From positions 19,878-83,877 of the forward strand of contig JACMKU010000062.1 of the NCBI GenBank assembly GCA_014379965.1: a stretch of 64,000 nucleotides of DNA, in the 5' to 3' direction. Positions 1 through 64,000 of the stretch are shown here, one piece after another. Below the pieces are notes generated by a model. It ran no database searches, was not told where the DNA came from, and worked only from the letters and a program-made list of their open reading frames with translations. Positions within the stretch are counted from its first letter, which is position 1. Each line of letters opens with the position of its first letter. This DNA comes from Chitinophagaceae bacterium (GTDB taxonomy: Bacteria; Bacteroidota; Bacteroidia; Chitinophagales; Chitinophagaceae). A program made the position numbers and the translations under genes.

Positions 1-15
1 GACTTGACTATTGCC

Positions 16-1113
16 TCATAAGGTCTTTGCAAGCAACTGCCTGATGATCATTTTCCAATTGTAGTCATAATAAAAGGATGCAGGAACCGGCTTGGAGACA
101 GATGACGCTAAAAAAATATTTTCAACAAAATGATCCCAGTCTTCGTCTCTGGATACGAAGACTTTTTCATTAATAAGATATTCAGGCAATCCTGAGGACG
201 AAAACGCGGAAGTCACGACGTTACAACCCATTGCTACCGCTTCAATATTCTTTGTCTGTGTCCCGGATCCATGAATTACTGGATTGATGAATACGTCGGC
301 CGCCTGGATGAGATCTTCGAATGATGAGACGAAACCGGTTGGAATGATATTCGGACACTTCGTCAATTGTTGGGTTTGTGTTTTCGAAAGGTCGCCAGTG
401 ATCAATAGTTTATACCGAAAGGATTTTTTCTCCAATAGGGGCACGATGTTTTTCGTGATAGTTTCTATCGCATTTGAGTTAGGCTCATAGTCTGGCGAGG
501 AGGCAAACACTAGCATTCGCTCTTCCCTGATACCGAATTCATCTTTTATCCGCCGCCGTTGCTCCGCCGACATCTGCGGTTGGCGTTCTGCGTCTATTCC
601 AAAAGGTATTACAAGGCATCTTGACGGCGGAATCGAGAATAATTTTAATGCCGTCAACTTATCTTCTTCTGTTTTGAAAAGGATATGATCTGCGAAGCTG
701 AATGCCTGCTCCTCGATAGAGCGAACGAATTTCCACCACGGTTTTTTCCTTGCTTTCATCCTGAGATGTTCGATATTGTGCGCATGCACGATGAATCGGA
801 ATTTTTCTTTTTGCTTGTATGCTCCCAACCATCCATGGTAGGGATGCTCGATGATGATATGTGTGAAGGAGCCGCTTCTTATTGTCGAGAGGATTCTCCG
901 CCTGACCAGCGGATTCCAGAATTGCAGCTTCGATGTGGGTAACGTATTCAGTAGCGAGTAGGGAAGAAGCTGATTTATCTCGTTATTGCTGGAACAAAGG
1001 CAGGTTAGTGATACTTTTTCAGCCAGGTTTTCGTTGAAATGAGCGATGCCTTTTTGGCCACCGTATCGAGGGGGTAATATGCGGTACCAGACGATACTAA
1101 GGAAATTGCTCAT
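16..1113 (-). CDS. Glycosyltransferase family 1 (GT4-like)
   Basis: 365-aa ORF. The C-terminal half carries the typical GT1 nucleotide-sugar binding region (VFINPVIHGSGTQTKNIEAVAMGCNVVTS) and the overall GT-B layout. Confidence 0.75.
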   Translation of the reverse strand: MSNFLSIVWYRILPPRYGGQKGIAHFNENLAEKVSLTCLCSSNNEINQLLPYSLLNTLPTSKLQFWNPLVRRRILSTIRSGSFTHIIIEHPYHGWLGAYKQKEKFRFIVHAHNIEHLRMKARKKPWWKFVRSIEEQAFSFADHILFKTEEDKLTALKLFSIPPSRCLVIPFGIDAERQPQMSAEQRRRIKDEFGIREERMLVFASSPDYEPNSNAIETITKNIVPLLEKKSFRYKLLITGDLSKTQTQQLTKCPNIIPTGFVSSFEDLIQAADVFINPVIHGSGTQTKNIEAVAMGCNVVTSAFSSSGLPEYLINEKVFVSRDEDWDHFVENIFLASSVSKPVPASFYYDYNWKMIIRQLLAKTL

Positions 1114-1151
1114 TGCACTAATATTACAAATAGTTAATAAATTTATGCCTT

Positions 1152-1457
1152 ATGCGTTGGCTTTTATTTTTATCCAGGGTGGCTTTCATTTGTGGTTTTT
1201 TCTTTCTCATCTGCATGTCCCCGCTGATCAATAAGCTAGGCGATCAGGCCCTTGCTTCTACAGTGATCATTATCGGCTACGTGCTGGGATTGATAATCGT
1301 ACCCCTCACTATTCTTTGTTATCTTGGAGTTACGTTGCTCCGTAGAAGGATCACCGAGATCGTGCCTGGTTGGCTGGTGGTGTCCAATTTGATCTTCCTG
1401 CTCCTATTAATCGTCTGTATTTTCTATTTCAATGATCCATACTATCATCAAAAATAA
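1152..1457 (+). CDS. Small hypothetical integral membrane protein
   Basis: 101-aa ORF with about 3 hydrophobic helices. No recognisable family. It overlaps the next gene's start by 26 nt, so coding status is uncertain. Confidence 0.35.
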   Translation: MRWLLFLSRVAFICGFFFLICMSPLINKLGDQALASTVIIIGYVLGLIIVPLTILCYLGVTLLRRRITEIVPGWLVVSNLIFLLLLIVCIFYFNDPYYHQK

Positions 1458-2229
1458 ACCCACGCGTTTATTTCTCATACTCGCAGGCTTCTTCATTGCC
1501 AACGCCCTCATTGCTGAAATTATAGGCGTGAAGATATTCTCGTTGGAGAAAACGCTTGGGATTGAGCCATTGAAGATTAATTTGATGGGAAATGAGCTAT
1601 CCTTCAACCTGACTGCAGGCGTACTTCTATGGCCGGTAGTCTTCATCATGACTGATATCATAAACGAGTACTACGGAATGAGGGGAGTAAAATTCCTTTC
1701 GTGGTTAACGGCGGGATTGATCGCGTTCGCATTCATCGTCTTTGTCGGCGCAATGAAGCTCGCACCTGCAGATTTCTTCATTTCAAGCAAGCAGGGTAGT
1801 GGGGTTCCTGATATGAGCAAGGCTTACAACAGTGTGCTGGGGCAGGGGGGATTCATCATCATTGCTTCCCTGACGGCTTTCATTTTAAGCCAATTGATAG
1901 ATGTGTTCATTTTTCACAAGATCAAGAAGGCAACCGGCGAGAAGAATATCTGGCTGAGAGCGACCGGTTCGACGCTGATTTCGCAGTTCATAGATAGCTT
2001 CGTCGTACTCTTCATCGCTTTTTACATAGGTACAAGGGTAAATCGTTCAGGCGATGATTTCGTATGGCCTTTTAATCTTTTCATTGCCGTCGGCATCGTC
2101 AATTATATCTATAAGTTCACAGTGGCAATAGTTCTTACTCCGGTCATCTACCTGGTCCATAACCGAATTGAAAAATATTTAGGGAAGGAACTTGCGGCGG
2201 AGATGAAGGCTGCCGCGATGAAGGATTAG
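1432..2229 (+). CDS. yhhQ: Queuosine precursor transporter (YhhQ/Vut, DUF165 family)
   Basis: 265-aa polytopic membrane protein with the family motif LLWPVVFIMTDIINEYYG and a conserved SQ..D segment (LISQFIDSFVVLFIAF). Confidence 0.8.
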   Translation: MIHTIIKNKPTRLFLILAGFFIANALIAEIIGVKIFSLEKTLGIEPLKINLMGNELSFNLTAGVLLWPVVFIMTDIINEYYGMRGVKFLSWLTAGLIAFAFIVFVGAMKLAPADFFISSKQGSGVPDMSKAYNSVLGQGGFIIIASLTAFILSQLIDVFIFHKIKKATGEKNIWLRATGSTLISQFIDSFVVLFIAFYIGTRVNRSGDDFVWPFNLFIAVGIVNYIYKFTVAIVLTPVIYLVHNRIEKYLGKELAAEMKAAAMKD

Positions 2230-2233
2230 ATTT

Positions 2234-2402
2234 AGGAATCGGGAATTGCTTTTTGGGAATCGGGAATTTGGAATCAGGAATCGGGTCTTCAAACCGAGAT
2301 CTATTTTCAGAATTCGGAGACTCCCGTCCCGATTCCCGATTCCCGATTCCCAATTCCCGATTCCCGATTCCCAATTCCCAATTCCCGATTCCCGATTCCT
2401 GA
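2234..2402. repeat. Heptamer-periodic inverted repeat (GGGAATC / GATTCCC units) between convergent genes
   Basis: The left arm 2234-2286 holds GGAATCGGGAAT-type units. The right arm 2321-2402 holds about 11 tandem GATTCCC/AATTCCC 7-mers that are the reverse complement. This predicts a long imperfect hairpin between the yhhQ stop and the Nudix stop. Confidence 0.85.
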
Positions 2403-2411
2403 AATTTTAGG

Positions 2412-2873
2412 TTAACACGCTTTTACCAAATCAGCCACTAACTTATCGATGGGCAGGGTCACACTTTCCCCCGAGAATTTGTCCCAGTCGATAAATCGGA
2501 AGGTCTCTATCTCATTTGTCTTCTCGTAGATGGCCAGTTGTTCGGCATCAAAGTCGAATAGTTTGTCTCGCAAAGGAGCAGTGATTGGCTCCAAGGCCCG
2601 CGCATAATAGTAGATGGAAATTATCTGGTGTTCGGGGTTGAATGCCGACATCTGGAAATAATCCGTGGTATAAATATGTTCGCCGACTTCTACCTTCAGT
2701 GACATCTCTTCCATGAACTCTCGCTTAAGGCAATCTCTCGTTCCTTCCCCAAATTCGAGTCCACCGCCCGGAAATTTTGTGTAGTAGCCACCACGGATAA
2801 ATTCATCACTTACAAGTACCTGTCTCTTCTCATTAATAAGGATGCCATAAACTCTGAGGTTGAATTTGTTCAT
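2412..2873 (-). CDS. NUDIX hydrolase
   Basis: Nudix box GGGLEFGEGTRDCLKREFMEEMSL. I moved the start to the ATG at 2873 (MNKFNLRVYG), because the longer ORF start at 2891 lies inside the CGCAAAG repeat arm. Confidence 0.8.
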   Translation of the reverse strand: MNKFNLRVYGILINEKRQVLVSDEFIRGGYYTKFPGGGLEFGEGTRDCLKREFMEEMSLKVEVGEHIYTTDYFQMSAFNPEHQIISIYYYARALEPITAPLRDKLFDFDAEQLAIYEKTNEIETFRFIDWDKFSGESVTLPIDKLVADLVKAC

Positions 2874-2879
2874 AATATA

Positions 2880-3031
2880 GGTTTCACGCAAAGGCGCGAA
2901 GTTTCACGCAAAGACGCAAAGTTAACGCAAAGGCGCAAAGAGTTTCGAATCGTCGCAATCTCTTACGATAGTAAGAGCCATTGCATAGAATTTTGCGCCT
3001 TTGCGTAATCTTTGCGTCTTTGCGTGAAACC
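2880..3031. repeat. Inverted repeat of the GGTTTCACGCAAAGACGCAAAG family
   Basis: Left arm 2880-2940 (CGCAAAG-type 7-mers) and right arm 2993-3031 (CTTTGCG units ending GTGAAACC). The same family recurs at 62358-62590. Confidence 0.85.
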
Positions 3032-3042
3032 TATGCGGGGAG

Positions 3043-3990
3043 TTAGAATATTTTCTTTCGTAAGAATAACCACCCAATCACAAGTGAGATAATCAGCGAC
3101 AGGAACACCACGATATAAAATGCATAACTCGAGTGTTCAAAGCCACTCGGCACATTCATTCCAAAGATGCTCGATATCAATACAGGGAAAGTAAGTACGA
3201 TCGTAATCACTGCGAGTCGTTTTAATACCTGGTTCTGGTTGTTGGCAATGATACTTGCAAAGGCATCGAGGGTACTACTAAGGATGTTTGTATAAATGTT
3301 GGCCATTTCGAGGGCCTGGGCGTTGTCGACGATAAGGTCATTGAGAATCTCTTTCTCATCTTCATTCAGCGCAAGAAAGTTTGTACGGTCCAGTTTCATC
3401 ATCAGCATTTCGTTTGACCGTAGTGCCGTGACGAAGTATACCAGGCTCTTCTGGATACGCATTAGTTGAAGGAGGTGCTCGTTCCTGCTTGCATCATATA
3501 GTTTCTGTTCGAAGACGTTTCTACGCTGGTTGATCTCCTTTAGGTATTCCATGAAATTCTGCACAATCTTTTCGAAGATTTTCAACACCATCATGTTCTT
3601 CTTGTCGGGGTGACGGTTCTGAAAAGTGTTCAGGAATTTCTTGATGGCCGGATTCTCGAAGGAGTTGACCGTAAGGATCTGGTTGTGGGTGAGAATGATA
3701 CAAATCGGAATAGTGATATAGTATGCATCGCTATCATTGAAAGAATTGTTTTCGGTTGGTGTCTTGATCACGATCAGGCGTACATTGTCCTCCTCCTCGA
3801 AGCGGCTGCGCTCATCGATGTCGAGAGAGTCGGTAAGAAAATCAATTGGGATTTCCAACTCCCGCGACAGCTCAGAGAATTCCTCCTGCTTCAAAGGCGG
3901 GAGGACGTTTACCCAGGTACCATTCTCAGGCTTGTCGATTGCGACCGTCTTGTGGTCGATATTTTTGAAATACTGGATCATTGGGGCCAA
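3043..3990 (-). CDS. corA: CorA family magnesium/cobalt transporter
   Basis: 315 aa with a cytoplasmic N-domain and two C-terminal TM helices. The signature GMN motif is present (SIFGMNVP). Confidence 0.85.
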   Translation of the reverse strand: MAPMIQYFKNIDHKTVAIDKPENGTWVNVLPPLKQEEFSELSRELEIPIDFLTDSLDIDERSRFEEEDNVRLIVIKTPTENNSFNDSDAYYITIPICIILTHNQILTVNSFENPAIKKFLNTFQNRHPDKKNMMVLKIFEKIVQNFMEYLKEINQRRNVFEQKLYDASRNEHLLQLMRIQKSLVYFVTALRSNEMLMMKLDRTNFLALNEDEKEILNDLIVDNAQALEMANIYTNILSSTLDAFASIIANNQNQVLKRLAVITIVLTFPVLISSIFGMNVPSGFEHSSYAFYIVVFLSLIISLVIGWLFLRKKIF

Positions 3991-4024
3991 AGGTAGGAGA
4001 TTAGGCGAGAGTCTGTATTCTTTA

Positions 4025-4286
4025 GGCGGGAGGCTGGAGGTCGGAGGCGGGAGGTGAGGGCGATAGTCTATAGCTTGGAGACAGGGTCGCTCAAAACGTT
4101 AAAATAATTTTGAGAATAATAAACGGAGTAGATCTTTTATTAAATGAGACACTCGATAGTCTCGACTCTTGGTATCCAACTAAAGACTGACGCCTCCTGC
4201 CTCCCGCTCCCGTCTCCCGTCTCCCGTCTCCCGCTTCCCGTCTCCCGCCTCCCGTCTCCCGTCTCCCGCCTCCCGTCTCCCGTCTC
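4025..4286. repeat. Heptamer-periodic inverted repeat (GGGAGGC/GGGAGAC units)
   Basis: Short left arm 4025-4062 (GGCGGGAGGCTGGAGGTCGGAGGCGGGAGG). Long right arm 4191-4286 with about 13 tandem CGTCTCC/CGCCTCC 7-mers. It lies between the corA start and the dapF stop. Confidence 0.85.
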
Positions 4287-4291
4287 AACTC

Positions 4292-5077
4292 TCATTTCAC
4301 TTCGACCTTTCCCTCAAATATCTTCTCCGCCGGTCCACTTAGCCAGATGTTGACATACCTGTCGTCATCGCGGCGGTTGAACTCGACGGATAGGCTGCCG
4401 CCAAGGGTCTTTACTTCGACCTCGTTGAATCCATTTTCGTTGTGGTAGCAAACAAGTGCGGCAGCCGTCACTCCTGTACCGCAGGAGTAAGTCTCGTCCT
4501 CCACACCGCGTTCATATGTGCGCACGATGATTTCATCTTCCCCCGCCTGCTCAACGAAATTGACATTTATTCCCTCTTCCTCGAAATCCTTGCTGTACCG
4601 GATATCACGGCCCTTCTTATAGACGTCTTCGTTCATTACGTCGGTAACTAGTTTAACATAGTGGGGCGAGCCTGTGTTGAGAATGAAGTCGCCATGTTTC
4701 TTCCTGACCTTCTCTACATCGATCATCTTGAGGGAGACTGTCCCGTCGGTATCGATTTCGGCTTCGTGTTCGCCATCGAAGGCAAGAAACTTATAGTCGA
4801 CCTTATGAATGCCTAGATGGTAAGCGAATTTGGTGATACATCGACCACCGTTACCGCACATGCTTCCTTCGCGTCCATCGGCATTGAAGTATTTCATCTC
4901 GAAATCGTATCCCTCTTTTTGATTGAGTAGCATGAGGCCATCGGCGCCGATGCCGAAGCGTCGATCACATAGCCTGCGAATCTGGTCGCTGGTAAGGCTG
5001 GAGTATTCATGCTTCCTGTTGTCGAGAACTACGAAGTCGTTGCCGGTGCCTTGGTATTTGTGGAATTGTACGACCAT
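4292..5077 (-). CDS. dapF: Diaminopimelate epimerase
   Basis: 261 aa. N-terminal KYQGTGNDFVVLDN and both catalytic Cys motifs (SMCGNGGRC and YSCGTGVTAAA). Confidence 0.92.
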   Translation of the reverse strand: MVVQFHKYQGTGNDFVVLDNRKHEYSSLTSDQIRRLCDRRFGIGADGLMLLNQKEGYDFEMKYFNADGREGSMCGNGGRCITKFAYHLGIHKVDYKFLAFDGEHEAEIDTDGTVSLKMIDVEKVRKKHGDFILNTGSPHYVKLVTDVMNEDVYKKGRDIRYSKDFEEEGINVNFVEQAGEDEIIVRTYERGVEDETYSCGTGVTAAALVCYHNENGFNEVEVKTLGGSLSVEFNRRDDDRYVNIWLSGPAEKIFEGKVEVK

Positions 5078-5083
5078 TCTGAT

Positions 5084-5114
5084 GCAAGTGGGAAGTGGCT
5101 AGTGGCGAGTGGGG
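5084..5114. repeat. GGC(A/T)AGTGG-type heptamer repeat arm (left end of the four-helix-bundle cassette)
   Basis: GCAAGTGGGAAGTGGCTAGTGGCGAGTGGGG is the reverse complement of the array at 5744-5775. It overlaps the last codons (NPTRH stop) of the four-helix-bundle gene. Confidence 0.75.
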
Positions 5115-5472
5115 TTTAGCTCAAGATTTGCGATCATTTTGCTAAGCATCCTGAAGGTTGACTCCAAGCGTTGCTCCAAATCTGCCATTCGTCCTTTTTG
5201 ATAATAGTTTAAAATAATTGCTAGTTCAAATTGAGTATTAAGTTCGACGAGCGAACTTCGAGAAATTTCATAAAACCGTTTCTTTTCCTGTCTTGAGATT
5301 CTCGCGGCTCCTTCAGCAATATTACTACAAACAGAAATAGCAGCTCTACGCATTTGTGAAACCAAACCATATTGTTCCGATTTTGGAAAGTTGCCCGTAG
5401 CTATGTAAACTTCCTTGACCAACTTCGTTGAAATTAAATAACATCCAGAGTTTTATGAGATAGAGCTAACAT
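5099..5472 (-). pseudogene. Four-helix-bundle protein (23S rRNA intervening-sequence protein / Avd-like family), apparent 1-nt frameshift near the 5' end
   Basis: Frame B (5440 down to 5099) reads YLISTKLVKEVYIATGNFPKSEQYGLVSQMRRAAISVCSNIAEGAAR..., which is the family core. The expected first helix (ATG at 5472: MLALSHKTLDV) is in another frame and hits TAA at 5436-5434. Re-reading one T at 5440 restores a full-length protein of about 124 aa. Confidence 0.55.
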
Positions 5473-5491
5473 TTTAACGCCCTCCTTTATA

Positions 5492-5695
5492 CAAGGCTAG
5501 TGATAAATGGCAAGTGGCGAGTGGGGTTTAGTTCAAAACTATTGGACATTTCCCTCTTAACTCGCCGTGACAAATACTTCACTTGCAAATATGCAAGGCT
5601 AGTGGTAAATGGCAAGTGGCGAGTGGGGTTTAGTTCAAAACTATTGGACATTTCCCTCCTAATTCGCCGAACAAATACACTGATCAACCATCTAA
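5492..5695. repeat. Two tandem ~102-bp repeats carrying remnants of a four-helix-bundle gene 3' end
   Basis: Copy 1 starts about 5492 and copy 2 about 5594 (period 102). Each contains GGCAAGTGGCGAGTGGGGTTTAGTTCAAAACTATTGGACATTTCCCTC. On the minus strand this translates as ...EMSNSFELNPTRHLPF, matching the C-terminus (NLELNPTRH) of the adjacent gene. Confidence 0.8.
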
Positions 5696-5743
5696 ATTGC
5701 AACGTCAAAAACATTAGTCACTATCTAACTAGATGAATCTTCA

Positions 5744-5775
5744 CCCCACTAGCCACTAGCCACTAGCTACTAGCC
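5744..5775. repeat. CACTAGC heptamer array (right end of the cassette)
   Basis: CCCCACTAGCCACTAGCCACTAGCTACTAGCC is the reverse complement of the 5084-5114 arm. It overlaps the stop and last 4 codons of the phosphorylase gene. Confidence 0.8.
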
Positions 5776-6647
5776 ATCCCAGAAAAAATCTCCAAAAACC
5801 GCACTATCAACCTCTCCACCGCTGCCTTCCCATCCTTCGAAAATTCTTTCTTTACCCTGTTGGCTACGATTGCGTTTACGGCAAGACAATTATGTCCAAG
5901 AAGTTTGCCGAGACCGTAAATCGCCGACGTTTCCATTTCAAAATTAGTGATACGGTGTTGGCCGAAGCGAAAATCTGTTAGGCGGTTAATAAGATCAGGG
6001 TTGCGAATGCCAAGTCGTAGGATTCTTCCCTGGGGACCATAGAAACCCGGACAGGTAACGGTGATGCCCTGGTGGAAATCTTTCACGAAATGCTTGATCA
6101 ATGAGCTGGCCGCCCCGGAGATGTATGGCTGACTCATCTGGCCATGCATCTGGGTATGGGTGATGAAGGACTGTAGTAGTTCCCGGTCGCCATCATTATG
6201 CTCATGCCGATAGAAGTTTAAAAGGTTATCGATCCCTAAGCCGTGCGTCGAGGCCACGAAGCTATCGACCGGCACATCGGCCTGGAGTGAACCTGAAGTA
6301 CCCACACGAATGATGTTGAGGGCCGTAAGCTTGGGTTTAATCTGACGGGACTCGAAGTCGATATTGGCAAGTGCATCGAGTTCGTTCATCACGATGTCGA
6401 TATTGTCTGGACCGATGCCGGAGGAGAGGACGGTCAGCCGTTTCTTACCGACGTAGCCGGTATGCGTCACGAATTCACGGTGTTGTTTCTTTACTTCAAT
6501 CGAGTCGAAGTGCTTGCTGAACTCTTTCACGCGGTCCGGGTCGCCGACTGTAACGACGGTACCTGCGATCTCTTCGGGGCGGAGGTCGAGGTGATAAATG
6601 GCACCCCTTGGGGTGATGATGAGTTCAGATTCTGCAATACGGCTCAT
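5763..6647 (-). CDS. Nucleoside phosphorylase (PNP/UDP phosphorylase family 1)
   Basis: 294 aa with RVGTSGSL and NFEMETSAIYGL motifs typical of the purine/uridine phosphorylase superfamily. The final residues (MASS) are encoded by the heptamer array. Confidence 0.75.
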   Translation of the reverse strand: MSRIAESELIITPRGAIYHLDLRPEEIAGTVVTVGDPDRVKEFSKHFDSIEVKKQHREFVTHTGYVGKKRLTVLSSGIGPDNIDIVMNELDALANIDFESRQIKPKLTALNIIRVGTSGSLQADVPVDSFVASTHGLGIDNLLNFYRHEHNDGDRELLQSFITHTQMHGQMSQPYISGAASSLIKHFVKDFHQGITVTCPGFYGPQGRILRLGIRNPDLINRLTDFRFGQHRITNFEMETSAIYGLGKLLGHNCLAVNAIVANRVKKEFSKDGKAAVERLIVRFLEIFSGMASS

Positions 6648-6669
6648 GGTATTTTGTTTAGAGAAAAAT

Positions 6670-6807
6670 CAATAGTCAATCGGCAATGAGCAATCGGCAA
6701 TGAGCAATAGGCAATAAGCATTGAGTTTGTTTTACGAACTCCGCCTCCCGCCTCCCGCCTCCCGCCTCCCGCCTCCAGTCTCCTGCCTCCTGCCACTCGC
6801 CTCTGCC
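6670..6807. repeat. Two adjacent heptamer arrays (CAATNGG/CAATGAG, then CCTCCCG)
   Basis: 6670-6726 reads CAATAGTCAATCGGCAATGAGCAATCGGCAATGAGCAATAGGCAATAAGCATTGAG. 6739-6807 reads CTCCGCCTCCCGCCTCCCGCCTCCCGCCTCCCGCCTCCAGTCTCCTGCCTCCTGCC. No local inverted partner was seen. Confidence 0.8.
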
Positions 6808-6976
6808 CTTATCGCCCCATTATCAATCGTTTCTACTATTTGTACGAAATTAGTTATTTTCGCAGCGGTTTTAAAAAACCGGGATGTTAAGAGTTGAAAT
6901 GTATTGGTACAATGTAAAACGACCCCCCCCTTTTACATTTTTCATTCTACATTTTCTATTTTACATTCTCGCAAAG

Positions 6977-7047
6977 GGTCCTGTGGCCGAGTGGCTAGGC
7001 TGAGCTCTGCAAAAGCTCCTACAGCGGTTCGAATCCGCTCGGGACCT
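6977..7047 (+). tRNA. tRNA-Cys (anticodon GCA)
   Basis: Hand-folded cloverleaf. The 7-bp acceptor stem pairs 6977-6983 with 7040-7046 (one G-U). The anticodon stem is GAGCT/AGCTC with loop CTGCAAA (GCA). The T arm is AGCGG-TTCGAAT-CCGCT. The discriminator is U (7047), the known tRNA-Cys identity element. CCA is not encoded. Confidence 0.9.
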
Positions 7048-7050
7048 CAG

Positions 7051-7088
7051 GGGAAGTAGTTAGAAATAATAACTACTTCCCTTTTTTT
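7051..7088 (+). terminator. Rho-independent terminator after tRNA-Cys
   Basis: Perfect 12-bp stem GGGAAGTAGTTA (7051-7062) / TAACTACTTCCC (7070-7081), 7-nt loop, followed by TTTTTTT (7082-7088). Confidence 0.8.
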
Positions 7089-7191
7089 ATAGAAACACTG
7101 CTCGGTTCGATTCTACTATTGGCACGTGGTCGCAGTCGAACTTATTATAATTTTAAGGTGCCATGCACGAGAAGATCCCTCTCAAAGCAGT

Positions 7192-7581
7192 ATGAAAAAA
7201 GATATAGAAAATAGGGATGACATAAAATTGCTGATAAACAGCTTCTATGATAAGGTAAAAGCTGACCCGCTGATCGGTTTTATTTTTACAGACGTTGCAA
7301 AAGTCAACTGGGAACGACATTTACCTAGGATGTATGATTTCTGGGAGAACACATTATTATACACGGGAGGTTACACTGGTAACCCCATGGAGGTGCATAG
7401 GCGGCTAAACCACGCAATCCCATTAACTACTGAGCATTTTAAACAATGGATTCATTTATTTACTTCTACTATAGACGAATTGTTTACCGGCGATAAGGCG
7501 GAATTAGCAAAACAAAGAGCCATGAGCATTTCTACTCTTATGCAGATAAAAATATCGAAAGAGTTAGGAAATGTACTCTAA
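7192..7581 (+). CDS. Group III truncated hemoglobin-like protein
   Basis: 129 aa from the ATG at 7192 (MKKDIENRDD). INSFYDKVKADPLIGFIF and HLPRMYDFWENTLLYTGGYTGNPMEVHRRL resemble the YjbI/Ctb-like globin family. The longer ORF start at 7126 adds a non-conserved leader. Confidence 0.65.
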   Translation: MKKDIENRDDIKLLINSFYDKVKADPLIGFIFTDVAKVNWERHLPRMYDFWENTLLYTGGYTGNPMEVHRRLNHAIPLTTEHFKQWIHLFTSTIDELFTGDKAELAKQRAMSISTLMQIKISKELGNVL

Positions 7582-7673
7582 TCGGAGGTCGATCATGGTC
7601 TTTGTGAAGAGGACATTGCATAACAAGGAGCCAGAGATCGTGTATCCGTGACGGGCCGCTTATCATAGTCCGG

Positions 7674-8429
7674 CTATCCCGAAAGTAATTTTGCTTGCAA
7701 ATACCTCGCATTCTCAAACGCGCTCCCCACAGTATTATTAAAATATACATACACATCCTTTCCGGAGGCTAGCATTTCATGAATATCTCCCGCTTTCTCA
7801 TCGAGCACCACGCCACTATACGAATCCCGGTAATTACCAGTTGGGCCATGGAAACGCATGTACACAAAATTGGCCTTCGGCATAACAGCGGAGATCTTCG
7901 CTTTAGAAAAATCGTGCAGGACCAGTGAAGCGCCAAATTCATTCAGCAGCTCACTTGTTTCACCGATATACCAGGTATCGCTTCTAAACTCCACTGCCTT
8001 TCGCCATTCATTAGCCGGGTCGAGGAGTCGAAGCTGGGTCAGTATATGTTCCACCTGGTTGAAATGCTCCAGCGTAATTTTTCCGGGAAATTGAATCAGG
8101 AGGCACCCCTTCTTATTCCCGGTTCCCGTGGCTGCCTGTAGGAAAGTTTCCATGCAGTCAAGATCAAACTTGAGTTCTTTGGCGTGGGTAACTCCTTTGC
8201 TAAGTTTCAATGTAAACTGGAAATCTTCCGGGACATCAGTCAGCCATTTTTCATAGGTTGAACGGAGGGGGGTCTTATAGAAACAGCTGTTGACTTCAAT
8301 TGTGTCAAAGAAAGTGCTGTAATAATGAAGCCGGCTTCTTAACTGGTATTCGGCTGGGAATGTTAATTTATTGCCCGGCATATATCCGTTGCTCGTTCCA
8401 ATTCTAACTTTACCTTTCAATGGTCTCAT
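7674..8429 (-). CDS. DUF72 (UPF0759, YecE-like) family protein
   Basis: 251 aa with family-typical segments FYKTPLRSTYEKW, YMRFHGP and VYVYFNNT. Confidence 0.8.
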   Translation of the reverse strand: MRPLKGKVRIGTSNGYMPGNKLTFPAEYQLRSRLHYYSTFFDTIEVNSCFYKTPLRSTYEKWLTDVPEDFQFTLKLSKGVTHAKELKFDLDCMETFLQAATGTGNKKGCLLIQFPGKITLEHFNQVEHILTQLRLLDPANEWRKAVEFRSDTWYIGETSELLNEFGASLVLHDFSKAKISAVMPKANFVYMRFHGPTGNYRDSYSGVVLDEKAGDIHEMLASGKDVYVYFNNTVGSAFENARYLQAKLLSG

Positions 8430-8789
8430 ACTTTATTTCCTCACCTGCCTGGGCAAGATGTTCCACACATGAATACCTGGTTTCGTCATATAGTCAGACG
8501 AACACTTAATGCGGAGCTAATGCTTTCTTTTAAGCTATCGCAATAAGTCTGCTACTTCACTAACACTCAAACAAACAGCCAAAAATTAACGGGGAAAGTT
8601 GTCGAACGAAGGGAGCTGAGCCGGTCACATGGTAGAAGTTGATATGAGTTCTTACTGTGGTTCAGTAGGACCACGGGAATCCAATAATGTCTTGAAGTAA
8701 AAAAGCGAGGACTACTATACTTCCGTAAAAATCCTCTAATTTAATAAGCACAAAGTATGTTGTTTGGCTAAGACGTTCGGTCGCCTTTT

Positions 8790-10946
8790 CTAATTCGGAT
8801 CTGCCGTGGATTCTTTGTCTTTTGCCTTCTTCCCTTTCTTAGTATGCGTTAAGTATGTTGCAAAGCCCAACTGTATCTGGTGAAAATTGGTTTTTGTCAC
8901 CTGTAGGTCGTAGTTGAGGCGGTAGCGGAAGAATAATTGGTTATAGGCTGAAGGGCGATAAAAAGCAAATACCTCTGCCGTGCCGATCCATTTTTTTGCC
9001 CGATAATTCGATATTCCGGACCGGTCACCATCAAGATTCTTAATGAACCTCACGTAATCCAAGGTGTCATTGACCTGCGTTAATTCCGAACTCCTCAGAT
9101 CAAAGCGGTTGAGCTTATAGGAGAGCACGACACTATATCTCTTATCTGGGAATATTTGCAGGCAGGCTTCAGGAATGAACTGAAATGAATTCACGCCAGA
9201 CTCTCGAATGTTGTTGTCCGGTATCGGATTGAAAGTCATAGAATCCACTTTACTGCGCATGGTGTCAACCGTCAGGGTGCGACCGAAATATAACCCCGAT
9301 TTTACCGTAATGATTGATTTTACTCCGGGTATGTCGATTGTGAGAAAAGAAATATCCGCGCCGACCCTGAACATCTGGTATTGCAATAGCTGAAGCGTAG
9401 AAGCATAATGATTAGGTCGCTCAGCATCCGGCTCCTGTGAACCAATGTATTGAACGGGTAATCTTTTATTGTTCTTCTCAATCTTACTTAGCGTGAAACT
9501 TGGTGTGAAGTAATTGAGCACTCCAATATTAAAAAGGTTTCTAAACACCGGCACCCGCGTATTCCAGAAATTCATTTTCTTAGATAGTTCAATCTGGACT
9601 AGGCCATTCGGGTTATCATCTTCGATCCCTTTAAGGTCTGTAAAAACTTTAAGTTCGAGTATTTTCGAAGTGCGTTCTTTTTGTAGGTTTATGACGGTCT
9701 CTGCATCTTTAATTTCCAAATCGAGTACATGGTTAACAGGCGAATAATCTTTGGAGTCAAGATCAAGATTCTGATCGAAATCAATAAGTTCACCTAAACG
9801 CATCGTGGCGAAGTCAACATTCTGATCGTTCTTGGTGTTGTGTTCGTAGATTGTCCTCTCCATCAGGTTGGTTTCATAGAGCCTGCGATAATCTCTTCGG
9901 GTGGAGAATGGGATAGGATAATTATTTTCAAATTTCAATAGCTTCCCGCTTTCTGGAACCTTTCCCCTGATTTTGATATTTTCGATGAATCCATCCTGGA
10001 ATTGGATCTGTATGTGATGTACAGTAAACGTGGTGACCTTTTTTTTGGTTGGCCCTATCGCTGCCGATGTATTGGCCATAGGCAAGGACTCTTCTGGAGC
10101 AATGGAGGCTACTAATGAGCCTGACCGCTTTTCGGGTATTTTGACCTGTTCATCACCGTCTTCCTTCATAAATCTCGCCCTACTTGTTTTCGATTTATCG
10201 GCATTTGCTTTACCACTGTCGTTATCCGTATTGAGATTAAAGGTCACAGGTACGGTCTTATGAATGGTCAACTTCCCAGCGTACACATCATCATCGTTTA
10301 CGGTAAGTCCTGCCTCTAGCACATGTTGATATAAGCTCTTTTTCCTGAAGCTGGCGATCAGCCGATCCACCTTGGCGGAATCTGTCGCCGCGGGATCTTT
10401 CTCGCAAAGCCCAAGTAATGATTCTTTCACCTGGTCATAGAAAAAAACTTCGTTAGGCTGTTGAAATGTAAATCCGCCGATCGGGTTTTCTTTTTTATCG
10501 GCGAACGAGACATCAAATGCTCCCTCCACATTTTTCGTCACAAGTATCATGACCACTTTCGCCAACTCCGGGCAGTTCCCACCACCAGATGTCCCTTTAT
10601 TCTCCTTATTCCCGATTTCCTGAGTATCAACTGCAACTAATGGAATATTGAAATTGCTGAGGTTATCTGCCTTACTCGCGGAATCGATAAGTGTGATACT
10701 ACCTGCAGCCTGCGCCATAAACGACGTATCGTTCTTAACATCGTCCCTCTTAAAGAAATCTGCCAGTTTTGAAATCGTGATTGCATTCTTAGTCGTGTTA
10801 AATGAATTAATAAGAATGTTGGCACTATCCTTCCAGGAGATTGTCACTTCCGGCTCAATATCCTGAATTTTTTCTTTTAAAAGTTGCTGCCCCTGCACAG
10901 CATTTTGCATGCTGACCAAAAGCAGGACGATAAGAGTAAGTCTCAT
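8790..10946 (-). CDS. Hypothetical secreted / outer-membrane-associated protein
   Basis: 718 aa with an N-terminal signal peptide (MRLTLIVLLLVSMQNAVQGQ). The C-terminal third has alternating-hydrophobicity strands suggestive of a beta-barrel. I recognise no family. Confidence 0.55.
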   Translation of the reverse strand: MRLTLIVLLLVSMQNAVQGQQLLKEKIQDIEPEVTISWKDSANILINSFNTTKNAITISKLADFFKRDDVKNDTSFMAQAAGSITLIDSASKADNLSNFNIPLVAVDTQEIGNKENKGTSGGGNCPELAKVVMILVTKNVEGAFDVSFADKKENPIGGFTFQQPNEVFFYDQVKESLLGLCEKDPAATDSAKVDRLIASFRKKSLYQHVLEAGLTVNDDDVYAGKLTIHKTVPVTFNLNTDNDSGKANADKSKTSRARFMKEDGDEQVKIPEKRSGSLVASIAPEESLPMANTSAAIGPTKKKVTTFTVHHIQIQFQDGFIENIKIRGKVPESGKLLKFENNYPIPFSTRRDYRRLYETNLMERTIYEHNTKNDQNVDFATMRLGELIDFDQNLDLDSKDYSPVNHVLDLEIKDAETVINLQKERTSKILELKVFTDLKGIEDDNPNGLVQIELSKKMNFWNTRVPVFRNLFNIGVLNYFTPSFTLSKIEKNNKRLPVQYIGSQEPDAERPNHYASTLQLLQYQMFRVGADISFLTIDIPGVKSIITVKSGLYFGRTLTVDTMRSKVDSMTFNPIPDNNIRESGVNSFQFIPEACLQIFPDKRYSVVLSYKLNRFDLRSSELTQVNDTLDYVRFIKNLDGDRSGISNYRAKKWIGTAEVFAFYRPSAYNQLFFRYRLNYDLQVTKTNFHQIQLGFATYLTHTKKGKKAKDKESTADPN

Positions 10947-11144
10947 ATGTTAGTTTGATGGTTGCTGTGGATGATGTATAGGGTGGGGACAGTAAGAATA
11001 AATGTATAATAAAGTATTAGGTCAAAACACCGTTTTTTCACCTTAAACAAGTCCGTGTTTTAACGGTATACTTCCCAGGTAGTAAAGTTTTACTTTCTCG
11101 GCGTGCGACATCCTATGATCCGGAAATCGATTTCTTGGAGAGAT

Positions 11145-11204
11145 AGGCAATCGACAATAGGCAATAGACAATAGGCAACGAGGCAATTGGCAACGAGGAA
11201 ATTG
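11145..11204. repeat. Heptamer array (GGCAATA/GACAATA units)
   Basis: GGCAATCGACAATAGGCAATAGACAATAGGCAACGAGGCAATTGGCAACGAGG lies immediately downstream of the LuxR-type gene stop. It belongs to the same CAATAG family as 6670-6726 and 49717-49752. Confidence 0.8.
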
Positions 11205-11208
11205 CTTA

Positions 11209-11787
11209 TTAGAAAGTTGGTATACTTGATTTAAATAGGAGCGAAAATGCTTTCGATATTAACTCAGCCGTATTCTTCGCATTAAATTTCTCCTTCAGAT
11301 TCTTCTTATGTGTGATAACCGTAGTCTCACAAATAAAAAGTGTACTTGCAATTTCCTTCGCACACAAACCCTTTACGAGAAGCTGTAGTATCTCCACTTC
11401 CCTTCTCGTAAGATAAGGGTCGCCATTCCTCTCCGTGGACTTAGCTTTTACTGGGATTCCCAGCACTTCTATATCTGTCTTCTCTATGTGAGAGTGAGGG
11501 TGAGGTGTCGTATTCCTTACAAGATTTGGAAAGTTCTCATATAGGAAATGTATGAAATAGAGGAGATGATCATTTTGATCCTCCAGCGACTTTATGCGTT
11601 CCTCCAGCTTTCTGATTGATTCGAGGCTTTGAGTATGTGCAAGATCTTTCTTATTAGTAAGCTCCGCAGTAATCTTAATGAAATCATGTGCAGTAGAGTT
11701 ACAGTTATGTACACTACCGCTTTCGCGTGACTGGTTTCTAATCGCCGTTTGGATCTGCTCAAGCAAGACCGATTTGTCCGGAGGCAT
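11209..11787 (-). CDS. LuxR/FixJ-type HTH transcriptional regulator (no receiver domain)
   Basis: 192 aa. The C-terminal GerE/LuxR HTH is LTRREVEILQLLVKGLCAKEIASTLFICETTVITHKKNLKEKF. The N-terminal part is a coiled-coil-like unassigned region. It is divergent from the eCIS operon. Confidence 0.8.
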   Translation of the reverse strand: MPPDKSVLLEQIQTAIRNQSRESGSVHNCNSTAHDFIKITAELTNKKDLAHTQSLESIRKLEERIKSLEDQNDHLLYFIHFLYENFPNLVRNTTPHPHSHIEKTDIEVLGIPVKAKSTERNGDPYLTRREVEILQLLVKGLCAKEIASTLFICETTVITHKKNLKEKFNAKNTAELISKAFSLLFKSSIPTF

Positions 11788-12218
11788 ACAATTCTAATTA
11801 CAAAGTGAAACGATTGTTTCCCTAATCATTGCCTGGATATGGTTTCAATGGGGATTAGATAAACCTCTGCAGCTTTTCGGAGTGGATTACTAAAGTATGG
11901 AAAGTCGCCAATATAAAATGCGACCGCACATAAAATACTCAAAAATGAGGATACGGGCTGACTCAATGGAGTTCCTCAGCGGAGTTTTTTTAAGTGGAAA
12001 TCCTTATAAATGAGGATTGTCCTTCCTTCTTCCTGAACTTATTTTTGGAAAGTATCAGCATGGAGAAATTATTTGGAGTGACGTTTTCAATTTTCATGCA
12101 TCCGTCCTTTTTCACTCCATATTCAAGGCCCCTTAATCCAGGTACTTCAGGTATTTCATTTCGAAAATGGCCAGTAACGATATAGAGATATAGAGGTGAT
12201 TTAACGATCGCAGTTAAC

Positions 12219-12659
12219 ATGAGTAATGACAACCAATTCGACCTCCTTCAATCAATACTTAGCCTTGTCAATACAGATGACTCGGAAATAAAGGAATTTA
12301 TTGAGCGACAGGTAAGGGAACAAAAAAAGATTGAAAAACCAAAGGAGATTTCTAACGAAATCATCCGGAGACTGCGGATACAAAATAAGAAGCTATTGGA
12401 ATTGGTAGACTCATTGAAGGATAGACTTAAGTATGAGAATAGCGATAAGAATCAGATTCGTGATAAGTTGACCGACCTGGAAAATTTGAACAAATCCCTG
12501 GCCCAGGCGCTAGGCAGTTGTGAGGCCTGCTGGGGAGATAACCCGGATTGCGACCACTGTTCAGGACAAGGATTACCCGGATGGAAGAATGTTAACAGGA
12601 GGATGTTTTACTTGTATGTCCTGCCGGCACTCGAAAAGTTACTTACTCGAAAATACTAG
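12219..12659 (+). CDS. Coiled-coil protein with a C-terminal CxxC-x7-CxxC zinc-ribbon-like motif
   Basis: 146 aa with a long heptad-like Lys/Glu-rich helix, then CEACWGDNPDCDHCSGQG. It is the first plus-strand gene before the eCIS structural genes. No family recognised. Confidence 0.55.
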   Translation: MSNDNQFDLLQSILSLVNTDDSEIKEFIERQVREQKKIEKPKEISNEIIRRLRIQNKKLLELVDSLKDRLKYENSDKNQIRDKLTDLENLNKSLAQALGSCEACWGDNPDCDHCSGQGLPGWKNVNRRMFYLYVLPALEKLLTRKY

Positions 12660-12773
12660 ACCACTGTGCGATAGAGGGATCGATTCCCGTACAAGGTAAA
12701 GAGCCAAGGTTCCCATTTAGTAGTACACAGCCAACCGGTTTATGGTGGGTTTTTCATAATTCAATTAGATTCA

Positions 12774-13379
12774 ATGATTGGGCAGGCTATTTTATTGCTT
12801 CGAAACGAGTTGCAATCTTATATTAAGAACCAGGATGCTTCTGTAAACGTCGTCATCGATAACATCGGTCTGCTCGAGACATCGAACGCCGATGGTCTCA
12901 CTAACAACGTGGTGATAACGGTTGTGAATATCGAGGAGGAAAGTACATTGAAGAACCAACCAGCACTCAGACGTCCCTCTTCGAATGTGGCTACTTATGT
13001 TAACCCTCCTGTTTGCCTCAACTTGTATGTGCTTTTCACTTGCAACTATTCAGGTCCGGATTACATTTTTGCATTGAAGCGCCTTGCGTACATCATTCAA
13101 TTTCTCCAAAGCAAAAATTCTTTTTCCTCATCCAGCTCGGTGGTCGGGGGTGGCCTGGACCTCGATAGCGAGGACACCTTAAATCTAAGATTCACGCTTG
13201 AATTATACACGCTAACGTTTGAGCAAATTAACCACCTCTGGGGATCACTGGGAGGAAGACAGATGCCCTTCGCCATGTACAAACTGAGGCTGGTAGCAAT
13301 CACTGAACGCGCCGTCTTGCGTGAAGTACCACTTATCGAAGAAATCGAAACTAATACCAGGGAATTATCAGCCATGTAG
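12774..13379 (+). CDS. DUF4255 (Pvc16/Afp16-like) tail terminator/cap protein
   Basis: 201 aa. The N-terminus MIGQAILLLRNELQSYI and the VVNIEEESTLKN segment match my recollection of the DUF4255 family. Its position at the head of an eCIS operon fits. Confidence 0.7.
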   Translation: MIGQAILLLRNELQSYIKNQDASVNVVIDNIGLLETSNADGLTNNVVITVVNIEEESTLKNQPALRRPSSNVATYVNPPVCLNLYVLFTCNYSGPDYIFALKRLAYIIQFLQSKNSFSSSSSVVGGGLDLDSEDTLNLRFTLELYTLTFEQINHLWGSLGGRQMPFAMYKLRLVAITERAVLREVPLIEEIETNTRELSAM

Positions 13380-13382
13380 CTT

Positions 13383-14714
13383 ATGCCGGTCATCTACAAA
13401 ATATTGTTCGAAGTAAAGCTGATGCATGAATTTTACTTTACCACAAAAGATGGCAATACGATATTTGAGAAAGCTACCCAGGCGGAGCGATTGGTTTTCC
13501 TGAAGGGGAAATATCAAAAGGGATCACCTTCGGTGGCTAACGACCTCGAATTCGATTTCCCCGAGTCGCTAAAGGCCGCTTATAGCAGCTACTGCCTGAA
13601 AATTCTCCCCTCATTTTCTGGCTTCAAGGTGGCGATCAAGGTTAATAAGAAGATACTCGCCGATGAAACGATAGCATACCAGCCGTTTGTTCCTCTGCCA
13701 GGTAATCTGGCGATAACGGTATTGATAACGAAAAAGAATGGCGACGTTGACAGCTACTCAAATTCCAGGATCAATACCTCGTTGCCAGCCTTGTATTATT
13801 TTTCAAACGACAAAGTGATCTCCGGCAACACCTTTCCATTCCTTACAAATGCAATATCGGAATTTAATTCAAACTACACTTATGAGCATGGAGAGCTCGT
13901 TGCGTTTGGGAATAATGATATACGCGGCTATTTCCAGAACTCAGCGGGCGATCAGTGGCAGGTATTTACGGGCGCAGGATTTGCCAATGAGAACGATCGC
14001 ATCTTGCTTCCCACTAAGTTTAATTATTCCTTCCCTGCAGAGAGCAATGTGAAGGATGTTGAGTTTATTTTGAAATCCCCAGGTGGCGGCGCTGTCAAAT
14101 CTATAAGGGCAAATGGCACCGACAGAATGGAAAAGATTCAGCTTGACTTCTCGGATAAAAAGGATTTGTTGTCACTTCCTGCTTCATCCCGGCCAACCGA
14201 CCGATTATTCACCCTTGAAGTTAATGGCGACAATTACATGAGGACGCATTTCATTTTTTTCAGCGATGTGCTTTACAATAGGGCAGTATGGGGAGTAACA
14301 AGCTTTGTTCTCAATCCCGCCAATCCAGACTTCAAGCTTTTTGCATCCGATGGTTACCTGGTAACTCGGAAAAGATTAAGTGGCGACGAAGATCCCCCGC
14401 TGTTTGAGATCCCAATAAAGTCAAGGTTTGCTTTCTGGCGGTATGCACATCAAAGGGGAGACCAGATCCTAATCAGTCTGGATCTCGCTGGTTTTCTGGT
14501 TGAGGAGGAAGTTGATCCCGGCGTTACAGTGAAGAGGCTGATAAGCGTTCGGCCGCGGGCGTTGTCAAGTGTTTATTTCAAGGTGCAGAATGAAAGCGGC
14601 ACAGACAGTAAATATTTGCCGAATCCAGTGAGTTATTCGATCTCGAGAGACAAGGCAGGCAGACCTTGTTTCGATATTATGGTACCCGAATCGGATTTGT
14701 TCCAGGTGATTTAA
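13383..14714 (+). CDS. Hypothetical eCIS-associated protein
   Basis: 443-aa ORF starting 3 nt after the DUF4255 stop and preceding the sheath gene. No recognisable motif. Confidence 0.55.
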   Translation: MPVIYKILFEVKLMHEFYFTTKDGNTIFEKATQAERLVFLKGKYQKGSPSVANDLEFDFPESLKAAYSSYCLKILPSFSGFKVAIKVNKKILADETIAYQPFVPLPGNLAITVLITKKNGDVDSYSNSRINTSLPALYYFSNDKVISGNTFPFLTNAISEFNSNYTYEHGELVAFGNNDIRGYFQNSAGDQWQVFTGAGFANENDRILLPTKFNYSFPAESNVKDVEFILKSPGGGAVKSIRANGTDRMEKIQLDFSDKKDLLSLPASSRPTDRLFTLEVNGDNYMRTHFIFFSDVLYNRAVWGVTSFVLNPANPDFKLFASDGYLVTRKRLSGDEDPPLFEIPIKSRFAFWRYAHQRGDQILISLDLAGFLVEEEVDPGVTVKRLISVRPRALSSVYFKVQNESGTDSKYLPNPVSYSISRDKAGRPCFDIMVPESDLFQVI

Positions 14715-14769
14715 GGCTAATGATTTTAAAAAAATAGACATCCAAATTAAAACTTAAAAAATACATCGT

Positions 14770-16179
14770 ATGGCAGAATACAAAACCCCGGGAGTATATA
14801 TTGAGGAAATTCCCAAACTACCCCCATCAATTGCTTCCGTTGAAACCGCTATACCTGCTTTCATTGGTTATACGGAGAAAGCCCACCTGCGCGAACCCGA
14901 TGATCTTCGAAATGTCCCGAGAAGGATCAGTTCAATGTTGGAGTATGAGACGCTGTTTGGTTTTGCCGACCCAGAGAAAGGAATCGAGGTGATTTTCGAT
15001 AATTCTGGCCCGCGACTCGACGTAAAAGCCAGGGTGAATCCTGAACTCAGGTCAAAATATCTGATGTACTATTCCATGCAGATGTTCTTTATAAATGGTG
15101 GTGGTCCATGTTGGATAGTTTCCGTGGGCGATTATCCTACTACAGGAGGCCTCATCATGGATGCAGATCTGAAAAGGGGATTGGCGGAAGTAGAAAAGAT
15201 CAACGAAGTAACTCTGCTGCTCTTCCCCGATGCAATCAACCTGGATAATGGATTCAACTATTATTCGGTTTACGACGAAGCTATCGATCAGGCTCGTAAA
15301 CTCCAGGACAGATTTGTTATCATGGATGTGCACCATAATCCGGAGAACGGGACAGATTGGAAAGCAGACACAGATAATTTACGAAATGTCCTGTCAGGTA
15401 CAACCGATGACCTTAAATATGCGGCGGTTTATTTCCCAAGGATATTTACGGGGATAGATTTCTATGCACCGCTTGAAGACCAGGTGAAGATTTTAGGAAA
15501 AAGCATAGCCCTGCCGGAGACGATGTCCGAACTAAAGAGCACCAGCAACGCAAACTACTTCATGGCGAAGGCGGCTATTTCAAATATGGAGATGCTATTG
15601 CCGGCCTCCTCCTCCCTGGCTGGTATCTACGCACTCGTCGATGCTACACGGGGTGTTTGGAAGGCTCCCGCAAACGTGAATATCGACAATGCAATAAGGC
15701 CGGAGTTCCTCATCACACATGAACAACAAAAGGATCTTAATGTCGATGCTATGGCAGGCAAGTCCATCAACGTCATTCGGAGTTTTACGGGTCGCGGCCC
15801 GGCCATCGTTTGGGGAGCGCGCACACTTGCTGGCAATGATAACGAGTGGCGCTATATCCCCGTCCGCAGGTTCTTCAACATGGTAGAGGAAAGTACTAAG
15901 AACGCAACTGAGCAATTCGTTTTTGAACCGAATGACATCAACACCTGGGTAAGAGTGAAGTCTATGATTGCAAATTACCTTACCCAGCAATGGAAGGCAG
16001 GAGCGCTTCAAGGGGCGTCTACCAAAGAAGCATTTTTTGTTCACGTTGGGTTGGGCGAGACGATGACCTACCAGGATATTCTTGAAGGGCGTATGATCGT
16101 GGAGATCGGAATGGCAGTAGTAAGACCAGCCGAATTCATCATCCTCCGCTTCATGCATAAAATGCTGGGAGAATCCTGA
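14770..16179 (+). CDS. Contractile tail sheath protein (Afp2-4 / gp18-like)
   Basis: 469 aa. It has the hallmark N-terminus MAEYKTPGVYIEEI and a conserved C-terminal sheath domain (WKAPANVNI, VWGARTL). Confidence 0.92.
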   Translation: MAEYKTPGVYIEEIPKLPPSIASVETAIPAFIGYTEKAHLREPDDLRNVPRRISSMLEYETLFGFADPEKGIEVIFDNSGPRLDVKARVNPELRSKYLMYYSMQMFFINGGGPCWIVSVGDYPTTGGLIMDADLKRGLAEVEKINEVTLLLFPDAINLDNGFNYYSVYDEAIDQARKLQDRFVIMDVHHNPENGTDWKADTDNLRNVLSGTTDDLKYAAVYFPRIFTGIDFYAPLEDQVKILGKSIALPETMSELKSTSNANYFMAKAAISNMEMLLPASSSLAGIYALVDATRGVWKAPANVNIDNAIRPEFLITHEQQKDLNVDAMAGKSINVIRSFTGRGPAIVWGARTLAGNDNEWRYIPVRRFFNMVEESTKNATEQFVFEPNDINTWVRVKSMIANYLTQQWKAGALQGASTKEAFFVHVGLGETMTYQDILEGRMIVEIGMAVVRPAEFIILRFMHKMLGES

Positions 16180-16217
16180 TCGGTATTCTAATCTTCAACT
16201 ATTCTAAAAAATAATAT

Positions 16218-17318
16218 ATGAGCACACACAATCAGACATCAAAAGGATCGAATCCCGAACCGGTGCCGGTGCCTCCTGAGTGTAAACAGGATGATACTAA
16301 CCCAACCCAGATCGTGATCAATAAGGAACGTAATAAATATTGCCTTGAATTGTATGAGGCACGAGGAGCTACCTCTCAACAGGAAGTAAAATTTGCCGGT
16401 GAAAATGAAATTTACAATGACAGGAAATGCTTGTTTAATAATACTGAGGAGAATTACCTGAGGTACCGCAATCTGGAGATTACGATCGGTACTGAAATGT
16501 TGACGACTTCTGAAACCATTAAAGGCAACGTTGACCAACTTAAGAAATGGAATTCTGATCTGAACGCGCTCCTTAAGAAACTAAGTAAGAGTGTCAAGGA
16601 TGCAAAAGAAAAATTTAAGGATCTCAAAGACGCAGGATGCAAGTTGGAATCCAGCATTCACGATCAATGCTTTACTGCGCAATGGAAGGCGTTGACAGGA
16701 AGGGAAAGCGAGAAATGTGATGCTACCGGTGAGCCGCATCCTGCCTGTAAAACGACCGCAGAAGATATTTCTGCTATGATCTGCCGTCCGAAGGGCCTGA
16801 TCCTCGATATCGACTCCATCACGACGGCGTCTGCCGATGTGGTGGGAATCCAGATTTTCTCCAATATCGACACATTGGAACCGCTGCATAAAGAACTGGA
16901 TACATACTCGAAGGATTTTGAGAAGCATGTTGCCGAAGTAATGAAAACCAGGGAAACAGATCTCAAAAAAATGCAGGATGATCTTGTAAAGTCTGTTAAA
17001 GACATTACGAAGGCTGCTGTCGACAGGAACAGTCTTCGAGGCAACTTCGAAGGATTGTATGATGCCGTGAGCTACATGTGCTGTCCTCCGTGTGTATGTG
17101 TAGGTCCAATTGATCCTTCAGACCCCGATTGTCACGACAACAACTACAGGAATAAGCAGGGCGGAACTACGCCAGCAAAGGATTGTTACAATGATTGCCC
17201 ATCACGCCTGAAGAAATGTGAGAAAGCAATCTGCGAGATCTGCACCGATGTGAAGGTTGCTTTCTGTTGCGATACTCCACCTGTGGGCGACCCAGGAATT
17301 CGAGGATGCTGTGATTAG
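16218..17318 (+). CDS. Cysteine-rich coiled-coil protein A (unknown function)
   Basis: 366 aa with about 22 Cys by my count, 14 of them in the last ~80 residues (YMCCPPCVCVGP...CEKAICEICTDVKVAFCCDTPPVGDPGIRGCCD). The central region is Lys/Glu-rich and helical. No signal peptide or TM segment. Confidence 0.7.
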   Translation: MSTHNQTSKGSNPEPVPVPPECKQDDTNPTQIVINKERNKYCLELYEARGATSQQEVKFAGENEIYNDRKCLFNNTEENYLRYRNLEITIGTEMLTTSETIKGNVDQLKKWNSDLNALLKKLSKSVKDAKEKFKDLKDAGCKLESSIHDQCFTAQWKALTGRESEKCDATGEPHPACKTTAEDISAMICRPKGLILDIDSITTASADVVGIQIFSNIDTLEPLHKELDTYSKDFEKHVAEVMKTRETDLKKMQDDLVKSVKDITKAAVDRNSLRGNFEGLYDAVSYMCCPPCVCVGPIDPSDPDCHDNNYRNKQGGTTPAKDCYNDCPSRLKKCEKAICEICTDVKVAFCCDTPPVGDPGIRGCCD

Positions 17319-17353
17319 ACGACACCATTATTAAAATTCTTAAAAAATTTCAT

Positions 17354-18484
17354 ATGCTTACGAAACATTGTTACAAGAATATTCCAGAAAAATGGAATGA
17401 GCACACCGACGATGAAACCAGGCGGCGGATCATCGATTGTTGCGGTGTACCAGATCCCAACGACCCGACCGGGGGTGACTGCTGCTACCGGGATTGGAAC
17501 CTTGAACTAAAAAACGTAAATCAGGACTATAAGGCAGCCATCGAGGAAGCAGAGTTGAGAAAGAGACAGCTCGTCTTTATTACCGACAGGCGAGATCGTT
17601 ATAATACCTGGGTAATTGAATTGAACAAGGCGGAAGAGAAGGCTAGATATATCTGCCAGCAGTTGGATGTCATTGCCACTCAGACACGTAAGATCTGGTA
17701 CAATAGCTGCAAAGCCGTTAAGGCCATCGAGATACTCTACTGCATGATCACCGATTTTTATTTCCAGGTAGACGACCTCCGGAAAAAGTATGACAACCTC
17801 ACTGCATGCGTTTCTAATAATCACGATCCTGCCATCGGTAAAGGAACAGGTATTCTAAAGTATGCTGACGATTATCTCGCGAAGTTGGAGATAGTTATTA
17901 AAACCCGCGACGACCTTGTTAAGCCTGTGTTAGATGCCATTCGTCTTGCTAATCTCATCCGGAATAGCATCTCTACAAAGAAATGCCCCGCTCCCAAGGA
18001 TGACAAAGGCAAAGGCTATGATCCATGCGAGGATGATGAACTCTGCCCGGATTATTGCGTAGAAGGCGGCGAATACTATGGGTTGAAGGCTGTAATCTGT
18101 GCATGGTATCGTGAATTCAATTGTGATCTTAAGTGTGAGCCTACTATCGATCCTAAATTACCTAAGGATCAGTGGAAGCTGAAATACAAGGAACGTGAAG
18201 ATGCCAGGATCAAACGCGAGGAAGAAAAAAAGAAATGCGACGAGAAACAGGATCCGCCTCCAGTGGATTGCGTTTGCGAACTGCGTCCGTCATTTTATTT
18301 CCCAGTTTGTAATGATGTATACAAGATGCAAATCGAAAGATGGTTGTACAACGACGAAAGCTCTATTAATACACTTCGCGAAAACCTATTGGCTAGTTTA
18401 AAGAAGAAAGAGGCGCTCCAGGCATGTAAGGATAGTCTTGCTAAAGCGGTGAAGGAAGTGGATCCAAAGGATAGATGCAAATAG
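17354..18484 (+). CDS. Cysteine-rich coiled-coil protein B (unknown function)
   Basis: 376 aa with about 22 Cys by my count. The N-terminus has DCCGVPDPNDPTGGDCCY, which mirrors the C-terminal CC-x12-CC of protein A. No signal peptide or TM segment. Confidence 0.7.
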   Translation: MLTKHCYKNIPEKWNEHTDDETRRRIIDCCGVPDPNDPTGGDCCYRDWNLELKNVNQDYKAAIEEAELRKRQLVFITDRRDRYNTWVIELNKAEEKARYICQQLDVIATQTRKIWYNSCKAVKAIEILYCMITDFYFQVDDLRKKYDNLTACVSNNHDPAIGKGTGILKYADDYLAKLEIVIKTRDDLVKPVLDAIRLANLIRNSISTKKCPAPKDDKGKGYDPCEDDELCPDYCVEGGEYYGLKAVICAWYREFNCDLKCEPTIDPKLPKDQWKLKYKEREDARIKREEEKKKCDEKQDPPPVDCVCELRPSFYFPVCNDVYKMQIERWLYNDESSINTLRENLLASLKKKEALQACKDSLAKAVKEVDPKDRCK

Positions 18485-18520
18485 CTCGTAACTCTTTAAT
18501 CATAATTAAAAACAGTCTTT

Positions 18521-18979
18521 ATGGCACAGAACGATGACTTTAAATATCCGCTTCCGAAATTTCACTTTGAACTGGAATGGGGTGGCGTCCGCATTGGCTT
18601 CACCGAGGTTAGCGGGCTGGATTTTGAAACGGAGGTGATTGAATATCGCGAGGGGCATCTTCGCACCTATAACAAAACGAAGCAGCCTGGACTCACAAAG
18701 TTCTCAGACGTTACACTTAAGCGAGGAATCGTGCTCGACAATTTTGAGTATTATGAGCAATGGGTAAAGACCGCTATGTTCCAGGAAAAGAAGGAGCAAT
18801 ATCGCCGTACCGTTACAATCAAGCTGCTTAACGAAGAACATAATACGATCATCACTTGGACTCTTGCAAAGGCCTGGCCTTCCAAGATCCAGTCGACAGA
18901 TCTCAAGGCAGATGCGAATGAAGTAGCAATAGAGACCATGACCCTGGTACATGAAGGGCTGGTAATGGCAAAACCTTAG
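18521..18979 (+). CDS. Tail tube protein (Afp1-like, T4 gp19 / PF06841-type)
   Basis: 152 aa with PLPKFHFELEWGGVRIGFTEVSGLDFETEVIEYREG, the classic conserved phage-tail tube motif. Confidence 0.9.
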   Translation: MAQNDDFKYPLPKFHFELEWGGVRIGFTEVSGLDFETEVIEYREGHLRTYNKTKQPGLTKFSDVTLKRGIVLDNFEYYEQWVKTAMFQEKKEQYRRTVTIKLLNEEHNTIITWTLAKAWPSKIQSTDLKADANEVAIETMTLVHEGLVMAKP

Positions 18980-19001
18980 CGAAATAGTATAATGGCGTTC
19001 T

Positions 19002-19520
19002 ATGGCAGAAGAAGTGACTATCCCGTATCAGGCGGTAAATTTTCATTACCTGGTTGAGTTCAACCACAAGGATAGCCCTATAGATGATATCGGTTTCCAA
19101 TCAGTGACCGGTTTTGATTCCACGTTGGAAACCGAACCTTTGAAGGAAGGAGGGGAGAACAGGTATGTACATGCGCTGCCAATGAGAAGGAATTATTCTA
19201 AGCTCGTCCTGAAGAGAGGAGTATGGAAGCCAGGCAAATCAAAACTCACCGACTGGTTGAAAAGAAACTTCGATGATGAATTAGAATCGGAGGTCATTGA
19301 ACCCGTTGAGACAGTTGTGATCACTTTACTCAACGAGGAACACCAGCCACTGATGCGATGGAGGGTAAACAATGTATGGCCTACAAGCTGGAAGATCGGC
19401 GAACTCAATGCCGAACAGGGCGGCGTACTAATAGAAACCCTCGAGTTGAATTATAATCGACTTGTATTCGAAGAAGTCCCGGAGAGTCCAGCAAGTGAGA
19501 TAAATAGCAGAATAAGTTAA
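19002..19520 (+). CDS. Second tail tube paralogue (Afp5-like)
   Basis: 172 aa with AVNFHYLVEF and FQSVTGFDSTLETEPLKEGGENRYVHALP. It has the same fold signature as the preceding gene. Confidence 0.85.
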   Translation: MAEEVTIPYQAVNFHYLVEFNHKDSPIDDIGFQSVTGFDSTLETEPLKEGGENRYVHALPMRRNYSKLVLKRGVWKPGKSKLTDWLKRNFDDELESEVIEPVETVVITLLNEEHQPLMRWRVNNVWPTSWKIGELNAEQGGVLIETLELNYNRLVFEEVPESPASEINSRIS

Positions 19521-19530
19521 CCCTTGATCT

Positions 19531-19707
19531 ATGGCATTAGAAGTAAGAGAACTAATTATCAGGGCCACCGTGGTACAGGAGGGGATCGGCACAGGGATTA
19601 CTAATCCTTCGCCTGGAACGAATAACGATATATCCAACGAAGAGGAATTAATTACAACCTGCGTGGAAAAAATTCTTGAAATCTTAAAATCAAAGGATGG
19701 CAGGTAA
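19531..19707 (+). CDS. Small conserved eCIS protein (DUF5908-like), missing from the ORF track
   Basis: My translation gives a 58-aa ORF: MALEVRELIIRATVVQEGIGTGITNPSPGTNNDISNEEELITTCVEKILEILKSKDGR. The N-terminus resembles the DUF5908 pattern (M..E.KEL.I...V) I recall from Bacteroidota eCIS loci. It starts 10 nt after the tube gene and overlaps the next gene by 11 nt. Confidence 0.55.
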   Translation: MALEVRELIIRATVVQEGIGTGITNPSPGTNNDISNEEELITTCVEKILEILKSKDGR

Positions 19708-20410
19708 AGACAAAAAAAGAGGCGAACTGACCAAACTGGTAATTCATTCCTACCCTGAGAAAAATTTTCAGGAGGAGGACAAGACCTTGCGTTTTACTAC
19801 GCCGATCAATCCGGAAACTTTCAGCAAGACAAGTTTCATCGAACTCAATACAACAAGGGCACATGGGCAACCGGGTGCAGATCCCAAATACAAATCCACA
19901 AAACCCGAGGAGCTGAAGATTGAATTTGTACTGGATGGTACCAATTCTCTGGAAGGATATGTGAAGAAATATAAGGAGATGGAGGTGTCAGAGCAGATCA
20001 AGGCCTTCACTGATTGCGTGTACCAGTACAAAAGTGATCAACACCGTCCTCGCTTCCTAATAGTGAGATGGGGCTCGGACCTGAATTTCCCCTGTGTGCT
20101 TTCACATCTCGACGTTAGTTATTCTTTATTTAAATCCAACGGCAACCCGCTTCGGGCCAAAGTCAGCGCAACGTTCGTAAAGTATGAGACACCCGAAGCG
20201 ATTGCAGCGGCAAAGAGACCTGCCTCGCCGGATCTAACCCACGTACGGACAAGTAAACAAGGAGACAGGCTCGACCTGATGACTCATAAAATATATAAGG
20301 ACCCTGCTTTCTTCCTGCAAGTTGCCAGGGCGAATAACCTGAGTTCGGTGAGAAACCTTCCACTTGGGCGCGATGTCTATTTTCCACCAATCAATAAAAA
20401 CGAACCCTGA
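19697..20410 (+). CDS. LysM-like domain protein (Afp7-like tube initiator / baseplate hub component)
   Basis: 237 aa. The N-terminal tube-like region is followed by a C-terminal LysM-like segment (GDRLDLMTHKIYKDPAFFLQVARANNLSSVRNLPLGRDVYFP). Its position before the spike gene fits. Confidence 0.7.
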   Translation: MAGKDKKRGELTKLVIHSYPEKNFQEEDKTLRFTTPINPETFSKTSFIELNTTRAHGQPGADPKYKSTKPEELKIEFVLDGTNSLEGYVKKYKEMEVSEQIKAFTDCVYQYKSDQHRPRFLIVRWGSDLNFPCVLSHLDVSYSLFKSNGNPLRAKVSATFVKYETPEAIAAAKRPASPDLTHVRTSKQGDRLDLMTHKIYKDPAFFLQVARANNLSSVRNLPLGRDVYFPPINKNEP

Positions 20411-22176
20411 TGGAAGAGCTGCTGATACCGAACCCCTCAAAGTGTGACGTTGCTACCTATAATATGTTAGTTGAGGGCGAGGAAGTGCCGATTACATTCC
20501 AATTACTTTCCTTATCAATACACAAGGAGGCTAACCGGGTACCTAGTGCAAAAATTGTATTTCGGGACGGCGATGCATCGGAACAAAAATTCGAGATCAG
20601 CGAAAATGAACTCTTCGTTCCTGGAAAGAAAATTCAAATCAATATCGGTCGAGATGGCACCAACAAGCAGGCATTTAAAGGTATCATCACTCACCATTCG
20701 GTAAAGGTTAAGCAAAACGGGCATAGCCAACTCTGCATCGAATGTCAGGATGAATCGGTGAAGATGACCATCGGCAGGCATAGCCATTATTTTGAAAAAA
20801 TGAAGGACAGTAAGGTGATAGATGAGCTCATCACCAAGTATAGTCTCGATGCGGATCCCGAGCCAACGGGATTGGAGCATAAAGAATTGGTTCAACACCA
20901 TATTTCTGACTGGGACTTTATGTTGCTGCGTGCAGAGGCTAACGGTATGCTGGTGTTTACCGACGACGGTAAGATCACAGTTGCGAAGCCGAAAATCAAA
21001 GGTGAAGTACTACAGGTCAACTACGGCTCGTCTATCCTTGAATTCGAAGCCGAGATGGATGCTCGATCGCAGTTCAAAAGCGTAAATGCATGCTCATGGG
21101 ACTACGCAAACCAGGCTTTATTCAAGGCAGATACCGGATCGGCAACGTTTACTGAGCTGGGTAATATAAGTGGGAGCGATATCTCTGAGAAGATCAGTCC
21201 TGATAAGTATGAAATGCACCATAGCGGACTAAAGCTGGTTCAGGAACTGCAAGATTGGGTTGATGGGATTATGGTGCGTAGCAGACTATCCAAGATAAGG
21301 GGCCGGGTAAAATGCATTGGGTTTAGCGCCATCAAACCAGGCGACACGCTAAAGATGACCGGGGTCGGCGCGCGATTCAACGGTAAGGCATATGTGACCG
21401 GTGTGCGGCAGGAGATGGGTAACGGCATTTGGGAGACGCATATTCAATTTGGACTCGACCCAGCGAGGTATGCTTTTCATCACAACGACGTTAACGATGC
21501 TACCTCTGCAGGACTAGTGGGTGCGATACACGGACTTCAAATCGGCAAGGTAGAAAAATTGGAAAATGATCCCGATGGCCAGGATCGTATCCAGGTAAAA
21601 ATTCCCGTAATCGATAATACCGCACAGGGAATATGGACAAGGGTTGCCAGCCTGGATGCCGGTGCTGACCGCGGTGCCTTTTTTCGCCCGGAAATCGGTG
21701 ATGAGGTTATCGTAGGATTCATCAACGACGATCCGCGAGATGCAGTGCTGCTAGGAATGCTCCACAGTAGCAACAAGCCTGCACCCATTACGGCAAAAGA
21801 TGTGAACCATGAAAAAGGATTCACTACGCGGAGCAAAATGCACATCAGCTTCAACGATGACACCAAAACCATAAAGATCGATACACCTGCGGGTAACCAT
21901 GTGTTGCTGGATGAAAAAGAAAAGAAGATCGAGGTGATCGACCAGAACAATAATAAGTTGGTAATGGAACCAGCTGGAATTACTATGGAAAGTCCAGCCA
22001 AGATAGATATCAAGGCAGGCACGACCCTTTCCATCACCGCAGGGACTTCGCTTTCAATTGGAGCGCCATCTATTTCAGTGAAAGCAGATGCTGATTTGGG
22101 ACTCGAGGGCTCAATCGTAAAGCTTAAAGCCTCCGGAATGGCACAGATCAATGGTTCCATGGTAACGATAAATTAA
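20410..22176 (+). CDS. VgrG-like spike / baseplate hub (Afp8; gpD + gp5 OB-fold + beta-helix)
   Basis: 588 aa with WTRVASLDAGADRGAFFRPEIGDEVIVGFINDDPRDAVLLGMLHS (gp5/Vgr OB-fold signature). The C-terminus has repetitive beta-helix-like segments. The start overlaps the preceding stop by 1 nt (TGATG). Confidence 0.9.
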   Translation: MEELLIPNPSKCDVATYNMLVEGEEVPITFQLLSLSIHKEANRVPSAKIVFRDGDASEQKFEISENELFVPGKKIQINIGRDGTNKQAFKGIITHHSVKVKQNGHSQLCIECQDESVKMTIGRHSHYFEKMKDSKVIDELITKYSLDADPEPTGLEHKELVQHHISDWDFMLLRAEANGMLVFTDDGKITVAKPKIKGEVLQVNYGSSILEFEAEMDARSQFKSVNACSWDYANQALFKADTGSATFTELGNISGSDISEKISPDKYEMHHSGLKLVQELQDWVDGIMVRSRLSKIRGRVKCIGFSAIKPGDTLKMTGVGARFNGKAYVTGVRQEMGNGIWETHIQFGLDPARYAFHHNDVNDATSAGLVGAIHGLQIGKVEKLENDPDGQDRIQVKIPVIDNTAQGIWTRVASLDAGADRGAFFRPEIGDEVIVGFINDDPRDAVLLGMLHSSNKPAPITAKDVNHEKGFTTRSKMHISFNDDTKTIKIDTPAGNHVLLDEKEKKIEVIDQNNNKLVMEPAGITMESPAKIDIKAGTTLSITAGTSLSIGAPSISVKADADLGLEGSIVKLKASGMAQINGSMVTIN

Positions 22177-22186
22177 AAAGACAAAA

Positions 22187-22477
22187 ATGCCTTCAGCAGC
22201 TCGGCTTACGGATTTTCATACTTGTCCCATGTTCAATGGGCCATCGCCGCATGTTGGCGGTCCAGTATCGGGCCCCGGCGCCTCGACGGTAATGATCGGG
22301 AGTTTGCCAGCGGCACGGGTAGGTGACATGTTGGTTTGTGCTGGCCCGCCGGATGTGATAGTAAAAGGATCAGGTACTGTATTTATCGCCGGCATGCCTG
22401 CTGCGAGGCAAGGCGATAGTACGGCGCACGGTGGAATTATTGTAGCCGGCCTGCCCACGGTACAAATAGGAGGATAA
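22187..22477 (+). CDS. PAAR domain spike-tip protein (Afp10-like)
   Basis: 96 aa with two PAAR motifs (GSLPAARVGD, IAGMPAARQGD) plus a Cys/His zinc-site context (FHTCPM). Confidence 0.9.
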   Translation: MPSAARLTDFHTCPMFNGPSPHVGGPVSGPGASTVMIGSLPAARVGDMLVCAGPPDVIVKGSGTVFIAGMPAARQGDSTAHGGIIVAGLPTVQIGG

Positions 22478-22482
22478 AAATC

Positions 22483-22908
22483 ATGGAACAAACTTTCAAT
22501 TCCTTTTTAGGTACGGGCTGGTCATTTCCTCCGGCATTCAACGCGAGTACTGGTGTGGTGGAAATGGTGAGCGAGGTGGAGGACATCAATCAAAGCCTCG
22601 ACATATTGCTTTCTACAAGTATAGGAGAACGCGTGATGCAGCCGGATTATGGCTGCAATTTGAACGATTATATGTTTGAAGGTCTGGGTAGCGATCTTAT
22701 TGGAATCATCAAGCACCACGTGGAGAATTCAATATTATATTATGAACCAAGAATCATTGCAGAGAAAGTAACTGTTACTACCGCGGACTCAACGGACCTG
22801 CTAGAAGGTAAGTTCGTGATCACTGTAGAATATCTTATACCGAAGACGAACTCCAGGTTCAACTATGTATATGATTACTACCTGAATGAGGCCACAGCCA
22901 GAATATAA
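22483..22908 (+). CDS. GPW/gp25 family baseplate wedge protein (Afp9-like)
   Basis: 141 aa with FLGTGWSFPP and LLSTSIGERVMQPDYGCNL, typical of the gp25 lysozyme-like fold family. Confidence 0.85.
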   Translation: MEQTFNSFLGTGWSFPPAFNASTGVVEMVSEVEDINQSLDILLSTSIGERVMQPDYGCNLNDYMFEGLGSDLIGIIKHHVENSILYYEPRIIAEKVTVTTADSTDLLEGKFVITVEYLIPKTNSRFNYVYDYYLNEATARI

Positions 22909-25900
22909 ACTAAGAGCTATTAATGTCATGTTCAATTGCGATTGTATTATTCATCCTTTTCAAAATGAACCGGGTACCAGCCAGAGGCAGCGTATCATGG
23001 ACGAGCTCTTGGGTGAAGCAGCTAAGATCGATGCTCGAACTCTCGCAGACCTGTTGGATTATTTTGTCAAGTTAGCCCCGCATATAAACTATTACGACAC
23101 AAAAATGGTAATGGGCGACTGGCGGCCATTTTTCAAAAATAGCATCCCCTTTACCCTTTCCTCCGTCATCAACTACCCAATCAAAGGAGCGGCTGCAAAT
23201 TTTAGTATTTATAACTCACTGTTTAATCGGAAGCCACTTGCAACTGGCTTACAGCTGAATGCGCATTTCCTGTATTATTATTTCATAAAAAGAATAAATC
23301 AATTGCAGGAGGTATTGGCAAAGAGTGAACTGCCAATGGAAGGCTTTTTGGACAATCTGATACGTGAGAAACTCAGGGCTCCTGTAGTCGAATTTATTTC
23401 TTACGTGAATGCCGCGGTACAAAGACATGGAGTTCGTAGAATTGATTTCAGCCCCCTTTATCAGAATGCGACATGGAATATCGGGTTGGATGAGCTTTAT
23501 GGTATCTACTCACCCACAGTTTTAGGTCTGCCTCAAACTTTCAAAAGCCTTCACGCTCTCAATGATAAGTTGAAATCGCTATTCCCTGTTTTTGAAGAAA
23601 GTATCAGATCACTGAGCCTGGAGGCGGAAAAGAATCTGAACCTGAGCCTCATTCACAGCAAAGAAGAACTGCAAAAGAAGCACGAACCACACCTGGCACT
23701 CCTGTTTGCGTTTCTTAACCTCTTCAGATATCTGCAAGACGATCTGAACGGGTATACACGTCGCCACCTTGATTTCTTTTACAAGGATATCCTCAAGCTA
23801 AAGCCCGGCGCTGCCACACCGGACAGGGCTTTCATTCTATTCGAAATTCAGAAGCAACTCAAGAAGCATATTCTCAATAAGGGTCTGTTGTTGAAAGGAG
23901 GTAAGGACGATAAGAAACAGGAAATACTATTCGCACTGGATGACGAGATTGCCGTAAACAAGACTGAGGTGGTAGACAAGAGGACTCTTTTTGTTAATAA
24001 CAGGCTGGCTCACGGAGCCACTTATGTGGAAGGCGTTTACATGGCACCAGACGCAACTAAAGCCGACGGAGTGAATAAGGATTTCCCTGGAGACATAGCG
24101 AATTTCAATACCGTTGGCAATAAGCTAAGTAAGCATGTAGACCCTGAGACCAAACTCATCAAGCCTTTTCCTAACGCGAGACTGGGATTTGTCCTTGGGT
24201 CTAACGTACTGTTCATGGGAGACGGTAGTACAAGAAACGTTGAGGTCACTCTTAAATGCAGATTGAACGAAGCTATATGTCAGCAGTTCGCCGCAGCGGG
24301 AATTAGGAAGCAAGATTGTTGCTCGGAAGGAGGTCAGAACCAGGGAGCGGCGAAAGACGAATTTGTTCCAGAATATTCCGCCGTAACATTTTTGAGTAGG
24401 ATTGAGAGTCTATTGAATAATACCTACTACTACCTGGACCAGGACATCTTAAGAGAAGCGATAAAGAAGGGGATCGACCAGGATCTTGTTCTGAGGTTGA
24501 AAGAACATTTTCTACTGGAGCCCAGCCCGAAATTTGATGGGCGAAAACCAAAAGACTATTGTAATTGCCCGGTGAAGAAAGATCGCTATGAAGGTGTCCT
24601 TAAGGAGGCCGACTACTATGCGGAGTTTGGCAACGAGGTTGAAACTTTAGCGCCGTTTATCAAGCCACGAAAGCTCTTGACCGTTTTGTTTAGCGGAGCG
24701 AAGGAGTGGATTGAGCCTGTAATCGGAAAGCGATCCACTGATCCGTTATTTACAAAAAACCTTTCGTTTGCCATTTCAAATGTCAATGCGAATAAGTTCC
24801 TGTTGACTATCAATGCTACCCTAACCCCCGAAATGCCTGCAGTAGGTTTTTACAACGCTCTTGCGTTAAAGGAGGAATTAGGAACGACGCTGCCACTCGC
24901 AAAATTTGAACTCGATGACAAGATCAAGTTCATGAACGTGGCGCTAAGGACCCTGGCGACGCACGACCTACCCGAAGAAGAATGCTGTGTGCAGTCAAAG
25001 GATTGCTGCCTGCTTATTGAAGAAGGAAAAGATATTCATAACATTTCTGCTTATCATTTTTTCAGGAATGTAATGTTGAATGAGACAGACCCAAACGCGA
25101 CTGTGATTAAGGTCGATGTGTGTGGTCTCAAACATGCTATTGTCCAGAATGATGACAGCGTAATGGATATCAATGGACCAATCGTTCCATTTGGCCCACG
25201 TCCCAAGATCGGGTCGAATTTTTATGTAGGTACAGAGGAAATATTCATGAAGAGATGGCGGGATATATATATTAACCTCAACTGGAAAGATCTTCCTCCC
25301 GGGGGGTTTAAAAGTTACTATGAGGCATATCAGACCAGGCTGGTAGGTTTACCTCCTTCTAATATAGTTGAAGACAATCAGTTTAAGATTGAACTTGCCA
25401 TATTGCAGGATGGGAACTGGATTCCGTGGACACATGGTGTGGTAGGTGATAATCTTCCCAATAAGAAGTACAACCTTTTTCAAACCTTCGTGAACCCTGG
25501 GATCTATTGCGTTAATACGCCCGTATTCCAGCACCAATTCGCGATCTCTCATGCGAATGATTTCAATAATCTCCCGTATCCTAGTGAAAAGATCATTTTC
25601 AAGAACATCAAAAAATTTGAAGTCTTAAGCCGGAATTGCTTCCTTAGAATCACATTAAGGTTCCAGGACTTTCAGCATACTATTTATCCATTTATCTTAG
25701 GCAGGCAGATGACGGCTCAAGGGAAACTTCCGCAGGATACAGTTAACGGCGCCGTTTACTACGCACCCGGCACCACAAGTCCTATGACATTCGACGCAAA
25801 TCAGATTAAGACACAAATAGAAGATGCCTTTAATCTTTCGGTAGAAGTGAAAAGAGAAGTAAGCGACCCTATTGGTGGGGATGGAATCCAGGAGAATGTT

Positions 25901-27496
25901 GGAATTCTGGGTAATATTCCAGCAGGCAACGCCAATCGTATTCGGACTATTCTTCGCCCTCCAATTATATTGATCCCGGGAGAGAATCTGGTTAACGAAT
26001 CCATTGCGTTGCATGCGACACTAGATGCTGTAAATAAGAAGATCGATGACATTAAGAAATTTGCAGCTGTAATTCCTCCGGAACCATGGACACCAACGAT
26101 TAATTTGTTTGAAATAGGGTATGTAGCGGTTGCAACGATTCGGGAGATAGATATGATACACCTGTATCCATTCGCAGGCACATACAAACAGGAAGAGATA
26201 GAGCTACAGCCGCCGCTCTTTCCTACATTCTGTGATGAAGGCAATTTATTCCTTGGATTAAATGACCTCGTGCCTGGTAACAACCTGAATATCCTATTCC
26301 AGTTGGCCGAGGCCACTTCAGATTCTGAGTCGGTTAAGGCAGAAGTTTCGTGGTACTACCTTGACAGCAATACATGGAAGACCCTGCGGACCGGGTTCGA
26401 GGTCCTGGATGATGGTTCGCTTGACCTCACCAGGTCGGGAATAATAAAGTTTGCGCTACCATCTAATATGACGAAGGACAACACGGTAATGCCGGGAAAT
26501 TTACATTGGATAAAGGCTTCCGTGAATAGAAATAGCCGGTCTGTGAGCGAGACGACCGGTATACATCCCCAGGCCATGCTGGCGATGTTTTCTCATACTC
26601 CTGGCAATGATACATTGAGACTTGATAAACCTTTACCGAAAGGGACCGTCGGGAAACTAAACACCGCCGATGCATCCGTGAAGACAGTACAACAGCCATA
26701 CGAGACTTTTGGGGGACGTTTACCCGAAAGCGAAGGACCTTTCTATATACGAGTCAGTGAATTATTGCGACACAAAGGGAGGGCTATCCAACCCTGGGAC
26801 TATGAACGGCTGACGCTTGAACAATTTCCCGAATTATATAAGGTAAAATGCATCAGTCACAGTTTCGCTTTGGACGCGAATAAATACAAGAATGATTTCC
26901 CATACGCACCGGGCTATGTTGTGTTGGCTGTGATTCCGGATTTATACAAATTGAAGGCCGGGCTTTCTTTTGAACCAAAGGCGCCAGTGTCTGTCCTCGA
27001 GAAAGTGGAGGCATTCATCCGCAAGCGCACATCACCCTTCGTACGGTTCAAGGCACGAAATCCTATCTATGAAAAGGTGAATTTCTGTATTCGCGTACAG
27101 TTGATAAAGGGGAAGGATGAAAATTACTACAAGGAAAAACTAAAAGAAGATTTACGACATTTTTTGGCACCGTGGGCAGTCGGCATTTTTTCAAAACTTA
27201 GTTTCGGCGAATGTGTATATAGGTCAGAAATAATACGGTTCCTCGAAACCACACGCTACGTTGATTTCATCACGGACCTGCGGATGGGAAAGGACGGCGA
27301 ACTCCCCGGACCCAACATTCACAGGGTTTGTCCTGACACACCTCGTTCTATTCTAATTGCCGGAGATATCGAGGTCTGCATCGAAAAGCCTGAATGCATA
27401 GACTGGAACGATGAGTTTGAGGGATGTGAGGGTAAAAAGATTGGAGAGTGCGATAACAAATCCGAACTGTTCATTGATTATTGTAAACCAAAATAG
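22886..27496 (+). CDS. Large baseplate J-like protein (Afp11-like)
   Basis: 1536 aa. The C-terminal third carries the baseplate-J signature (LLRHKGRAIQPWDYERLTLEQFPELYKVKC). The start is uncertain: 22886 overlaps gp25 by 23 nt, and an alternative ATG lies at 22928. The C-terminus is Cys-rich. Confidence 0.75.
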   Translation: MRPQPEYKLRAINVMFNCDCIIHPFQNEPGTSQRQRIMDELLGEAAKIDARTLADLLDYFVKLAPHINYYDTKMVMGDWRPFFKNSIPFTLSSVINYPIKGAAANFSIYNSLFNRKPLATGLQLNAHFLYYYFIKRINQLQEVLAKSELPMEGFLDNLIREKLRAPVVEFISYVNAAVQRHGVRRIDFSPLYQNATWNIGLDELYGIYSPTVLGLPQTFKSLHALNDKLKSLFPVFEESIRSLSLEAEKNLNLSLIHSKEELQKKHEPHLALLFAFLNLFRYLQDDLNGYTRRHLDFFYKDILKLKPGAATPDRAFILFEIQKQLKKHILNKGLLLKGGKDDKKQEILFALDDEIAVNKTEVVDKRTLFVNNRLAHGATYVEGVYMAPDATKADGVNKDFPGDIANFNTVGNKLSKHVDPETKLIKPFPNARLGFVLGSNVLFMGDGSTRNVEVTLKCRLNEAICQQFAAAGIRKQDCCSEGGQNQGAAKDEFVPEYSAVTFLSRIESLLNNTYYYLDQDILREAIKKGIDQDLVLRLKEHFLLEPSPKFDGRKPKDYCNCPVKKDRYEGVLKEADYYAEFGNEVETLAPFIKPRKLLTVLFSGAKEWIEPVIGKRSTDPLFTKNLSFAISNVNANKFLLTINATLTPEMPAVGFYNALALKEELGTTLPLAKFELDDKIKFMNVALRTLATHDLPEEECCVQSKDCCLLIEEGKDIHNISAYHFFRNVMLNETDPNATVIKVDVCGLKHAIVQNDDSVMDINGPIVPFGPRPKIGSNFYVGTEEIFMKRWRDIYINLNWKDLPPGGFKSYYEAYQTRLVGLPPSNIVEDNQFKIELAILQDGNWIPWTHGVVGDNLPNKKYNLFQTFVNPGIYCVNTPVFQHQFAISHANDFNNLPYPSEKIIFKNIKKFEVLSRNCFLRITLRFQDFQHTIYPFILGRQMTAQGKLPQDTVNGAVYYAPGTTSPMTFDANQIKTQIEDAFNLSVEVKREVSDPIGGDGIQENVGILGNIPAGNANRIRTILRPPIILIPGENLVNESIALHATLDAVNKKIDDIKKFAAVIPPEPWTPTINLFEIGYVAVATIREIDMIHLYPFAGTYKQEEIELQPPLFPTFCDEGNLFLGLNDLVPGNNLNILFQLAEATSDSESVKAEVSWYYLDSNTWKTLRTGFEVLDDGSLDLTRSGIIKFALPSNMTKDNTVMPGNLHWIKASVNRNSRSVSETTGIHPQAMLAMFSHTPGNDTLRLDKPLPKGTVGKLNTADASVKTVQQPYETFGGRLPESEGPFYIRVSELLRHKGRAIQPWDYERLTLEQFPELYKVKCISHSFALDANKYKNDFPYAPGYVVLAVIPDLYKLKAGLSFEPKAPVSVLEKVEAFIRKRTSPFVRFKARNPIYEKVNFCIRVQLIKGKDENYYKEKLKEDLRHFLAPWAVGIFSKLSFGECVYRSEIIRFLETTRYVDFITDLRMGKDGELPGPNIHRVCPDTPRSILIAGDIEVCIEKPECIDWNDEFEGCEGKKIGECDNKSELFIDYCKPK

Positions 27497-27507
27497 AATA
27501 AGGCGGA

Positions 27508-30500
27508 ATGGCAGGTGAACTCGAAAATAAACTGATAAGCAAGACTAATACAGGGTTTCCCGACTATCTTGACTTCAACCGACTCAGGACCGAAGCGATT
27601 CACCATATCGGCAAGTTATCGGGGAAAGTGTGGACGGATCACAATGTACACGACCCTGGTATCACCATACTGGAGACACTCATCTACGCAATCCTCGACC
27701 TTGGATATCGTACTAACCTGCCGCCAGCCGACCTGTTTGCAAGTGACCCTGAAAACAAGGATCCCGATAACAATTTCTTTCTCCCTTCTCGGATCCTTGC
27801 CAACAATCCTCTGACGATAACTGACTTTCGTAAACTATTGGTGGATATCAGGGGAGTAAAGAACGCCTGGTTGGAAGTCGATGAGGAGATGGCAGTGGAT
27901 TTTTGCGATGATGAGATAAAGCAACGTGACAGGTACGAAAAGCAACAGAAAGACAAACGCCAACCTTGCGAATGCGATAGAGTAAACGGGCTGTATCACG
28001 TTTATATACAATTGGAAGACTCAATCGATCCTGCCTCAACAGTAGGAGATGCAATAATCTCGAAGATCAAACGGGTATTGTTCGCCCACAGGAATCTGTG
28101 TGAAGATTACCTCGACATTAAAGTATTGTGCAGACTGGAGATCGGTTTATGTGCCGATATAGAACTGGAGCCCGGTATTGACGTAGATGAAGCATACAGG
28201 GTGATCACCGCGTCGCTGGGAGAATTCTTCTCGCCTTCTCCACGGTTTTATACTTTCCAGGAACTCCTGGATAAAGGGAGAACGGTGGATGAGATATATG
28301 CAGGAAGACCGTTTGATATTACGGAGAGTCATGGGTTTGTGGACACACAGGAATTTGAGGAAATGAGGCTTAGGAGGATGATTCACCTTTCCGATGTATA
28401 CAACCTGTTGTTTTCATTGAAAGGGGTTAGCAGTATCCGTAACCTCGGGTGGATTACCTGCTGCGAGGATAAAGATAGAAAGAGCAATTCTAGCTGGCAG
28501 CTGCATCTTCCAGAGCATCATATACCCATATTTTCTGAAGTATGTTCAGGTTTCCGATTTTATCAAACCGGGATACCAGTAAAAAGGACTATCACAAATG
28601 GGCTGGCAAATAACCTCGGGCTTCGTCTCAGGCCAAAAGGAGTTTATAAGCTTCCCTCTCCCTATCTGGAACCCGAGTATCCCCGAGGCACATACAGAAA
28701 AGACCTGGCAGATTACTTTTCAATCCAGAATGATTTTCCAAAAGTATATGGCATAAGTGAAGGGGGGTTGGCTAACGATGTTTCTGTCAAACGTAAGTCG
28801 CAAGCAAGGCAGCTCCAGGGGTTTCTCCTTTTCTTTGATCAACTTCTTGCCAATTATCTCGTTCAGCTAAAAAATATCCGATCTCTTTTTTCTTTGACAT
28901 CATCTTCGGATAAAAAATCGAACCATACCTATTTTACTAACCAGCTTAAAGACGTTCCATACTTCAAAGAGCTTGTCCGTTTTTCAACAGAGGAGGGAAT
29001 TACAGGAAAAGAAGGTAACATTCTTGCGTATCCCACGCCGCGAAAAAATCTTCAAACCGTTATTGAAAGCGACAAATTGAAATTCCATGGGGTCGGCAAA
29101 AATTGTGATGATCCTTGTAATGATGACTTTCCGGAATACAGGTACTGCTTTGCTACCGAGCGCGACCAGGGCGCAGTTCAATTGCGGCATGATCTGCAGT
29201 ACGGGGAGTTTGAGCCCGTGATTGTTTCTAACACGGAGAATTGCTATTTCTTCTACCTGTTTACGTCATCAATGGACTTTGCAGTCATCAGCAGGAATTT
29301 CTATGGAAGTGAGCAGGAGGCAAAAAATGCGGCCACCTCTTTCAGATATATAGGTTCATCTGAACGTAATATCAGGCGATACGTGGTAAAGGGAAAAAGA
29401 CATCGGGACGAACGCTTCTCCTTCTCTATTGAGCTCAACCTGGCGACCTATGCCTCATACCTGCAGGAGTTGGTAGAAGACGACGAGCTATATCGGTCAA
29501 GACGGCAGAACTTCCTGGATCACCTGTTAGCCAGGTTCGCTGAGAAGTTTGCGATCTATGGTTTATTGAGTTCCGGTCATTTCAGTGCCAGCGACATCAG
29601 CACTCGAAAGATAAAGGCCGTTGAAAAATTCTTATCGTCATATGACGATATCAGCAGCAATCGTGGGAAGGCCTATGATTATACAAAGGATATTTCTAAA
29701 ATCAAAAACACTTCGGGGTTTGAGAAAAGATTCAAAGCGCTTGCTGGGATCGATAATTGGGATCGTCACTATCTCTGCAATTTCGTGGTTGAAGCTGCGG
29801 ATCAGGAATACAGGATCCTGATTGAACTGTTCAATGAAGCTTTTGAGGTCCCCGACAAACTATTCAGTAAAGCCGGCGCTTTGGCGTCGCTTCAAGCTGC
29901 CTATTCAAAGTTGTTGGACAAACCCGTCTTTGAGACAGAGGCAAAAAGGGATGGATCTGGATGGCAGATATTCTTCCGGGATGGAGTAAACAATAAATAC
30001 GTGCTAAGGCGCGAAGCCGTTAGCATGGACGAAGCCTCGGCAATCAGGAAAAAACTAGATGCGTTCTATAACCTCAAACCCGATAGGCAGGAAAATGTGC
30101 ACGTTGGCACAGAGATATTCAAGGTGGTGGTGGCAGATCATGCAGGAACGCCGTTGGCGGAGAGCAAGGAGAAGTTTGACAATAGAGAGAAAGCGATAGC
30201 ATTTTCCGATCGCATTGTACCGAAGGTCTCCGGACATCTGAAAGACGAGAAGGAATTTACCTGGTTTCAGAAGAAGAACGCACCCGAAAAGCTGGTTCTA
30301 CGATCGAAGCATAGTGGTCGGTCGGAATTCATAGATGTAACAGGGTTTAATTACAAAGAAGTGGATGTACATCACCTCAAGACTGTGAAGAAGAGGTTCT
30401 CTATGATTAACCGGGAGGCTACCATCCAATTCGATTCTCTGATTAATCACGATACTTCAAAGCATGCTAAGGAAGAGTTTCAACAACTTCTTCTCCTGTT

Positions 30501-33500
30501 GCACGATGAGGATAACTATAAAGTTGAAAAAGACCTCGATGAAAAGGTTTACAAGTTATATGTCAGTGACGGGACAAAGAAGAGAGCAGTGTTCCTCGAC
30601 ACTTTCCAGGGGGAGGCAGAAGGACTCGCTAAAGCTGTTGAGCTTTTTTCAGGTGTACGATCCCAAACCTACCGGACAACCATTTCCGATCCTATAGCGG
30701 ACACCTGGGAATTTATCTTCAAAGCCACCGACCTGGAAGGAAATGAATTGAAGTTCAAGAGCGACGCTTCGTTTAAAAACGAGGAGAAGGCCTGGGTTGC
30801 AGCTAGAGAATTTCACAGGCAGATCGAATTCACGAATGTGAAAAGCACGAAGGAGGGGATGCGGATAGAATTAAATAAGAAAGCTGGAGGAATGCAAGTC
30901 GTTGCATCTTTAGGCGATCTTGATGAAGAGAAGAAGGCGGCCTTGCAGAGAGAACTCGAGACGAGGATAAAGACTGTTGGGGCATTGAAAGAGGTGGATA
31001 AGGAATCGCTGGAAGGCAGGCTCGAGCAGTTCCGCGTGAATAAGAACGAGGAGTATATATTTAAACTTGTAGATAAGAACAACCTGCGCGCGTTAGTGAC
31101 GAGGTCAGCCTGGAAAAAGTTTAATGATGACCCGATTTTGCTGAAAGCGGAGTTGGTCAAACTCGCGGAGAATGGATTTAACTATATCGATATTTACCTG
31201 GCAGGCGAGATATTCACTGAACGAAAGGAGCCGGCGAGTAAGGCAAGGCGATATCATTACCAGGTTAAATGCACGAACCGTTTTTATCAAGCCGGTCCAT
31301 TAGCAGGGAAAGAATTGATCCTGTTTGAAAGCATAATGGGATACCAGGATAGGGAAGAAGCACAAAAGGGTTTTGAGAAAGACCTTCATCTATTGTTGCA
31401 AAAGGCAATGGATCCCGCAAACTACGGCCTTGATGAAGTGATCAGCACAGAAATAGAACTCGATTATGTGTTGGATAGCTGCAATACCCGAAAGAGTATT
31501 GTCTTCATTCCAAAAGAGACGATGGACCATTTTGGTGGCTATGAGGTTCACCGTGGCATCATCCCTTTGGTGAAAAGCTATCCTATCAGGCTGATTGGGA
31601 AGGACAGGTACATTTTCGTGGCGGCCAATATCGATGAAGCGAAGAGTGAGACGCAGGTGTATTGGAGAAGCACAAAAAGCTTTATCGATTCGACAGAGGC
31701 AATGCACGAGTTTCAATTCTTCCTGGTGCTGATAAAATTTAAAGGAAACTATTACCTGGACAAGTCACCTGGCGCCATTCGGCCACACCTATATCTCAGG
31801 GAGGTGTTAGCAGTAAGCGCACATGGATATCCCACGGCGGCCGCAGCATGGGGCACTGAAGGGATCTGGAAGTTCATTTGCGTTGCACAAGCCAAAAATG
31901 GATTTCATAACTATTGGAATTGGAAGCAGTGTAATTATAGCTTCTATACGGCTTGCGGAAACACTGGACTAGTGCATCCGTGTTCATATGAATCACCAAA
32001 GAGGCGGGATGCGGTGATGGCCCGTTTAATTGCGGGATCGGGATTCGATTTTACATCTCTACTGAGTATCGAGGATGCTCAGCACATCCTGCTACACAAA
32101 TATGACAAGACGGTGGGTGCAGCAATTTCCCGTATCAATATCGTTGGCCCACCGCTATTTGACGGTAATGGCAAGATCTCATATAACAACCCGGATTTCT
32201 GTAGATGGATGCTCCAACTTATTGAATGGGCAGGCGACGATACAAGATATTCGCCCAAGGTAAAAGGTTGGCAGCTCGTAATTAAATACACTGATCCAAA
32301 CGATAAGAAAGTGAAGGATCATGTATTGGCAGAATCGCTGGAGGATGATATTTCAAAACAACAATGGAAGATGCAACTTCTGTCAGCTTTGTGTTATTTC
32401 CCAATAAACAAAGTAGACGATCGCTTTTATGTCGAGTTTCGCCTTCCGGGCGCAGATGATTGCTTCAGTGTCGGGTATTCCCAGGAAAAAGATGTGTGCG
32501 AGGATTGTGAGGTTTCCTGCTATAGTTCCTGGAAGAGCGAATGTTGTTTCAGCACTTGTGTTGAGGCGTGGAGATTTTATTATTATGCACTTGCGCTGAT
32601 ACGAGTTCGCGAGAACTACAAACCGGTTTATGATTGCGAATGTGGATCCTATCGCGTCGAGCTACATCCTCAGTTGAACACAGAAGGAAAAAGAATGCTA
32701 GCCCAATCTCTTAAGGAGGTCAATGATAGCAGTAAGAGAATGCTGGAGTTGGCCAGTCGTTCATTTGGAGGCGTGCGACAACAGGAAACAGGTTCAGCAC
32801 CGAGAGGTATCAAGTGTCTTAGCGAGATAGTCGCCATTAACCCTCAACTATACACAAACGAAAGAATGGCTTGTGAAGCGGTTGACCGTGCGAAGAGTTT
32901 AATTAATAGTGAAGGTCTTCACCTGGTGGAACACATCTTGCTTCGACCGCGGTGTAAGGATAAAGATGGGAAATATCTTGATTGTAAATGTGAAGGCGAT
33001 CCGCTGCCTGGTCCGTGTATTCCAGATGAGGATAAGGTCTGCCATTTTAAATGGTCACCAGGAGCAGATGCAGAGCGGTGCGAATTGGAGAAGACAATTT
33101 GTTTTACTCCCGGATGCGACCCTTATTCCTTTATTGCTACGGTGGCATTGCCTGCATGGCCCGCCCGTTTTCGCACAAAGGCGGGTAGAGAGATTGTTGA
33201 GAAGGCGTTACGTCGTGAGGCGCCGGCGCACATCCTGTTACGAATACTCTGGCTCACCCCGCGTGATTATTGCTGCTTCGAATATTATTTCAGGCAATGG
33301 AGCCAATGGTTGGCACTTAAGGATATGAGCGCTCCCTACTCTAATTGTCGTTTCCTCGAATTGTTGTTTAAGAAAAAATTTCCCGAACTGCCGGAGTGTA
33401 CTGAGTGTATCCCTTGTGAGCCGCTGGCCACAGTGGAGCCTAATTGCTTCGAGAATGATCGAAAACCAAGCAAGGACTGCGACGTGATGAACATTGAGGC

Positions 33501-34161
33501 AACAGTGAGCAGGCAGGTGAACGAACTGTTTTGCTGGTCACGAGATTCCTGGCCAGATGCGGAAGAAGAAAAATACAGGGCCTGTGGTGAAATGGAGGAG
33601 CGAGTTTTCGAAAGATCCTTGATGCCGGAACAGAAGAAAGACAAAGACGAGGCGGTTAAGATGGATGCAAACAGGAAAGGAACAAAGGAATATGCGAAGG
33701 AAAAGGCAAGCGTTGTGAGAGGCCGCGCCAAACGTTACGCAGATCATGTAGGGATGATATTGGCAGCGTATGGACAAAACCATGTGGCGAGGGAAGCTGG
33801 AACATTCCTTACCAATACAGAAGCTAAACCCGAGGTATACAAGGAGTTGGTCCATAAAATACTTGATGAGGGACCAGAAACGAGCCCTGACCACTTACAT
33901 GACGTGGCGAAGGAGGAGCTCATCAAGAATATAACCTGGAAATACCTGGACCTTGCCTGCTTCAGCAACAAGGAGACGGTGGAGGAACAGGATAAGGAAC
34001 GGGAGAAGATTGTACAGTTGGCGGAATTCTTTCGGTCCTTGCGAGAGCGTAAAGTGGATATGCAGAGGGTATTTGACGGCTGGGACGAGAAGCAGGTTGC
34101 CAGGTACGAGTCTCTACCAGGGGGAAATAGTGTTCGCAATATTTTAACCGGGGATCAATGA
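27508..34161 (+). CDS. Giant baseplate-associated protein (Afp12-like N-terminus plus long extension)
   Basis: 2217 aa. The N-terminal motif WTDHNVHDPGITILETLIYAILDLGYR is one I associate with eCIS Afp12-type baseplate proteins. The remaining ~1900 aa are unassigned and include Cys-dense blocks near the C-terminus. Confidence 0.6.
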   Translation: MAGELENKLISKTNTGFPDYLDFNRLRTEAIHHIGKLSGKVWTDHNVHDPGITILETLIYAILDLGYRTNLPPADLFASDPENKDPDNNFFLPSRILANNPLTITDFRKLLVDIRGVKNAWLEVDEEMAVDFCDDEIKQRDRYEKQQKDKRQPCECDRVNGLYHVYIQLEDSIDPASTVGDAIISKIKRVLFAHRNLCEDYLDIKVLCRLEIGLCADIELEPGIDVDEAYRVITASLGEFFSPSPRFYTFQELLDKGRTVDEIYAGRPFDITESHGFVDTQEFEEMRLRRMIHLSDVYNLLFSLKGVSSIRNLGWITCCEDKDRKSNSSWQLHLPEHHIPIFSEVCSGFRFYQTGIPVKRTITNGLANNLGLRLRPKGVYKLPSPYLEPEYPRGTYRKDLADYFSIQNDFPKVYGISEGGLANDVSVKRKSQARQLQGFLLFFDQLLANYLVQLKNIRSLFSLTSSSDKKSNHTYFTNQLKDVPYFKELVRFSTEEGITGKEGNILAYPTPRKNLQTVIESDKLKFHGVGKNCDDPCNDDFPEYRYCFATERDQGAVQLRHDLQYGEFEPVIVSNTENCYFFYLFTSSMDFAVISRNFYGSEQEAKNAATSFRYIGSSERNIRRYVVKGKRHRDERFSFSIELNLATYASYLQELVEDDELYRSRRQNFLDHLLARFAEKFAIYGLLSSGHFSASDISTRKIKAVEKFLSSYDDISSNRGKAYDYTKDISKIKNTSGFEKRFKALAGIDNWDRHYLCNFVVEAADQEYRILIELFNEAFEVPDKLFSKAGALASLQAAYSKLLDKPVFETEAKRDGSGWQIFFRDGVNNKYVLRREAVSMDEASAIRKKLDAFYNLKPDRQENVHVGTEIFKVVVADHAGTPLAESKEKFDNREKAIAFSDRIVPKVSGHLKDEKEFTWFQKKNAPEKLVLRSKHSGRSEFIDVTGFNYKEVDVHHLKTVKKRFSMINREATIQFDSLINHDTSKHAKEEFQQLLLLLHDEDNYKVEKDLDEKVYKLYVSDGTKKRAVFLDTFQGEAEGLAKAVELFSGVRSQTYRTTISDPIADTWEFIFKATDLEGNELKFKSDASFKNEEKAWVAAREFHRQIEFTNVKSTKEGMRIELNKKAGGMQVVASLGDLDEEKKAALQRELETRIKTVGALKEVDKESLEGRLEQFRVNKNEEYIFKLVDKNNLRALVTRSAWKKFNDDPILLKAELVKLAENGFNYIDIYLAGEIFTERKEPASKARRYHYQVKCTNRFYQAGPLAGKELILFESIMGYQDREEAQKGFEKDLHLLLQKAMDPANYGLDEVISTEIELDYVLDSCNTRKSIVFIPKETMDHFGGYEVHRGIIPLVKSYPIRLIGKDRYIFVAANIDEAKSETQVYWRSTKSFIDSTEAMHEFQFFLVLIKFKGNYYLDKSPGAIRPHLYLREVLAVSAHGYPTAAAAWGTEGIWKFICVAQAKNGFHNYWNWKQCNYSFYTACGNTGLVHPCSYESPKRRDAVMARLIAGSGFDFTSLLSIEDAQHILLHKYDKTVGAAISRINIVGPPLFDGNGKISYNNPDFCRWMLQLIEWAGDDTRYSPKVKGWQLVIKYTDPNDKKVKDHVLAESLEDDISKQQWKMQLLSALCYFPINKVDDRFYVEFRLPGADDCFSVGYSQEKDVCEDCEVSCYSSWKSECCFSTCVEAWRFYYYALALIRVRENYKPVYDCECGSYRVELHPQLNTEGKRMLAQSLKEVNDSSKRMLELASRSFGGVRQQETGSAPRGIKCLSEIVAINPQLYTNERMACEAVDRAKSLINSEGLHLVEHILLRPRCKDKDGKYLDCKCEGDPLPGPCIPDEDKVCHFKWSPGADAERCELEKTICFTPGCDPYSFIATVALPAWPARFRTKAGREIVEKALRREAPAHILLRILWLTPRDYCCFEYYFRQWSQWLALKDMSAPYSNCRFLELLFKKKFPELPECTECIPCEPLATVEPNCFENDRKPSKDCDVMNIEATVSRQVNELFCWSRDSWPDAEEEKYRACGEMEERVFERSLMPEQKKDKDEAVKMDANRKGTKEYAKEKASVVRGRAKRYADHVGMILAAYGQNHVAREAGTFLTNTEAKPEVYKELVHKILDEGPETSPDHLHDVAKEELIKNITWKYLDLACFSNKETVEEQDKEREKIVQLAEFFRSLRERKVDMQRVFDGWDEKQVARYESLPGGNSVRNILTGDQ

Positions 34162-34167
34162 TAGAGT

Positions 34168-35712
34168 ATGCAACACATAATTAAAAAGCAAATGGTGGAG
34201 TTGACGATTTCCAACAGGAAGCATGCTTTTCGACTACAACAGTTGGTAAGCGAGCACTACTGGCGCGACATGGTGCGGGTAATTGCAAAGGCATTTGATG
34301 AGGCCACCGGAGAGGAGGAAATACTGCAGGTTGACAAACTTGAGATCGATCTTGGTAGAATTAGCGAAAAGGATATCATGAAAGGGAGATGGACGGAGGT
34401 ATTATTCAAGAAGATCACCGAAAAATTGAAAGAGCTGAAACATGCACCTGTTCCTGGAATGAATGTCTCTATAGTTTTGAACGCGATCGGAGTTGCCGAT
34501 CAATGGCTGTTCTACATGCTCCGTGGGTTTCTGCCATGGAATGTCAAGGCGATCGACTTGAAATGGCATGTCCAGGTGCTGCAGGCATTCGCAACAGAAC
34601 ATGCCGCTATTGTTAAACTCCGGAATGCTATTCTGAATCATCCCAACATGGTGACAAGGATAGTGCGTCAACACGGGGAAGATTTTGTTGTAGCCCTGTT
34701 GGAAGCGATTACTGCAAAAGACCAAAAGGAATTACCAGAGGTAGTAGATGAACTAATAAAGGTGATTTGCTTCCTGGAGGAAGAGAATCAAGTCAGGAGC
34801 ACTTCAAAAGCGTATCATCTCAAAGAAAGGTTATGGCAACAGGTCTTACTCCTTGCCGCGCGACGGCAAGGACGGTTTACCAGGAGGGAATTTGTTGAAA
34901 CGCTATTTCGGTCGGGTTATATCCCACTGCGAGCTGAAATAGTACTTCCAATAGAACTCCTCACTTCCGGAAGACTGACTGGAGAAATCCTAGGTGAGTT
35001 GTTATCTATTCAGTCACGAAAACAGGAAGGTGGGGAGGAGACGGAGTCGGCAGGCTCGACTGAGGTAGAGGATGAAAACAGTGTGAAGAAGAAAATGAAG
35101 AAAACTGACCCGGCTGACGGTAAGTCTGATTTAGGATTGGAATCAATTTACGGTAAGGATTCTCCAGAAAATATGGATCGTAAAGGATTGAATGATCCCG
35201 GTCATCTCAGGGATGAAGCGATCTATGTACAGCACGCAGGCGTGATATTGTTGCACTCGTTCCTGAAACCATTTTTTCATAACCTCGGATTGCTGAATAA
35301 GAACTATTTCATTGATGCTCAATCTCGGGAGCGGGCAGTTTTCCTAATTTATTTCCTGGCTACTGGGAAATTGAAGGCGGAGGAACACGAGCTGGTCATT
35401 GAAAAACTTCTGTGCGGATATCCGCTACAAATGCCAGTGCATCGTGAGGTGGTGTTGAATGATAACGAGATCCGGGAGGCGGCCGAGTTGCTAGGAAATG
35501 TGATACGGCATTGGAAGATATTGAAGAATACATCGGTCGACGGACTGCGCGAAAGTTTTCTCCTGCGTCCTGGCAAACTTGGCGATGGTAAGGATGGGCC
35601 CGTATTGCAGGTAGAGCGAAGCAGCATCGATGTATTACTGGATGATATTCCCTGGAATTATACCCTGATCCAGTTAGCATGGCGGAAAGATCTCATCAGG
35701 GTGGAATGGTAA
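34168..35712 (+). CDS. Putative contractile injection system tape measure protein (Afp14-like)
   Basis: 514 aa. The N-terminus MQHIIKKQMVEL...ILQVDKLEIDLGRI matches my recollection of the Bacteroidota CIS tape-measure family. Its position after the baseplate genes fits. This call rests on memory only. Confidence 0.5.
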   Translation: MQHIIKKQMVELTISNRKHAFRLQQLVSEHYWRDMVRVIAKAFDEATGEEEILQVDKLEIDLGRISEKDIMKGRWTEVLFKKITEKLKELKHAPVPGMNVSIVLNAIGVADQWLFYMLRGFLPWNVKAIDLKWHVQVLQAFATEHAAIVKLRNAILNHPNMVTRIVRQHGEDFVVALLEAITAKDQKELPEVVDELIKVICFLEEENQVRSTSKAYHLKERLWQQVLLLAARRQGRFTRREFVETLFRSGYIPLRAEIVLPIELLTSGRLTGEILGELLSIQSRKQEGGEETESAGSTEVEDENSVKKKMKKTDPADGKSDLGLESIYGKDSPENMDRKGLNDPGHLRDEAIYVQHAGVILLHSFLKPFFHNLGLLNKNYFIDAQSRERAVFLIYFLATGKLKAEEHELVIEKLLCGYPLQMPVHREVVLNDNEIREAAELLGNVIRHWKILKNTSVDGLRESFLLRPGKLGDGKDGPVLQVERSSIDVLLDDIPWNYTLIQLAWRKDLIRVEW

Positions 35713-35751
35713 ATGAAAAGACTATGATCTTTAGCGAATGAAAAAATAAGA

Positions 35752-38700
35752 ATGAAAACTTCTGCTCCAAAGCATGCGGCAACTTCTACCGCGACTCATT
35801 CCTCATTCTTCAGGAAAGGGGGGCAGCAAGATTTTTTTTCAAATACATCGGGAAGGCAGCCATTTTTCTCCAATGATGGGGCGGGCATACAGGCCAAGCT
35901 CACGGTAGGAGAGCCTAACGATAAATACGAGAAGGAGGCGGACTCTGTGGCGGACAAGGTCGTTCAGAGAATGGGAGACAATAGCACTTCAACTATCCCA
36001 GATAAAAACGGTATTCAAAGGAAAGCAGTAAATCCTGCTTCGCCTGTCACACCACAGCTGCAGACGAAATGCGACCATTGTGAAGAGGAAGAAATGAAGG
36101 AAAAGGAACAGCAGCCGGAAAAACTTCAGCGCAAACCTATTTTTGAAAGTTCACCCGAGGCGACCGAAGAGGAAACAGTACAACGCAAATGTGCAGAATG
36201 CGAGAAGGAAAAAGAAGAAGAGCATGCAACTCCGGATGCAGAAGTGAATTTGAAGTGTGATGAGTGCGAGAAAGAGGAACAAGTGCAGTCGAAGGAGGAT
36301 ACAATGGTAAACCTGAAGTGTGCGGAGTGTGAGGAAGAAGAGCACGTTCAGTCGAAAAAGGAAACAGCAGTGAATCTGAAGTGTGCCGAATGTGAAAACG
36401 ACGACAATCAGCTGCAACGAAAACCGGAGACAGAGTCTACCTCTTCAATTGACATTGAAGCCACTCTTAGCCAATCTAAAGGATCCGGTTCTCCTCTACC
36501 AGAACCTACGAGAATGGAGATGGAATCTTCGCTTGGATCCGACTTATCGGAGGTAAGGATTCACAATGATTCTACCGCTCAGCACCTGAGTAAAAACCTG
36601 CATGCCCAGGCATTTACCCATGGGAATGACATTTATTTTAATGCAGGCAAATTTGACACAAGTAGCAAAGGCGGGCAACACCTATTAGCCCACGAAATAA
36701 CTCATACGATTCAGCAGAGCAATGGTATTCACAAATCACCGGCGCCAAATATCCAGAGGGAGCCCCAAATGTTCAAGTACGCACTGGTGTATTCGTTTAA
36801 AGGAGAACCTATTTACTATTCCTTTTCTCTTTCTGAAGCTGCCGTGGGAAGGATAAACTCAAATCCCGAATCCGAGAGGCTTATTAAACAAGCGTTGGAT
36901 AAGGTTTTTTATTTCGATAAAGTCCCGGTATATGAAACACCGCCTTTTCTCGCCACAAAAAAGGTTCTCGATTTGATAAATGCAGATCTCGAATTATGGA
37001 ATGGCCAGGGGGATGTGCATCTACGGAAACTTAACTACATGATTACCCGAAGATGGGAATCGATCAACGAAACATTTTTTTTGGAATCGATAATCGAGCA
37101 CTTGAAGCAAGTGGGGATAGATGCATCGTATATCGATTGGAATAAATTAATTCCTTTGCTGAAAGAAGACCTCACCTATTGGACACCACAATCGGCCATC
37201 GAGGCTTCAGAGTTCGACCGCTACGAATGGGTCCTTGATCTTTTGGAGGCGGAAGTCTCAGGAATGGATGCTGTGGTTGGCACTAAAGACTTTGACCCAA
37301 CGGAGTTTAATTATGTATTGTACTCTTTTATTGACAGTAATGAAGCCTTATTCCCGAAAGAGGTTATACAGGAGCATAGCGAGAAATTTCTAATACCGTG
37401 GCTGGAAAAAATAAAAGACGTCAAGTATGCCCCAGATGGATTTTCATTGGAGACGTTCCTGCCTGGAGATGAAGTACAAAAAGCTGAAAGTACACGGGCT
37501 GCACTTCTAAATCAATTCGTCGCAAACGAGGTTCCGGAACTGATGTTCAATTTTGTGTTGGACACATGGGCGACAAGTCAACTCGATCAGAAAACTTGGC
37601 TGAAAACGCTCGATATAAATTCTTATCGAGAGAGGCTTTTGATATTGCTAACAAACATTTTCCTGGATAAAGCTAAAACGGATCCGATTTATCTCAAGGC
37701 TCTAAGAATGCAATCTATAGAGAACGCCAAGTACAATCTTATTAGGATGTTCTATCAGAAGGCATTGAGCGCACAAAGATACAATTCCAATCTTCAAGCT
37801 ACATTCTCCAAAGGATTCAAATCTGAGATGGACCCTGATCAGGTAGCCATCCTGGAAAGCCCTTATGAATACTTCGACGTGTCCGTCAAGATCGCTTCCG
37901 CCACTACTCAGTTTTTAGGTACGATTCAGCCTGATCGATCTATCGGAGATGATACCATAAAATTGATAACTGATGTGACTGCGGCGATGAAAGTTCCAGC
38001 TCAATATGGATTTTTATTAATTGGGTTTGTGACGTTTTGCGATTTGATCAAGCAATATCAGAAAACTATAGAGGAGGAGAAGGCCAGGATCAACGAGGCA
38101 ATCAGGAAGAGGATCAATGTGAGTATTGATGATATAGCAAAAGTTATCAGTCAGTGGTACGAGGTCGCCGAGCAGTTCATGGATAAGAAGTTCAAACCGA
38201 TGTTGAAAACGGTCGCACTCGAATGGCTCGCATCTAATAAGGAAGATATCCGGAATATTCTTGCAAACTACGACACTGCTATTATTAGCTATGTAAGTCA
38301 GCTTAAAGAGAGTGCCGAGGAACTTCAGGCGATCGCAGATGGCTTGCAAAACGATGAGTATGACGAAGTGGAGTTCGAAGGGGAAACAATTACTAAGAGC
38401 TCCTTGCCTGAACTTAAAACCACTATTGAAGCTCTTCGTGCATTGGCTGATAAACACTCATCCAAAGAAAAATCCGAGGAAGAAAAAGGTAAACTTCAGG
38501 AGGCGCTTGACGTTTATGAAGACGTAAAAGAAGATATCCTGGATGATGAATTCGAATGGCTGGACTACACAAAAGACATATTTGAAGAGGCAAGGAGACG
38601 ATTAGGCATTGGTGAGTTTCCTGAGTATGCACGTTATGTAGACATTTTCACCGGGAGAGCTGTCGCTTCGAAGAGTCCGTTCCTCGCGAGGATGATACAA

Positions 38701-46024: not shown

Positions 46025-47416
46025 ATGTCATATAGATCCCGAGTTTATCGACAACGAAATGCAAATACACATGAAGATGCGCCAAAGGAAGGTTTCTTTC
46101 GCAAGGGACAGGATGTGAATCCCGATCAGAAGAAAAGCAGCTTCTTCCAACCGAAGTTATCGGTGAATGAGCCTGGCGACAGCTATGAGAAGGAGGCGGA
46201 TGCCGTCGCTAGCGCTGTCGTAGATAAATCTGCTGGTGCACCTGCGGTGCAGCAAAAAAAGATCAGCAGCATTCAGCGTCTTTCTTCTTCCGCGGAGGAC
46301 GAGAAAATGAGCACCAGCGATGCCCGCATGGCAAAAGATAAAGAGATCCAGGAAAAACCTCTTCAGCGCACGCACGCTGAAGGCGATAAGGAAGAGAAGG
46401 AAGAGATTCAGAAAAAGGAAATGCCTTCGGTAGAAGAGGAGAAGGAAAAGAAGCCTGTACAGACAAAACCGCAGTCCAGCGCTCCCTCTGTGGGTAGTAA
46501 GCTTTCGTCGAACATTGAAAGCAGCGCCGGCAAAGGGAAGGCCTTACCCAAAAACACGTTGCATGAAATGAATGCTTCATTCGGAACAGATTTCAGCGGA
46601 GTTAGAATCCATATGGACAGTGATGCCATTGCGATGAATTCAGAATTGCAGGCCCAGGCCTTTACTCATGGCCAGGATATATACTTCAACTCCGGAAAGT
46701 ATGCGCCGGAGAATAGTCAAGGCAAATTCCTGCTCGCACATGAACTCACCCATGTAGTTCAGCAAAACGATGGCCTGCAGGAAACGGACATCCAACGAAA
46801 AGTGATAGGAAAGAATGTCACAACAAGTCGAGCGATGCTCGAAACATTAGGAATGACCCGGGAAGAAGTTATCGCGGCGCTTGAGGCAGCTGATGCTGAC
46901 GCGATAGTCCTTGCACGGAGTGCGGAAGACATGCTCATCGCTCAGCTTGCACTTGCAGTGGCTGGTGATACGGTAGATGCAAATGCGGAGCAGATATTAA
47001 ATGAAGAACTTGGGTTGTCCTATAACAACCCTACACATCGTGGTCTGATACGTCAGCAGATCCGGAGATTTAAGACGGTACGCGAGACGCTTCAAAGTGG
47101 TTACCTGCGGTATATAGCATTGGGAATTGGAAAAGTACAGTTGATCGGGTGCCAGGTAGGCGAATGTGGACCGAATCATGCATTCAGTTGTCCTGGCAAT
47201 CGCCTCGTCGTCCTTTGCCAGGCTTACTGGGATAATACGGCTGCTGAAGACCGCAGCTCTACCATCATGCACGAGCCTTTTCATATTTGGTTTCATATGG
47301 CCAGTCATGATACTGGAGCGTTGCGTAGAGCCGATGCAAGCTGTTTTGAGTCCTTTGCTCTAAGGGCATCCGGCAAAAGTGCTCTCAGGTCATGTGTGGA
47401 TCATACAGGAGGATAA
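46025..47416 (+). CDS. Second DUF4157-domain cargo protein with a C-terminal HExxH-containing domain
   Basis: 463 aa. The DUF4157 core is MNASFGTDFSGVRIHMDSDAIAMNSELQAQAFTHGQDIYFNSG...LLAHELTHVVQQ. A second HExxH (IMHEPFHIW, 47269-47283) lies in the C-terminal ~190 aa together with several Cys. Confidence 0.8.
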   Translation: MSYRSRVYRQRNANTHEDAPKEGFFRKGQDVNPDQKKSSFFQPKLSVNEPGDSYEKEADAVASAVVDKSAGAPAVQQKKISSIQRLSSSAEDEKMSTSDARMAKDKEIQEKPLQRTHAEGDKEEKEEIQKKEMPSVEEEKEKKPVQTKPQSSAPSVGSKLSSNIESSAGKGKALPKNTLHEMNASFGTDFSGVRIHMDSDAIAMNSELQAQAFTHGQDIYFNSGKYAPENSQGKFLLAHELTHVVQQNDGLQETDIQRKVIGKNVTTSRAMLETLGMTREEVIAALEAADADAIVLARSAEDMLIAQLALAVAGDTVDANAEQILNEELGLSYNNPTHRGLIRQQIRRFKTVRETLQSGYLRYIALGIGKVQLIGCQVGECGPNHAFSCPGNRLVVLCQAYWDNTAAEDRSSTIMHEPFHIWFHMASHDTGALRRADASCFESFALRASGKSALRSCVDHTGG

Positions 47417-47419
47417 TGT

Positions 47420-49225
47420 ATGTGGCTTGGAAAAATAATATCATTCTTTCTGAGAAAACGTAAAGTGAAACTCTTAGCAGCTCCGAGCCCAACTATTGCC
47501 GGATTATTGGAAATTAAGACGACGGGTGAAGAGAAAAATAATGAAGACAAAGGGACGATCATAAAAATGCTGACTATGCAACACGAAGACACAAATCATT
47601 CAAAGGAATTTACCTACCTGGAAGAACTGATCCGGTATCGTCTGAATCGGTATTTCCCTACTCCTCGTGAACACCCGGATTATGGAAAGCATGACAGACC
47701 CCCAACGCTTCCCGAACCATCGGAATGGCGTCTGCCTTTCTTTGACTTCGTGATGAATACAAAGCCACGGCTCACCGATAATGAGATCGTTCTCGCTTTA
47801 ATTGGTCTGGCCCCCCATATACAGCCGGATCTGTTTGACCGGGCAATAGAAAGCAAGTTGCCGAAAGACAATGAATTTTACACAGATTTCCCAAGGTTGG
47901 GCGGAGTGCGTGGGAAGAACTGCCGTTTCTTTCTACCGACCGGAGAGACTGCGTTATTCCTGATAGCGGGTGACAATTACAAGAGGAGGTTAATGGTGCA
48001 GCAGTATTTTGCGGCGGAGCATCAATTCTGGCAAAAGAAGATTTTATGGTTGGAGGATATGCAGAATGGAGAACCAGCGATGCATGGCCGCCTTATTATC
48101 TCGCCAGATTATGTCGATCTAATGACTTTCGGCAAACACAGGTCTCCACAATTTAGCATCAGTTTTCCTGCCAAGAAAATTGCTCCGGAAGAAGAAAAGG
48201 ATATGAAAGTGGAGGAGGAGGAACTAAAGAAAATAAAATGTAAAAAGGAAGAAGAAACCCATGATGATAAACCAAGGAGGGGAGTGGCTTCATTTGATCA
48301 GTTAGTCATTCCAAAAGAATTGAAGGACCAAATAGATGAAATCAAGATCTGGTTGAAATATAAGGATCAGTTGATGGACAAAATGGACATGTTAAAGAAA
48401 GGGTACAGGACACTATTCTATGGGCCGCCGGGCACGGGTAAGACATTCACGGCGAAGATTCTTGGAAATGAGCTTGATAAGGAAGTGTATAAGATCGATC
48501 TGTCAATGATCGTGTCCAAGTATATTGGGGAGACGGAGAAAAACCTCGAGCTTTTGTTTGCGCAGGCAGAAGGGAAGGGGTGGATTCTATTTTTTGACGA
48601 AGCCGATGCGCTATTCGGTAAACGAACCAATGTTCGCGATGCGCATGACAAGTATGCCAACCAGGAGGTTTCCTATTTGCTGCAACGAATTGAAGACTAT
48701 AATGGATTGGTGATACTGGCAACGAATATGAAGAATAACATAGACGATGCCTTTGTACGACGGTTCAATTCGATTCTAAGCTTCCCGTTCCCAGATGCTG
48801 GTTCGAGGGCAAAGATTTGGAGGATTTTCCTTCCGACCGGAAAATTGAACACGAAAAAGATTATTTATCGTGAGAAACCTGGAATGGACCCTTACCCGGA
48901 TAGATACCATGATATCTGCAATATTCCGGCAATGGATGTTGCAGTTGATATTCCCGAAGCAGTTAAGAAATATGAATTGAGCGGGGGTAGCATCATGAAC
49001 GTGGTGCATTATGCTGGTCTAAAGGCTATAGATAGATTTAACACTGCTATCGAGGAGAGGAAAAAGCTTTATAGAATTCCTCTAGTGGAATATAGTGATG
49101 GCCCAACTGCAATTGAGAAAGAAGACCCATGTGATCCTACACCACAGTTTATCATTTACCTATCGGACGTGCTCGACGGTATCAAGCGGGAGCTGGTCAA
49201 GGAAGGGAAGCCGTTTACGCCGTAG
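47420..49225 (+). CDS. AAA+ ATPase (Afp15-like eCIS assembly/cargo-loading ATPase)
   Basis: 601 aa with Walker A FYGPPGTGKTFTAKILG and Walker B ILFFDEADALFGKR, in a CDC48/FtsH-like AAA module. The start at 47420 is 3 nt after the previous stop. An alternative ATG at 47567 is possible. Confidence 0.88.
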   Translation: MWLGKIISFFLRKRKVKLLAAPSPTIAGLLEIKTTGEEKNNEDKGTIIKMLTMQHEDTNHSKEFTYLEELIRYRLNRYFPTPREHPDYGKHDRPPTLPEPSEWRLPFFDFVMNTKPRLTDNEIVLALIGLAPHIQPDLFDRAIESKLPKDNEFYTDFPRLGGVRGKNCRFFLPTGETALFLIAGDNYKRRLMVQQYFAAEHQFWQKKILWLEDMQNGEPAMHGRLIISPDYVDLMTFGKHRSPQFSISFPAKKIAPEEEKDMKVEEEELKKIKCKKEEETHDDKPRRGVASFDQLVIPKELKDQIDEIKIWLKYKDQLMDKMDMLKKGYRTLFYGPPGTGKTFTAKILGNELDKEVYKIDLSMIVSKYIGETEKNLELLFAQAEGKGWILFFDEADALFGKRTNVRDAHDKYANQEVSYLLQRIEDYNGLVILATNMKNNIDDAFVRRFNSILSFPFPDAGSRAKIWRIFLPTGKLNTKKIIYREKPGMDPYPDRYHDICNIPAMDVAVDIPEAVKKYELSGGSIMNVVHYAGLKAIDRFNTAIEERKKLYRIPLVEYSDGPTAIEKEDPCDPTPQFIIYLSDVLDGIKRELVKEGKPFTP

Positions 49226-49228
49226 GCG

Positions 49229-49268
49229 CGGGAATCAGGAATCAGGAATTAGGAATTGGGTATTGGGG
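49229..49268. repeat. Heptamer array (GGAATCA/GGAATTA units)
   Basis: CGGGAATCAGGAATCAGGAATTAGGAATTGGGTATTGGGG lies directly after the AAA+ ATPase stop. It belongs to the same unit family as 2234-2402. Confidence 0.8.
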
Positions 49269-49321
49269 CCAGGAGTTACGAAAATCTCTCAACCATATTT
49301 TGAAATACACAATACATAACG

Positions 49322-49717
49322 ATGTCTGCCAAAAAAAATAAAGAAGTTGTTCGAAGGTTTTTTGACGAAGTGTGCAATGGAGGCCTGGATGAAAAAGTAT
49401 ATGACATATTTGCCGACAAAGTAAGCTTTAACGGTAAGCAGGGATCGCCTGAAGGGGTCATTCGCTTTCTCAAACGAATACGTATGTCTTTTGCACTTTT
49501 AAGGGTGGAGGTTAAAGAACAAATTGCAGAGCGGGATATCGTTTCTACGAGGAGGGTTTGGACAGGGACTCCCAGGAAGAGAAGCCACCCTTCTTTTGGG
49601 AAATTGATTACCTGGAATGAAATCAGTATTGTTCGGTTGGTAGATAACAAGATAGTGGAGGATTGGAAGGAGGAAAGTAAGCGCGTACGGGTAATTCGCA
49701 TTGCCAGAAAAAAATAG
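49322..49717 (+). CDS. SnoaL-like ester cyclase family protein
   Basis: 131 aa. The N-terminal KKNKEVVRRFFDEVCNGG and C-terminal ISIVRLVDNKIVEDW are typical of the NTF2-fold ester cyclase/SnoaL family. Confidence 0.65.
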   Translation: MSAKKNKEVVRRFFDEVCNGGLDEKVYDIFADKVSFNGKQGSPEGVIRFLKRIRMSFALLRVEVKEQIAERDIVSTRRVWTGTPRKRSHPSFGKLITWNEISIVRLVDNKIVEDWKEESKRVRVIRIARKK

Positions 49718-49752
49718 CAATAGTCAATAGTCAATAGACAATAGTCAAATCG
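49717..49752. repeat. Heptamer array (CAATAGT/CAATAGA units)
   Basis: GCAATAGTCAATAGTCAATAGACAATAGTCAAATCGC lies directly after the SnoaL-like gene stop. Confidence 0.8.
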
Positions 49753-49979
49753 CAAATACACCACTTCCCTGACGAGTCTCGCCGCCAACCCATGTAATTT
49801 GTAGATAGGGTAGCTAGGCGGACTCGTCGAGTAGGTCAGTTCGAATGAAGCCTGGTCTCAAAACGGTCCAGCAATAAAAGGAAAGTTCGTTTGCCACTAA
49901 CCCTATGGTTGAGATGAGGTCTTTGCACAAAAAAAGATGAGCATTTGCCCATCTTTTCTTAATGATATACAACGTACTA

Positions 49980-50714
49980 TCAATATCTCTTCGCAATGTT
50001 GAATACAAATCTCTTTGGTTCGCCAATCACTCCACCTGCCGCTCTTCTTTGTTTCAGCATATCCGATTTCCAGTACGCATGAGCCTTGGCCGTATCGGTG
50101 ATTGCCGTTACAAGCGATACTTTTTTATTGTCATCCATATCGTGACTGACAACCCTGTCAACAATTCCGTTGTCTATTCTTTCCTGCTTGCCTTCCTGGA
50201 AAGATTTAAACCACGCATCCCAATCTTTTACGGTAAATGTGCTCATAGATCGGAGTGTCGTACTGATCTGAGCCGTATCCTGCCACTCGCTGATGTTGTG
50301 GTAGAAAGTAGGTGTACTGGTGACGCCTCCCTTTTGCATAGCCGCCTTCAGGTTAGGGTCTTTGGAGAATGCCTGGGCTTTCTTGCCATCATTGGCTTTG
50401 ACGGCCACGAGTACCGTGTTCGGATCGTCTACTCCACGCCCTACCACATAACTACGTAAGCCATTTGCGACGCGCAAAGAGTCGTGTGCTTCGTACGATG
50501 CCAGCCATTTGTCGAAATCAGCTACCTTATGAACAGCTACCATCATACTCTCCGGAGTGGTGACAATAGTGTTAACTGGCGCGGAAGTCGTGTTTGAAGT
50601 GTTTGTACTCGTCGTGTCATCAGTGGTTTTCTCATCGCTTGCGTCGTTGTTGCACGATGTTAAGAAAAAGGAGGCTGTCAAGAATAGCAGACAGGCAAAA
50701 CTGGTCCGTTTCAT
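49980..50714 (-). CDS. Lipoprotein with two tandem ~95-aa repeats (unknown function)
   Basis: 244 aa with a lipobox signal (LFLTASFFLTSCNND) and a Thr/Ser-rich linker. Two similar modules follow (VHKVADFDKWLASYEAHDSLRVANG... and FTVKDWDAWFKSFQEGKQERIDNG...). Confidence 0.65.
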   Translation of the reverse strand: MKRTSFACLLFLTASFFLTSCNNDASDEKTTDDTTSTNTSNTTSAPVNTIVTTPESMMVAVHKVADFDKWLASYEAHDSLRVANGLRSYVVGRGVDDPNTVLVAVKANDGKKAQAFSKDPNLKAAMQKGGVTSTPTFYHNISEWQDTAQISTTLRSMSTFTVKDWDAWFKSFQEGKQERIDNGIVDRVVSHDMDDNKKVSLVTAITDTAKAHAYWKSDMLKQRRAAGGVIGEPKRFVFNIAKRY

Positions 50715-50837
50715 TTGTTGTTGATTTTTATGGTTAAAAAAGGGAGGGTATGGAGGGCTGTTACAGAGAGTAGGGGGGCATTAAATGTAGGGTTTATTGG
50801 GGAACTAGCCTAAATATTTTTATGGCGATTCATGTTG

Positions 50838-50968
50838 AAAGTTTAATGGTTTAAGGGTTTAAAAGTTTGATGGTGTTTGAAGATTCTTTTCCGTTGGGAA
50901 AACTCGAATGTCACAACCCTTAAACTTTTAAACCCTTAAACTTTTAAACCGTTAGACTTCTAACTCTT
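50838..50968. repeat. Palindromic element of the GGTTTAAGGGTTTAAAAG family
   Basis: Left arm 50840-50880 (GTTTAATGGTTTAAGGGTTTAAAAGTTTGATGG) and right arm 50915-50968 (CCCTTAAACTTTTAAACCCTTAAACTTTTAAACCGTTAGAC). It is nearly the same element as 55611-55740. Confidence 0.85.
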
Positions 50969-51239
50969 ACGCAGTGTCGCCACCACCGTCAAATCACCCG
51001 TTTCAGCAGGGTGAAAAAACTGTTCAAACTAATACGAAACTTTTACGAGTTTTATGAATACTCTAATCATAGGCACTTCTTAACAATACGCCGTGACCGG
51101 AAGGTCAGTGAACCAATTCTCTCCCTAGGCGAAACCATTAGTTCCGTCAAACCTACCTCTATGAAACAGGAGTAATCCCCATCCCAAGAATGAATGTATT
51201 TCAATTCTCGTGGTCGTTAAAGCAATTAAAACTAGCGAT

Positions 51240-54200
51240 ATGGAAAATATGCGGGCGCTATTAAATAGATTGTCAAAAAACGTTGGCACTCTCACGCACA
51301 TGGTGCGGACAGAAAATAAGGCGGGAGACACGAGTCTAAATGTTCATCTTGAAGGGTTGGTCATCAAAATAATGAACATTGTGTATGGTTTTAACTTCAC
51401 CACTGCCAATGAAACAATATTCAATAATGCAGCCGTTGATGCATATGATAGATCTAATAGAGTCATTGCTCAGATCACATCCACATTTACTACTACAAAA
51501 ATTACCGATACCCTTAGTAAAGCTCTCAAGAACGGTTACCAAGATTCTTATGACAGGCTCATCATTGTTTTCCTCTCTGAAAAGGGGTCGTTAAGCGATC
51601 CAACAAGGACCAAAATTAAAAAATTGACAAATGGGGAGATTTCATTCGACCCTACTAACGATCTAATCGATCTAAATGATATTTATAGTAAGCTGGCTCA
51701 TGAGCAGGATGCAAAAAAGATCCTCGATGTTCTGGCCATAATGGAGCAATACCTTTACTATACCCCGGTCGATAAGGCCGTTGGATTCTATGCTGTTAGT
51801 ATTTGCTTTCACGATGAGGAAATTGAAAATGCTTACCTGATTACTAACTTCCTGCTTCAAAAGAGCATTAATGTTTACACTGAATCGGCGAAGCTGTATG
51901 ACCTGGTCAAGAAGAGAGAGCATGGTTACAGCGACTACCTGCTCTTTTACCAGGATCCCAAGCAATCAATTCCCATAAACTTTTGCCTCCCGGTACTTTC
52001 GACGGGCTTTGTCATAAGACAGATACAGTCCGGCGATGCATGGAGTCCTTTATTGCAGACTGCTATCGAATTCGAGGACCCCATTTATGCTATCTCGTTT
52101 AACCGATACATTAAGGACATTGAGAAAGTAAATCGCCCCCAGTTTAAGGCGTCGCAGTTTGTCACCCGGGATACCTTTGATGATAAGATTCAGGAGCTGA
52201 TCACCAGCAGTCAAGTCGCTAACTTCCAGGAATATGTTACAAACGAGGATGTTATTGAGCATATAAGAAATAAGAACCCGAATTTTCAACTAGAGGAACA
52301 GTTTGACGAGGAAGGTTATACATTGCTAAATTTTTGCCTGAAGGAGCATACCACGGTTACATTGAAATACCTGCTGTTAAACAGGACGGCCAATATCCCG
52401 GTATGTGCAGCCCATTTCCATTCGAAGTTCAAGGATCAGTATAGGAAAAACCTGAGTATTCTCATGCACAAGGAAGCGGAGAGAGTCAGGAAGAAGACCG
52501 AGCTTGTTCAAGCGAATTTTCAGACCAGCTCGATCATTTTCATCCATGATCTTTTCTCCGACAAAATTGAACAGACGTTTCATCCCAGGCGGTTACTTGA
52601 GCCGTCTGAATATGTTTCACCAATCTTTAGGCAGAATACGAAACTGCAGATGATCTCGGATATACTCAACTGGATCGCATATAATGCGACTTCGTTTGTA
52701 GGAATTATCCATGGGGCGGGCGGCGTTGGCAAGACTACTGCTTCTGAAATTGTTCACGATACAATCGTATCGGCCTTCGATTCATCATCATCGGGCAGGA
52801 AATATGTACTTTTTATTGAGGCAAAAAGTTATATCGATGCCTTTAGTACGCGTTCAAATCTCGATCTTTCAAAGTATGATTTGTATACGATTTTTCGAAA
52901 TTGTCATCCGCAGGGAAATGAACTTAGGGAAGCGGACTTTTATTTGAACTACGCGATAGGTAATTTGATTATCATTTTCGATGGTGTAGATGAGATTGTC
53001 TCTACACTACCTTATTTCAATTTAACTGATTTCCTGGTAAACCTCGAGAAAGTCAGGCAAAAACTTGGAAGGGGCAAAATCCTGATCAATTGTCGCGATG
53101 CTTACATTTCTACTTTAAAGGACTACTATGATCTGGAAGAATTGAGGAAGATTCAGTTCTTTGAGTTGCTTCCCTTTAACGAGGATCTCGCGACCTCGTT
53201 TTTCAGAATGTATTTTGCGGATGACGCCAAGGTTCACGACTGCATACGGCTTGCCAAGGAGTTCCATCCGGAGAACGGAGATAAAAAGGAGTTTAAATTT
53301 CCACCCTTCATTTTGCAGGTGATTGTACAGATCGTTGACTCCGATTTCCGCTATACAGAAATTGATCTCGAGTTTAAATCTTCCATTCTGCTCAATACCG
53401 ACTATAGCGATCTGCTAATATTTAAGGTTTGCAAGCGGGAGTATTTTAAGAAAGAGCAACACGGATTTCAGTTGAATGTTGATGATCAGGTAAAGTTTCT
53501 ATGTGCCCTGGCAATTGAGGAGAAGGGCGAAGGTAAAGATGATCAGTTCCTGTACTTGCTGCGCAGGGTGGGAATTACAGATCGGATTGCAGAAGTTGCA
53601 GACAGTCTTAGAGACCATCCATTCCTTTCCCCGCAACTGGATGGGCAGTATTCATTTCGTTTTGAATTCATGAATATTAATTTTAAAGCGATCGCGATTT
53701 TTAATTTGTTGATAAGTAAGAATCAGTTTGCTATTACTGAAAGGCTTCTTACAGTGATAGGCACAGAGTGCCACTATAATACACCTCTGTCGGCCGCTCT
53801 TACACACAAGGCGATCCATTGTGATATAAAGTTTGAGGATTGTCTGCTTCAGTCAAAGGAGTTTTTCGATAGTATTTTAAAATTCAACCCGCAAAACGAT
53901 TACTTTTTGAGTTCGCTGAAAAAAAAGTGCATCTGTAATCTTTTTATTGTTATTGTTAATTCGAAACCAAGTTATATCACCAACAATGAAGTAATTGATG
54001 CCTTATTTACCGATGGAAATAAGCTGGTCAAGAATTTCTATTTGTATGATATTCCAGCTGATGCATCATTCCGGATGGAATTTAGCAATCTCATCTTCAC
54101 TAGTTCGGAAATTGACAATTTTGCGCATTTCTTTTCCTGCCCTTTTAATAAGGAAACACTTTTTGATGATACGTGCCGGATTTCAAATGTGACAAATGAA

Positions 54201-54608
54201 AAGATTAATCTGAAGCAAATCACCGCGACCGATCAAAATTTCGATAAAAATATTCAGGGTGATAACTCGATCTTCAGAACCTTGTCCAGGAAGGCGGGAT
54301 CCGAAATCGACATGAATCTTTTATTTAAGGCGTACTTCAAGCCTTTCTTCAAGAATCGAACGTTTGAGAATGATTTTCCAGCCAGCTACATTAACCTGCC
54401 ACCCCATGTCCCATTTAAAGTGCAGTCGATAACGAAGTGTCTTCAGGATAATGATATAATTGATTCCTTTAACAATGGCTTAATTCATCTCAATTCCAGG
54501 TACGTGACTAAACTCCATAAATTTATCGACGAGGGTTTGATATTCAAAGAATTGAACAAGACTATGCAGGCTGTTCGAAAGATATCTGAGCATGCGGTGG
54601 TGTCGTGA
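51240..54608 (+). CDS. NACHT/STAND-type P-loop NTPase with unassigned N-terminal and C-terminal domains (candidate defence protein)
   Basis: 1122 aa from the ATG at 51240 (MENMRALLNRL). Walker A is GIIHGAGGVGKTTASEI (about 52713-52736). The NACHT-style Walker B is LIIIFDGVDEI (about 52965-52994). About 490 aa precede the P-loop and about 550 aa of helical region follow. Confidence 0.75.
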   Translation: MENMRALLNRLSKNVGTLTHMVRTENKAGDTSLNVHLEGLVIKIMNIVYGFNFTTANETIFNNAAVDAYDRSNRVIAQITSTFTTTKITDTLSKALKNGYQDSYDRLIIVFLSEKGSLSDPTRTKIKKLTNGEISFDPTNDLIDLNDIYSKLAHEQDAKKILDVLAIMEQYLYYTPVDKAVGFYAVSICFHDEEIENAYLITNFLLQKSINVYTESAKLYDLVKKREHGYSDYLLFYQDPKQSIPINFCLPVLSTGFVIRQIQSGDAWSPLLQTAIEFEDPIYAISFNRYIKDIEKVNRPQFKASQFVTRDTFDDKIQELITSSQVANFQEYVTNEDVIEHIRNKNPNFQLEEQFDEEGYTLLNFCLKEHTTVTLKYLLLNRTANIPVCAAHFHSKFKDQYRKNLSILMHKEAERVRKKTELVQANFQTSSIIFIHDLFSDKIEQTFHPRRLLEPSEYVSPIFRQNTKLQMISDILNWIAYNATSFVGIIHGAGGVGKTTASEIVHDTIVSAFDSSSSGRKYVLFIEAKSYIDAFSTRSNLDLSKYDLYTIFRNCHPQGNELREADFYLNYAIGNLIIIFDGVDEIVSTLPYFNLTDFLVNLEKVRQKLGRGKILINCRDAYISTLKDYYDLEELRKIQFFELLPFNEDLATSFFRMYFADDAKVHDCIRLAKEFHPENGDKKEFKFPPFILQVIVQIVDSDFRYTEIDLEFKSSILLNTDYSDLLIFKVCKREYFKKEQHGFQLNVDDQVKFLCALAIEEKGEGKDDQFLYLLRRVGITDRIAEVADSLRDHPFLSPQLDGQYSFRFEFMNINFKAIAIFNLLISKNQFAITERLLTVIGTECHYNTPLSAALTHKAIHCDIKFEDCLLQSKEFFDSILKFNPQNDYFLSSLKKKCICNLFIVIVNSKPSYITNNEVIDALFTDGNKLVKNFYLYDIPADASFRMEFSNLIFTSSEIDNFAHFFSCPFNKETLFDDTCRISNVTNEKINLKQITATDQNFDKNIQGDNSIFRTLSRKAGSEIDMNLLFKAYFKPFFKNRTFENDFPASYINLPPHVPFKVQSITKCLQDNDIIDSFNNGLIHLNSRYVTKLHKFIDEGLIFKELNKTMQAVRKISEHAVVS

Positions 54609-54644
54609 GAATTACATTTTGTAGAAGTTGCCAACTTTAGACAA

Positions 54645-55604
54645 CTAAATGCTTATCACGAGTTTTCCCTTGTGCTCAGCTCTGCCAAAAATCCTGAATG
54701 CATTTGCTGCTTCATCGAGACTGTACGGGCCGTCGATAACCGATCGTATCTTTCCTGCCTCGAAAAGTTCATTCATATAATCCAGGTCTTTGTTTGGCTT
54801 CAGCATCACAATTCGAATGTATTTTTTCCTGAACGCCCGAATCCATGGTTTCAATAACATGGCCTGGAGAAGGCGGGACATTGATCCACCGACTGTAACA
54901 TAAACGCCTTGTTGGCTAAGTGCGCGAGTGTAATCCCAAGTTGACCGGTTTGTCTTCACATCTAAAATCAGGTCATAATGTTTGCCATCCCTGGTGAAAT
55001 CTTGCTGAGCGTAGTCGATAACGTGATCAAAACCCATGGAACGCATTGAGTCCAATTTTGCGGCACTGTCAACGCCTGTGACTTCGGCACCATACAGTTT
55101 TGCGATCTGTATGCCATACGCACCTACACCACCACCAGCACCATTGATTAATATCTTTTGGCCCTGTTGAATGTTTCCTATATCACGAAGTCCCTGTACC
55201 GCAAGCATCGCTGCCTGGGGAATTGCGGCGGCCTCGACCCATGTCATGCGGGATGGCTTAAGAGCTATTGATTTTTCCTGGGCGCAAACGTACTCCGCCA
55301 TTCCACCCCACCGTCCGCTCAGGTCGCCGTATACTTCGTCACCCGGCTTAAACTGCCGGACATTTTTCCCAATAGCTTCAATTTGTCCAGCGATGTCTGA
55401 ACCGAGTATATTTTTCCCTGGCTTAAATAATCCAAACATCATACGATTAACGAAGTCGCCCTGAAGAAGACCCCAGTCCCAATCATTAATGGAAACCGCA
55501 TGAACTTTTATGAGAACCTCATCATCTTTTGGAAATGGTTTTGGGACTTCCTGAATTTGCAGAACTTCCGGACCTCCGTAGTTGGTATAAACAAGTGCTT
55601 TCAA
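54645..55604 (-). CDS. NAD(P)-dependent MDR-family oxidoreductase (quinone oxidoreductase / zinc-type alcohol dehydrogenase-like)
   Basis: 319 aa with MKALVYTNYGGPEVLQIQEVPKP and the Rossmann motif INGAGGGVGAYGIQIAKLYGAEV. Confidence 0.85.
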   Translation of the reverse strand: MKALVYTNYGGPEVLQIQEVPKPFPKDDEVLIKVHAVSINDWDWGLLQGDFVNRMMFGLFKPGKNILGSDIAGQIEAIGKNVRQFKPGDEVYGDLSGRWGGMAEYVCAQEKSIALKPSRMTWVEAAAIPQAAMLAVQGLRDIGNIQQGQKILINGAGGGVGAYGIQIAKLYGAEVTGVDSAAKLDSMRSMGFDHVIDYAQQDFTRDGKHYDLILDVKTNRSTWDYTRALSQQGVYVTVGGSMSRLLQAMLLKPWIRAFRKKYIRIVMLKPNKDLDYMNELFEAGKIRSVIDGPYSLDEAANAFRIFGRAEHKGKLVISI

Positions 55605-55610
55605 TTTGAG

Positions 55611-55740
55611 GGGGTTGATGGTTTAATAGTTTAAGGGTTTAAAAGTCTAATAGTTTTTCGGGGCACTTCCCTATTTCACTGACTGGTCTTTTTGGACAAC
55701 TCTTAAACCTTTAAACCCTTAAACTTTTAAACTCTAAAAC
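55611..55740. repeat. Palindromic element of the GGTTTAAGGGTTTAAAAG family (second copy)
   Basis: Left arm 55611-55656 (GGTTGATGGTTTAATAGTTTAAGGGTTTAAAAGTCTAATAG) and right arm 55699-55740 (CTCTTAAACCTTTAAACCCTTAAACTTTTAAACTCTAAAAC). Confidence 0.85.
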
Positions 55741-55741
55741 A

Positions 55742-57442
55742 TCACCAAAACCTAATATACAACGCTGCAATAATCCCCAACACAATAATAATCATCGCCA
55801 ATATTCCCGGAGACACCCTATACATACTCCTGTCGACCTGCAACGCATTTATTTTTTCGCGTCCTTTCTTATCGAGCAGGCTCACAATGATGATCAACAG
55901 CATGGTGAAGAAGAATACCCATCCCATCTGGATCAGGAATGGAATTTCATATGCTCCTGTACCAGTTGGGTACGCCGTATACAGGAAAGTGTCATTGCCC
56001 GCGAGACCGGGTAATAATTTGTCAAATAGGATTGCTAGCAAGACTCCTCCAATGATGCCCGCAATAGCGGCCTTCGAGGTCGTCTTCTTCCAGAAGAATC
56101 CCAAAAGGAATACAGGGAAGATGGCTGGTGAAATGTAGCCCGTGTATTTCTGAATAAATTCGAATCCACCCTTTCCACCGATGCCAAGTGCATCTTTCCA
56201 GTTGACGGCAACTGCAATGACCAATGAAACTACCACCACGATTCTCCCGATCCATACCAGGTTCTTTTCGCTGGATTCGCGTTTAATATATTTCTTGTAG
56301 ATATCGAGAGTATAGATAGTGGAGATGCTATTTGCTTTTCCCGCCAGGGAAGCGACGATGGCCGCAGTCAGCGCTGCCATAGACAGGCCTCTCAATCCTG
56401 TGGGAAGGAAACCCAGAACGGCGGAGTAGGCGTTATCTTCCCTGAATTCCCCATTAGTTAACATCTGCTGTTGCAATTCACCTTGCTGGTGGAGCACATA
56501 TGCTGCAATGCCTGGCAGCACCACCAACAAAGGCATCATCAACTTCAGGAATGCCGCGAATAATATTCCTTTCCGTGCAGTCTGCAGATCGGCGCCCAAC
56601 GCACGTTGCGTGATGTATTGGTTGCAACCCCAGTAGTTAAGATTAGCCACCCACATGCCTGCCGCAAGCATGGCCAAACCTGGCAAGCTGGCATAGTGAT
56701 TCACTTGTTGCTGAGTGGAACCCGGTCCGGGTTTGTCGAAGATCATATTGAAGTGACCGGGCGCGGATTTGAACAGCTGATTGAAACCCGCAAGGAAATC
56801 CTTGCCATAGCCGAACTTCTCACTTACCACGGTCAATGCTATGTACGATGTGACTAAACCACCAACTATCAATACGATCACCTGTATCACATCTGTATAG
56901 CCAATCACCTTCATTCCACCGAGCGTGATGATCAATGCGAACACTGCAAGTGCGATCATGATGATATGAAAATTATCACCTCCGGTAAGATTGTTGATGG
57001 CGAGCGTGCCTAAGTAGAGGATAGAAGTTAAGTTGACGAATACATAGAGGAATAACCAGAAAATTGCCATGATGAGCGCAACGGTCTCATTATACCTCGT
57101 CTTTAGAAATTGCGGCATCGTGAATATCCGGTTCTTCAGGTAGATAGGCATGAAGAAAACCGCCACTACGATCAATGAGGCCGCCGCCAACCATTCGTAG
57201 GCAGAGATAGCGATACCCAGCCGAAAACCATTTCCCGACATGCCGATGAATTGTTCCGCGGAGATGTTGGAAGCTATCAATGAAGCGCCGATTGCCCACC
57301 ATGTGAGCTGCCCTTCCGCCAAAAAAAAATCAGTTGAGGATGCGTTCGCATTCTTCTTACGCCTGTACACCCATATACCGTAGGAAGAAACAATTAGAAA
57401 ATACACGATGAAGACGATGTAGTCGGAGGTTGCAAGTCCCAT
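55742..57442 (-). CDS. Sodium:solute symporter family (SGLT-like sugar transporter)
   Basis: 566 aa from the ATG at 57442 (MGLATSDYIVFIVYFLIV). It is polytopic with the SSF-typical GGMKVIGYTDVIQVIVLIVGG. The 669-aa ORF extension overlaps the GH43 gene and is Arg-rich and non-membrane, so I rejected it. Confidence 0.88.
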   Translation of the reverse strand: MGLATSDYIVFIVYFLIVSSYGIWVYRRKKNANASSTDFFLAEGQLTWWAIGASLIASNISAEQFIGMSGNGFRLGIAISAYEWLAAASLIVVAVFFMPIYLKNRIFTMPQFLKTRYNETVALIMAIFWLFLYVFVNLTSILYLGTLAINNLTGGDNFHIIMIALAVFALIITLGGMKVIGYTDVIQVIVLIVGGLVTSYIALTVVSEKFGYGKDFLAGFNQLFKSAPGHFNMIFDKPGPGSTQQQVNHYASLPGLAMLAAGMWVANLNYWGCNQYITQRALGADLQTARKGILFAAFLKLMMPLLVVLPGIAAYVLHQQGELQQQMLTNGEFREDNAYSAVLGFLPTGLRGLSMAALTAAIVASLAGKANSISTIYTLDIYKKYIKRESSEKNLVWIGRIVVVVSLVIAVAVNWKDALGIGGKGGFEFIQKYTGYISPAIFPVFLLGFFWKKTTSKAAIAGIIGGVLLAILFDKLLPGLAGNDTFLYTAYPTGTGAYEIPFLIQMGWVFFFTMLLIIIVSLLDKKGREKINALQVDRSMYRVSPGILAMIIIVLGIIAALYIRFW

Positions 57443-57500
57443 GGTAGTTTGGTTTGTCGATGCTAAAATAAGGGAACTGTTTGTTTCGACGGCCCTATCA

Positions 57501-58595
57501 TCATCTATTTTCCAAAACCGGCGTCTTTCTTTTTCGAACCACCTTCTTTTTCTCCGAGGGGATAGCCAGAGACACGTTCGTAGCCACAGGCCTTCCGAAG
57601 TAAGGTGTGCCGTCCTTCGTCCAAATGAATCGTTGTGCCCGCGGTGATCTCCATTTTCCACAGCCCAGACCCGGCTTATCATTCGCATGATAGAGGATCC
57701 AATACTCCGTTCCATCCGGTGACCTGAAGAATGAGTTATGTCCAGGTGCATACACCTTGTTCTCGGGACTCTGCTTGAATACAGGCAAGGGGTTCTTCTT
57801 CCACGACGTGCTATCCATCAGGTCCGCTGTGGCGGACGACGTAAGCATACCCAATGAATAATGTTCCGTCCAGCAACCACTAGCCGAATAGATCAAGAAT
57901 AACCTGTTTCCGTATTCAAGTATTTGGGGACCTTCATTAACATCTACGTGAGGAACGTCATTCGGATTATTAAGATCGCCATGCGTCTCCCATTCGAGCT
58001 CCGGCTTCGATAGGAGCACACGTTTTCCAGTAACTGTCCATGGATTGCTCATGGCAGCAATATAGATGTCTTGCCGCCCATTCGTATCACCCTCCCAACC
58101 TGACCAGATGAGATATAGTTTTCCTTTATGATTGTACACGGATCCATCGATGGACCATTTATCATCCGGTGTTGTCAATTTTCCTTTTAATACCCATTCA
58201 CCTTGCAAAGGATCCGGTGAACTGTTTTCCAACACCCACAATCGATGATCGACATTATTTCCACTATCAGCAGCAAAATAGATATACCATTTGCCAGCCA
58301 AAAAATGAATTTCGGGTGCCCAGATCTCCTTTGAGTAGGGACCCTTCGCAGGAGGATTAAACACCACTTTCTTCTCAGCCGTCTGCAATCGGGCAATTGA
58401 CTTCGTCTTCCAGACTGTTATATTTCTACCGGTTGTATTGGTGTAATAGTAGTAACCGTTTTTGTAGGTACACCATGGATCGGCACCCGCGGGTAAGATT
58501 GGATTGGTAAATCGCTGTGTTTGCTGGTCGTTTAACCCGTTAATGACGAAACATCCAACGAACGCCGTATAGATGAATACTCTTGCGATTTTCAT
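57501..58595 (-). CDS. Glycoside hydrolase family 43
   Basis: 364 aa with a signal peptide. NPILPAGADPWCTY and IWAPEIHFLAGKWYIYFAAD are typical of the GH43 five-bladed propeller. Confidence 0.88.
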   Translation of the reverse strand: MKIARVFIYTAFVGCFVINGLNDQQTQRFTNPILPAGADPWCTYKNGYYYYTNTTGRNITVWKTKSIARLQTAEKKVVFNPPAKGPYSKEIWAPEIHFLAGKWYIYFAADSGNNVDHRLWVLENSSPDPLQGEWVLKGKLTTPDDKWSIDGSVYNHKGKLYLIWSGWEGDTNGRQDIYIAAMSNPWTVTGKRVLLSKPELEWETHGDLNNPNDVPHVDVNEGPQILEYGNRLFLIYSASGCWTEHYSLGMLTSSATADLMDSTSWKKNPLPVFKQSPENKVYAPGHNSFFRSPDGTEYWILYHANDKPGLGCGKWRSPRAQRFIWTKDGTPYFGRPVATNVSLAIPSEKKKVVRKRKTPVLENR

Positions 58596-58629
58596 ACTGC
58601 TGTTTATATCCGGAAGTTAGTTTTTTAAA

Positions 58630-58869
58630 GTGAACCGGTACACGCTGGTAGTCCTGTACGTCTTTCCGGGTTCGAGTACCTCTGTCGGAAATCAAGTCAT
58701 TAATATTACGCGATTGAAGAGAGCAGCTGTCATTCTTGCCGAGGGAACTTAAAATGTAAACGAAGTAGCGGTGATGGTGGGGTATACGCCGCCGACGCAT
58801 TTTGGGAGAAATTTTCAAAAACAGTTTGGAGTTACGCCCTCAGAGTTTTTAATGAGGAAGGAGCATTGA
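58630..58869 (+). pseudogene. Remnant of an AraC-family regulator C-terminal HTH domain with an in-frame TAA
   Basis: My translation of one frame gives ...ITRLKRAAVILAEGT, then TAA at 58750-58752, then NVNEVAVMVGYTPPTHFGRNFQKQFGVTPSEFLMRKEH and a stop at 58867-58869. The second half matches the canonical AraC HTH2 (VGY.....F.R.F...FG.TPSEF). There is no N-terminal domain and no start codon. Confidence 0.5.
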
Positions 58870-58880
58870 TGTTGCGGGCG

Positions 58881-58974
58881 TGTTTAACGTTTAAGGGTTT
58901 AACGTTCTGCAGGTCGAAACTGGATATAAGGATTGTAACTGATTTAAGAACGTTAAACGTTAAACGTTAAACGC
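58881..58974. repeat. Palindromic element (GTTTAACG/GTTTAAGG units)
   Basis: Left arm 58881-58908 (TGTTTAACGTTTAAGGGTTTAACGTTC) and right arm 58947-58974 (GAACGTTAAACGTTAAACGTTAAACG). Confidence 0.85.
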
Positions 58975-58980
58975 GAAAGC

Positions 58981-59889
58981 TCAGTTCTGCTCGATATACA
59001 CTTTCTTCCCCGTCATCACTGTTAGCGAATCGAGAACGCGCGTAGTATCGCTTGTTGCGGGGAGTAGCATGTATAATTTATATTGGACGGAATCGGCAGT
59101 CTCAATTTTTACTTCCCATTGGTTTTCCTTAAGCTGGTTAAACCGTCTGAAGGCACGTCGTTCCTTCGCCACCTCAAGAACATATTTATAGCTATCAGTA
59201 GGTTCGGTTTTCTGATTCGAGGCCATCAGAAGCGATGTCGCCTGTGTTGTATCGATGAGTGGAGTCGTGTTTTCTATTGCTTCAGTAAGAGCCTCGTCAC
59301 TCTCTGAGTTTCGTGTAGCGATGGTGTATCCTCCCCAAATTGCTAAACCAATACCGCAAATGATAAGGAGTGCAATAACTGGCTTCCTCCATGGCGTCTT
59401 CATAGTTGGAGTGGCTAAATAGGCCTGGTATTTAGCATCAACAGTTTCCTTTCTGGTAAGTCCATGTACTTCCTTGTCGCCAGTCTCCATGATCTTATCT
59501 GTGATCATGGTGCCGGGAGTGAACTCAAATTCACCCGCTCTCATTTTTACAAGGTTGCCGATGCCGTCAAAAAGAAAGGGTTTGCCAATGTTGAGAAACT
59601 GGTGTGCGAGCTCGAGATGTGATGCGAGGTCCGCAATGGCGAGCGCCTTCATCTTTCCCGAGGTCGTCGAGATAAAGCTGATCAACTCAGGCGAATCCTG
59701 GATGGCAGGATTGTTCTTAAAGCTGATTCCCTCTGTGATCGAGGAACGCTGTTTACTATTTTCGGGTTCAATTGTGACGGTCGGGTCCAATAAAAAAGTC
59801 CCTATACCGGGCAGGTCAAGCCGTTTGTTGGTGTAGAGGTATTGGGCCAGGAGGTAGGCAAGTTTCAAGGTATTGGAATTAATTCTCAC
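58981..59889 (-). CDS. Hypothetical membrane-anchored protein with HU-CCDC81-like N-terminal repeats and a SPOR-like C-terminus
   Basis: 302 aa. The N-terminal LDLPGIGTFLLDP and the second FLFDGIGNLVKM resemble bacterial HU/CCDC81-like domains. It has one TM helix (VIALLIICGIGLAIWGG). The family call is tentative. Confidence 0.45.
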   Translation of the reverse strand: MRINSNTLKLAYLLAQYLYTNKRLDLPGIGTFLLDPTVTIEPENSKQRSSITEGISFKNNPAIQDSPELISFISTTSGKMKALAIADLASHLELAHQFLNIGKPFLFDGIGNLVKMRAGEFEFTPGTMITDKIMETGDKEVHGLTRKETVDAKYQAYLATPTMKTPWRKPVIALLIICGIGLAIWGGYTIATRNSESDEALTEAIENTTPLIDTTQATSLLMASNQKTEPTDSYKYVLEVAKERRAFRRFNQLKENQWEVKIETADSVQYKLYMLLPATSDTTRVLDSLTVMTGKKVYIEQN

Positions 59890-59950
59890 AATATATATAT
59901 TTAGAATGGTCGGCGCAATAGGGAGATTCCTTAGTTAATTTTGCCGCCAT

Positions 59951-60286
59951 ATGCTAACCGAGGAAGAGATACGATTCATGGAATATTGGGAGGCTAACCG
60001 GCTAAGGCGAAAAAGAGGCTTCCGACAACTGGCGATCGGTCTTCCTTTGGCGGTGGTGCTGGCTTCTGCCATCTTCATTAACTTCTTTTCTGGCTTAATC
60101 TGGTATAAAAAGGCGGATATCGAGCTCCATTCCCAGACTCCAGCCAACCAGGCGACTCTAATATTAGTGGTCATCATTGCTGCCCTTCTCATTGTTGTTT
60201 TTACTACGGTATTTTCCATCCGTCATAAATGGGAGATGTATGAGCAGCGATACCAGGAGCTGCTGGCGAGGAAACAGCAGTCATAA
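59951..60286 (+). CDS. Small hypothetical membrane protein
   Basis: 111 aa with two hydrophobic helices. No family recognised. Confidence 0.45.
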   Translation: MLTEEEIRFMEYWEANRLRRKRGFRQLAIGLPLAVVLASAIFINFFSGLIWYKKADIELHSQTPANQATLILVVIIAALLIVVFTTVFSIRHKWEMYEQRYQELLARKQQS

Positions 60287-60362
60287 ATTTTCCGTATCCT
60301 TGCAGCAGAATACGATTATAGCTTGTCTATCTGATGATTGTAGAAATTAAATCGATTTACTA

Positions 60363-60845
60363 GTGCGAAACCCTACTTACCCCCTGGCGCTGTTATTTTT
60401 GGCTCTCATAGCCTCCGGTTGTTCCAAAAGCAAGACCTGTAGTCCAAAATCCGTGGCAGGCGAGGCCACCCAGATCCAGGCTTTTGCTACGTCGAGCGGC
60501 ATGAATGCTACTCAACATTCCAGTGGCCTTTTCTATGAAATCGTAGATCCGGGTTCGGGCGCTACCGCTACCCTTAATTCGAATATTGCCATTACCTATA
60601 CGGGGACACTGCTTAACGGTACCATTTTCGATCAGCAGACCACCCCAAACAATACGGCATCGAATCCACCCTGGCCACTCGGGCAACTAATCGAGGGCTG
60701 GAGACTGGGGATACCCCTGATCAAGGAAGGCGGGCATATCAAATTAATCGTTCCATCGGCTATGGCTTATGGCTGTACCGGGTATGGGATCATCCCTGCA
60801 GACGCGATCCTCTATTTTGATATTACCCTCGTCGACGTTCAATAA
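60363..60845 (+). CDS. FKBP-type peptidyl-prolyl cis-trans isomerase lipoprotein
   Basis: 160 aa from a GTG start, with lipobox LIASGCS. The FKBP core is ITYTGTLLNGTIFDQ and LIEGWRLGIPLIKEGGHIKLIVPSAMAYG. Confidence 0.88.
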   Translation: MRNPTYPLALLFLALIASGCSKSKTCSPKSVAGEATQIQAFATSSGMNATQHSSGLFYEIVDPGSGATATLNSNIAITYTGTLLNGTIFDQQTTPNNTASNPPWPLGQLIEGWRLGIPLIKEGGHIKLIVPSAMAYGCTGYGIIPADAILYFDITLVDVQ

Positions 60846-60867
60846 TTCAACCCAATACTACCTGCAT

Positions 60868-60900
60868 AGCCTTGAGTCTTAAAATGCTCAAGGCTTTTTA
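60868..60900 (+). terminator. Rho-independent terminator after the FKBP gene
   Basis: Stem AGCCTTGAG (60868-60876) / CTCAAGGCT (60887-60895) with a 10-nt loop, followed by TTTTTAA. Confidence 0.6.
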
Positions 60901-60909
60901 ATTGTAAAT

Positions 60910-62358
60910 TTGAGTTTCAAACGTCTGCATTTGACCTACGAACCTATTTCAGTCTTCGACATCTTCAAGATCGGCATCGGACCCTCCAGTTCTCATACTC
61001 TCGGGCCGTGGCGGGCGGCACAGCGATTTCTTAGGACGTTGGAAGAGCAAAACGCATTATTCGAAGTGACGAGTATCAAGGTATTATTATATGGATCACT
61101 TGCGAAGACGGGAATCGGTCACGGAACCGACATGGCCGTTCAGTTAGGGCTAAGTGGTGATGATCCTGTTAGTTTCGACGTCAACAACATTCATGCGAAG
61201 CTCAACGATATAGTTGCCATGAAGAAGCTCATCATGGCTGCGAAGCATGAGGTAGATTTTGATCCAAGGGAAGACATTGAATTCCTCATCACGGAAACAC
61301 TTCCGCATCATCCAAACGCCCTGACTTTCCTCGCAAACCTGAGAAACGGCGCCAATATCGCCGAGACATACTATTCAATTGGTGGTGGGTTTGTGATAAA
61401 GGAAGGGGAGGAATCCAGGGGCGCTCAGAACGCCCAGCTACCATTTCCAATTAATACAGCGGATGATATTCTTCACTGGTGTCGCAAGACAGGTCTCGCA
61501 ATTCATGAGGTAGTATTGGAAAATGAGAACGCGTGGAGACCGGAACAACAGACGAAAGATAATTTATTGGAAATATGGAGGGTGATGAAAGAATGCGTCT
61601 ACCGTGGATGCCATACGGAGGGAACACTTCCTGGGGGACTTGAAGTACGAAGGAGAGCAGCGGGATTGAACAGGACATTGTTGAAAGATGCGCAGTACGA
61701 AGGTGTAGATGAGTGGGTTGGTTTGATAAAGAAAGGGGGCAACAATTTCAAATACATTCTTGACTGGGTGAGTTGTTTTGCGCTCGCGGTCAATGAAGAG
61801 AACGCATCTTTTCGACGAGTGGTGACTGCACCGACGAATGGAGCGGCTGGTGTCATACCTGCAGTTCTATTTTATTATATTCTGTTCAACGAGGGTGAGT
61901 CGAGTGAGAAAGTTATTAGATTCCTCTTGACAGCCTCGGAGATCGGGAGCATATTCAAGAAAGGCGCAACGATATCTGCTGCGATGGGTGGCTGCCAGGC
62001 GGAAATCGGTGTTTCTTCATCTATGGCCGCAGCCGCACTCACCGAGGCAGTGGGTGGAACGCAACGCCAGGCATTAATGGCGGCGGAAATAGCCATGGAG
62101 CACCATCTCGGTATGACCTGCGATCCAATCGGTGGTCTCGTGCAGGTGCCGTGCATTGAACGTAATACCATGGGAGCGATCAAGGCGATCACCGCATCTC
62201 AGCTCGCGCTACAAAGCACACCCGACTATGCCAAGGTATCACTTGATGGGGTGATACGTACAATGTGGGATACTGCACTCGATATGAATAGTAAGTATAA
62301 GGAGACTGCGGATGGGGGGTTGGCGGTGAATGTGCCGTTGAGTTTGCCAGAGTGCTAG
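60910..62358 (+). CDS. sdaA: L-serine ammonia-lyase (iron-sulfur dependent, single chain)
   Basis: 482 aa with [22 protein letters not shown] at the N-terminus and Cys ligand regions. The ORF-track start is a TTG at 60910, so the exact start is uncertain. Confidence 0.9.
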
Positions 62359-62590
62359 GTTTCACGCAAAGACGCAAAGCTTCGCGAAGCCGCAAGGAGA
62401 TTCATAAAGTTGACGTCTCTCATTCATTAGCGTCCTTGCGAAACTTCGCGTCTTTGTTGAACCTGAGATCCAGGTAAATGAGCCCAATTTGAAAAACGGT
62501 GAGGGCGTAGAACTTTCCATTCTAAGAATCTCTTTGCGGCTTCGCGAAGCTTTGCGTCTTTGCGTGAAACCTAGACCTCTGCGTGAAATC
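62358..62590. repeat. Inverted repeat of the GGTTTCACGCAAAGACGCAAAG family (second copy)
   Basis: Left arm 62358-62396 (GGTTTCACGCAAAGACGCAAAGCTTCGCGAAGCCGCAAGG) and right arm 62532-62571 (CTTTGCGGCTTCGCGAAGCTTTGCGTCTTTGCGTGAAACC). Extra partial arms lie at 62431-62463 and 62579-62590. It sits between convergent genes. Confidence 0.85.
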
Positions 62591-63911
62591 ATTTATACCT
62601 CATAACCATAGATTCGAATTTCTTGAAGTCCCTATCCAGGTTGTCCCTCAACCTTTTCTTTACCTCGGCCTCCTCAATGAAACTATACTGAATACTATTA
62701 TACACCATTCGCTTAATATCGGCATACTTGATAGCGGGATAGCGGCTCGCAAGTAATACATATTGTTCGATGAGATTCGTACGAAGTATTCCTTCGTCAT
62801 CAGTGCTGATTACTATGGGAACGTTGAACCGCTTGTAAAGTAGAATTGGATGTCTATCCTCTTTAACCTTGAGAATAAATTCGTTGCTTCCGAGATTGAT
62901 CTCTATCGGTATATCCTTCGCACGCATGTGTTCCAATAATGCATAATTTTCTTTCTCATAAGCGATGTCCACGCCATGACCGATACGTGCTGGCTTCGCC
63001 TGGTACACTGCCTCCGAGATATGCCAGGTGAGGTCCTCTGGCTTCACGAGCCCTAGCGTTAACTCACCCGCGTGCATTGAATACTTCACATTCGGGTAGC
63101 GGGCTTTGCAATAAATGAACATCTGCATGTGGAGCCAATAATCCTGCATCGCTACATCATAGTGTTCGGGTGCAACTATGTTTACTCCTACCAATAACGG
63201 ACTTCGGTCTGCTGCCTCGAAGGCGACCACAAGATTCTTGAAAAGCGTCACGGGATCCTGAAGTCGTATTACGAAGGCCTGGTAACGAAGTGTAAACGAA
63301 CTATCATCGAGTTTTAGGGATGCATGGAGTTTGTGAAGATACTCTTGCGTAAACCCAATTGCGCATTCGGCAACCTTCATCGACTGGAATTGTGAATACA
63401 GGCTATCCAACGTCCGTCGGGTCAAAGAGTAATCCTTCTTCTCCTGGTAGCTGCGAAAAAGGGAATTGACTTCGGTAGTCTCTCCAAGGTCTTTGTTGCA
63501 TCGGATGACCCGGAACATTGTTTCTATATACGACACATTCTCTGCCTTCGCCCGCGATTTTATCTCAAGCAGACCTTTCTCCTGGCTGAGGTCGGTTGCA
63601 GGTCCGAAATGATCGAAGGATTCGAAGAACTGCCGATGTGAAGGATAGTCCGTCTCATTATAATCACGAGCCGACCATTTCCTGAATAAGCGCTGTTTGA
63701 AATCGAACAACAGTCCATCTCTTTTAATTTTAGAGAAACGCGTCCAACCGGTTGTGTCTACCGGCGCTTCTCTGCGAATGGCCAGTGTTATGGGGTGTAC
63801 ATAAAAATCATTCTCGACCGCCGCATCGATGAAAGTCTCGGTGTAAACAGACCCGGAGAAATGATGATGAAGGTCGCCGCCCTTCGGCATCTGGGAAAAG
63901 AAAGCTGTCAA
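62589..63911 (-). CDS. Adenosine deaminase family protein
   Basis: 440 aa with the metal-binding motifs GGDLHHHFSGS, SMHAGE and VISTDDEG of the adenosine/AMP deaminase superfamily. Confidence 0.8.
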   Translation of the reverse strand: MTAFFSQMPKGGDLHHHFSGSVYTETFIDAAVENDFYVHPITLAIRREAPVDTTGWTRFSKIKRDGLLFDFKQRLFRKWSARDYNETDYPSHRQFFESFDHFGPATDLSQEKGLLEIKSRAKAENVSYIETMFRVIRCNKDLGETTEVNSLFRSYQEKKDYSLTRRTLDSLYSQFQSMKVAECAIGFTQEYLHKLHASLKLDDSSFTLRYQAFVIRLQDPVTLFKNLVVAFEAADRSPLLVGVNIVAPEHYDVAMQDYWLHMQMFIYCKARYPNVKYSMHAGELTLGLVKPEDLTWHISEAVYQAKPARIGHGVDIAYEKENYALLEHMRAKDIPIEINLGSNEFILKVKEDRHPILLYKRFNVPIVISTDDEGILRTNLIEQYVLLASRYPAIKYADIKRMVYNSIQYSFIEEAEVKKRLRDNLDRDFKKFESMVMRYK

Positions 63912-64000
63912 TTCAACGGCACTGTGCCTGATCTTTTCAAAGTAATCATTTATTGTCTGGGCGTGAAGCGACGGGGAATAGAGGAGGAGGAGCAGTAGTT

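Follow-up and report, generated by a model that had tools for sequence, protein, structure and literature searches.

Among contractile injection systems (CIS), the relatives of the locus described here are known in three modes of deployment: AlgoCIS of Algoriphagus machipongonensis is released (Xu et al., 2022; PMC8894135), the type VI secretion systems of subtype iv (T6SSiv) of Aureispira and Amoebophilus asiaticus are membrane-anchored, and the CIS of Anabaena PCC 7120 is thylakoid-anchored (Weiss et al., 2022; PMC8894136). In AlgoCIS, cargo loading depends on Alg15 and particle length on the tape measure, while the cargo N-termini, which are alike within one system, act as a loading sequence; the 52-aa Alg6 is the plug, and Alg7 combines a CIS_tube domain with a LysM-like C-terminus (PMC8894135). 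The Afp/PVC systems (subtype Ia) have in common with our locus the Afp1, 2, 5-12 and 14-16 core families and a plan of lumen-loaded toxins with an AAA+ ATPase, but their sheath is encoded by three genes, their cap is a single long protein, gp25 comes ahead of PAAR, Afp11 is short, the fibre is an adenovirus-like Afp13, and a cap adaptor is lacking.

The stretch analysed (the window; 64 kb) carries an operon of 22 consecutive plus-strand genes at 12219-49225, of which 36,600 of 37,007 nt (99%) are coding according to the open reading frame list and gap table. The first-pass annotation had delimited this single-strand run correctly, while its count of about 24 genes was too high. All junctions it quoted are accurate, namely the 3-nt gaps at 13379/13383 and 47416/47420, the 11-nt and 23-nt overlaps at 19697-19707 and 22886-22908, and the TGATG overlap at 20410, which spans 20408-20412. 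Scanning for promoters and terminators gave no defined ends for the operon.

Core genes and their order

The predicted products are those of a complete phage-tail-like CIS of subtype Ib (the AlgoCIS / MAC / T6SSiv / thylakoid-CIS group), with AlgoCIS and the Anabaena CIS as closest solved relatives. Profile searches confirmed every core module that had been named from the letters, including the sheath, tube, VgrG, gp25 and baseplate families on which the earlier reading depended. The short cap/terminator Cis16A (201 aa; 12774-13379; Pfam Pvc16_N, formerly DUF4255, 1.7e-32) belongs to the size class of the 197-aa Alg16A. It is followed by a 443-aa protein (13383-14714) that had received no assignment and that is the cap adaptor Cis16B, its gene standing where AlgoCIS has it, after the cap and before the sheath; a profile of its 39 homologues matches Anabaena All3326 over the full length (1.3e-26) and the shorter AlgoCIS cap adaptor (284 aa; 5.3e-14). 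The single sheath protein Cis2 (469 aa; 14770-16179; Pfam Phage_sheath_1C 2.2e-15) has the AlgoCIS sheath as its best solved match (2.8e-140) and Anabaena All3325 close behind (8.1e-137), whereas Pvc and Afp sheaths match at about 1e-61. The AlgoCIS sheath has 692 aa, and the shorter protein here is consistent with an absence of the outer domains III and IV of Alg2.

The inner tube protein Cis1 (18521-18979; Pfam Phage_T4_gp19 8.5e-42) precedes a second tube-fold protein at the position of Alg5, the probable tube initiator Cis5 (19002-19520; Phage_T4_gp19 1.1e-35), and the 58-aa spike plug Cis6 (19531-19707; DUF5908 8.3e-14). The next product had been described as a LysM protein; it is identified as the tube initiator Cis7 by its CIS_tube domain (19697-20410; 2.8e-46), while the match of its C-terminal 73 aa to Phage_tail_X of the LysM clan is weak (E 0.02), the overall architecture being that of Alg7. 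The VgrG-like spike Cis8 (20410-22176; Phage_base_V 7.6e-20, Phage_GPD 5.6e-07), the PAAR tip Cis10 (22187-22477; PAAR_motif 1.7e-24) and the gp25-like sheath initiator Cis9 (22483-22908; GPW_gp25 4.1e-22) lead to the baseplate wedge Cis11 (22886-27496), which with 1536 aa exceeds the 1050 aa of Alg11. Its best solved match is Anabaena All3317 (5.9e-134), followed by Alg11 (1.4e-104), with Pvc11 and Afp11 far lower at about 1e-26 (4.9e-27 and 2.7e-25, respectively). About 1000 N-terminal and internal residues of Cis11, which lie outside the Pfam segment search and the best PDB stretch, correspond to the cage region of relatives, and the protein is kept in 51 related loci. After the giant wedge Cis12, treated below, the tape measure protein Cis14 (514 aa; 34168-35712; CIS_TMP 5.8e-109) completes the structural set.

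This order matches that of AlgoCIS (16A, 16B, 2, 1, 5, 6, 7, 8, 10, 9, 11, 12, 14, cargo, cargo, x, 15), and the cap, tubes, plug, Cis7, VgrG, PAAR, gp25 and tape measure have near-identical sizes, so that most features which had appeared non-canonical are normal for the lineage. The Anabaena CIS resembles the locus in its two-part cap, its Cis6 plug, its Cis11 cage and the extension of its Cis12. The single sheath gene, the position of PAAR ahead of gp25 (seen in 51 of 51 related loci) and the lack of Afp13 had been listed as departures by measuring the locus against Afp/PVC, which is the wrong yardstick. Enlarged Cis11 and DUF4157 cargo are equally typical of AlgoCIS-type systems, and of the large baseplate proteins it is the Cis12 of about 2200 aa that does differ from characterised CIS. 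As to the suggested uncharacterised Bacteroidota lineage, no member of the clade has been characterised, but the lineage is common and has been catalogued before, with eCIS loci reported in 89% of Chitinophaga genomes. Cultured strains with this type of locus include Chitinophaga arvensicola DSM 3695 (L046), C. ginsengisegetis DSM 18108 (L048) and Niastella populi (L033). The host belongs to the soil-type Bacteroidota.

Cargo, immunity and loader genes

The cargo plan is that of AlgoCIS, a disordered N-terminus followed by DUF4157, while the cargo itself, a dual nuclease with an immunity gene, is unlike that of AlgoCIS. The main toxin (2746 aa; 35752-43992; Pfam eCIS_core 3.6e-29, Col-Pyo_DNase 2.3e-34, Tox-SHH 1.5e-09) comprises in its N-terminal half a loading-type N-terminus, DUF4157 (residues 248-325), a hydrophobic block (995-1092) and a colicin/pyocin-type HNH DNase (1254-1364), and in its C-terminal half annexin-like repeats (about 1500-2110), a second hydrophobic block (2131-2188) and a Tox-SHH nuclease (2618-2717). 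The HH..N..H and SHH nuclease motifs are intact, and the protein also matches the NCBIfam T6SS antibacterial DNase VPA1263 (6.6e-24). Tox-SHH is already among the listed eCIS-linked toxin domains.

A SUKH/SMI1-family immunity protein (44002-44439; Pfam SMI1_KNR4 1.7e-08, above threshold, with weak matches to SUKH_5 and SUKH_6) is encoded from 9 nt past the toxin stop. This follows the scheme of polymorphic toxins and of the eCIS toxin-immunity pairs reported previously (Geller et al., 2021), with a conserved N-terminal delivery region, swappable C-terminal toxins and an immunity gene just downstream. Unlike in typical polymorphic toxins, two nuclease modules, each preceded by a hydrophobic block, reside in one protein alongside one recognisable immunity gene; for the internal colicin-type DNase no cognate immunity gene was recognised.

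The second cargo protein (463 aa; 46025-47416; eCIS_core 9.3e-30) has a loading-type N-terminus and DUF4157 as well, and is 30% identical (E 2e-29) to toxin residues 1-340, which cover the N-terminal motif and DUF4157, in agreement with the loading-sequence finding in AlgoCIS. Its C-terminus may be zincin-like (Aspzincin_M35 3.6e-4, below threshold), and a DUF4157 protein of 260-460 aa precedes the AAA+ gene directly in L086, L091 and L096-L099. The AAA+ ATPase Cis15 (47420-49225; Pfam AAA 3.7e-28), by homology the putative cargo loader, ends the cassette in all related loci. Loading of the 2746-aa toxin would be an extrapolation, as it is larger than every cargo for which loading has been demonstrated in AlgoCIS (Cgo2, 1228 aa).

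Two further genes lie in-line among the cargo genes, as had been noted. The Soj-like ParA occupies the place of a TPR protein gene in AlgoCIS and is a conserved member of the cassette rather than incidental, while the other, a DUF4440 (NTF2-like) and cupin protein (45234-46007; DUF4440 1.8e-11, Cupin_2 2.7e-05), alone looks like a locus-specific insertion, with no homologue found in the related loci. The latter matches an NCBIfam mandelonitrile-lyase-type cupin (6.6e-31, below its cut-off), and its start is most likely at 45234 and not at 45072.

Clade-specific parts

Three features appear to depart from characterised CIS and are conserved across a large Chitinophagaceae-centred clade: a cysteine-rich gene pair, a Cis12 of about 2200 aa directly before the tape measure, and a Soj-like ParA without ParB. 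For the pair and the ParA, the gene-level comparison is with AlgoCIS, and the Anabaena CIS is not known to carry either; the searchable literature yielded no description of either cysteine-rich protein or of a CIS-linked ParA.

The two cysteine-rich genes between sheath and tube, where AlgoCIS has no gene, were rightly singled out at first pass. CysA (16218-17318; 22 Cys, 6.0%) is predicted to form a long antiparallel coiled coil with a Cys-rich C-terminal knob (AlphaFold2 pLDDT 80; helices 29-148 and 180-288), and CysB (17354-18484; 22 Cys, 5.9%) a long coiled coil as well (pLDDT 84; helices 43-155, 167-206 and 322-369), the predicted helices of about 115-120 residues corresponding to rods of roughly 17 nm. 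They represent separate undescribed families with no significant similarity to each other. Neither reached a family threshold in Pfam or NCBIfam or matched a PDB sequence; CysA gave a single marginal PHROGs match (E 7e-4) to a family of unknown function. Foldseek returned generic coiled coils for CysA and nothing specific for CysB against PDB and viral structures. Among the 80 related loci, CysA was found in 53 and CysB in 48, and CysA forms 188 representative clusters among 1.84 billion proteins. Wherever the sheath is at least 57% identical and both genes are in range, the pair lies between sheath and tube (49 of 49 loci), while sheath and tube are directly adjacent (32-80 nt) in eight more distant loci. 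Conservation and predicted shape suggest that CysA and CysB may be particle components specific to the clade, with a structural role or one in assembly; they could equally be chaperones or extra cargo. The exposed parts of the machine are unusually rich in cysteine, in keeping with a function outside the reducing cytoplasm.

The baseplate wedge Cis12 (27508-34161; 52 Cys) measures 2217 aa, compared with 933 aa in AlgoCIS. Three stretches match solved structures, the best at residues 9-494, with All3315 (3e-128) and Alg12 (5.3e-102) far ahead of Pvc12 (9.6e-20) and Afp12 (3.2e-17), and the C-terminal extension of roughly 1700 aa matches nothing in Pfam. L082, L083, L085, L086, L088 and L089 encode homologues of the full length of about 2200 aa, and in seven related loci the tape measure gene comes directly after a Cis12 gene of this size, no fibre gene intervening. 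The fibre of AlgoCIS is encoded by a gene of its own, Alg19 (1443 aa, Ig-like), which is missing here; conservation and predicted shape point to the extension as a possible replacement of that fibre in target binding or anchoring.

The ParA ATPase (254 aa; 44465-45229; Pfam AAA_31 3.8e-50; PDB ParA/Soj about 1e-43) has the deviant Walker A motif KGGCGKT and no ParB partner. All seven sampled homologues with 65-76% identity sit between eCIS_core genes and the AAA+ gene, and CIS-associated ParA is also present in L083, L085 and L002. From this conservation and the predicted shape, it may work with the cargo and loader module, by positioning the particles or by delivering cargo to the loader. Orphan ParA/MinD-type positioning ATPases include McdA, VirC1, PpfA and MipZ. 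The small Soj-like protein would resemble these in its deviant Walker A motif, in the lack of a ParB and in its place inside the operon of a large machine.

Proposed mode of action and alternatives

Our favoured reading, which we hold to be probable, is that this one Chitinophagaceae operon encodes a complete subtype Ib CIS with lumen-loaded nuclease cargo and clade-specific accessory genes. By homology, Cis9, Cis11 and Cis12 would form the baseplate around a VgrG-PAAR spike plugged by Cis6, Cis7 and Cis5 would start the Cis1 tube wrapped by the single sheath protein, and Cis16A with Cis16B would close the distal end. As in the AlgoCIS experiments, both DUF4157 proteins would be recognised via their shared disordered N-terminus and fed unfolded into the tube lumen by Cis15, and the contracting sheath would drive the tube with its cargo into a target cell, where the main toxin would deliver two HNH-superfamily DNases, while the SUKH protein would shield the producer's own DNA. 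That the particle is set free from the cell is the likeliest guess and no more than that, since relatives at similar distance use three modes. Of the initial eCIS assignment, the CIS operon with DUF4157 cargo and AAA+ ATPase holds, while 'extracellular' is an assumption.

It is unlikely, but deserves most weight among the alternatives, that the operon encodes a cell-anchored, contact-dependent T6SSiv machine like those of Aureispira and Amoebophilus, with the Cis11 and Cis12 extensions docking to the inner membrane and ParA placing the machines. These Bacteroidota systems, of which that of Aureispira is from a Saprospiraceae, group with AlgoCIS and the cyanobacterial CIS in one sheath clade, and they possess a Cis11 cage as well as DUF4157 effector candidates; in the Saprospiraceae loci L044, L058, L062 and L080, the cap adaptor is present together with weak homologues of CysA and CysB. 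T6SSiv have been seen anchored to the inner membrane, and in Aureispira a trans-envelope complex and antennae occur in addition, but nothing in the window is assignable to such parts and no candidate trans-envelope gene lies in or beside the operon; the T6SS membrane-complex gene is absent across the 64 kb as well, which upholds the earlier exclusion of a canonical T6SS. Hydropathy predicts no membrane helix in any structural protein; the Anabaena Cis12 extension, on the other hand, forms a membrane connector without one. The absence of lysis or release genes from the window and the presence of a positioning ATPase, more sensible for a cell-bound machine, would suit anchoring, while lumen-loaded DUF4157 cargo with an AAA+ loader is the arrangement demonstrated experimentally for released AlgoCIS, and the abundance of cysteines in the outermost parts agrees with oxidising surroundings outside the cell.

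Considerably less probable is an intracellular CIS that fires only upon stress or cell death, like the cytoplasmic CIS of Streptomyces or the thylakoid CIS of Anabaena, for self- or kin-directed killing by the nucleases. Among solved structures, Anabaena proteins rank first or second as matches to Cis11, Cis12, sheath and cap adaptor, and the Anabaena CIS is unreleased, firing only on lysis or ghost-cell formation. However, the genes for Cis12 and the tape measure are direct neighbours here, so that both the Cis13 with its membrane helix and the Cis19 crown of Anabaena are missing; Bacteroidota have no thylakoids, and an immunity gene beside the toxin speaks for a system that spares its producer. 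A defective prophage tail or an R-type tailocin, which kills by membrane depolarisation and delivers no cargo, shares the sheath, tube, gp25, baseplate-J and VgrG families of myophage tails, but is highly improbable and contradicted by the lack of capsid or head, portal, terminase, integrase and lysis (holin, endolysin) genes across the 64 kb, as previously stated, by the CIS-specific Pvc16_N cap, cap adaptor, CIS_tube, CIS_TMP, Cis12, DUF5908, eCIS_core cargo and AAA+ ATPase, by the retention of the locus type with housekeeping flanks in hundreds of genomes, and by the AAA+ protein, for which a search of viral contigs yielded no relative.

With respect to the upstream boundary, the operon opens with a 146-aa leader gene (12219-12659), whose product has a predicted coiled coil followed by a CxxC...CxxCxGxG motif, scores below threshold for every family and holds the same position in only 2 of the 80 related loci (L001, L013). 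Divergent from it on the minus strand, beyond the stretch annotated at first pass, lies a GerE/LuxR-family gene (11209-11787; Pfam GerE 6.7e-18), a candidate CIS regulator whose homologues adjoin six related loci; GerE regulators adjoin 25.8% of eCIS loci (Geller, 2021).

The injection system and its named relatives

Between 12219 and 49225 of the window, 22 plus-strand genes follow one another over a span of 37,007 nt (coding sequence, 36,600 nt), with intergenic gaps of -23 to +114 nt according to the ORF list and gap table derived from the sequence. The first-pass annotation, which had counted about 24 genes, slightly overestimated their number, while the packed single-strand operon that it described is confirmed and the junctions that it quoted, the TGATG overlap of stop and start codons at 20408-20412 among them, are all exact. 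For the cupin ORF, the start codon is almost certainly the one at 45234, 4 nt past the ParA stop, and not the overlapping one at 45072.

The locus had rightly been classed as a contractile injection system (CIS), as profile searches recover the core families. Sheath, tube, VgrG spike, PAAR, gp25 and the Cis11 baseplate-J protein are encoded together, Cis11 being recognized by its PDB match and the others by Pfam, which detects two gp19 tubes and moreover a Pvc16_N cap, DUF5908 and CIS_tube proteins, a CIS tape measure (5.8e-109), two eCIS_core (DUF4157) proteins, ParA, SUKH, a DUF4440-cupin and an AAA ATPase. Readings as prophage, tailocin or canonical T6SS fail on their defining genes: as already stated for capsid, terminase and T6SS membrane complex, no head, portal, terminase, integrase, lysis or T6SS TssJLM/TssK/ClpV gene is found in the 64-kb window among the ORFs of at least 80 aa outside longer opposite-strand ORFs, and parts absent from tailocins and phages, namely Cis12, the CIS tape measure, the AAA+ protein Cis15 (47420-49225) and the Pvc16_N cap, are present. 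A scan of viral contigs with the AAA+ protein gave no relatives.

Only 14770-16179 matches sheath families. In the PDB, this single sheath finds its best counterparts in AlgoCIS of Algoriphagus machipongonensis (2.8e-140; bit score 471) and the thylakoid-anchored CIS (tCIS) of Anabaena PCC 7120 (8.1e-137; 460), followed by a Salmonella subtype Ib system (1.5e-91; 311) and Afp/PVC (~1e-61; about 210), a ranking of bit scores that supports placement in subtype Ib, which comprises AlgoCIS, MAC, T6SSiv and tCIS. The cap is of two parts, a 201-aa Pvc16_N protein (Cis16A) and a 443-aa ORF left unassigned at first reading; a profile of 39 homologues matches All3326 of Anabaena end to end (1.3e-26) as well as the AlgoCIS cap adaptor (5.3e-14), and on this profile evidence the ORF is the cap adaptor Cis16B. 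As a candidate for a second sheath gene it was discarded, with no sheath match.

Gene order is common to the window and AlgoCIS, the gene table of which, with protein lengths, is found in the supplement of PMC8894135, and most parts are of nearly equal size: Cis16A (201 aa in the window versus 197 aa in AlgoCIS), the tube Cis1 (152 versus 142 aa), Cis5 (172 versus 147 aa), Cis6 (58 versus 52 aa), Cis7 (237 versus 228 aa), Cis8 (588 versus 581 aa), Cis10 (96 aa in both), Cis9 (141 versus 137 aa) and the tape measure Cis14 (514 versus 537 aa). Lengths diverge for Cis16B (443 versus 284 aa), Cis11 (1536 versus 1050 aa), Cis12 (2217 versus 933 aa), Cis15 (601 versus 435 aa) and the sheath (469 versus 692 aa). 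The AlgoCIS sheath Alg2 has four domains, with domains III and IV facing outward, whereas the 469-aa window sheath apparently lacks this four-domain form and aligns with Alg2 in two stretches, the best one joining residues 251-465 to Alg2 residues 477-689. Cargo genes (Cgo1, 498 aa, and Cgo2, 1228 aa, in AlgoCIS) lie at the same place, but a 289-aa TPR protein of AlgoCIS occupies the position of ParA, and nothing is found in AlgoCIS between the sheath and tube genes, where the window carries a coiled-coil pair.

With the same order and similar sizes as in AlgoCIS, most of the departures from the Afp/PVC layout listed at first pass are therefore published hallmarks of subtype Ib, which comprise one sheath gene, a short cap plus adaptor, a Cis6 plug, PAAR before gp25 (in 51 of 51 related loci), a long Cis11 and DUF4157 cargo. 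Three conserved features do lie beyond all characterised systems: the pair of coiled-coil proteins, the giant Cis12 without a fibre gene, and ParA in the cargo cassette. The locus is a member of a subtype Ib clade which, as had been proposed for an uncharacterised Bacteroidota eCIS lineage, is unstudied, but which is large and already catalogued.

The cysteine-rich coiled-coil pair

The two cysteine-rich genes noticed between sheath and tube, CysA (16218-17318) and CysB (17354-18484), are kept across related loci. A genome scan with the sheath yielded at least 589 relatives, the nearest in another Chitinophagaceae MAG (sheath identity 89%), and 80 loci, mostly from Chitinophagaceae with some from Saprospiraceae, Cyclobacteriaceae and Sphingobacteriaceae, were kept for comparison by tblastn of all window proteins and measurement of the sheath-to-tube distance. 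Wherever sheath identity was at least 57% and sheath and tube genes were both in range (49 loci), the interval spans 1.9-2.9 kb and holds homologues of both cysteine-rich genes (49/49), while sheath and tube are only 32-80 nt apart in eight more distant loci (Brocadia, Ralstonia, Chlorobium, Draconibacterium, Ignavibacteria, Geobacter and others).

Cysteine makes up 6% of each protein, with many of the cysteines invariant, and neither a signal peptide by eye nor a predicted membrane helix was detected in either. Pfam and NCBIfam gave sub-threshold coiled-coil matches and none at family threshold, PHROGs a single marginal match (E 7e-4) to a family of unknown function, and sequence and profile searches of the PDB no solved relative. 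The database homologues of the pair (88 and 75) are all unnamed, 'hypothetical' or evidently spurious in their naming, such as 'gas vesicle protein', and the CysA-family profile retrieves only 188 representative clusters among 1.84 billion proteins. AlphaFold2 with deep alignments predicts with confidence (pLDDT 80 for CysA and 84 for CysB) that a helix of about 115-120 residues is packed back on shorter helices in each protein, with poorly ordered cysteine-rich ends, so modelled a rod that would be roughly 17 nm long; Foldseek against PDB and viral structures returned generic long coiled coils only, such as SMC arms and chemoreceptors. The two proteins share this predicted topology despite no significant sequence similarity: they were considered as recent paralogues, a reading not supported by a BLASTP match of E 0.011 over 45 residues, an hhalign probability of 33% and HMM cross-searches that were not significant.

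Some loci of the comparison deserve separate mention. In L072, a Bacteroidota MAG locus with a 53% identical sheath, a 2.6-kb sheath-tube gap and a cap-adaptor homologue occur with no detectable CysA/CysB match, and the interval may hold a very divergent pair or another insert. A sheath homologue (54-69% identity) with no other CIS gene in the fetched stretch of up to 10 kb on each side, several contigs being shorter, was found in the loci L018, L026, L038, L049, L052-L054, L060, L061, L063 and L069, which may be split loci or orphan sheath genes. Binning errors probably explain the taxon labels of L020 (CAYMZZ010000011.1), named 'uncultured Citrobacter sp.' yet carrying a Chitinophaga-type locus almost the same as L013, and of the CysB homologue P0162, assigned to Gemmatimonadaceae in one source and apparently to 'Chi...' in another.

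Baseplate, cargo and the ParA cassette

The lengths reported for the two very large baseplate proteins, 1536 and 2217 aa, are correct; neither has a Pfam match, and both match solved baseplate proteins in the PDB. The 1536-aa protein corresponds to Anabaena All3317 (5.9e-134) and AlgoCIS Alg11 (1.4e-104), the 2217-aa protein to All3315 (3e-128) and Alg12 (5.3e-102), while Afp and Pvc homologues score far lower for both. Subtype Ib is known for a notably long Cis11 with a spike-cage insertion (Chen 2019); the window Cis11 is of such length and strongly homologous to Alg11 and All3317, and may carry a cage as well. The best PDB stretch of Cis12 covers about the first 500 residues, and the remaining roughly 1700 residues have no Pfam match even when searched segment-wise. 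Across the extensions of Cis11 and Cis12 and the linkers of the cargo toxin, segment-wise Pfam searches at E up to 1 returned a weak Annexin match only and self-BLAST no internal repeats.

The downstream halves of related loci were retrieved by a metagenome scan with the tape measure and by look-ups of ParA homologues. A full-length-aligning Cis12 of ~2200 aa is present in L082, L083, L085, L086, L088 and L089, and in L093 and L095 the tape measure gene is immediately preceded by one for a protein of 2192-2209 aa. Cis12 and tape measure genes are 6 nt apart in the window and adjacent in seven related loci as well, with no gene between them in any locus compared, which bears out the claim that a tail fibre is not recognisable. 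In contrast, AlgoCIS encodes a separate Ig-like tail fibre, Alg19 (1443 aa), between Alg12 and Alg14, and tCIS a Cis13 that ends in a membrane helix as well as the crown protein Cis19, for which the window has no gene at that position. The giant Cis12 is kept across loci without an intervening gene; both its size and the missing fibre gene are thus clade traits. A fusion of Cis12 with Alg19 was considered because the sizes add up; it is not supported, with no solved fibre or crown chain among the PDB matches of Cis12. The Cis12 extension, possibly together with the coiled-coil pair, may take over target binding or anchoring.

In AlgoCIS, disordered cargo N-termini, similar within one system, are the loading signal, the AAA+ protein Alg15 is needed for cargo loading, and the tape measure determines how long a particle is and how much it can hold. 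In the window, the 2746-aa giant toxin (35752-43992) and the 463-aa second cargo protein (46025-47416) have a common start region (30% identity, E 2e-29), in which a motif FFRKG ... KL.V.EP.D.YEKEAD is followed by an acidic low-complexity stretch and DUF4157 with HExxH. Downstream, the giant toxin comprises a hydrophobic block (residues 995-1092), a colicin/pyocin-type HNH DNase (2.3e-34; match to the T6SS antibacterial DNase VPA1263, 6.6e-24), a long helical region, a second hydrophobic block (2131-2188) and a C-terminal Tox-SHH nuclease (2618-2717; 1.5e-09), both nuclease domains having kept their catalytic motifs, including SHH. Homologous toxins of related loci keep the first ~330 residues and have the rest swapped, which is the polymorphic-toxin pattern; in one relative, a DUF4157 toxin of 2828 aa precedes an Imm33-like gene. 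The same pattern is seen in the window in the intact motif of the C-terminal domain and an immunity-family gene directly downstream, a SUKH-family gene (44002-44439, plus strand) 9 nt past the toxin stop. The putative SUKH immunity protein most likely neutralises the C-terminal nuclease; for the internal colicin-type DNase no cognate immunity gene is recognisable. An immunity gene indicates a toxin dangerous to its producer and by itself does not point to a bacterial or a eukaryotic target.

Two repeats lie within the giant toxin. A 63-nt tandem repeat of 2.5 copies (36239-36395; residues about 163-215) codes for units of 21 aa that are acidic and contain one KC.EC(E) CxxC motif each; it belongs to the low-complexity N-terminal part, upstream of DUF4157. 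Repeats of ~70 aa with an annexin-like start motif, [DENS][DE][DEAGN].[ILVMA]..., occupy residues about 1499-2110 (window about 40246-42080), where the Pfam Annexin match is weak and below threshold (E 1.2e-3); Annexin is listed among the eukaryote-like domains of eCIS effectors (Geller 2021).

The ParA gene (44465-45229, plus strand) encodes a 254-aa protein with the deviant Walker A motif KGGCGKT, closest to Soj-type ParA. A chromosomal Soj was suspected first and is rejected because no ParB gene lies next to ParA, neither in the window nor in seven related loci, leaving no ParABS arrangement, and because all seven close ParA homologues (65-76% identity) reside inside CIS cassettes of one fixed plan. 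In this plan, one or more DUF4157 cargo genes, accompanied in some loci by an immunity gene or a DUF6851/VCPO-like gene, are followed by ParA, usually a 260-460-aa DUF4157 protein and the AAA+ gene that ends the operon. The same ParA arrangement is found in L083, L085 and L002, while L086 is without ParA. Two of these loci lie on the same contigs as pair-carrying loci of the sheath side (L017/L095 and L027/L085); therefore, the ParA cassette and the coiled-coil pair co-occur. Of the in-line ParA and cupin genes, pointed out at first as peculiar, ParA is thus real, yet a conserved cassette member rather than an oddity of this locus.

Four related CIS loci (L093, 6146-7510; L097, 4625-5989; L098, 4634-5998; L099, 4099-5463) have a 454-aa DUF6851/VCPO_2nd (vanadium-chloroperoxidase-like) gene upstream of their cassette ParA, directly adjacent to it in two and one small ORF away in the other two; the window has no such gene.

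Mode of action, significance and flanking DNA

Relatives at similar distance comprise a released particle, a membrane-anchored T6SSiv and an intracellular CIS. Within the CIS reading, gene content tilts the balance modestly towards a released particle, by weak arguments: no membrane helix is found in any structural protein of the operon, no envelope-complex candidates lie nearby, and cargo and loader are arranged as demonstrated for AlgoCIS, which is released. An oxidising environment would, again as a weak indication, fit the unusual cysteine content of the outer parts.

All three features jointly might make the Chitinophagaceae-centred clade a distinct architectural variant of subtype Ib outside present structures, a tentative reading to which we give somewhat less than an even chance. 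The ~17-nm cysteine-rich coiled-coil pair would then form a particle module of a new sort, such as fibres, braces of the sheath or links between particles, locked by disulfides or metal outside the cell, the ~2200-aa Cis12 would replace the separate tail fibre, and the Soj-like ParA would position the machines or hand cargo to the AAA+ loader. If the accessory genes are dispensable, the locus just adds one member to a family already well catalogued. If the variant reading is true, ParA would be the first case of a partition-type ATPase linked with a CIS; within the literature searchable here, no paper making this connection was found.

CIS are being re-engineered as protein-delivery tools, with the AlgoCIS branch as a main platform, and eCIS loci have been reported in 89% of Chitinophaga genomes. 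Loci of this type, with at least 589 relatives, abound in Chitinophagaceae of soil and rhizosphere, while no member of the clade has been studied. The clade points to parts absent from current models, a two-protein coiled-coil module among the highest-copy structural genes and a baseplate protein that may combine wedge and fibre functions, and ParA in the cargo-loading cassette could bear on the site and mechanism of cargo loading. A cargo with two nucleases and an immunity gene is a further argument for the use of some of these machines against other microbes.

The operon is flanked by housekeeping genes on both strands (glycosyltransferase, CorA, DAP epimerase, DUF72, serine dehydratase, GH43 glycoside hydrolase and sodium:solute symporter). 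Two proteins of the window are 100% identical to NCBI hypothetical proteins of a Chitinophagaceae MAG (H7Y42_04095 and H7Y42_04100, encoded on a 99.5-kb contig), and an exact-sequence look-up of the sheath gave no entry. Divergent and upstream of it lies a GerE/LuxR regulator (11209-11787), a regulator type already tied to eCIS loci. Sigma-70 promoter and terminator scans of the operon ends performed no better than on shuffles, the Bacteroidota-type -33/-7 promoter pattern had no match there, and the sole Rfam match was a tRNA. A 718-aa ORF next to the regulator (8790-10946, minus strand) has no match in Pfam, PHROGs or PADLOC and no homologue in related loci.

Many intergenic regions of the window carry short tandem arrays of 7-nt units, such as TCCCGAT x10, CTCCCGT x12 and CCGCCTC x9 (2255-2399, 4024-4286, 5746-5776, 6670-6803, 6931-6967, 11143-11204, 49231-49256, 49713-49748 and 58949-58973), the one at 49231-49256 directly past the last operon gene; they are reminiscent of cyanobacterial STRR heptamer repeats. 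A 1132-aa protein (51210-54608, plus strand), encoded about 2 kb past the operon, combines an N-terminal SMEK domain with a NACHT NTPase domain. The PADLOC model 'Aga_REase-PNTD1-PNTD2' matches the N-terminus of this protein (2.6e-32), which is probably a STAND-type defence gene product. On the minus strand, a gene for a 23S-rRNA-intervening-sequence/bAvd-like protein (5099-5422) adjoins a 102-nt tandem repeat of 1.9 copies with 93% match (5488-5678).

Follow-up and report, generated by a model that had tools for sequence, protein, structure and literature searches.

Why does an operon for a contractile injection system (CIS) in soil Bacteroidota carry two unusually cysteine-rich proteins between its sheath and tube genes? 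The question is raised by a 64,000-nucleotide stretch of Chitinophagaceae DNA (GenBank assembly GCA_014379965.1, contig JACMKU010000062.1, positions 19,878 to 83,877), referred to here as the window. The two genes lie on the plus strand at 16218..17318 (protein A, 366 amino acids, acidic with a pI of 5.3) and 17354..18484 (protein B, 376 amino acids, pI 6.1), separated by 35 nt. An initial annotation had estimated about 22 cysteines, or roughly 6% of the residues, in each protein, and this number proved exact, with 22 cysteines both in A (6.0%) and in B (5.85%). The clusters listed there, CPPCVCV and CEKAICEIC in A and CPDYC, CDLKC and CVCE in B, were all found in the sequence. It had also described both proteins as free of a signal peptide or transmembrane segment, in agreement with hydropathy, as the highest 19-residue Kyte-Doolittle mean is only 1.23 in A and 1.14 in B. 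Homologues form 88 clusters for A and 75 for B at E ≤ 1e-36, and start positions and N-termini are conserved among them, for which reason both were judged to be real genes. A and B are hydrophilic, acidic, conserved proteins encoded in one operon with the sheath and the tube.

All genes of this operon are on the plus strand. A cap protein (Pvc16_N by Pfam; 12774..13379), which falls into the length class of Alg16A of AlgoCIS (PMC8894135), is followed by a 443-residue protein without a family match that occupies the cap-adaptor position by synteny (p443; 13383..14714) and by a sheath protein of 469 residues (PF17482/PF04984; 14770..16179). Beyond B are two gp19-type tube genes (18521-18979 and 19002-19520), so that the location between sheath and tube genes given in the initial annotation holds. 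Family matches then identify a plug (DUF5908; 19531-19707), CIS_tube (19697-20410), a VgrG spike (20410-22176), PAAR (22187-22477) and gp25 (22483-22908). An Afp11-like protein of 1536 residues, an Afp12-like protein of 2217 residues and a tape measure protein (CIS_TMP) are encoded at 22886..35712, and a cargo and maintenance block extends over 35752..49225. This block contains a 2746-residue toxin with eCIS_core, colicin DNase and Tox-SHH, an immunity protein (SUKH), a ParA-like ATPase, a protein with DUF4440/cupin, a second eCIS_core protein of 463 residues and an AAA ATPase of the Afp15 type. No plus-strand terminator was found between cap and CIS_tube, no Rfam family matched the locus, and no fibre gene of the Afp13 type was recognised in the window. 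Since sheath, tube, VgrG/PAAR, gp25, cap, tape measure and ATPase score above the curated Pfam cut-offs, the operon is, judged by its gene content, a complete contractile injection system related to AlgoCIS and tCIS.

The closest solved relatives of the sheath in phmmer searches are Alg2 of AlgoCIS (E 2.8e-140) and All3325 of the Anabaena tCIS (E 8e-137), and PVC and Afp are matched as well. AlgoCIS of Algoriphagus machipongonensis, a clade Ib eCIS (PDB 7ADZ/7AEB; PMC8894135), has in common with our locus a short Pvc16_N cap with another gene on the cap side, two tube genes, a DUF5908 plug, a CIS_tube of the LysM type, Afp11/12-like baseplate proteins of very large size, a tape measure protein, eCIS_core/DUF4157 cargo and an AAA ATPase. 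In contrast, its sheath has 692 residues with extra domains, it possesses an Ig-like fibre gene (alg19) where our locus has no evident fibre gene, and no protein resembling A or B is among its named components (PMC8894135). By its sheath the locus belongs to the same group as the thylakoid-anchored CIS of Anabaena (PDB 7B5H/7B5I) and the T6SSiv of Amoebophilus and Aureispira (bioRxiv 10.1101/2024.01.29.577165). This group spans eCIS, tCIS and T6SSiv (PMC8894135; bioRxiv 10.1101/2024.01.29.577165), including membrane-anchored T6SSiv, and within it both the place and the mode of deployment depend on lineage-specific add-ons (bioRxiv 10.1101/2024.01.29.577165). Those of tCIS and T6SSiv comprise baseplate extensions, trans-envelope complexes and antennae, whereas A and B are a pair encoded between sheath and tube.

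Searches for known homologues gave no family for A, B or ten of their distant relatives in Pfam, NCBIfam and PHROG, where only coiled-coil noise was obtained. PDB profile searches with both proteins returned nothing below E 0.2, and no chain resembling A or B is present in any PDB entry, the AlgoCIS and tCIS structures included. Foldseek comparisons of both AlphaFold models with the PDB, and of B with BFVD, retrieved generic antiparallel coiled coils (SMC, chemoreceptors, the TcA shell) with E values of at least 1.7e-3. The names given to some homologues in JGI and NCBI records, “Gas vesicle protein”, “YafQ” and “YukE”, were dismissed as spurious annotations of low-complexity or helical sequence. 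In the literature searched, which covered surveys of eCIS as well as AlgoCIS, tail fibres, T6SSiv/ixotrophy and rhapidosomes, such proteins go unmentioned. These results bear out the impression that the described components of eCIS, T6SS and phage tails include nothing of this kind, and by all these comparisons A and B are two new protein families outside every described family.

The pair is a fixed part of its operon. In 77 of 77 related loci from Chitinophagales, Cytophagales, Sphingobacteriales and Saprospirales, the order sheath-A-B-tube is kept and both genes are present as single copies, down to 23-27% identity. In 72 loci of GTDB species, 6 distant loci and 6 metagenome loci with both genes complete, the full order is always sheath-A-B-tube-tube-DUF5908-CIS_tube-VgrG-PAAR-gp25. 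The co-occurrence with this CIS lineage that the initial annotation had proposed to check is therefore strict. When loci were sampled through the sheath instead, all 8 evaluable loci of the near clade contained A, and B too wherever the sequence extends far enough, while in about 50 loci of neighbouring clades A and B are absent and the sheath is directly followed by the tube, which marks the pair as a clade-defining insertion. Relatives of B form about 157 clusters at 50% identity, every genomic context read being a CIS operon, and they occur also in Saprospirales, the order of Aureispira. Cultured carriers of the pair are, for example, Chitinophaga silvisoli, Agriterribacter humi YJ03, Hanamia caeni BO-59, Puia sp. 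P3 and Pontibacter pamirensis TRT317. Both proteins evolve faster than the core CIS proteins. Searches with a divergent A profile detected no relatives outside the known family, scans of viral contigs with two distant relatives of B gave no matches, and sheath and tube contain no clade-specific insertion that could serve for docking, their indels being limited to 1-4 residues. In one locus (L010) a T9SS protease gene is inserted between B and the first tube gene. A DnaJ-type zinc-finger ORF stands at the start of the operon in about 10 of 65 loci; this putative chaperone was set aside because of its rarity.

AlphaFold models both proteins as long antiparallel helical bundles with Cys-rich loops of low confidence. 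In A, for which the model is weak (pTM 0.38), the first ~28 residues are disordered, long helices are predicted at residues 29-148, 180-213 and 217-288, and the C-terminal part (288-366) is Cys-rich (CCPxCxC ... CxxxxCxxC ... FCC). The model of B is better (mean pLDDT 83) and predicts a 113-residue helix (43-155) in a hairpin with a second one (167-206), a Cys-rich insert (207-243) and a C-terminal helix (322-369). Its N-terminus, kept across orthologues, reads MLTKHxY followed by CC-loop-CC[YF]xxW, the loop being of low pLDDT.

Over 66 orthologous loci, cysteine accounts for a mean of 5.9% of the residues in both A and B, compared with 0.02-0.9% in the core proteins cap, p443, sheath, tube1/2, CIS_tube, VgrG and gp25 (0.4% in the sheath and 0.02% in the tube; the two tube proteins of the window have none). 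The other ORFs of at least 150 codons in the window that resemble real genes range from 0 to 3.6%. The cysteine density of A and B is far above chance expectation. The outer baseplate proteins resemble A and B in being Cys-rich, with 25 cysteines in the Afp11-like protein and 52 in the Afp12-like protein, 36 of the latter within residues 1458-2026, whereas sheath, tube and cap are Cys-poor. An antisense ORF within the sheath gene reaches 6.4%.

Nine cysteines of A are invariant in an alignment of 18 divergent sequences (C22, C42, C151, C288, C292, C294, C334, C339 and C342), and seven of B in 66 of 66 orthologues (C29, C30, C43, C44, C101, C130 and C152). In A, the knuckles C289-P-x-C292 and C339-x-x-C342 vary little or not at all, with a linker of 5 to 63 residues, and distant homologues retain just three cysteines in this CPxC/CxxC region. 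As distant family members contain only 2.4-3.2% cysteine, the conserved function does not need the extreme richness seen here. Moreover, the sum of cysteines in A and B is even in just 30 of 66 pairs, so disulfides within and between the two proteins cannot hold every cysteine.

The initial annotation had drawn attention to a CC-x12-CC motif shared by the facing ends of the two proteins. Both copies exist in the window: the tail of A, FCCDTPPVGDPGIRGCCD (17265..17315, plus strand), has C350/351 and C364/365 around 12 residues, and the loop of B, DCCGVPDPNDPTGGDCCY (17438..17488, plus strand), which comes after 27 residues and is followed by YxxW, has C29/30 and C43/44 around 12 residues. As a family feature, the shared motif does not hold. 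CC...CC[YF]xxW is invariant in the 66 orthologues of B (spacer of 11-18 residues, 12 in 48 of them), while the tail of A is lineage-specific, FCC...CC being found in 2 of 66 orthologues, FCC...C in 21, a single FC in 24 and none of these in 9. At the DNA level the two motif regions share only ~48% identity and give no sign of a recent duplication, which was rejected as the source of both motifs. Compensation between the terminal CC of A and an extra cysteine in the loop of B looked suggestive in the three closest loci and was inconsistent across the family. Paralogy of A and B was likewise not established by profile-profile comparison; hhalign gave a probability of 0.9% over small alignments and, with widened families, 29% (E 6e-4 over A179-251/B120-191).

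A further finding is that some cysteines are gained and lost together. A146C and B170C are concordant in 77 of 77 pairs, with 40 pairs having both, 37 neither and none only one of them. This holds in the main set (34 both and 32 neither in 66 pairs) and equally in a hold-out set (6 both and 5 neither), which includes pairs 23-27% identical to known B. Five coincident parsimony steps are required, indicating at least five independent events, with several independent joint losses. As a control, all 427 x 395 residue characters of A and B (~169,000 pairs) contain six perfect correlations, two of them among the 192 possible Cys-Cys pairs. In addition, A351 in the tail of A co-varies with B225 in the central Cys-rich insert of B. 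Within B, B115C and B207C are perfectly coupled and each lies 46 residues from the predicted hairpin turn, an equidistance that independently supports the modelled hairpin. None of cap, p443, sheath, tubes, CIS_tube, VgrG, PAAR, gp25 and the Afp11-like protein showed a perfectly co-varying cysteine (maximal r 0.68-0.92).

The joint presence or absence of A146 and B170 argues for a physical A:B heteromer, linked through either a disulfide or a thiolate site common to both. We therefore consider it strongly supported by co-variation that A and B probably bind each other. Paired gain and loss would fit disulfides rather than four-ligand metal sites, and, besides the predicted A146-B170 link, a second one possibly joins the invariant A151 and B152. 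Further pairings suggested by helix spacing, A42-B130 and A71-B101, were dropped, as co-variation lends them no support. Of the heterodimer docking through paired CC loops that had been put forward at the outset, the heteromer is thus probable, and the docking through the loops is not upheld, since the loop of A is rare and the co-varying cysteines lie elsewhere.

What could such a heteromer do? We tentatively favour, at somewhat less than even confidence, the reading that A and B are a clade-specific, thiol-cross-linked two-protein accessory module of a CIS particle of the AlgoCIS/tCIS/T6SSiv type. The two proteins would form a heteromeric helical rod of ~15-17 nm, stapled by Cys pairs inside B and between A and B and probably containing one putative zinc-type site made of the invariant CPxC and CxxC knuckles of A. 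In the reducing cytoplasm of the producer, the thiols would either be free or bind metal, and they would lock into disulfides once the particle is in an oxidising environment, which would give the particle a rigid external accessory structure with covalent bracing. A and B would then serve as brace, connector or fibre-like element close to the Cys-rich outer baseplate proteins, and would not be part of the Cys-free sheath-tube core. A precedent for such chemistry is the Agrobacterium phage Milano, whose contractile tail arises in a reducing cytoplasm and is disulfide-cross-linked in the free particle, some of the tail disulfides needing reduction before contraction (PMC10811340). Milano has its cysteines in sheath, tube and baseplate, whereas in our locus they are concentrated in two extra proteins and the outer baseplate. 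With regard to a tail fibre of the Afp13/Pvc13 type, the genes are not beside that of the Afp12-like protein and no fibre family is matched. Several observations count against the favoured reading. The AlgoCIS and tCIS structures contain no homologue of A or B (PMC8894135), and the invariant CxxC-type knuckles suit metal binding workable in the cytoplasm. Fewer than half of the A+B pairs have an even cysteine total, the other components compared show no perfect cysteine partner, sheath and tube offer no docking insertion, distant family members are less rich in cysteine, and the model of A is weak. If the system were deployed in a membrane-anchored, T6SSiv-like manner, the step of oxidation after release would be undercut.

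The absence of a counterpart from the solved AlgoCIS and tCIS particles would be expected if A and B were cytoplasmic assembly or regulatory factors binding zinc or Fe-S, for example a scaffold or chaperone that coordinates the polymerisation of sheath and tube, or a redox/metal sensor that gates assembly or firing, and remained outside the finished particle. We regard this as unlikely, although more probable than the other alternatives; in its favour, the invariant CPxC/CxxC knuckles of A and CC...CC of B resemble metal sites, the odd cysteine totals speak against an all-disulfide state, and a gene position between sheath and tube suits a role in co-assembly. The DnaJ-type zinc-finger protein added to some operons points in the same direction, but it is restricted to the minority of loci mentioned above. 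Paired cysteine changes at helix positions, both between A and B and in the hairpin, suit disulfides better than four-ligand sites, and sister clades build the same sheath-tube core without A and B, which argues against a general need in assembly. A role as binary cargo or effector pair that travels in the tube lumen or on the spike into target cells, for example as a helical toxin, appears rather improbable. The bi-component pore-forming toxins XaxAB/YaxAB and AhlB/SmhA of the ClyA superfamily are likewise encoded by adjacent genes for proteins of ~350-400 residues (about 350-375 here) and form heteromers of elongated antiparallel bundles; the disordered N-terminus of A is like known cargo signals, and fast evolution would also suit cargo. 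Yet the matches to AhlB (Foldseek E 0.06-0.09, TM 0.2-0.3), SmhA (PDB profile E 0.5) and the helical shells of Tc-toxin TcA are non-significant hits to generic coiled coils, and neither A nor B has a hydrophobic head or tongue. XaxAB/ClyA-type toxins are not known to be rich in cysteine or to have their genes within tail operons. As a rule, eCIS cargo is variable, and its genes lie close to that of the ATPase. Cgo1/2 of AlgoCIS are an example (PMC8894135). A and B, by contrast, lack the eCIS_core/DUF4157 present in both evident cargo proteins of the locus and stay invariably, as single copies, inside the structural block, which makes a cargo role less likely.

The possibility that A and B hitch-hiked into the operon as an unrelated insertion, or are spurious ORFs, and have no role in the injection system is effectively refuted. 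Their absence from sister clades and the protease gene tolerated next to B in L010 would allow for it, but position and pairing are fixed in four orders down to the lowest identities sampled, cysteine positions and N-termini are conserved, and all those clusters of B relatives for which the context was read belong to CIS operons. A more specific form of the accessory module, to which we give little credence, is a redox-switched, thiol-rich heteromeric rod that is reduced or metal-bound and inert in the cytoplasm and oxidises on release to brace or arm the particle covalently, to act as a lock that prevents premature contraction, or to link particles into a higher-order array. If true, this would be a maturation or locking device residing in separate proteins, which is undescribed for any contractile injection system.

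Contractile injection systems of the AlgoCIS/tCIS/T6SSiv group are being mined and re-engineered for protein delivery, and their biology depends largely on lineage-specific add-ons, among them cap adaptors, cages, anchors, antennae and fibres. A and B represent a widespread add-on, undescribed as far as the literature searched shows, with an unusual chemistry reflected in a tenfold or greater excess of cysteine over core proteins. If they are in the particle, structural models of the group are incomplete for a whole clade, and in soil their cysteine network could account for the stability of the particle, for its targeting or for the control of firing. Carriers of the pair include cultured strains of Chitinophaga, Agriterribacter, Hanamia, Puia and Pontibacter.

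The window, which derives from a Chitinophagaceae metagenome-assembled genome, carries a complete contractile injection system (CIS) at 12219-49225. Its genes encode, in order, a small zinc-finger protein (12219-12659, + strand), the Pvc16_N cap, the 443-aa protein p443 at the cap-adaptor position (13383-14714), the sheath, A, B, two tube proteins, a DUF5908 plug, CIS_tube, VgrG, PAAR, gp25, an Afp11-like protein of 1536 aa (22886-27496, +), an Afp12-like protein of 2217 aa (27508-34161, +), CIS_TMP, a 2746-aa toxin (35752-43992, +) with its SUKH immunity protein (44002-44439, +), a second eCIS_core protein and, last, an AAA ATPase. The tape measure gene directly follows the Afp12-like gene (34161-34168). 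The nearest relatives of the sheath are AlgoCIS Alg2 and Anabaena tCIS All3325, and by every gene-content test the locus belongs to the AlgoCIS/tCIS/T6SSiv-related CIS group. Neither a plus-strand terminator nor an Rfam element was found within the structural block, and the cluster as a whole showed no recognisable tail fibre gene of the Afp13/Alg19 type.

The initial annotation had placed two cysteine-rich proteins without transmembrane segments between the sheath and tube genes. Recounting from the sequence gave the same two reading frames, A (16218-17318, 366 aa; NCBI H7Y42_04095) and B (17354-18484, 376 aa; NCBI H7Y42_04100), with 22 cysteines each, and the motifs quoted for them and their coordinates agree with the sequence. 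The genes lie on the same strand, 35 nt apart, with a contractile sheath gene upstream of A and two gp19-type tube genes downstream of B. Both proteins are acidic (pI 5.3 and 6.1, respectively), and neither contains a hydrophobic stretch (maximal 19-residue hydropathy of 1.2). We have good confidence that A and B are real genes.

To follow both families across genomes, homologs were collected, yielding 88 A clusters and 75 B clusters, almost all of them unnamed and from Bacteroidota. A GTDB scan with the B alignment, using one genome per species, identified 72 loci, among them loci in Chitinophagaceae, Cytophagales, Pontibacter, Sphingobacteriales and Ca. Opimibacter and in several isolates. 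The order cap-p443-sheath-A-B-tube-tube-CIS_tube-VgrG-PAAR-gp25 was found in every one of these loci with sufficient sequence. Across orthologous loci, identity to the window protein was 28-69% for A, 27-62% for B, 56-89% for the sheath and 64-99% for tube1. A full HMMER search using the B profile extended the family to 157 clusters at 50% identity, in a continuum down to E ~1e-5, with named members in Chitinophaga spp., Saprospirales and Haliscomenobacter. All six distant B relatives that were looked up sit between sheath and tube genes, and in the five distant loci tested, the A profile matches the upstream neighbour (E 1e-15 to 7e-39). To avoid ascertainment through A/B, metagenome contigs were also searched with a sheath alignment. 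In the near clade (with at least 54-56% sheath and at least 67% tube1 identity to the window), A was present in all 8 evaluable loci, and B wherever the sequence runs far enough, whereas in about 50 loci of neighbouring clades the sheath gene is directly followed by the tube gene, without A/B. A/B therefore represent a discrete clade-defining insertion and not a general CIS component; with good confidence, they are specific to their CIS clade and obligatory within it.

Some of the compared loci deviate locally. A Chitinophagales MAG (L010, 11319-14318) has a 3.3-kb insertion between B and tube1 that comprises a 147-aa ORF plus the gene for a thermolysin-like M4 protease with T9SS sorting. On the Puia sp. 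P3 chromosome (L055, 6096-8891), the p443-like gene at the cap-adaptor position and the sheath gene form one 931-aa ORF, which could be a true fusion or an assembly error. In a metagenomic sister-clade locus without A/B (L094), the sheath and tube genes occur in tandem (sheath-tube-sheath-tube).

In 66 orthologous pairs, A contains on average 20.4 cysteines (range 11-25) and B 19.8 (range 13-30), 5.9% of residues in each case, while the other plausible genes of the window have 0-3.6%. Cysteine contents are 0.48% for the cap, 0.39% for p443, 0.40% for the sheath, 0.02% for tube1 and tube2, 0.87% for CIS_tube, 0.29% for VgrG, 0.9% for gp25 and 1.5% for the Afp11-like protein. The window Afp12-like protein has 52 cysteines, 36 of them in residues 1458-2026 of the C-terminal third (6.3%), including three CC doublets. 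Cysteine richness is thus a mark of A, B and the outer baseplate, not of the sheath-tube core. Cysteine doublets also occur in the Afp11-like protein, as CC at 478 and as CC-x5-CC at 700-708, where C707/C708 are retained in 41-43 of 45 orthologues. In distant A/B pairs the cysteine content is 2.4-6.5%, and the family is older than its extreme cysteine enrichment. An antisense ORF inside the sheath gene (15595-16158, −; 6.4% cysteine) almost certainly represents a non-coding shadow ORF; it illustrates that, in this GC-skewed region, the opposite strand can by chance contain cysteine-rich frames.

The proposal that A and B share a CC-x12-CC motif at their junction held for B, where CC...CC[YF]xxW occurs in 66/66 sequences (12-residue spacer in 48/66), but not for A, where CC...CC occurs in only 2/66. 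Invariant cysteines are C29, C30, C43, C44, C101, C130 and C152 in B and, in the divergent 18-sequence alignment A3, C22, C42, C151, C288, C292, C294, C334, C339 and C342 in A. A also keeps CPxC and CxxC knuckles, separated by a linker of 5 to 63 residues, a pattern that appears zinc-ribbon-like.

No family in Pfam, NCBIfam or PHROG covers A, B or their distant relatives, and no PDB chain matched either profile. Membership tests placed A and B in no known component, cargo, fibre or toxin family, and the papers searched, on eCIS surveys, AlgoCIS, the tail-fibre survey and ixotrophy, contain no mention of A/B-like proteins. We conclude with good confidence that A and B are novel families, and regard them as an undescribed two-protein module of unusual chemistry in a known kind of machine. 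The AlphaFold2 model of B is confident (mean pLDDT 83, pTM 0.62), with a 113-residue helix (43-155), a turn at ~156-166 and a helix (167-206), followed by a cysteine-rich insert, short helices and a C-terminal helix of 48 residues; confidence is low for the CC loop (29-42). The model of A is weaker (mean pLDDT 71, pTM 0.38), with helices 29-148, 180-213 and 217-288; its Cys-rich last 80 residues are poorly modelled. Foldseek returned only generic long antiparallel coiled coils. A and B are tentative candidates for very distant paralogues: with widened alignments, hhalign aligned A179-251 to B120-191 (prob 29%, E 6e-4).

Cysteine presence or absence was scored at each variable column of A and B in the 66 pairs. 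A146 and B170 (window protein numbering) were perfectly coupled (34 both, 32 neither, 0 discordant), and on a tree of sheath and tube proteins each requires five changes, all of them coincident. As a control, the binary residue characters of both proteins were compared throughout (427 x 395); only six A-B pairs were perfectly correlated, two of them Cys-Cys from only 192 possible Cys-Cys pairs. The second is A351-B225, in which the second cysteine of the A FCC tracks the presence of the B Cys-rich insert. Eleven additional pairs, taken from metagenomes and the distant loci as a hold-out set, were fully concordant at A146/B170 (6 both, 5 neither), giving 40 both, 37 neither and 0 discordant in 77 pairs. 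As the most divergent members carry this pair, it is ancestral and was repeatedly co-lost, also in the window proteins (S146, Y170). No cysteine co-variation of A or B with other core proteins was observed, and neither sheath nor tube has a clade-specific insertion that would mark a docking site. Judged from these residue patterns, it is very probable that A and B associate in a cysteine-coupled heteromer. C115 and C207 of B are perfectly coupled as well; both lie 46 residues from the predicted turn of the hairpin, which independently supports the AlphaFold2 hairpin and suggests a cross-helix staple.

The likeliest role of A and B is that of a thiol-cross-linked accessory structure of the particle, which would probably be peripheral and would gain its disulfides once outside the reducing cytoplasm. 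Phage Milano provides a precedent, although its cysteines, unlike those of A/B, are in core tail proteins (PMC10811340). The main rival is a cytoplasmic metal-binding assembly or regulatory factor. Metal-type motifs in A/B and the existence of Cys-poor distant homologues call for caution towards an accessory structure, and the A+B cysteine total, even in only 30/66 pairs, counts against an all-disulfide picture. Cysteine gain and loss in twos is what disulfides would predict, and a four-ligand metal site would not be expected to evolve in this way. "Extracellular" is likewise an assumption for this system, since membrane-anchored T6SSiv machines of Saprospiraceae belong to the same CIS group (bioRxiv 10.1101/2024.01.29.577165). 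Cargo is less preferred than an accessory structure, as A/B are fixed inside the structural block, universal in the clade and devoid of both a membrane-active segment and the eCIS_core domain that the toxins of the locus use. The A/B module can be tested directly, given its culturable carriers and a specific predicted cross-link.

Elsewhere in the locus, the operon's first gene (12219-12659, +) encodes a 146-aa coiled-coil product whose C-terminal end, CEACWGDNPDCDHCSGQG, comprises two DnaJ-type CxxCxGxG zinc-finger knuckles with a weak Pfam CIAPIN1 match; only ~10/65 related loci have a counterpart directly upstream of the cap gene. The 2746-aa cargo carries five CxxC pairs at ~21-residue spacing (107/110 to 211/214) N-terminal to eCIS_core, and also colicin/pyocin DNase and Tox-SHH nuclease domains, with the SUKH-family immunity gene next. 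Still within the cargo end, a ParA/MinD-type ATPase and a DUF4440+cupin protein (44465-46007, +) follow the immunity gene and precede the second eCIS_core protein. Just past the cluster-ending AAA ATPase is a defence-type STAND protein with SMEK-domain and NACHT NTPase (51240-54608, +). Upstream of the operon, a GerE/LuxR-type regulator (11209-11787, −) is divergently oriented, and the distant loci L001 and L002 have a GerE gene at the matching position.

Follow-up and report, generated by a model that had tools for sequence, protein, structure and literature searches.

The gene for a 2746-residue DUF4157 protein, carried by the 64,000-nucleotide stretch of Chitinophagaceae DNA analysed here (the window), probably encodes a two-unit eCIS cargo, that is, an in-frame concatenation of two complete units of the polymorphic-toxin type, as judged by comparison with its relatives (Table 1). 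In unit 1 (aa 1 to ~1376), a disordered leader and a DUF4157 zincin would be followed by helical body A, Gly-rich hydrophobic segments, a pre-toxin module of ~70 aa and, as the toxin, a DNase of the colicin type. In unit 2 (aa ~1377 to 2746), a leader remnant would lead into helical body B, after which come Ala/Gly-rich hydrophobic segments, another copy of the pre-toxin module and the Tox-SHH nuclease. Two cargos fused end to end would account at once for a DNase in mid-protein, a second nuclease at the end, and an immunity gene for the end nuclease only. What the original prediction took for a single cargo with an odd embedded domain is thus better described as two tandem cargo units, the DNase being the normal C-terminal toxin of the first.

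Table 1. Features of the giant cargo gene and its eCIS locus (positions in the window).
Feature	Residues (aa)	Coordinates	Strand	Basis or remark
eCIS structural genes		12774..34161	+	cap to baseplate/fibre proteins, listed in the text
eCIS tape measure protein		34168..35712	+	synteny; directly upstream of giant cargo
Giant cargo ORF, MBC7947049.1, Chitinophagaceae MAG	1-2746	35752..43992	+	single reading frame
N-terminal acidic leader, presumed loading sequence	1-239	35752..36468	+	motifs; common to small cargo
DUF4157/eCIS_core zincin-like domain	248-325	36493..36726	+	Pfam E 3.6e-29
Body A, unit 1	~340-990	36769..38721	+	homology to P0003/4/5
Hydrophobic Gly-rich segments, unit 1	995-1039 + 1073-1092	38734..39027	+	Kyte-Doolittle
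Pre-toxin module copy 1, W..L..ETR...EM..VR..LTHCSNLCVIP	1102-1169	39055..39258	+	HMM E 2e-31
Col-Pyo_DNase PF21431, HNH, unit-1 toxin, internal	1254-1364	39511..39843	+	Pfam E 2.3e-34
Junction, vestigial cargo leader without DUF4157 domain	1377-1500	39880..40251	+	motifs
Body B, unit 2, all-alpha repeat region	~1502-2130	40255..42141	+	homology, AF2
Hydrophobic Ala/Gly-rich segments, unit 2	2131-2188	42142..42315	+	Kyte-Doolittle
Pre-toxin module copy 2, W..L..ETR...DM..VR..MTWCNTPCIP	2454-2521	43111..43314	+	HMM E 2e-32
Tox-SHH PF15652, HNH/EndoVII nuclease, unit-2 toxin, C-terminal	2618-2717	43603..43902	+
SUKH-1/SMI1_KNR4 immunity protein, 145 aa		44002..44439	+	starts ten bases after giant ORF stop
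Small second DUF4157 cargo, 463 aa, Aspzincin-like C-terminus		46025..47416	+	leader as in giant cargo
AAA+ ATPase, Afp15/Pvc15/Alg15 type, presumed cargo loader		47420..49225	+

The protein had been proposed to be a DUF4157 cargo, and this stands: it is encoded by one ORF, its DUF4157/eCIS_core domain scores 101.2 bits (Pfam cut-off 22), and eCIS genes flank it on both sides. The locus is complete, with cap, sheath, tubes, spike, gp25, tape measure and AAA ATPase. Its structural genes encode a Pvc16 cap, a sheath, three tube proteins, a VgrG-like spike, gp25 and two giant baseplate/fibre proteins, and a PHROGs search with the last two gave no hint of a target. The order from tape measure to giant cargo is kept in five other loci (L001, L003, L004, L006 and L088), and two genes lie between them in L087. 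On the 3′ side of the SUKH gene come ParA, a DUF4440/cupin protein, the small cargo and the AAA ATPase; no arrays of orphan toxin/immunity cassettes were found downstream of SUKH. Within the DUF4157 domain, HEITH occupies residues 314-318, and HEITHTIQ (aa 314-321) fits the HExxHxxQ signature of the family (PMC3482391). The leader contains FFRKG..KLTVGEPNDKYEKEAD, five CxxC-E repeats and six [ILV]Q[RK] motifs, and the leaders of the 2746-aa and 463-aa cargos match each other (E 9e-10). Its presumed role as a loading sequence is taken from AlgoCIS Cgo1 and Cgo2 (bioRxiv 10.64898/2026.05.27.728243), and that of the AAA+ ATPase as presumed cargo loader from the PROCIS preprint.

The colicin E9-type DNase first noticed by eye inside the protein is borne out by profile and structure databases, the significant Pfam matches being to both Col-Pyo_DNase and DUF4157. 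The DNase reaches 118.7 bits (cut-off 27), and a search of the PDB retrieves the colicin E9 DNase (E 1e-30, ~48% identical over the aligned region). This alignment pairs up ELHH, the MDN asparagine, RYH and VVH, so that the catalytic HH..N..H..H residues, whose loss had been considered, are all kept; H240, H241, N256, H265 and H269 are moreover invariant across a 13-sequence alignment of relatives. With its catalytic residues intact, the domain is predicted to be a candidate metal-dependent DNase. NCBIfam NF047924 (VPA1263-type) also matches the protein, over the DNase region only (E 6.6e-24, 84 bits against a cut-off of 900).

The position of the domain is what sets this protein apart, since 1380 residues follow it and it does not occupy the extreme C-terminus. 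Among the best 150 cluster representatives carrying a Col-DNase, 146 have it 25 aa or less from the C-terminus, in agreement with the earlier statement that it is normally terminal. The other four, in which it is internal, are all DUF4157 cargos, and the catalytic HH..N..H..H is retained in every one of them. A DUF4157 copy follows the DNase in three of these four, the present protein being the one without. The three further cases, P0011 (L001), P0124 (L087) and P0123 (L088), come from independent samples, and the units downstream of their DNases belong to different families.

Each half of the protein has counterparts that exist separately. Body A is 37-51% identical to the single-unit cargos P0003, P0004 and P0005 (~1550 aa), which correspond to residues ~220-1169 joined directly to a Tox-SHH tail. 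The closest in body A, P0003 (51%), thus has Tox-SHH where our protein has the Col-DNase, the exchange lying just behind the pre-toxin module. Sequences are alike up to this module and then diverge by toxin class, which is why we take it to mark a cassette boundary. A constant N-terminal and central part with alternative toxins among close relatives, the hallmark of polymorphic toxins, is therefore found here. The two copies of the module form an internal repeat (aa ~1101-1169 against ~2453-2521, E 2e-10) on which the original prediction was silent. Its W, Y, R, C and C are invariant in the alignment, and its consensus (W..L..ETR...EM..VR..LT.C..PCIP) matches no Pfam family. It was detected in only nine of 120 giant relatives and in about 15 Col-DNase cargos. 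In both units it lies downstream of hydrophobic segments (Kyte-Doolittle, 19-residue window, ≥ 1.5), those of unit 2 being prolonged by a Gly/Ala-rich stretch to about aa 2330.

The second half is matched by P0006, P0007, P0009 and P0016, in which DUF4157 is joined directly to the equivalent of residues ~1500-2450, body B coming straight after the DUF4157 domain. Modelled with AF2 (pLDDT 75), body B matches nothing in the PDB at E ≤ 0.001; the label “annexin-like”, raised by a weak Pfam match (E 0.019), was not adopted, annexin A4 reaching a TM of only ~0.2. Between the DNase and body B, the junction carries PKLEPG, four [ILV]Q[RK] motifs and DCQECEREKE. At the equivalent position P0123 has DCHECEREDE..TVQRQ, with CxxCE common to both. 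The protein contains 12 [ILV]Q[RK] motifs where 2.3 would be expected, and 10 of the 12 fall in the leader and the junction (P about 9e-7). By these motifs, the junction is a leader-derived remnant that has lost its DUF4157 domain.

Such multi-unit layouts recur, with two to four DUF4157 copies in 80 of the 120 giant relatives; the median unit is ~1100-1200 aa long, and 75% of the long units have their own hydrophobic segment. For homologues of the 282-aa pre-toxin and DNase segment, an exhaustive HMMER search took the place of word-indexed ones, which were nearly blind (one match with the segment itself, four with its 13-sequence profile). About 16 cluster representatives join DUF4157, the pre-toxin module and a Col-DNase, with the DNase terminal in most. 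A bacteriocin-type DNase is thus present as eCIS cargo, as proposed, but it is not unique to this locus. The protein is a real variant of a known DUF4157 cargo class, and what is new is the concatenation of units with an internal toxin, of which we found no description in the literature searched.

The toxin of unit 2 and the gene behind it were both missed by the earlier sequence reading. Tox-SHH scores 38.9 bits (cut-off 22.7) and ends 29 aa before the stop. It has the [SG]HH...H signature, and FFQSHHGI..WA and G.PH are invariant among six Tox-SHH tails. The pre-toxin module and Tox-SHH were modelled together with AF2 (pLDDT 68), without a usable fold match, and a PDB sequence search with the C-terminal 276 aa returned nothing meaningful. 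The SUKH protein is 43% identical (E 6e-39) to the one behind P0008. A SUKH gene follows Tox-SHH in all five loci examined (the present one, L002, L003, L004 and L086), and Imm-SUKH is listed as a partner of Tox-SHH (PMC3482391). On this conserved pairing, the SUKH protein is the immunity protein cognate to Tox-SHH.

The earlier statement that no Im-like ORF is visible holds, but an immunity gene is present, the SUKH partner of Tox-SHH. In the window, tblastn with Im9 and Im7 gave only E ≥ 1, and a six-frame HMM search (Im9, Im7 and two eCIS Im proteins) a best E of 2 to 5; the same method detected the Im genes of L085 and L007, used as a positive control. An Im remnant was also looked for in the junction, and none was found. 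Across loci, an Im-type gene stands behind two of four terminal eCIS Col-DNases (L085 and L007) and behind none of three internal ones, ours included, both samples being small. Two other ORFs were considered as Col-DNase immunity candidates and set aside: the 127-aa ORF of L006 is a piece of a small cargo that holds the leader only, and the 219-aa ORF of L001 could be assigned to no family and lacks relatives in the window.

How might such a chain work? The N-terminal leader would direct AAA+-dependent loading of the whole ~300-kDa protein into the tube lumen, as in AlgoCIS. After injection, cleavage at the leader-like junction, perhaps by the DUF4157 metallopeptidase, could free the DNase from the chain. 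As the boundary of unit 2 has no DUF4157, any processing DUF4157 must act from unit 1. Each hydrophobic segment may help its own nuclease across the target membrane, and both nucleases would then degrade target DNA. The DNase would need no Im gene if embedding or an unfolded state kept it from harming the producer, or if protection came from elsewhere. Extended to giant DUF4157 cargos in general, the idea is that they are polyproteins of two to four complete toxin units, each roughly as large as a stand-alone cargo, loaded through a single N-terminal signal, cut at their junctions by DUF4157 and carrying internal toxins silenced by embedding. This is a tentative proposal that, taken whole, we hold to be somewhat unlikely. 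If internal toxins are indeed inactive while embedded, this would explain why Im genes were lost at internal Col-DNases and retained at terminal ones.

The chain could instead act uncut, as a bifunctional effector with both nucleases tethered and the helical bodies serving as spacers or as a scaffold filling the lumen. The protease activity of DUF4157 has never been demonstrated and there is no protease domain at the boundary between the units, both of which fit this reading; in AlgoCIS, moreover, the domain is dispensable for loading and the toxicity of Cgo1 is independent of the metalloprotease motif (bioRxiv 10.64898/2026.05.27.728243). Yet the C-terminus of the Col-DNase is free in the 146 other representatives, and leader-type motifs stand at every unit boundary, suggesting a recognised junction; neither point is decisive, and we consider an uncut effector rather improbable.

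Nor is it likely, and we give it still less weight, that the internal DNase is a functionless relic of the fusion, leaving the C-terminal Tox-SHH, alone in having an immunity partner, as the sole working toxin. Polymorphic toxins do normally act through their C-terminal-most domain (PMC3482391), neither the window nor the two other complete internal-DNase loci hold an Im-type gene, and the internal DNase of P0011 has a deletion of ~20 aa that brings its HMM score down to 54 bits. Against decay here, the DNase of our protein scores as well as the near-terminal copy of L006 (117.9 bits) and keeps its identity to colicin E9, the catalytic residues are complete in all four internal copies, and unit 1 still has its own hydrophobic segment and pre-toxin module.

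Finally, a fusion created by misassembly of the MAG, or by a sequencing or indel error merging two neighbouring cargo genes, is very improbable. The protein is a singleton cluster on one contig, and in L006 the DNase cargo and the leader-only ORF share one frame with three stop codons between them, so a small error could make or break such fusions. However, a search of the gene for direct or inverted DNA repeats (18 nt or more), at which a misjoin could start, found none, and repeat-mediated misassembly was therefore rejected. GC, GC3 and codon usage agree between its halves (r = 0.90, above the values against neighbouring genes). The downstream part has neither its own start region nor DUF4157 and is thus no simple read-through of an intact second gene, and three further internal-DNase cargos stand in independent assemblies, besides the 80 multi-unit relatives. 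As far as sequence can tell, the suspicion of chimerism is answered.

DUF4157 is the accessory domain most specific to eCIS, and its function is acknowledged to be open (PMC8213781, PMC11297309, PROCIS preprint), as is the reason why many eCIS toxins have no immunity gene. This protein and its relatives offer a testable framework for both: concatenated units, boundaries with leader motifs and usually a DUF4157 copy, and internal toxins that are catalytically intact by sequence and yet without immunity genes. The present gene is a natural experiment in itself: DUF4157 is gone from the boundary between the units, and the nucleases on either side are unlike in immunity status. If true, the polyprotein reading would assign a function to the long-unexplained DUF4157 “core” domain. 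The pre-toxin module and the hydrophobic segments of each unit hint at how cargo might pass a second membrane, and for eCIS engineering the protein suggests that it may be possible to load chains of about 300 kDa with several payloads.

Among known systems, a close counterpart is AlgoCIS of Algoriphagus machipongonensis, also an eCIS from Bacteroidota, whose two DUF4157 cargos are the large Cgo2 (1228 aa) and the small Cgo1 (498 aa) (PMC8894135; bioRxiv 10.64898/2026.05.27.728243). In both systems the cargo pair has a common disordered leader, then DUF4157, then a variable C-terminal part, and the tape measure and AAA+ ATPase genes lie within the locus. The present cargo differs in being 2.2 times longer than the large AlgoCIS cargo and in holding a pair of toxin units, each with an identified nuclease. 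For AlgoCIS it was shown that the cargo lies in the lumen, depends on its leader for loading and is toxic; we infer as much for ours. In the PVC-metallopeptidase proteins, too, the N-terminal DUF4157 with its HExxHxxQ is constant, and a long linker separates it from a C-terminal toxin that varies and is swapped by recombination; nucleases of the HNH fold and immunity proteins of the SUKH type typically go with them (PMC3482391, PMC8213781). Their toxin is however C-terminal, only a second peptidase copy having been noted at extreme C-termini, and Tox-ColE7 and Tox-SHH are absent from the 2012 list for the PVC route (PMC3482391). The demarcation motifs of CdiA (VENN) and Rhs and the PT-TG/PT-HINT domains (PMC3482391) are likewise short conserved modules that lie directly before the variable toxin as a recombination boundary, whereas our module lies outside Pfam families and is preceded by hydrophobic segments.

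Colicins E9, E7 and E2, pyocins S2, AP41 and S8, and klebicin G have the same DNase family, PF21431, with all catalytic residues, and the combination of a colicin-type DNase with an Im9-like gene behind it is also found in the eCIS loci L085 and L007. Our DNase differs from theirs in its internal position and in having no Im gene. Colicins enter by receptor and translocon parasitism, while delivery here would be by a contractile particle. The VPA1263-type antibacterial effector of the T6SS shares delivery by contractile injection and a Col-type DNase as C-terminal domain, but its carrier, secretion system and immunity are different, the match being confined to the DNase.

MARTX toxins are multi-effector polyproteins that undergo repeat-mediated translocation and release their effectors through an internal cysteine protease domain activated by inositol hexakisphosphate. 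The likeness is one of concept, with independent effector modules on one giant chain, delivered together and then separated; the sequences are unrelated, and in our cargo the processing would be hypothetical, with a zincin as the candidate protease.

The giant eCIS cargo protein carries two nucleases. Its exact sequence is deposited at NCBI under MBC7947049.1, with the title "DUF4157 domain-containing protein"; the source is a 99.5-kb contig of a Chitinophagaceae MAG. The original prediction had placed a DUF4157 domain and a colicin E9-like DNase within a single ORF, and both its coordinates and its motif reading prove correct. The DNase segment matches the DNases of colicins E9, E2 and E7, klebicin G and pyocins S2, S8 and AP41 (PDB sequences; E down to 1e-30); ELHH, the asparagine and the two distal histidines all align. 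An NCBIfam match covers the DNase portion of the VPA1263 T6SS DNase effector. Overlooked at that time were the C-terminal Tox-SHH domain, whose SHH and distal-His signature is invariant across six related tails, and an internal repeat (aa ~1101-1169 against ~2453-2521, E 2e-10). Each copy of this "pre-toxin" module has a hydrophobic Gly/Ala-rich stretch before it (aa 995-1092 and 2131-2188) and a nuclease domain after it. Both nucleases are intact, and both sit in the same repeated setting: hydrophobic segment, then pre-toxin module, then toxin.

Coordinates of the cargo genes, their domains and the surrounding locus (window positions unless a locus is named; aa, residues of the giant cargo)
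Feature	Position	Strand	Details
Giant cargo ORF	35752-43992	+	one uninterrupted 2746-codon frame
eCIS_core/DUF4157	aa 248-325		Pfam, E 3.6e-29
Col-Pyo_DNase	aa 1254-1364		Pfam, E 2.3e-34, 118.7 bits (cut-off 27)
Tox-SHH (HNH/EndoVII-fold nuclease toxin)	aa 2618-2717		Pfam, 38.9 bits (cut-off 22.7)
SUKH-1/SMI1_KNR4 protein gene	44002-44439		starts ten bases past cargo stop codon
Small DUF4157 cargo	46025-47416		463 aa; weak Aspzincin_M35-like C-terminal region, E 3.6e-4
eCIS gene order	12774-49225		Pvc16 cap, sheath, three tube proteins, VgrG-like spike, gp25, two giant baseplate/fibre proteins, CIS tape measure, giant cargo, SUKH, ParA-like ATPase, DUF4440/cupin, small DUF4157 protein, AAA+ ATPase
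L006 cargo (uncultured Chitinophagaceae MAG CALCIN010000014.1)	L006:5076-9422		1307 aa, DUF4157 + Col-DNase
P0124	L087:6001-13320		complete two-toxin cargo: DUF4157, internal Col-DNase, DUF4157, C-terminal deaminase-like

A whole-protein search yielded 825 relatives, the best of which were mapped onto the query. Three of them, P0003, P0004 and P0005, each ~1550 aa long, align with aa ~220-1169 (37-51% identity) from DUF4157 through body A and the hydrophobic segment to the pre-toxin module, and then run directly into a Tox-SHH tail matching aa 2453-2746. Four others (P0006, P0007, P0009 and P0016) pass at once from DUF4157 into the equivalent of aa ~1500-2450 (body B). Because relatives map onto separate parts, the protein reads as two units in series: unit 1 closes with Col-DNase and unit 2 with Tox-SHH. 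The DNase is indeed internal, as first described, but its oddity as an "embedded" domain disappears, being accounted for by joined cargo units. In an alignment of eight modules the pre-toxin core (W..L..ETR...EM..VR..LT.C..PCIP) is conserved, and past it the sequences split into two classes tracking toxin type; the module behaves as a polymorphic-toxin cassette-exchange boundary. Neither predicted model, of body B (pLDDT 75) or of pre-toxin plus Tox-SHH (pLDDT 68), matched a PDB structure significantly.

The junction between Col-DNase and body B (aa 1377-1500) contains no DUF4157, the single HExxH of the protein being at aa 314. It does share motifs with the N-terminal leader: PKLEPG, four [ILV]Q[RK] and DCQECEREKE. 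The whole protein has 12 [ILV]Q[RK] motifs, against 2.3 +/- 1.5 in shuffled sequences, and 10 of these fall within the leader or junction (P about 9e-7). CxxC pairs, all of them in these two regions, take 12 of the 18 cysteines, and four more form two CxxxC pairs, one per pre-toxin module. The related cargo P0123 has DCHECEREDE..TVQRQ at the equivalent position, and in P0011 and P0124 the DNase leads straight into the leader motif F-I-[IV]-[RQ]-P-K.

Could the two units have been joined by the assembler? Such chimerism, initially raised as a possible undoing of the reading, finds no backing at the sequence level: no DNA repeats of at least 18 nt were found within the gene, its halves are alike in GC (0.447 and 0.462) and in codon usage (r 0.90, above every comparison with neighbouring genes), and the architecture recurs in independent assemblies (P0011, P0124, P0123).

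When aa 1095-1376 were searched exhaustively with HMMER, 978 of 1.84 billion cluster representatives matched. Among the best 150, Col-DNase ends at most 25 aa from the C-terminus in 146, the exceptions being the query, P0011, P0123 and P0124; about a dozen further representatives (750-1350 aa) combine DUF4157, pre-toxin and a terminal Col-DNase. All four internal cases keep HH..N..H..H, DUF4157 and the pre-toxin module. In the three relatives a second copy of DUF4157 comes about 30-75 aa after the DNase; apart from this domain, absent from that part of the query, the post-DNase regions are unrelated, and the joins are therefore independent. P0011 (L001, hydrothermal vent), P0124 (L087, 104-kb contig) and P0123 (L088, contig-truncated) all reside in eCIS loci, with the tape measure gene directly preceding P0011 and P0123 and two genes intervening before P0124, whose deaminase-like match is weak. 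Two unannotated ORFs (198 and 120 aa) come after P0124 and may be immunity genes.

Concatenation extends to other giant relatives: of the 120 listed, 61 have two DUF4157 copies, 18 three and one four. P0012, with its four copies, also has an internal Endonuclease_NS_2-like domain; P0013 combines three copies with EndoU. In these giants, stretches preceding internal DUF4157 copies are enriched in leader motifs, at 0.81 per 100 aa compared with 0.23 for the remaining sequence. The units have a median length of 1100-1200 aa, and of those reaching at least 600 aa, 75% have a hydrophobic segment. A phrase search of a paper library found no description of several or tandem DUF4157 in one protein; all that Zhang et al. 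noted was a second peptidase copy at extreme C-termini (PMC3482391).

As for immunity, the original prediction rightly saw no Im-type gene, but missed the SUKH gene directly 3' of the ORF, the one cognate immunity gene of the window. SUKH immunity proteins partner both Tox-SHH and Tox-ColE7 (Zhang et al., PMC3482391). In each of the four loci with Tox-SHH alone (L002, L003, L004, L086), as in the window, a SUKH homolog lies 3' of Tox-SHH, and none was found in the Col-DNase-only loci examined; the window and L004 proteins share 43% identity (E 6e-39), and the corresponding Tox-SHH tails 46%. In L085, a cargo with terminal pre-toxin and Col-DNase precedes a 72-aa PF01320 protein. This protein is a homolog of Im9 (E 2e-9) and also of a 68-aa Im-like ORF that follows the terminal DNase in L007 (E 7e-9). 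An HMM that finds this type gave no match in the window, L001 or L087. In L006, from a Chitinophagaceae relative, a near-terminal DNase is followed by a 70-aa leader-like tail, then by a stretch of about 20 codons with three stops and an in-frame 127-aa leader-only ORF, which shares 54% identity with the N-terminal end of the small cargo of the window. No Im gene was found there, and the arrangement resembles a two-unit cargo in decay or in the making. These observations, small in number, fit an Im gene present only where the DNase ends the protein.

DUF4157 nuclease-toxin cargos are already known; the observation is real and its domain calls right. Its interest lies in the two-toxin, multi-unit layout, the unannotated pre-toxin module and the internal toxin without immunity gene. 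The AAA+ ATPase would load the whole chain into the tube lumen in a leader-dependent manner. After injection, the leader-like junction might be where the chain is separated. The DUF4157 zincin, proposed to be autoproteolytic (PMC3482391), is a possible agent, and DUF4157 as processor of such polyproteins is a testable idea. The Gly/Ala-rich helices would then insert into the membrane, carrying each nuclease inward, and the nucleases would degrade DNA. Bacterial targets are favoured, because the presence of SUKH suggests that the producer or its kin must be protected; eukaryotic killing by nuclease is also possible. Receptor-binding determinants that would reveal the target are probably held by the two giant, unannotated baseplate/fibre-position proteins (22886-27496, 1536 aa; 27508-34161, 2217 aa), whose sole matches are a weak baseplate-wedge PHROG and one of unknown function.

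The eCIS gene set is complete. Just 5' of the cap gene, a 146-aa protein (12219-12659) with a coiled-coil N-terminus, C-terminal CxxC...CxxC and a weak CIAPIN1 match (E 8e-4) could be a regulator or assembly factor. A ParA/MinD-like ATPase gene (44465-45229) adjoins the cargo genes and is kept in L001, L002, L004 and L087, beside a DUF6851/VCPO_2nd protein in L001, L002 and L087. The DUF4440 and cupin gene (45072-46007), between ParA and the small cargo, overlaps ParA as listed, and its true start is probably further downstream. Just beyond the cluster, a 1132-aa protein (51210-54608) has a P-loop (GAGGVGKTT) and a STAND/NACHT-like appearance.

Both DUF4157 proteins of the window share the N-terminal leader (FFRKG ... 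KL.V.EP.D.YEKEAD.VA; E 9e-10), and in this they mirror Cgo1 (498 aa) and Cgo2 (1228 aa) of AlgoCIS, which have in common a disordered N-terminal domain needed for tube-lumen loading, DUF4157 being dispensable for this step (PMC8894135; bioRxiv 10.64898/2026.05.27.728243). The parallel extends to the C-terminus of the small cargo, whose Aspzincin_M35-like region recalls the predicted metalloprotease domain at the C-terminal end of Cgo1.
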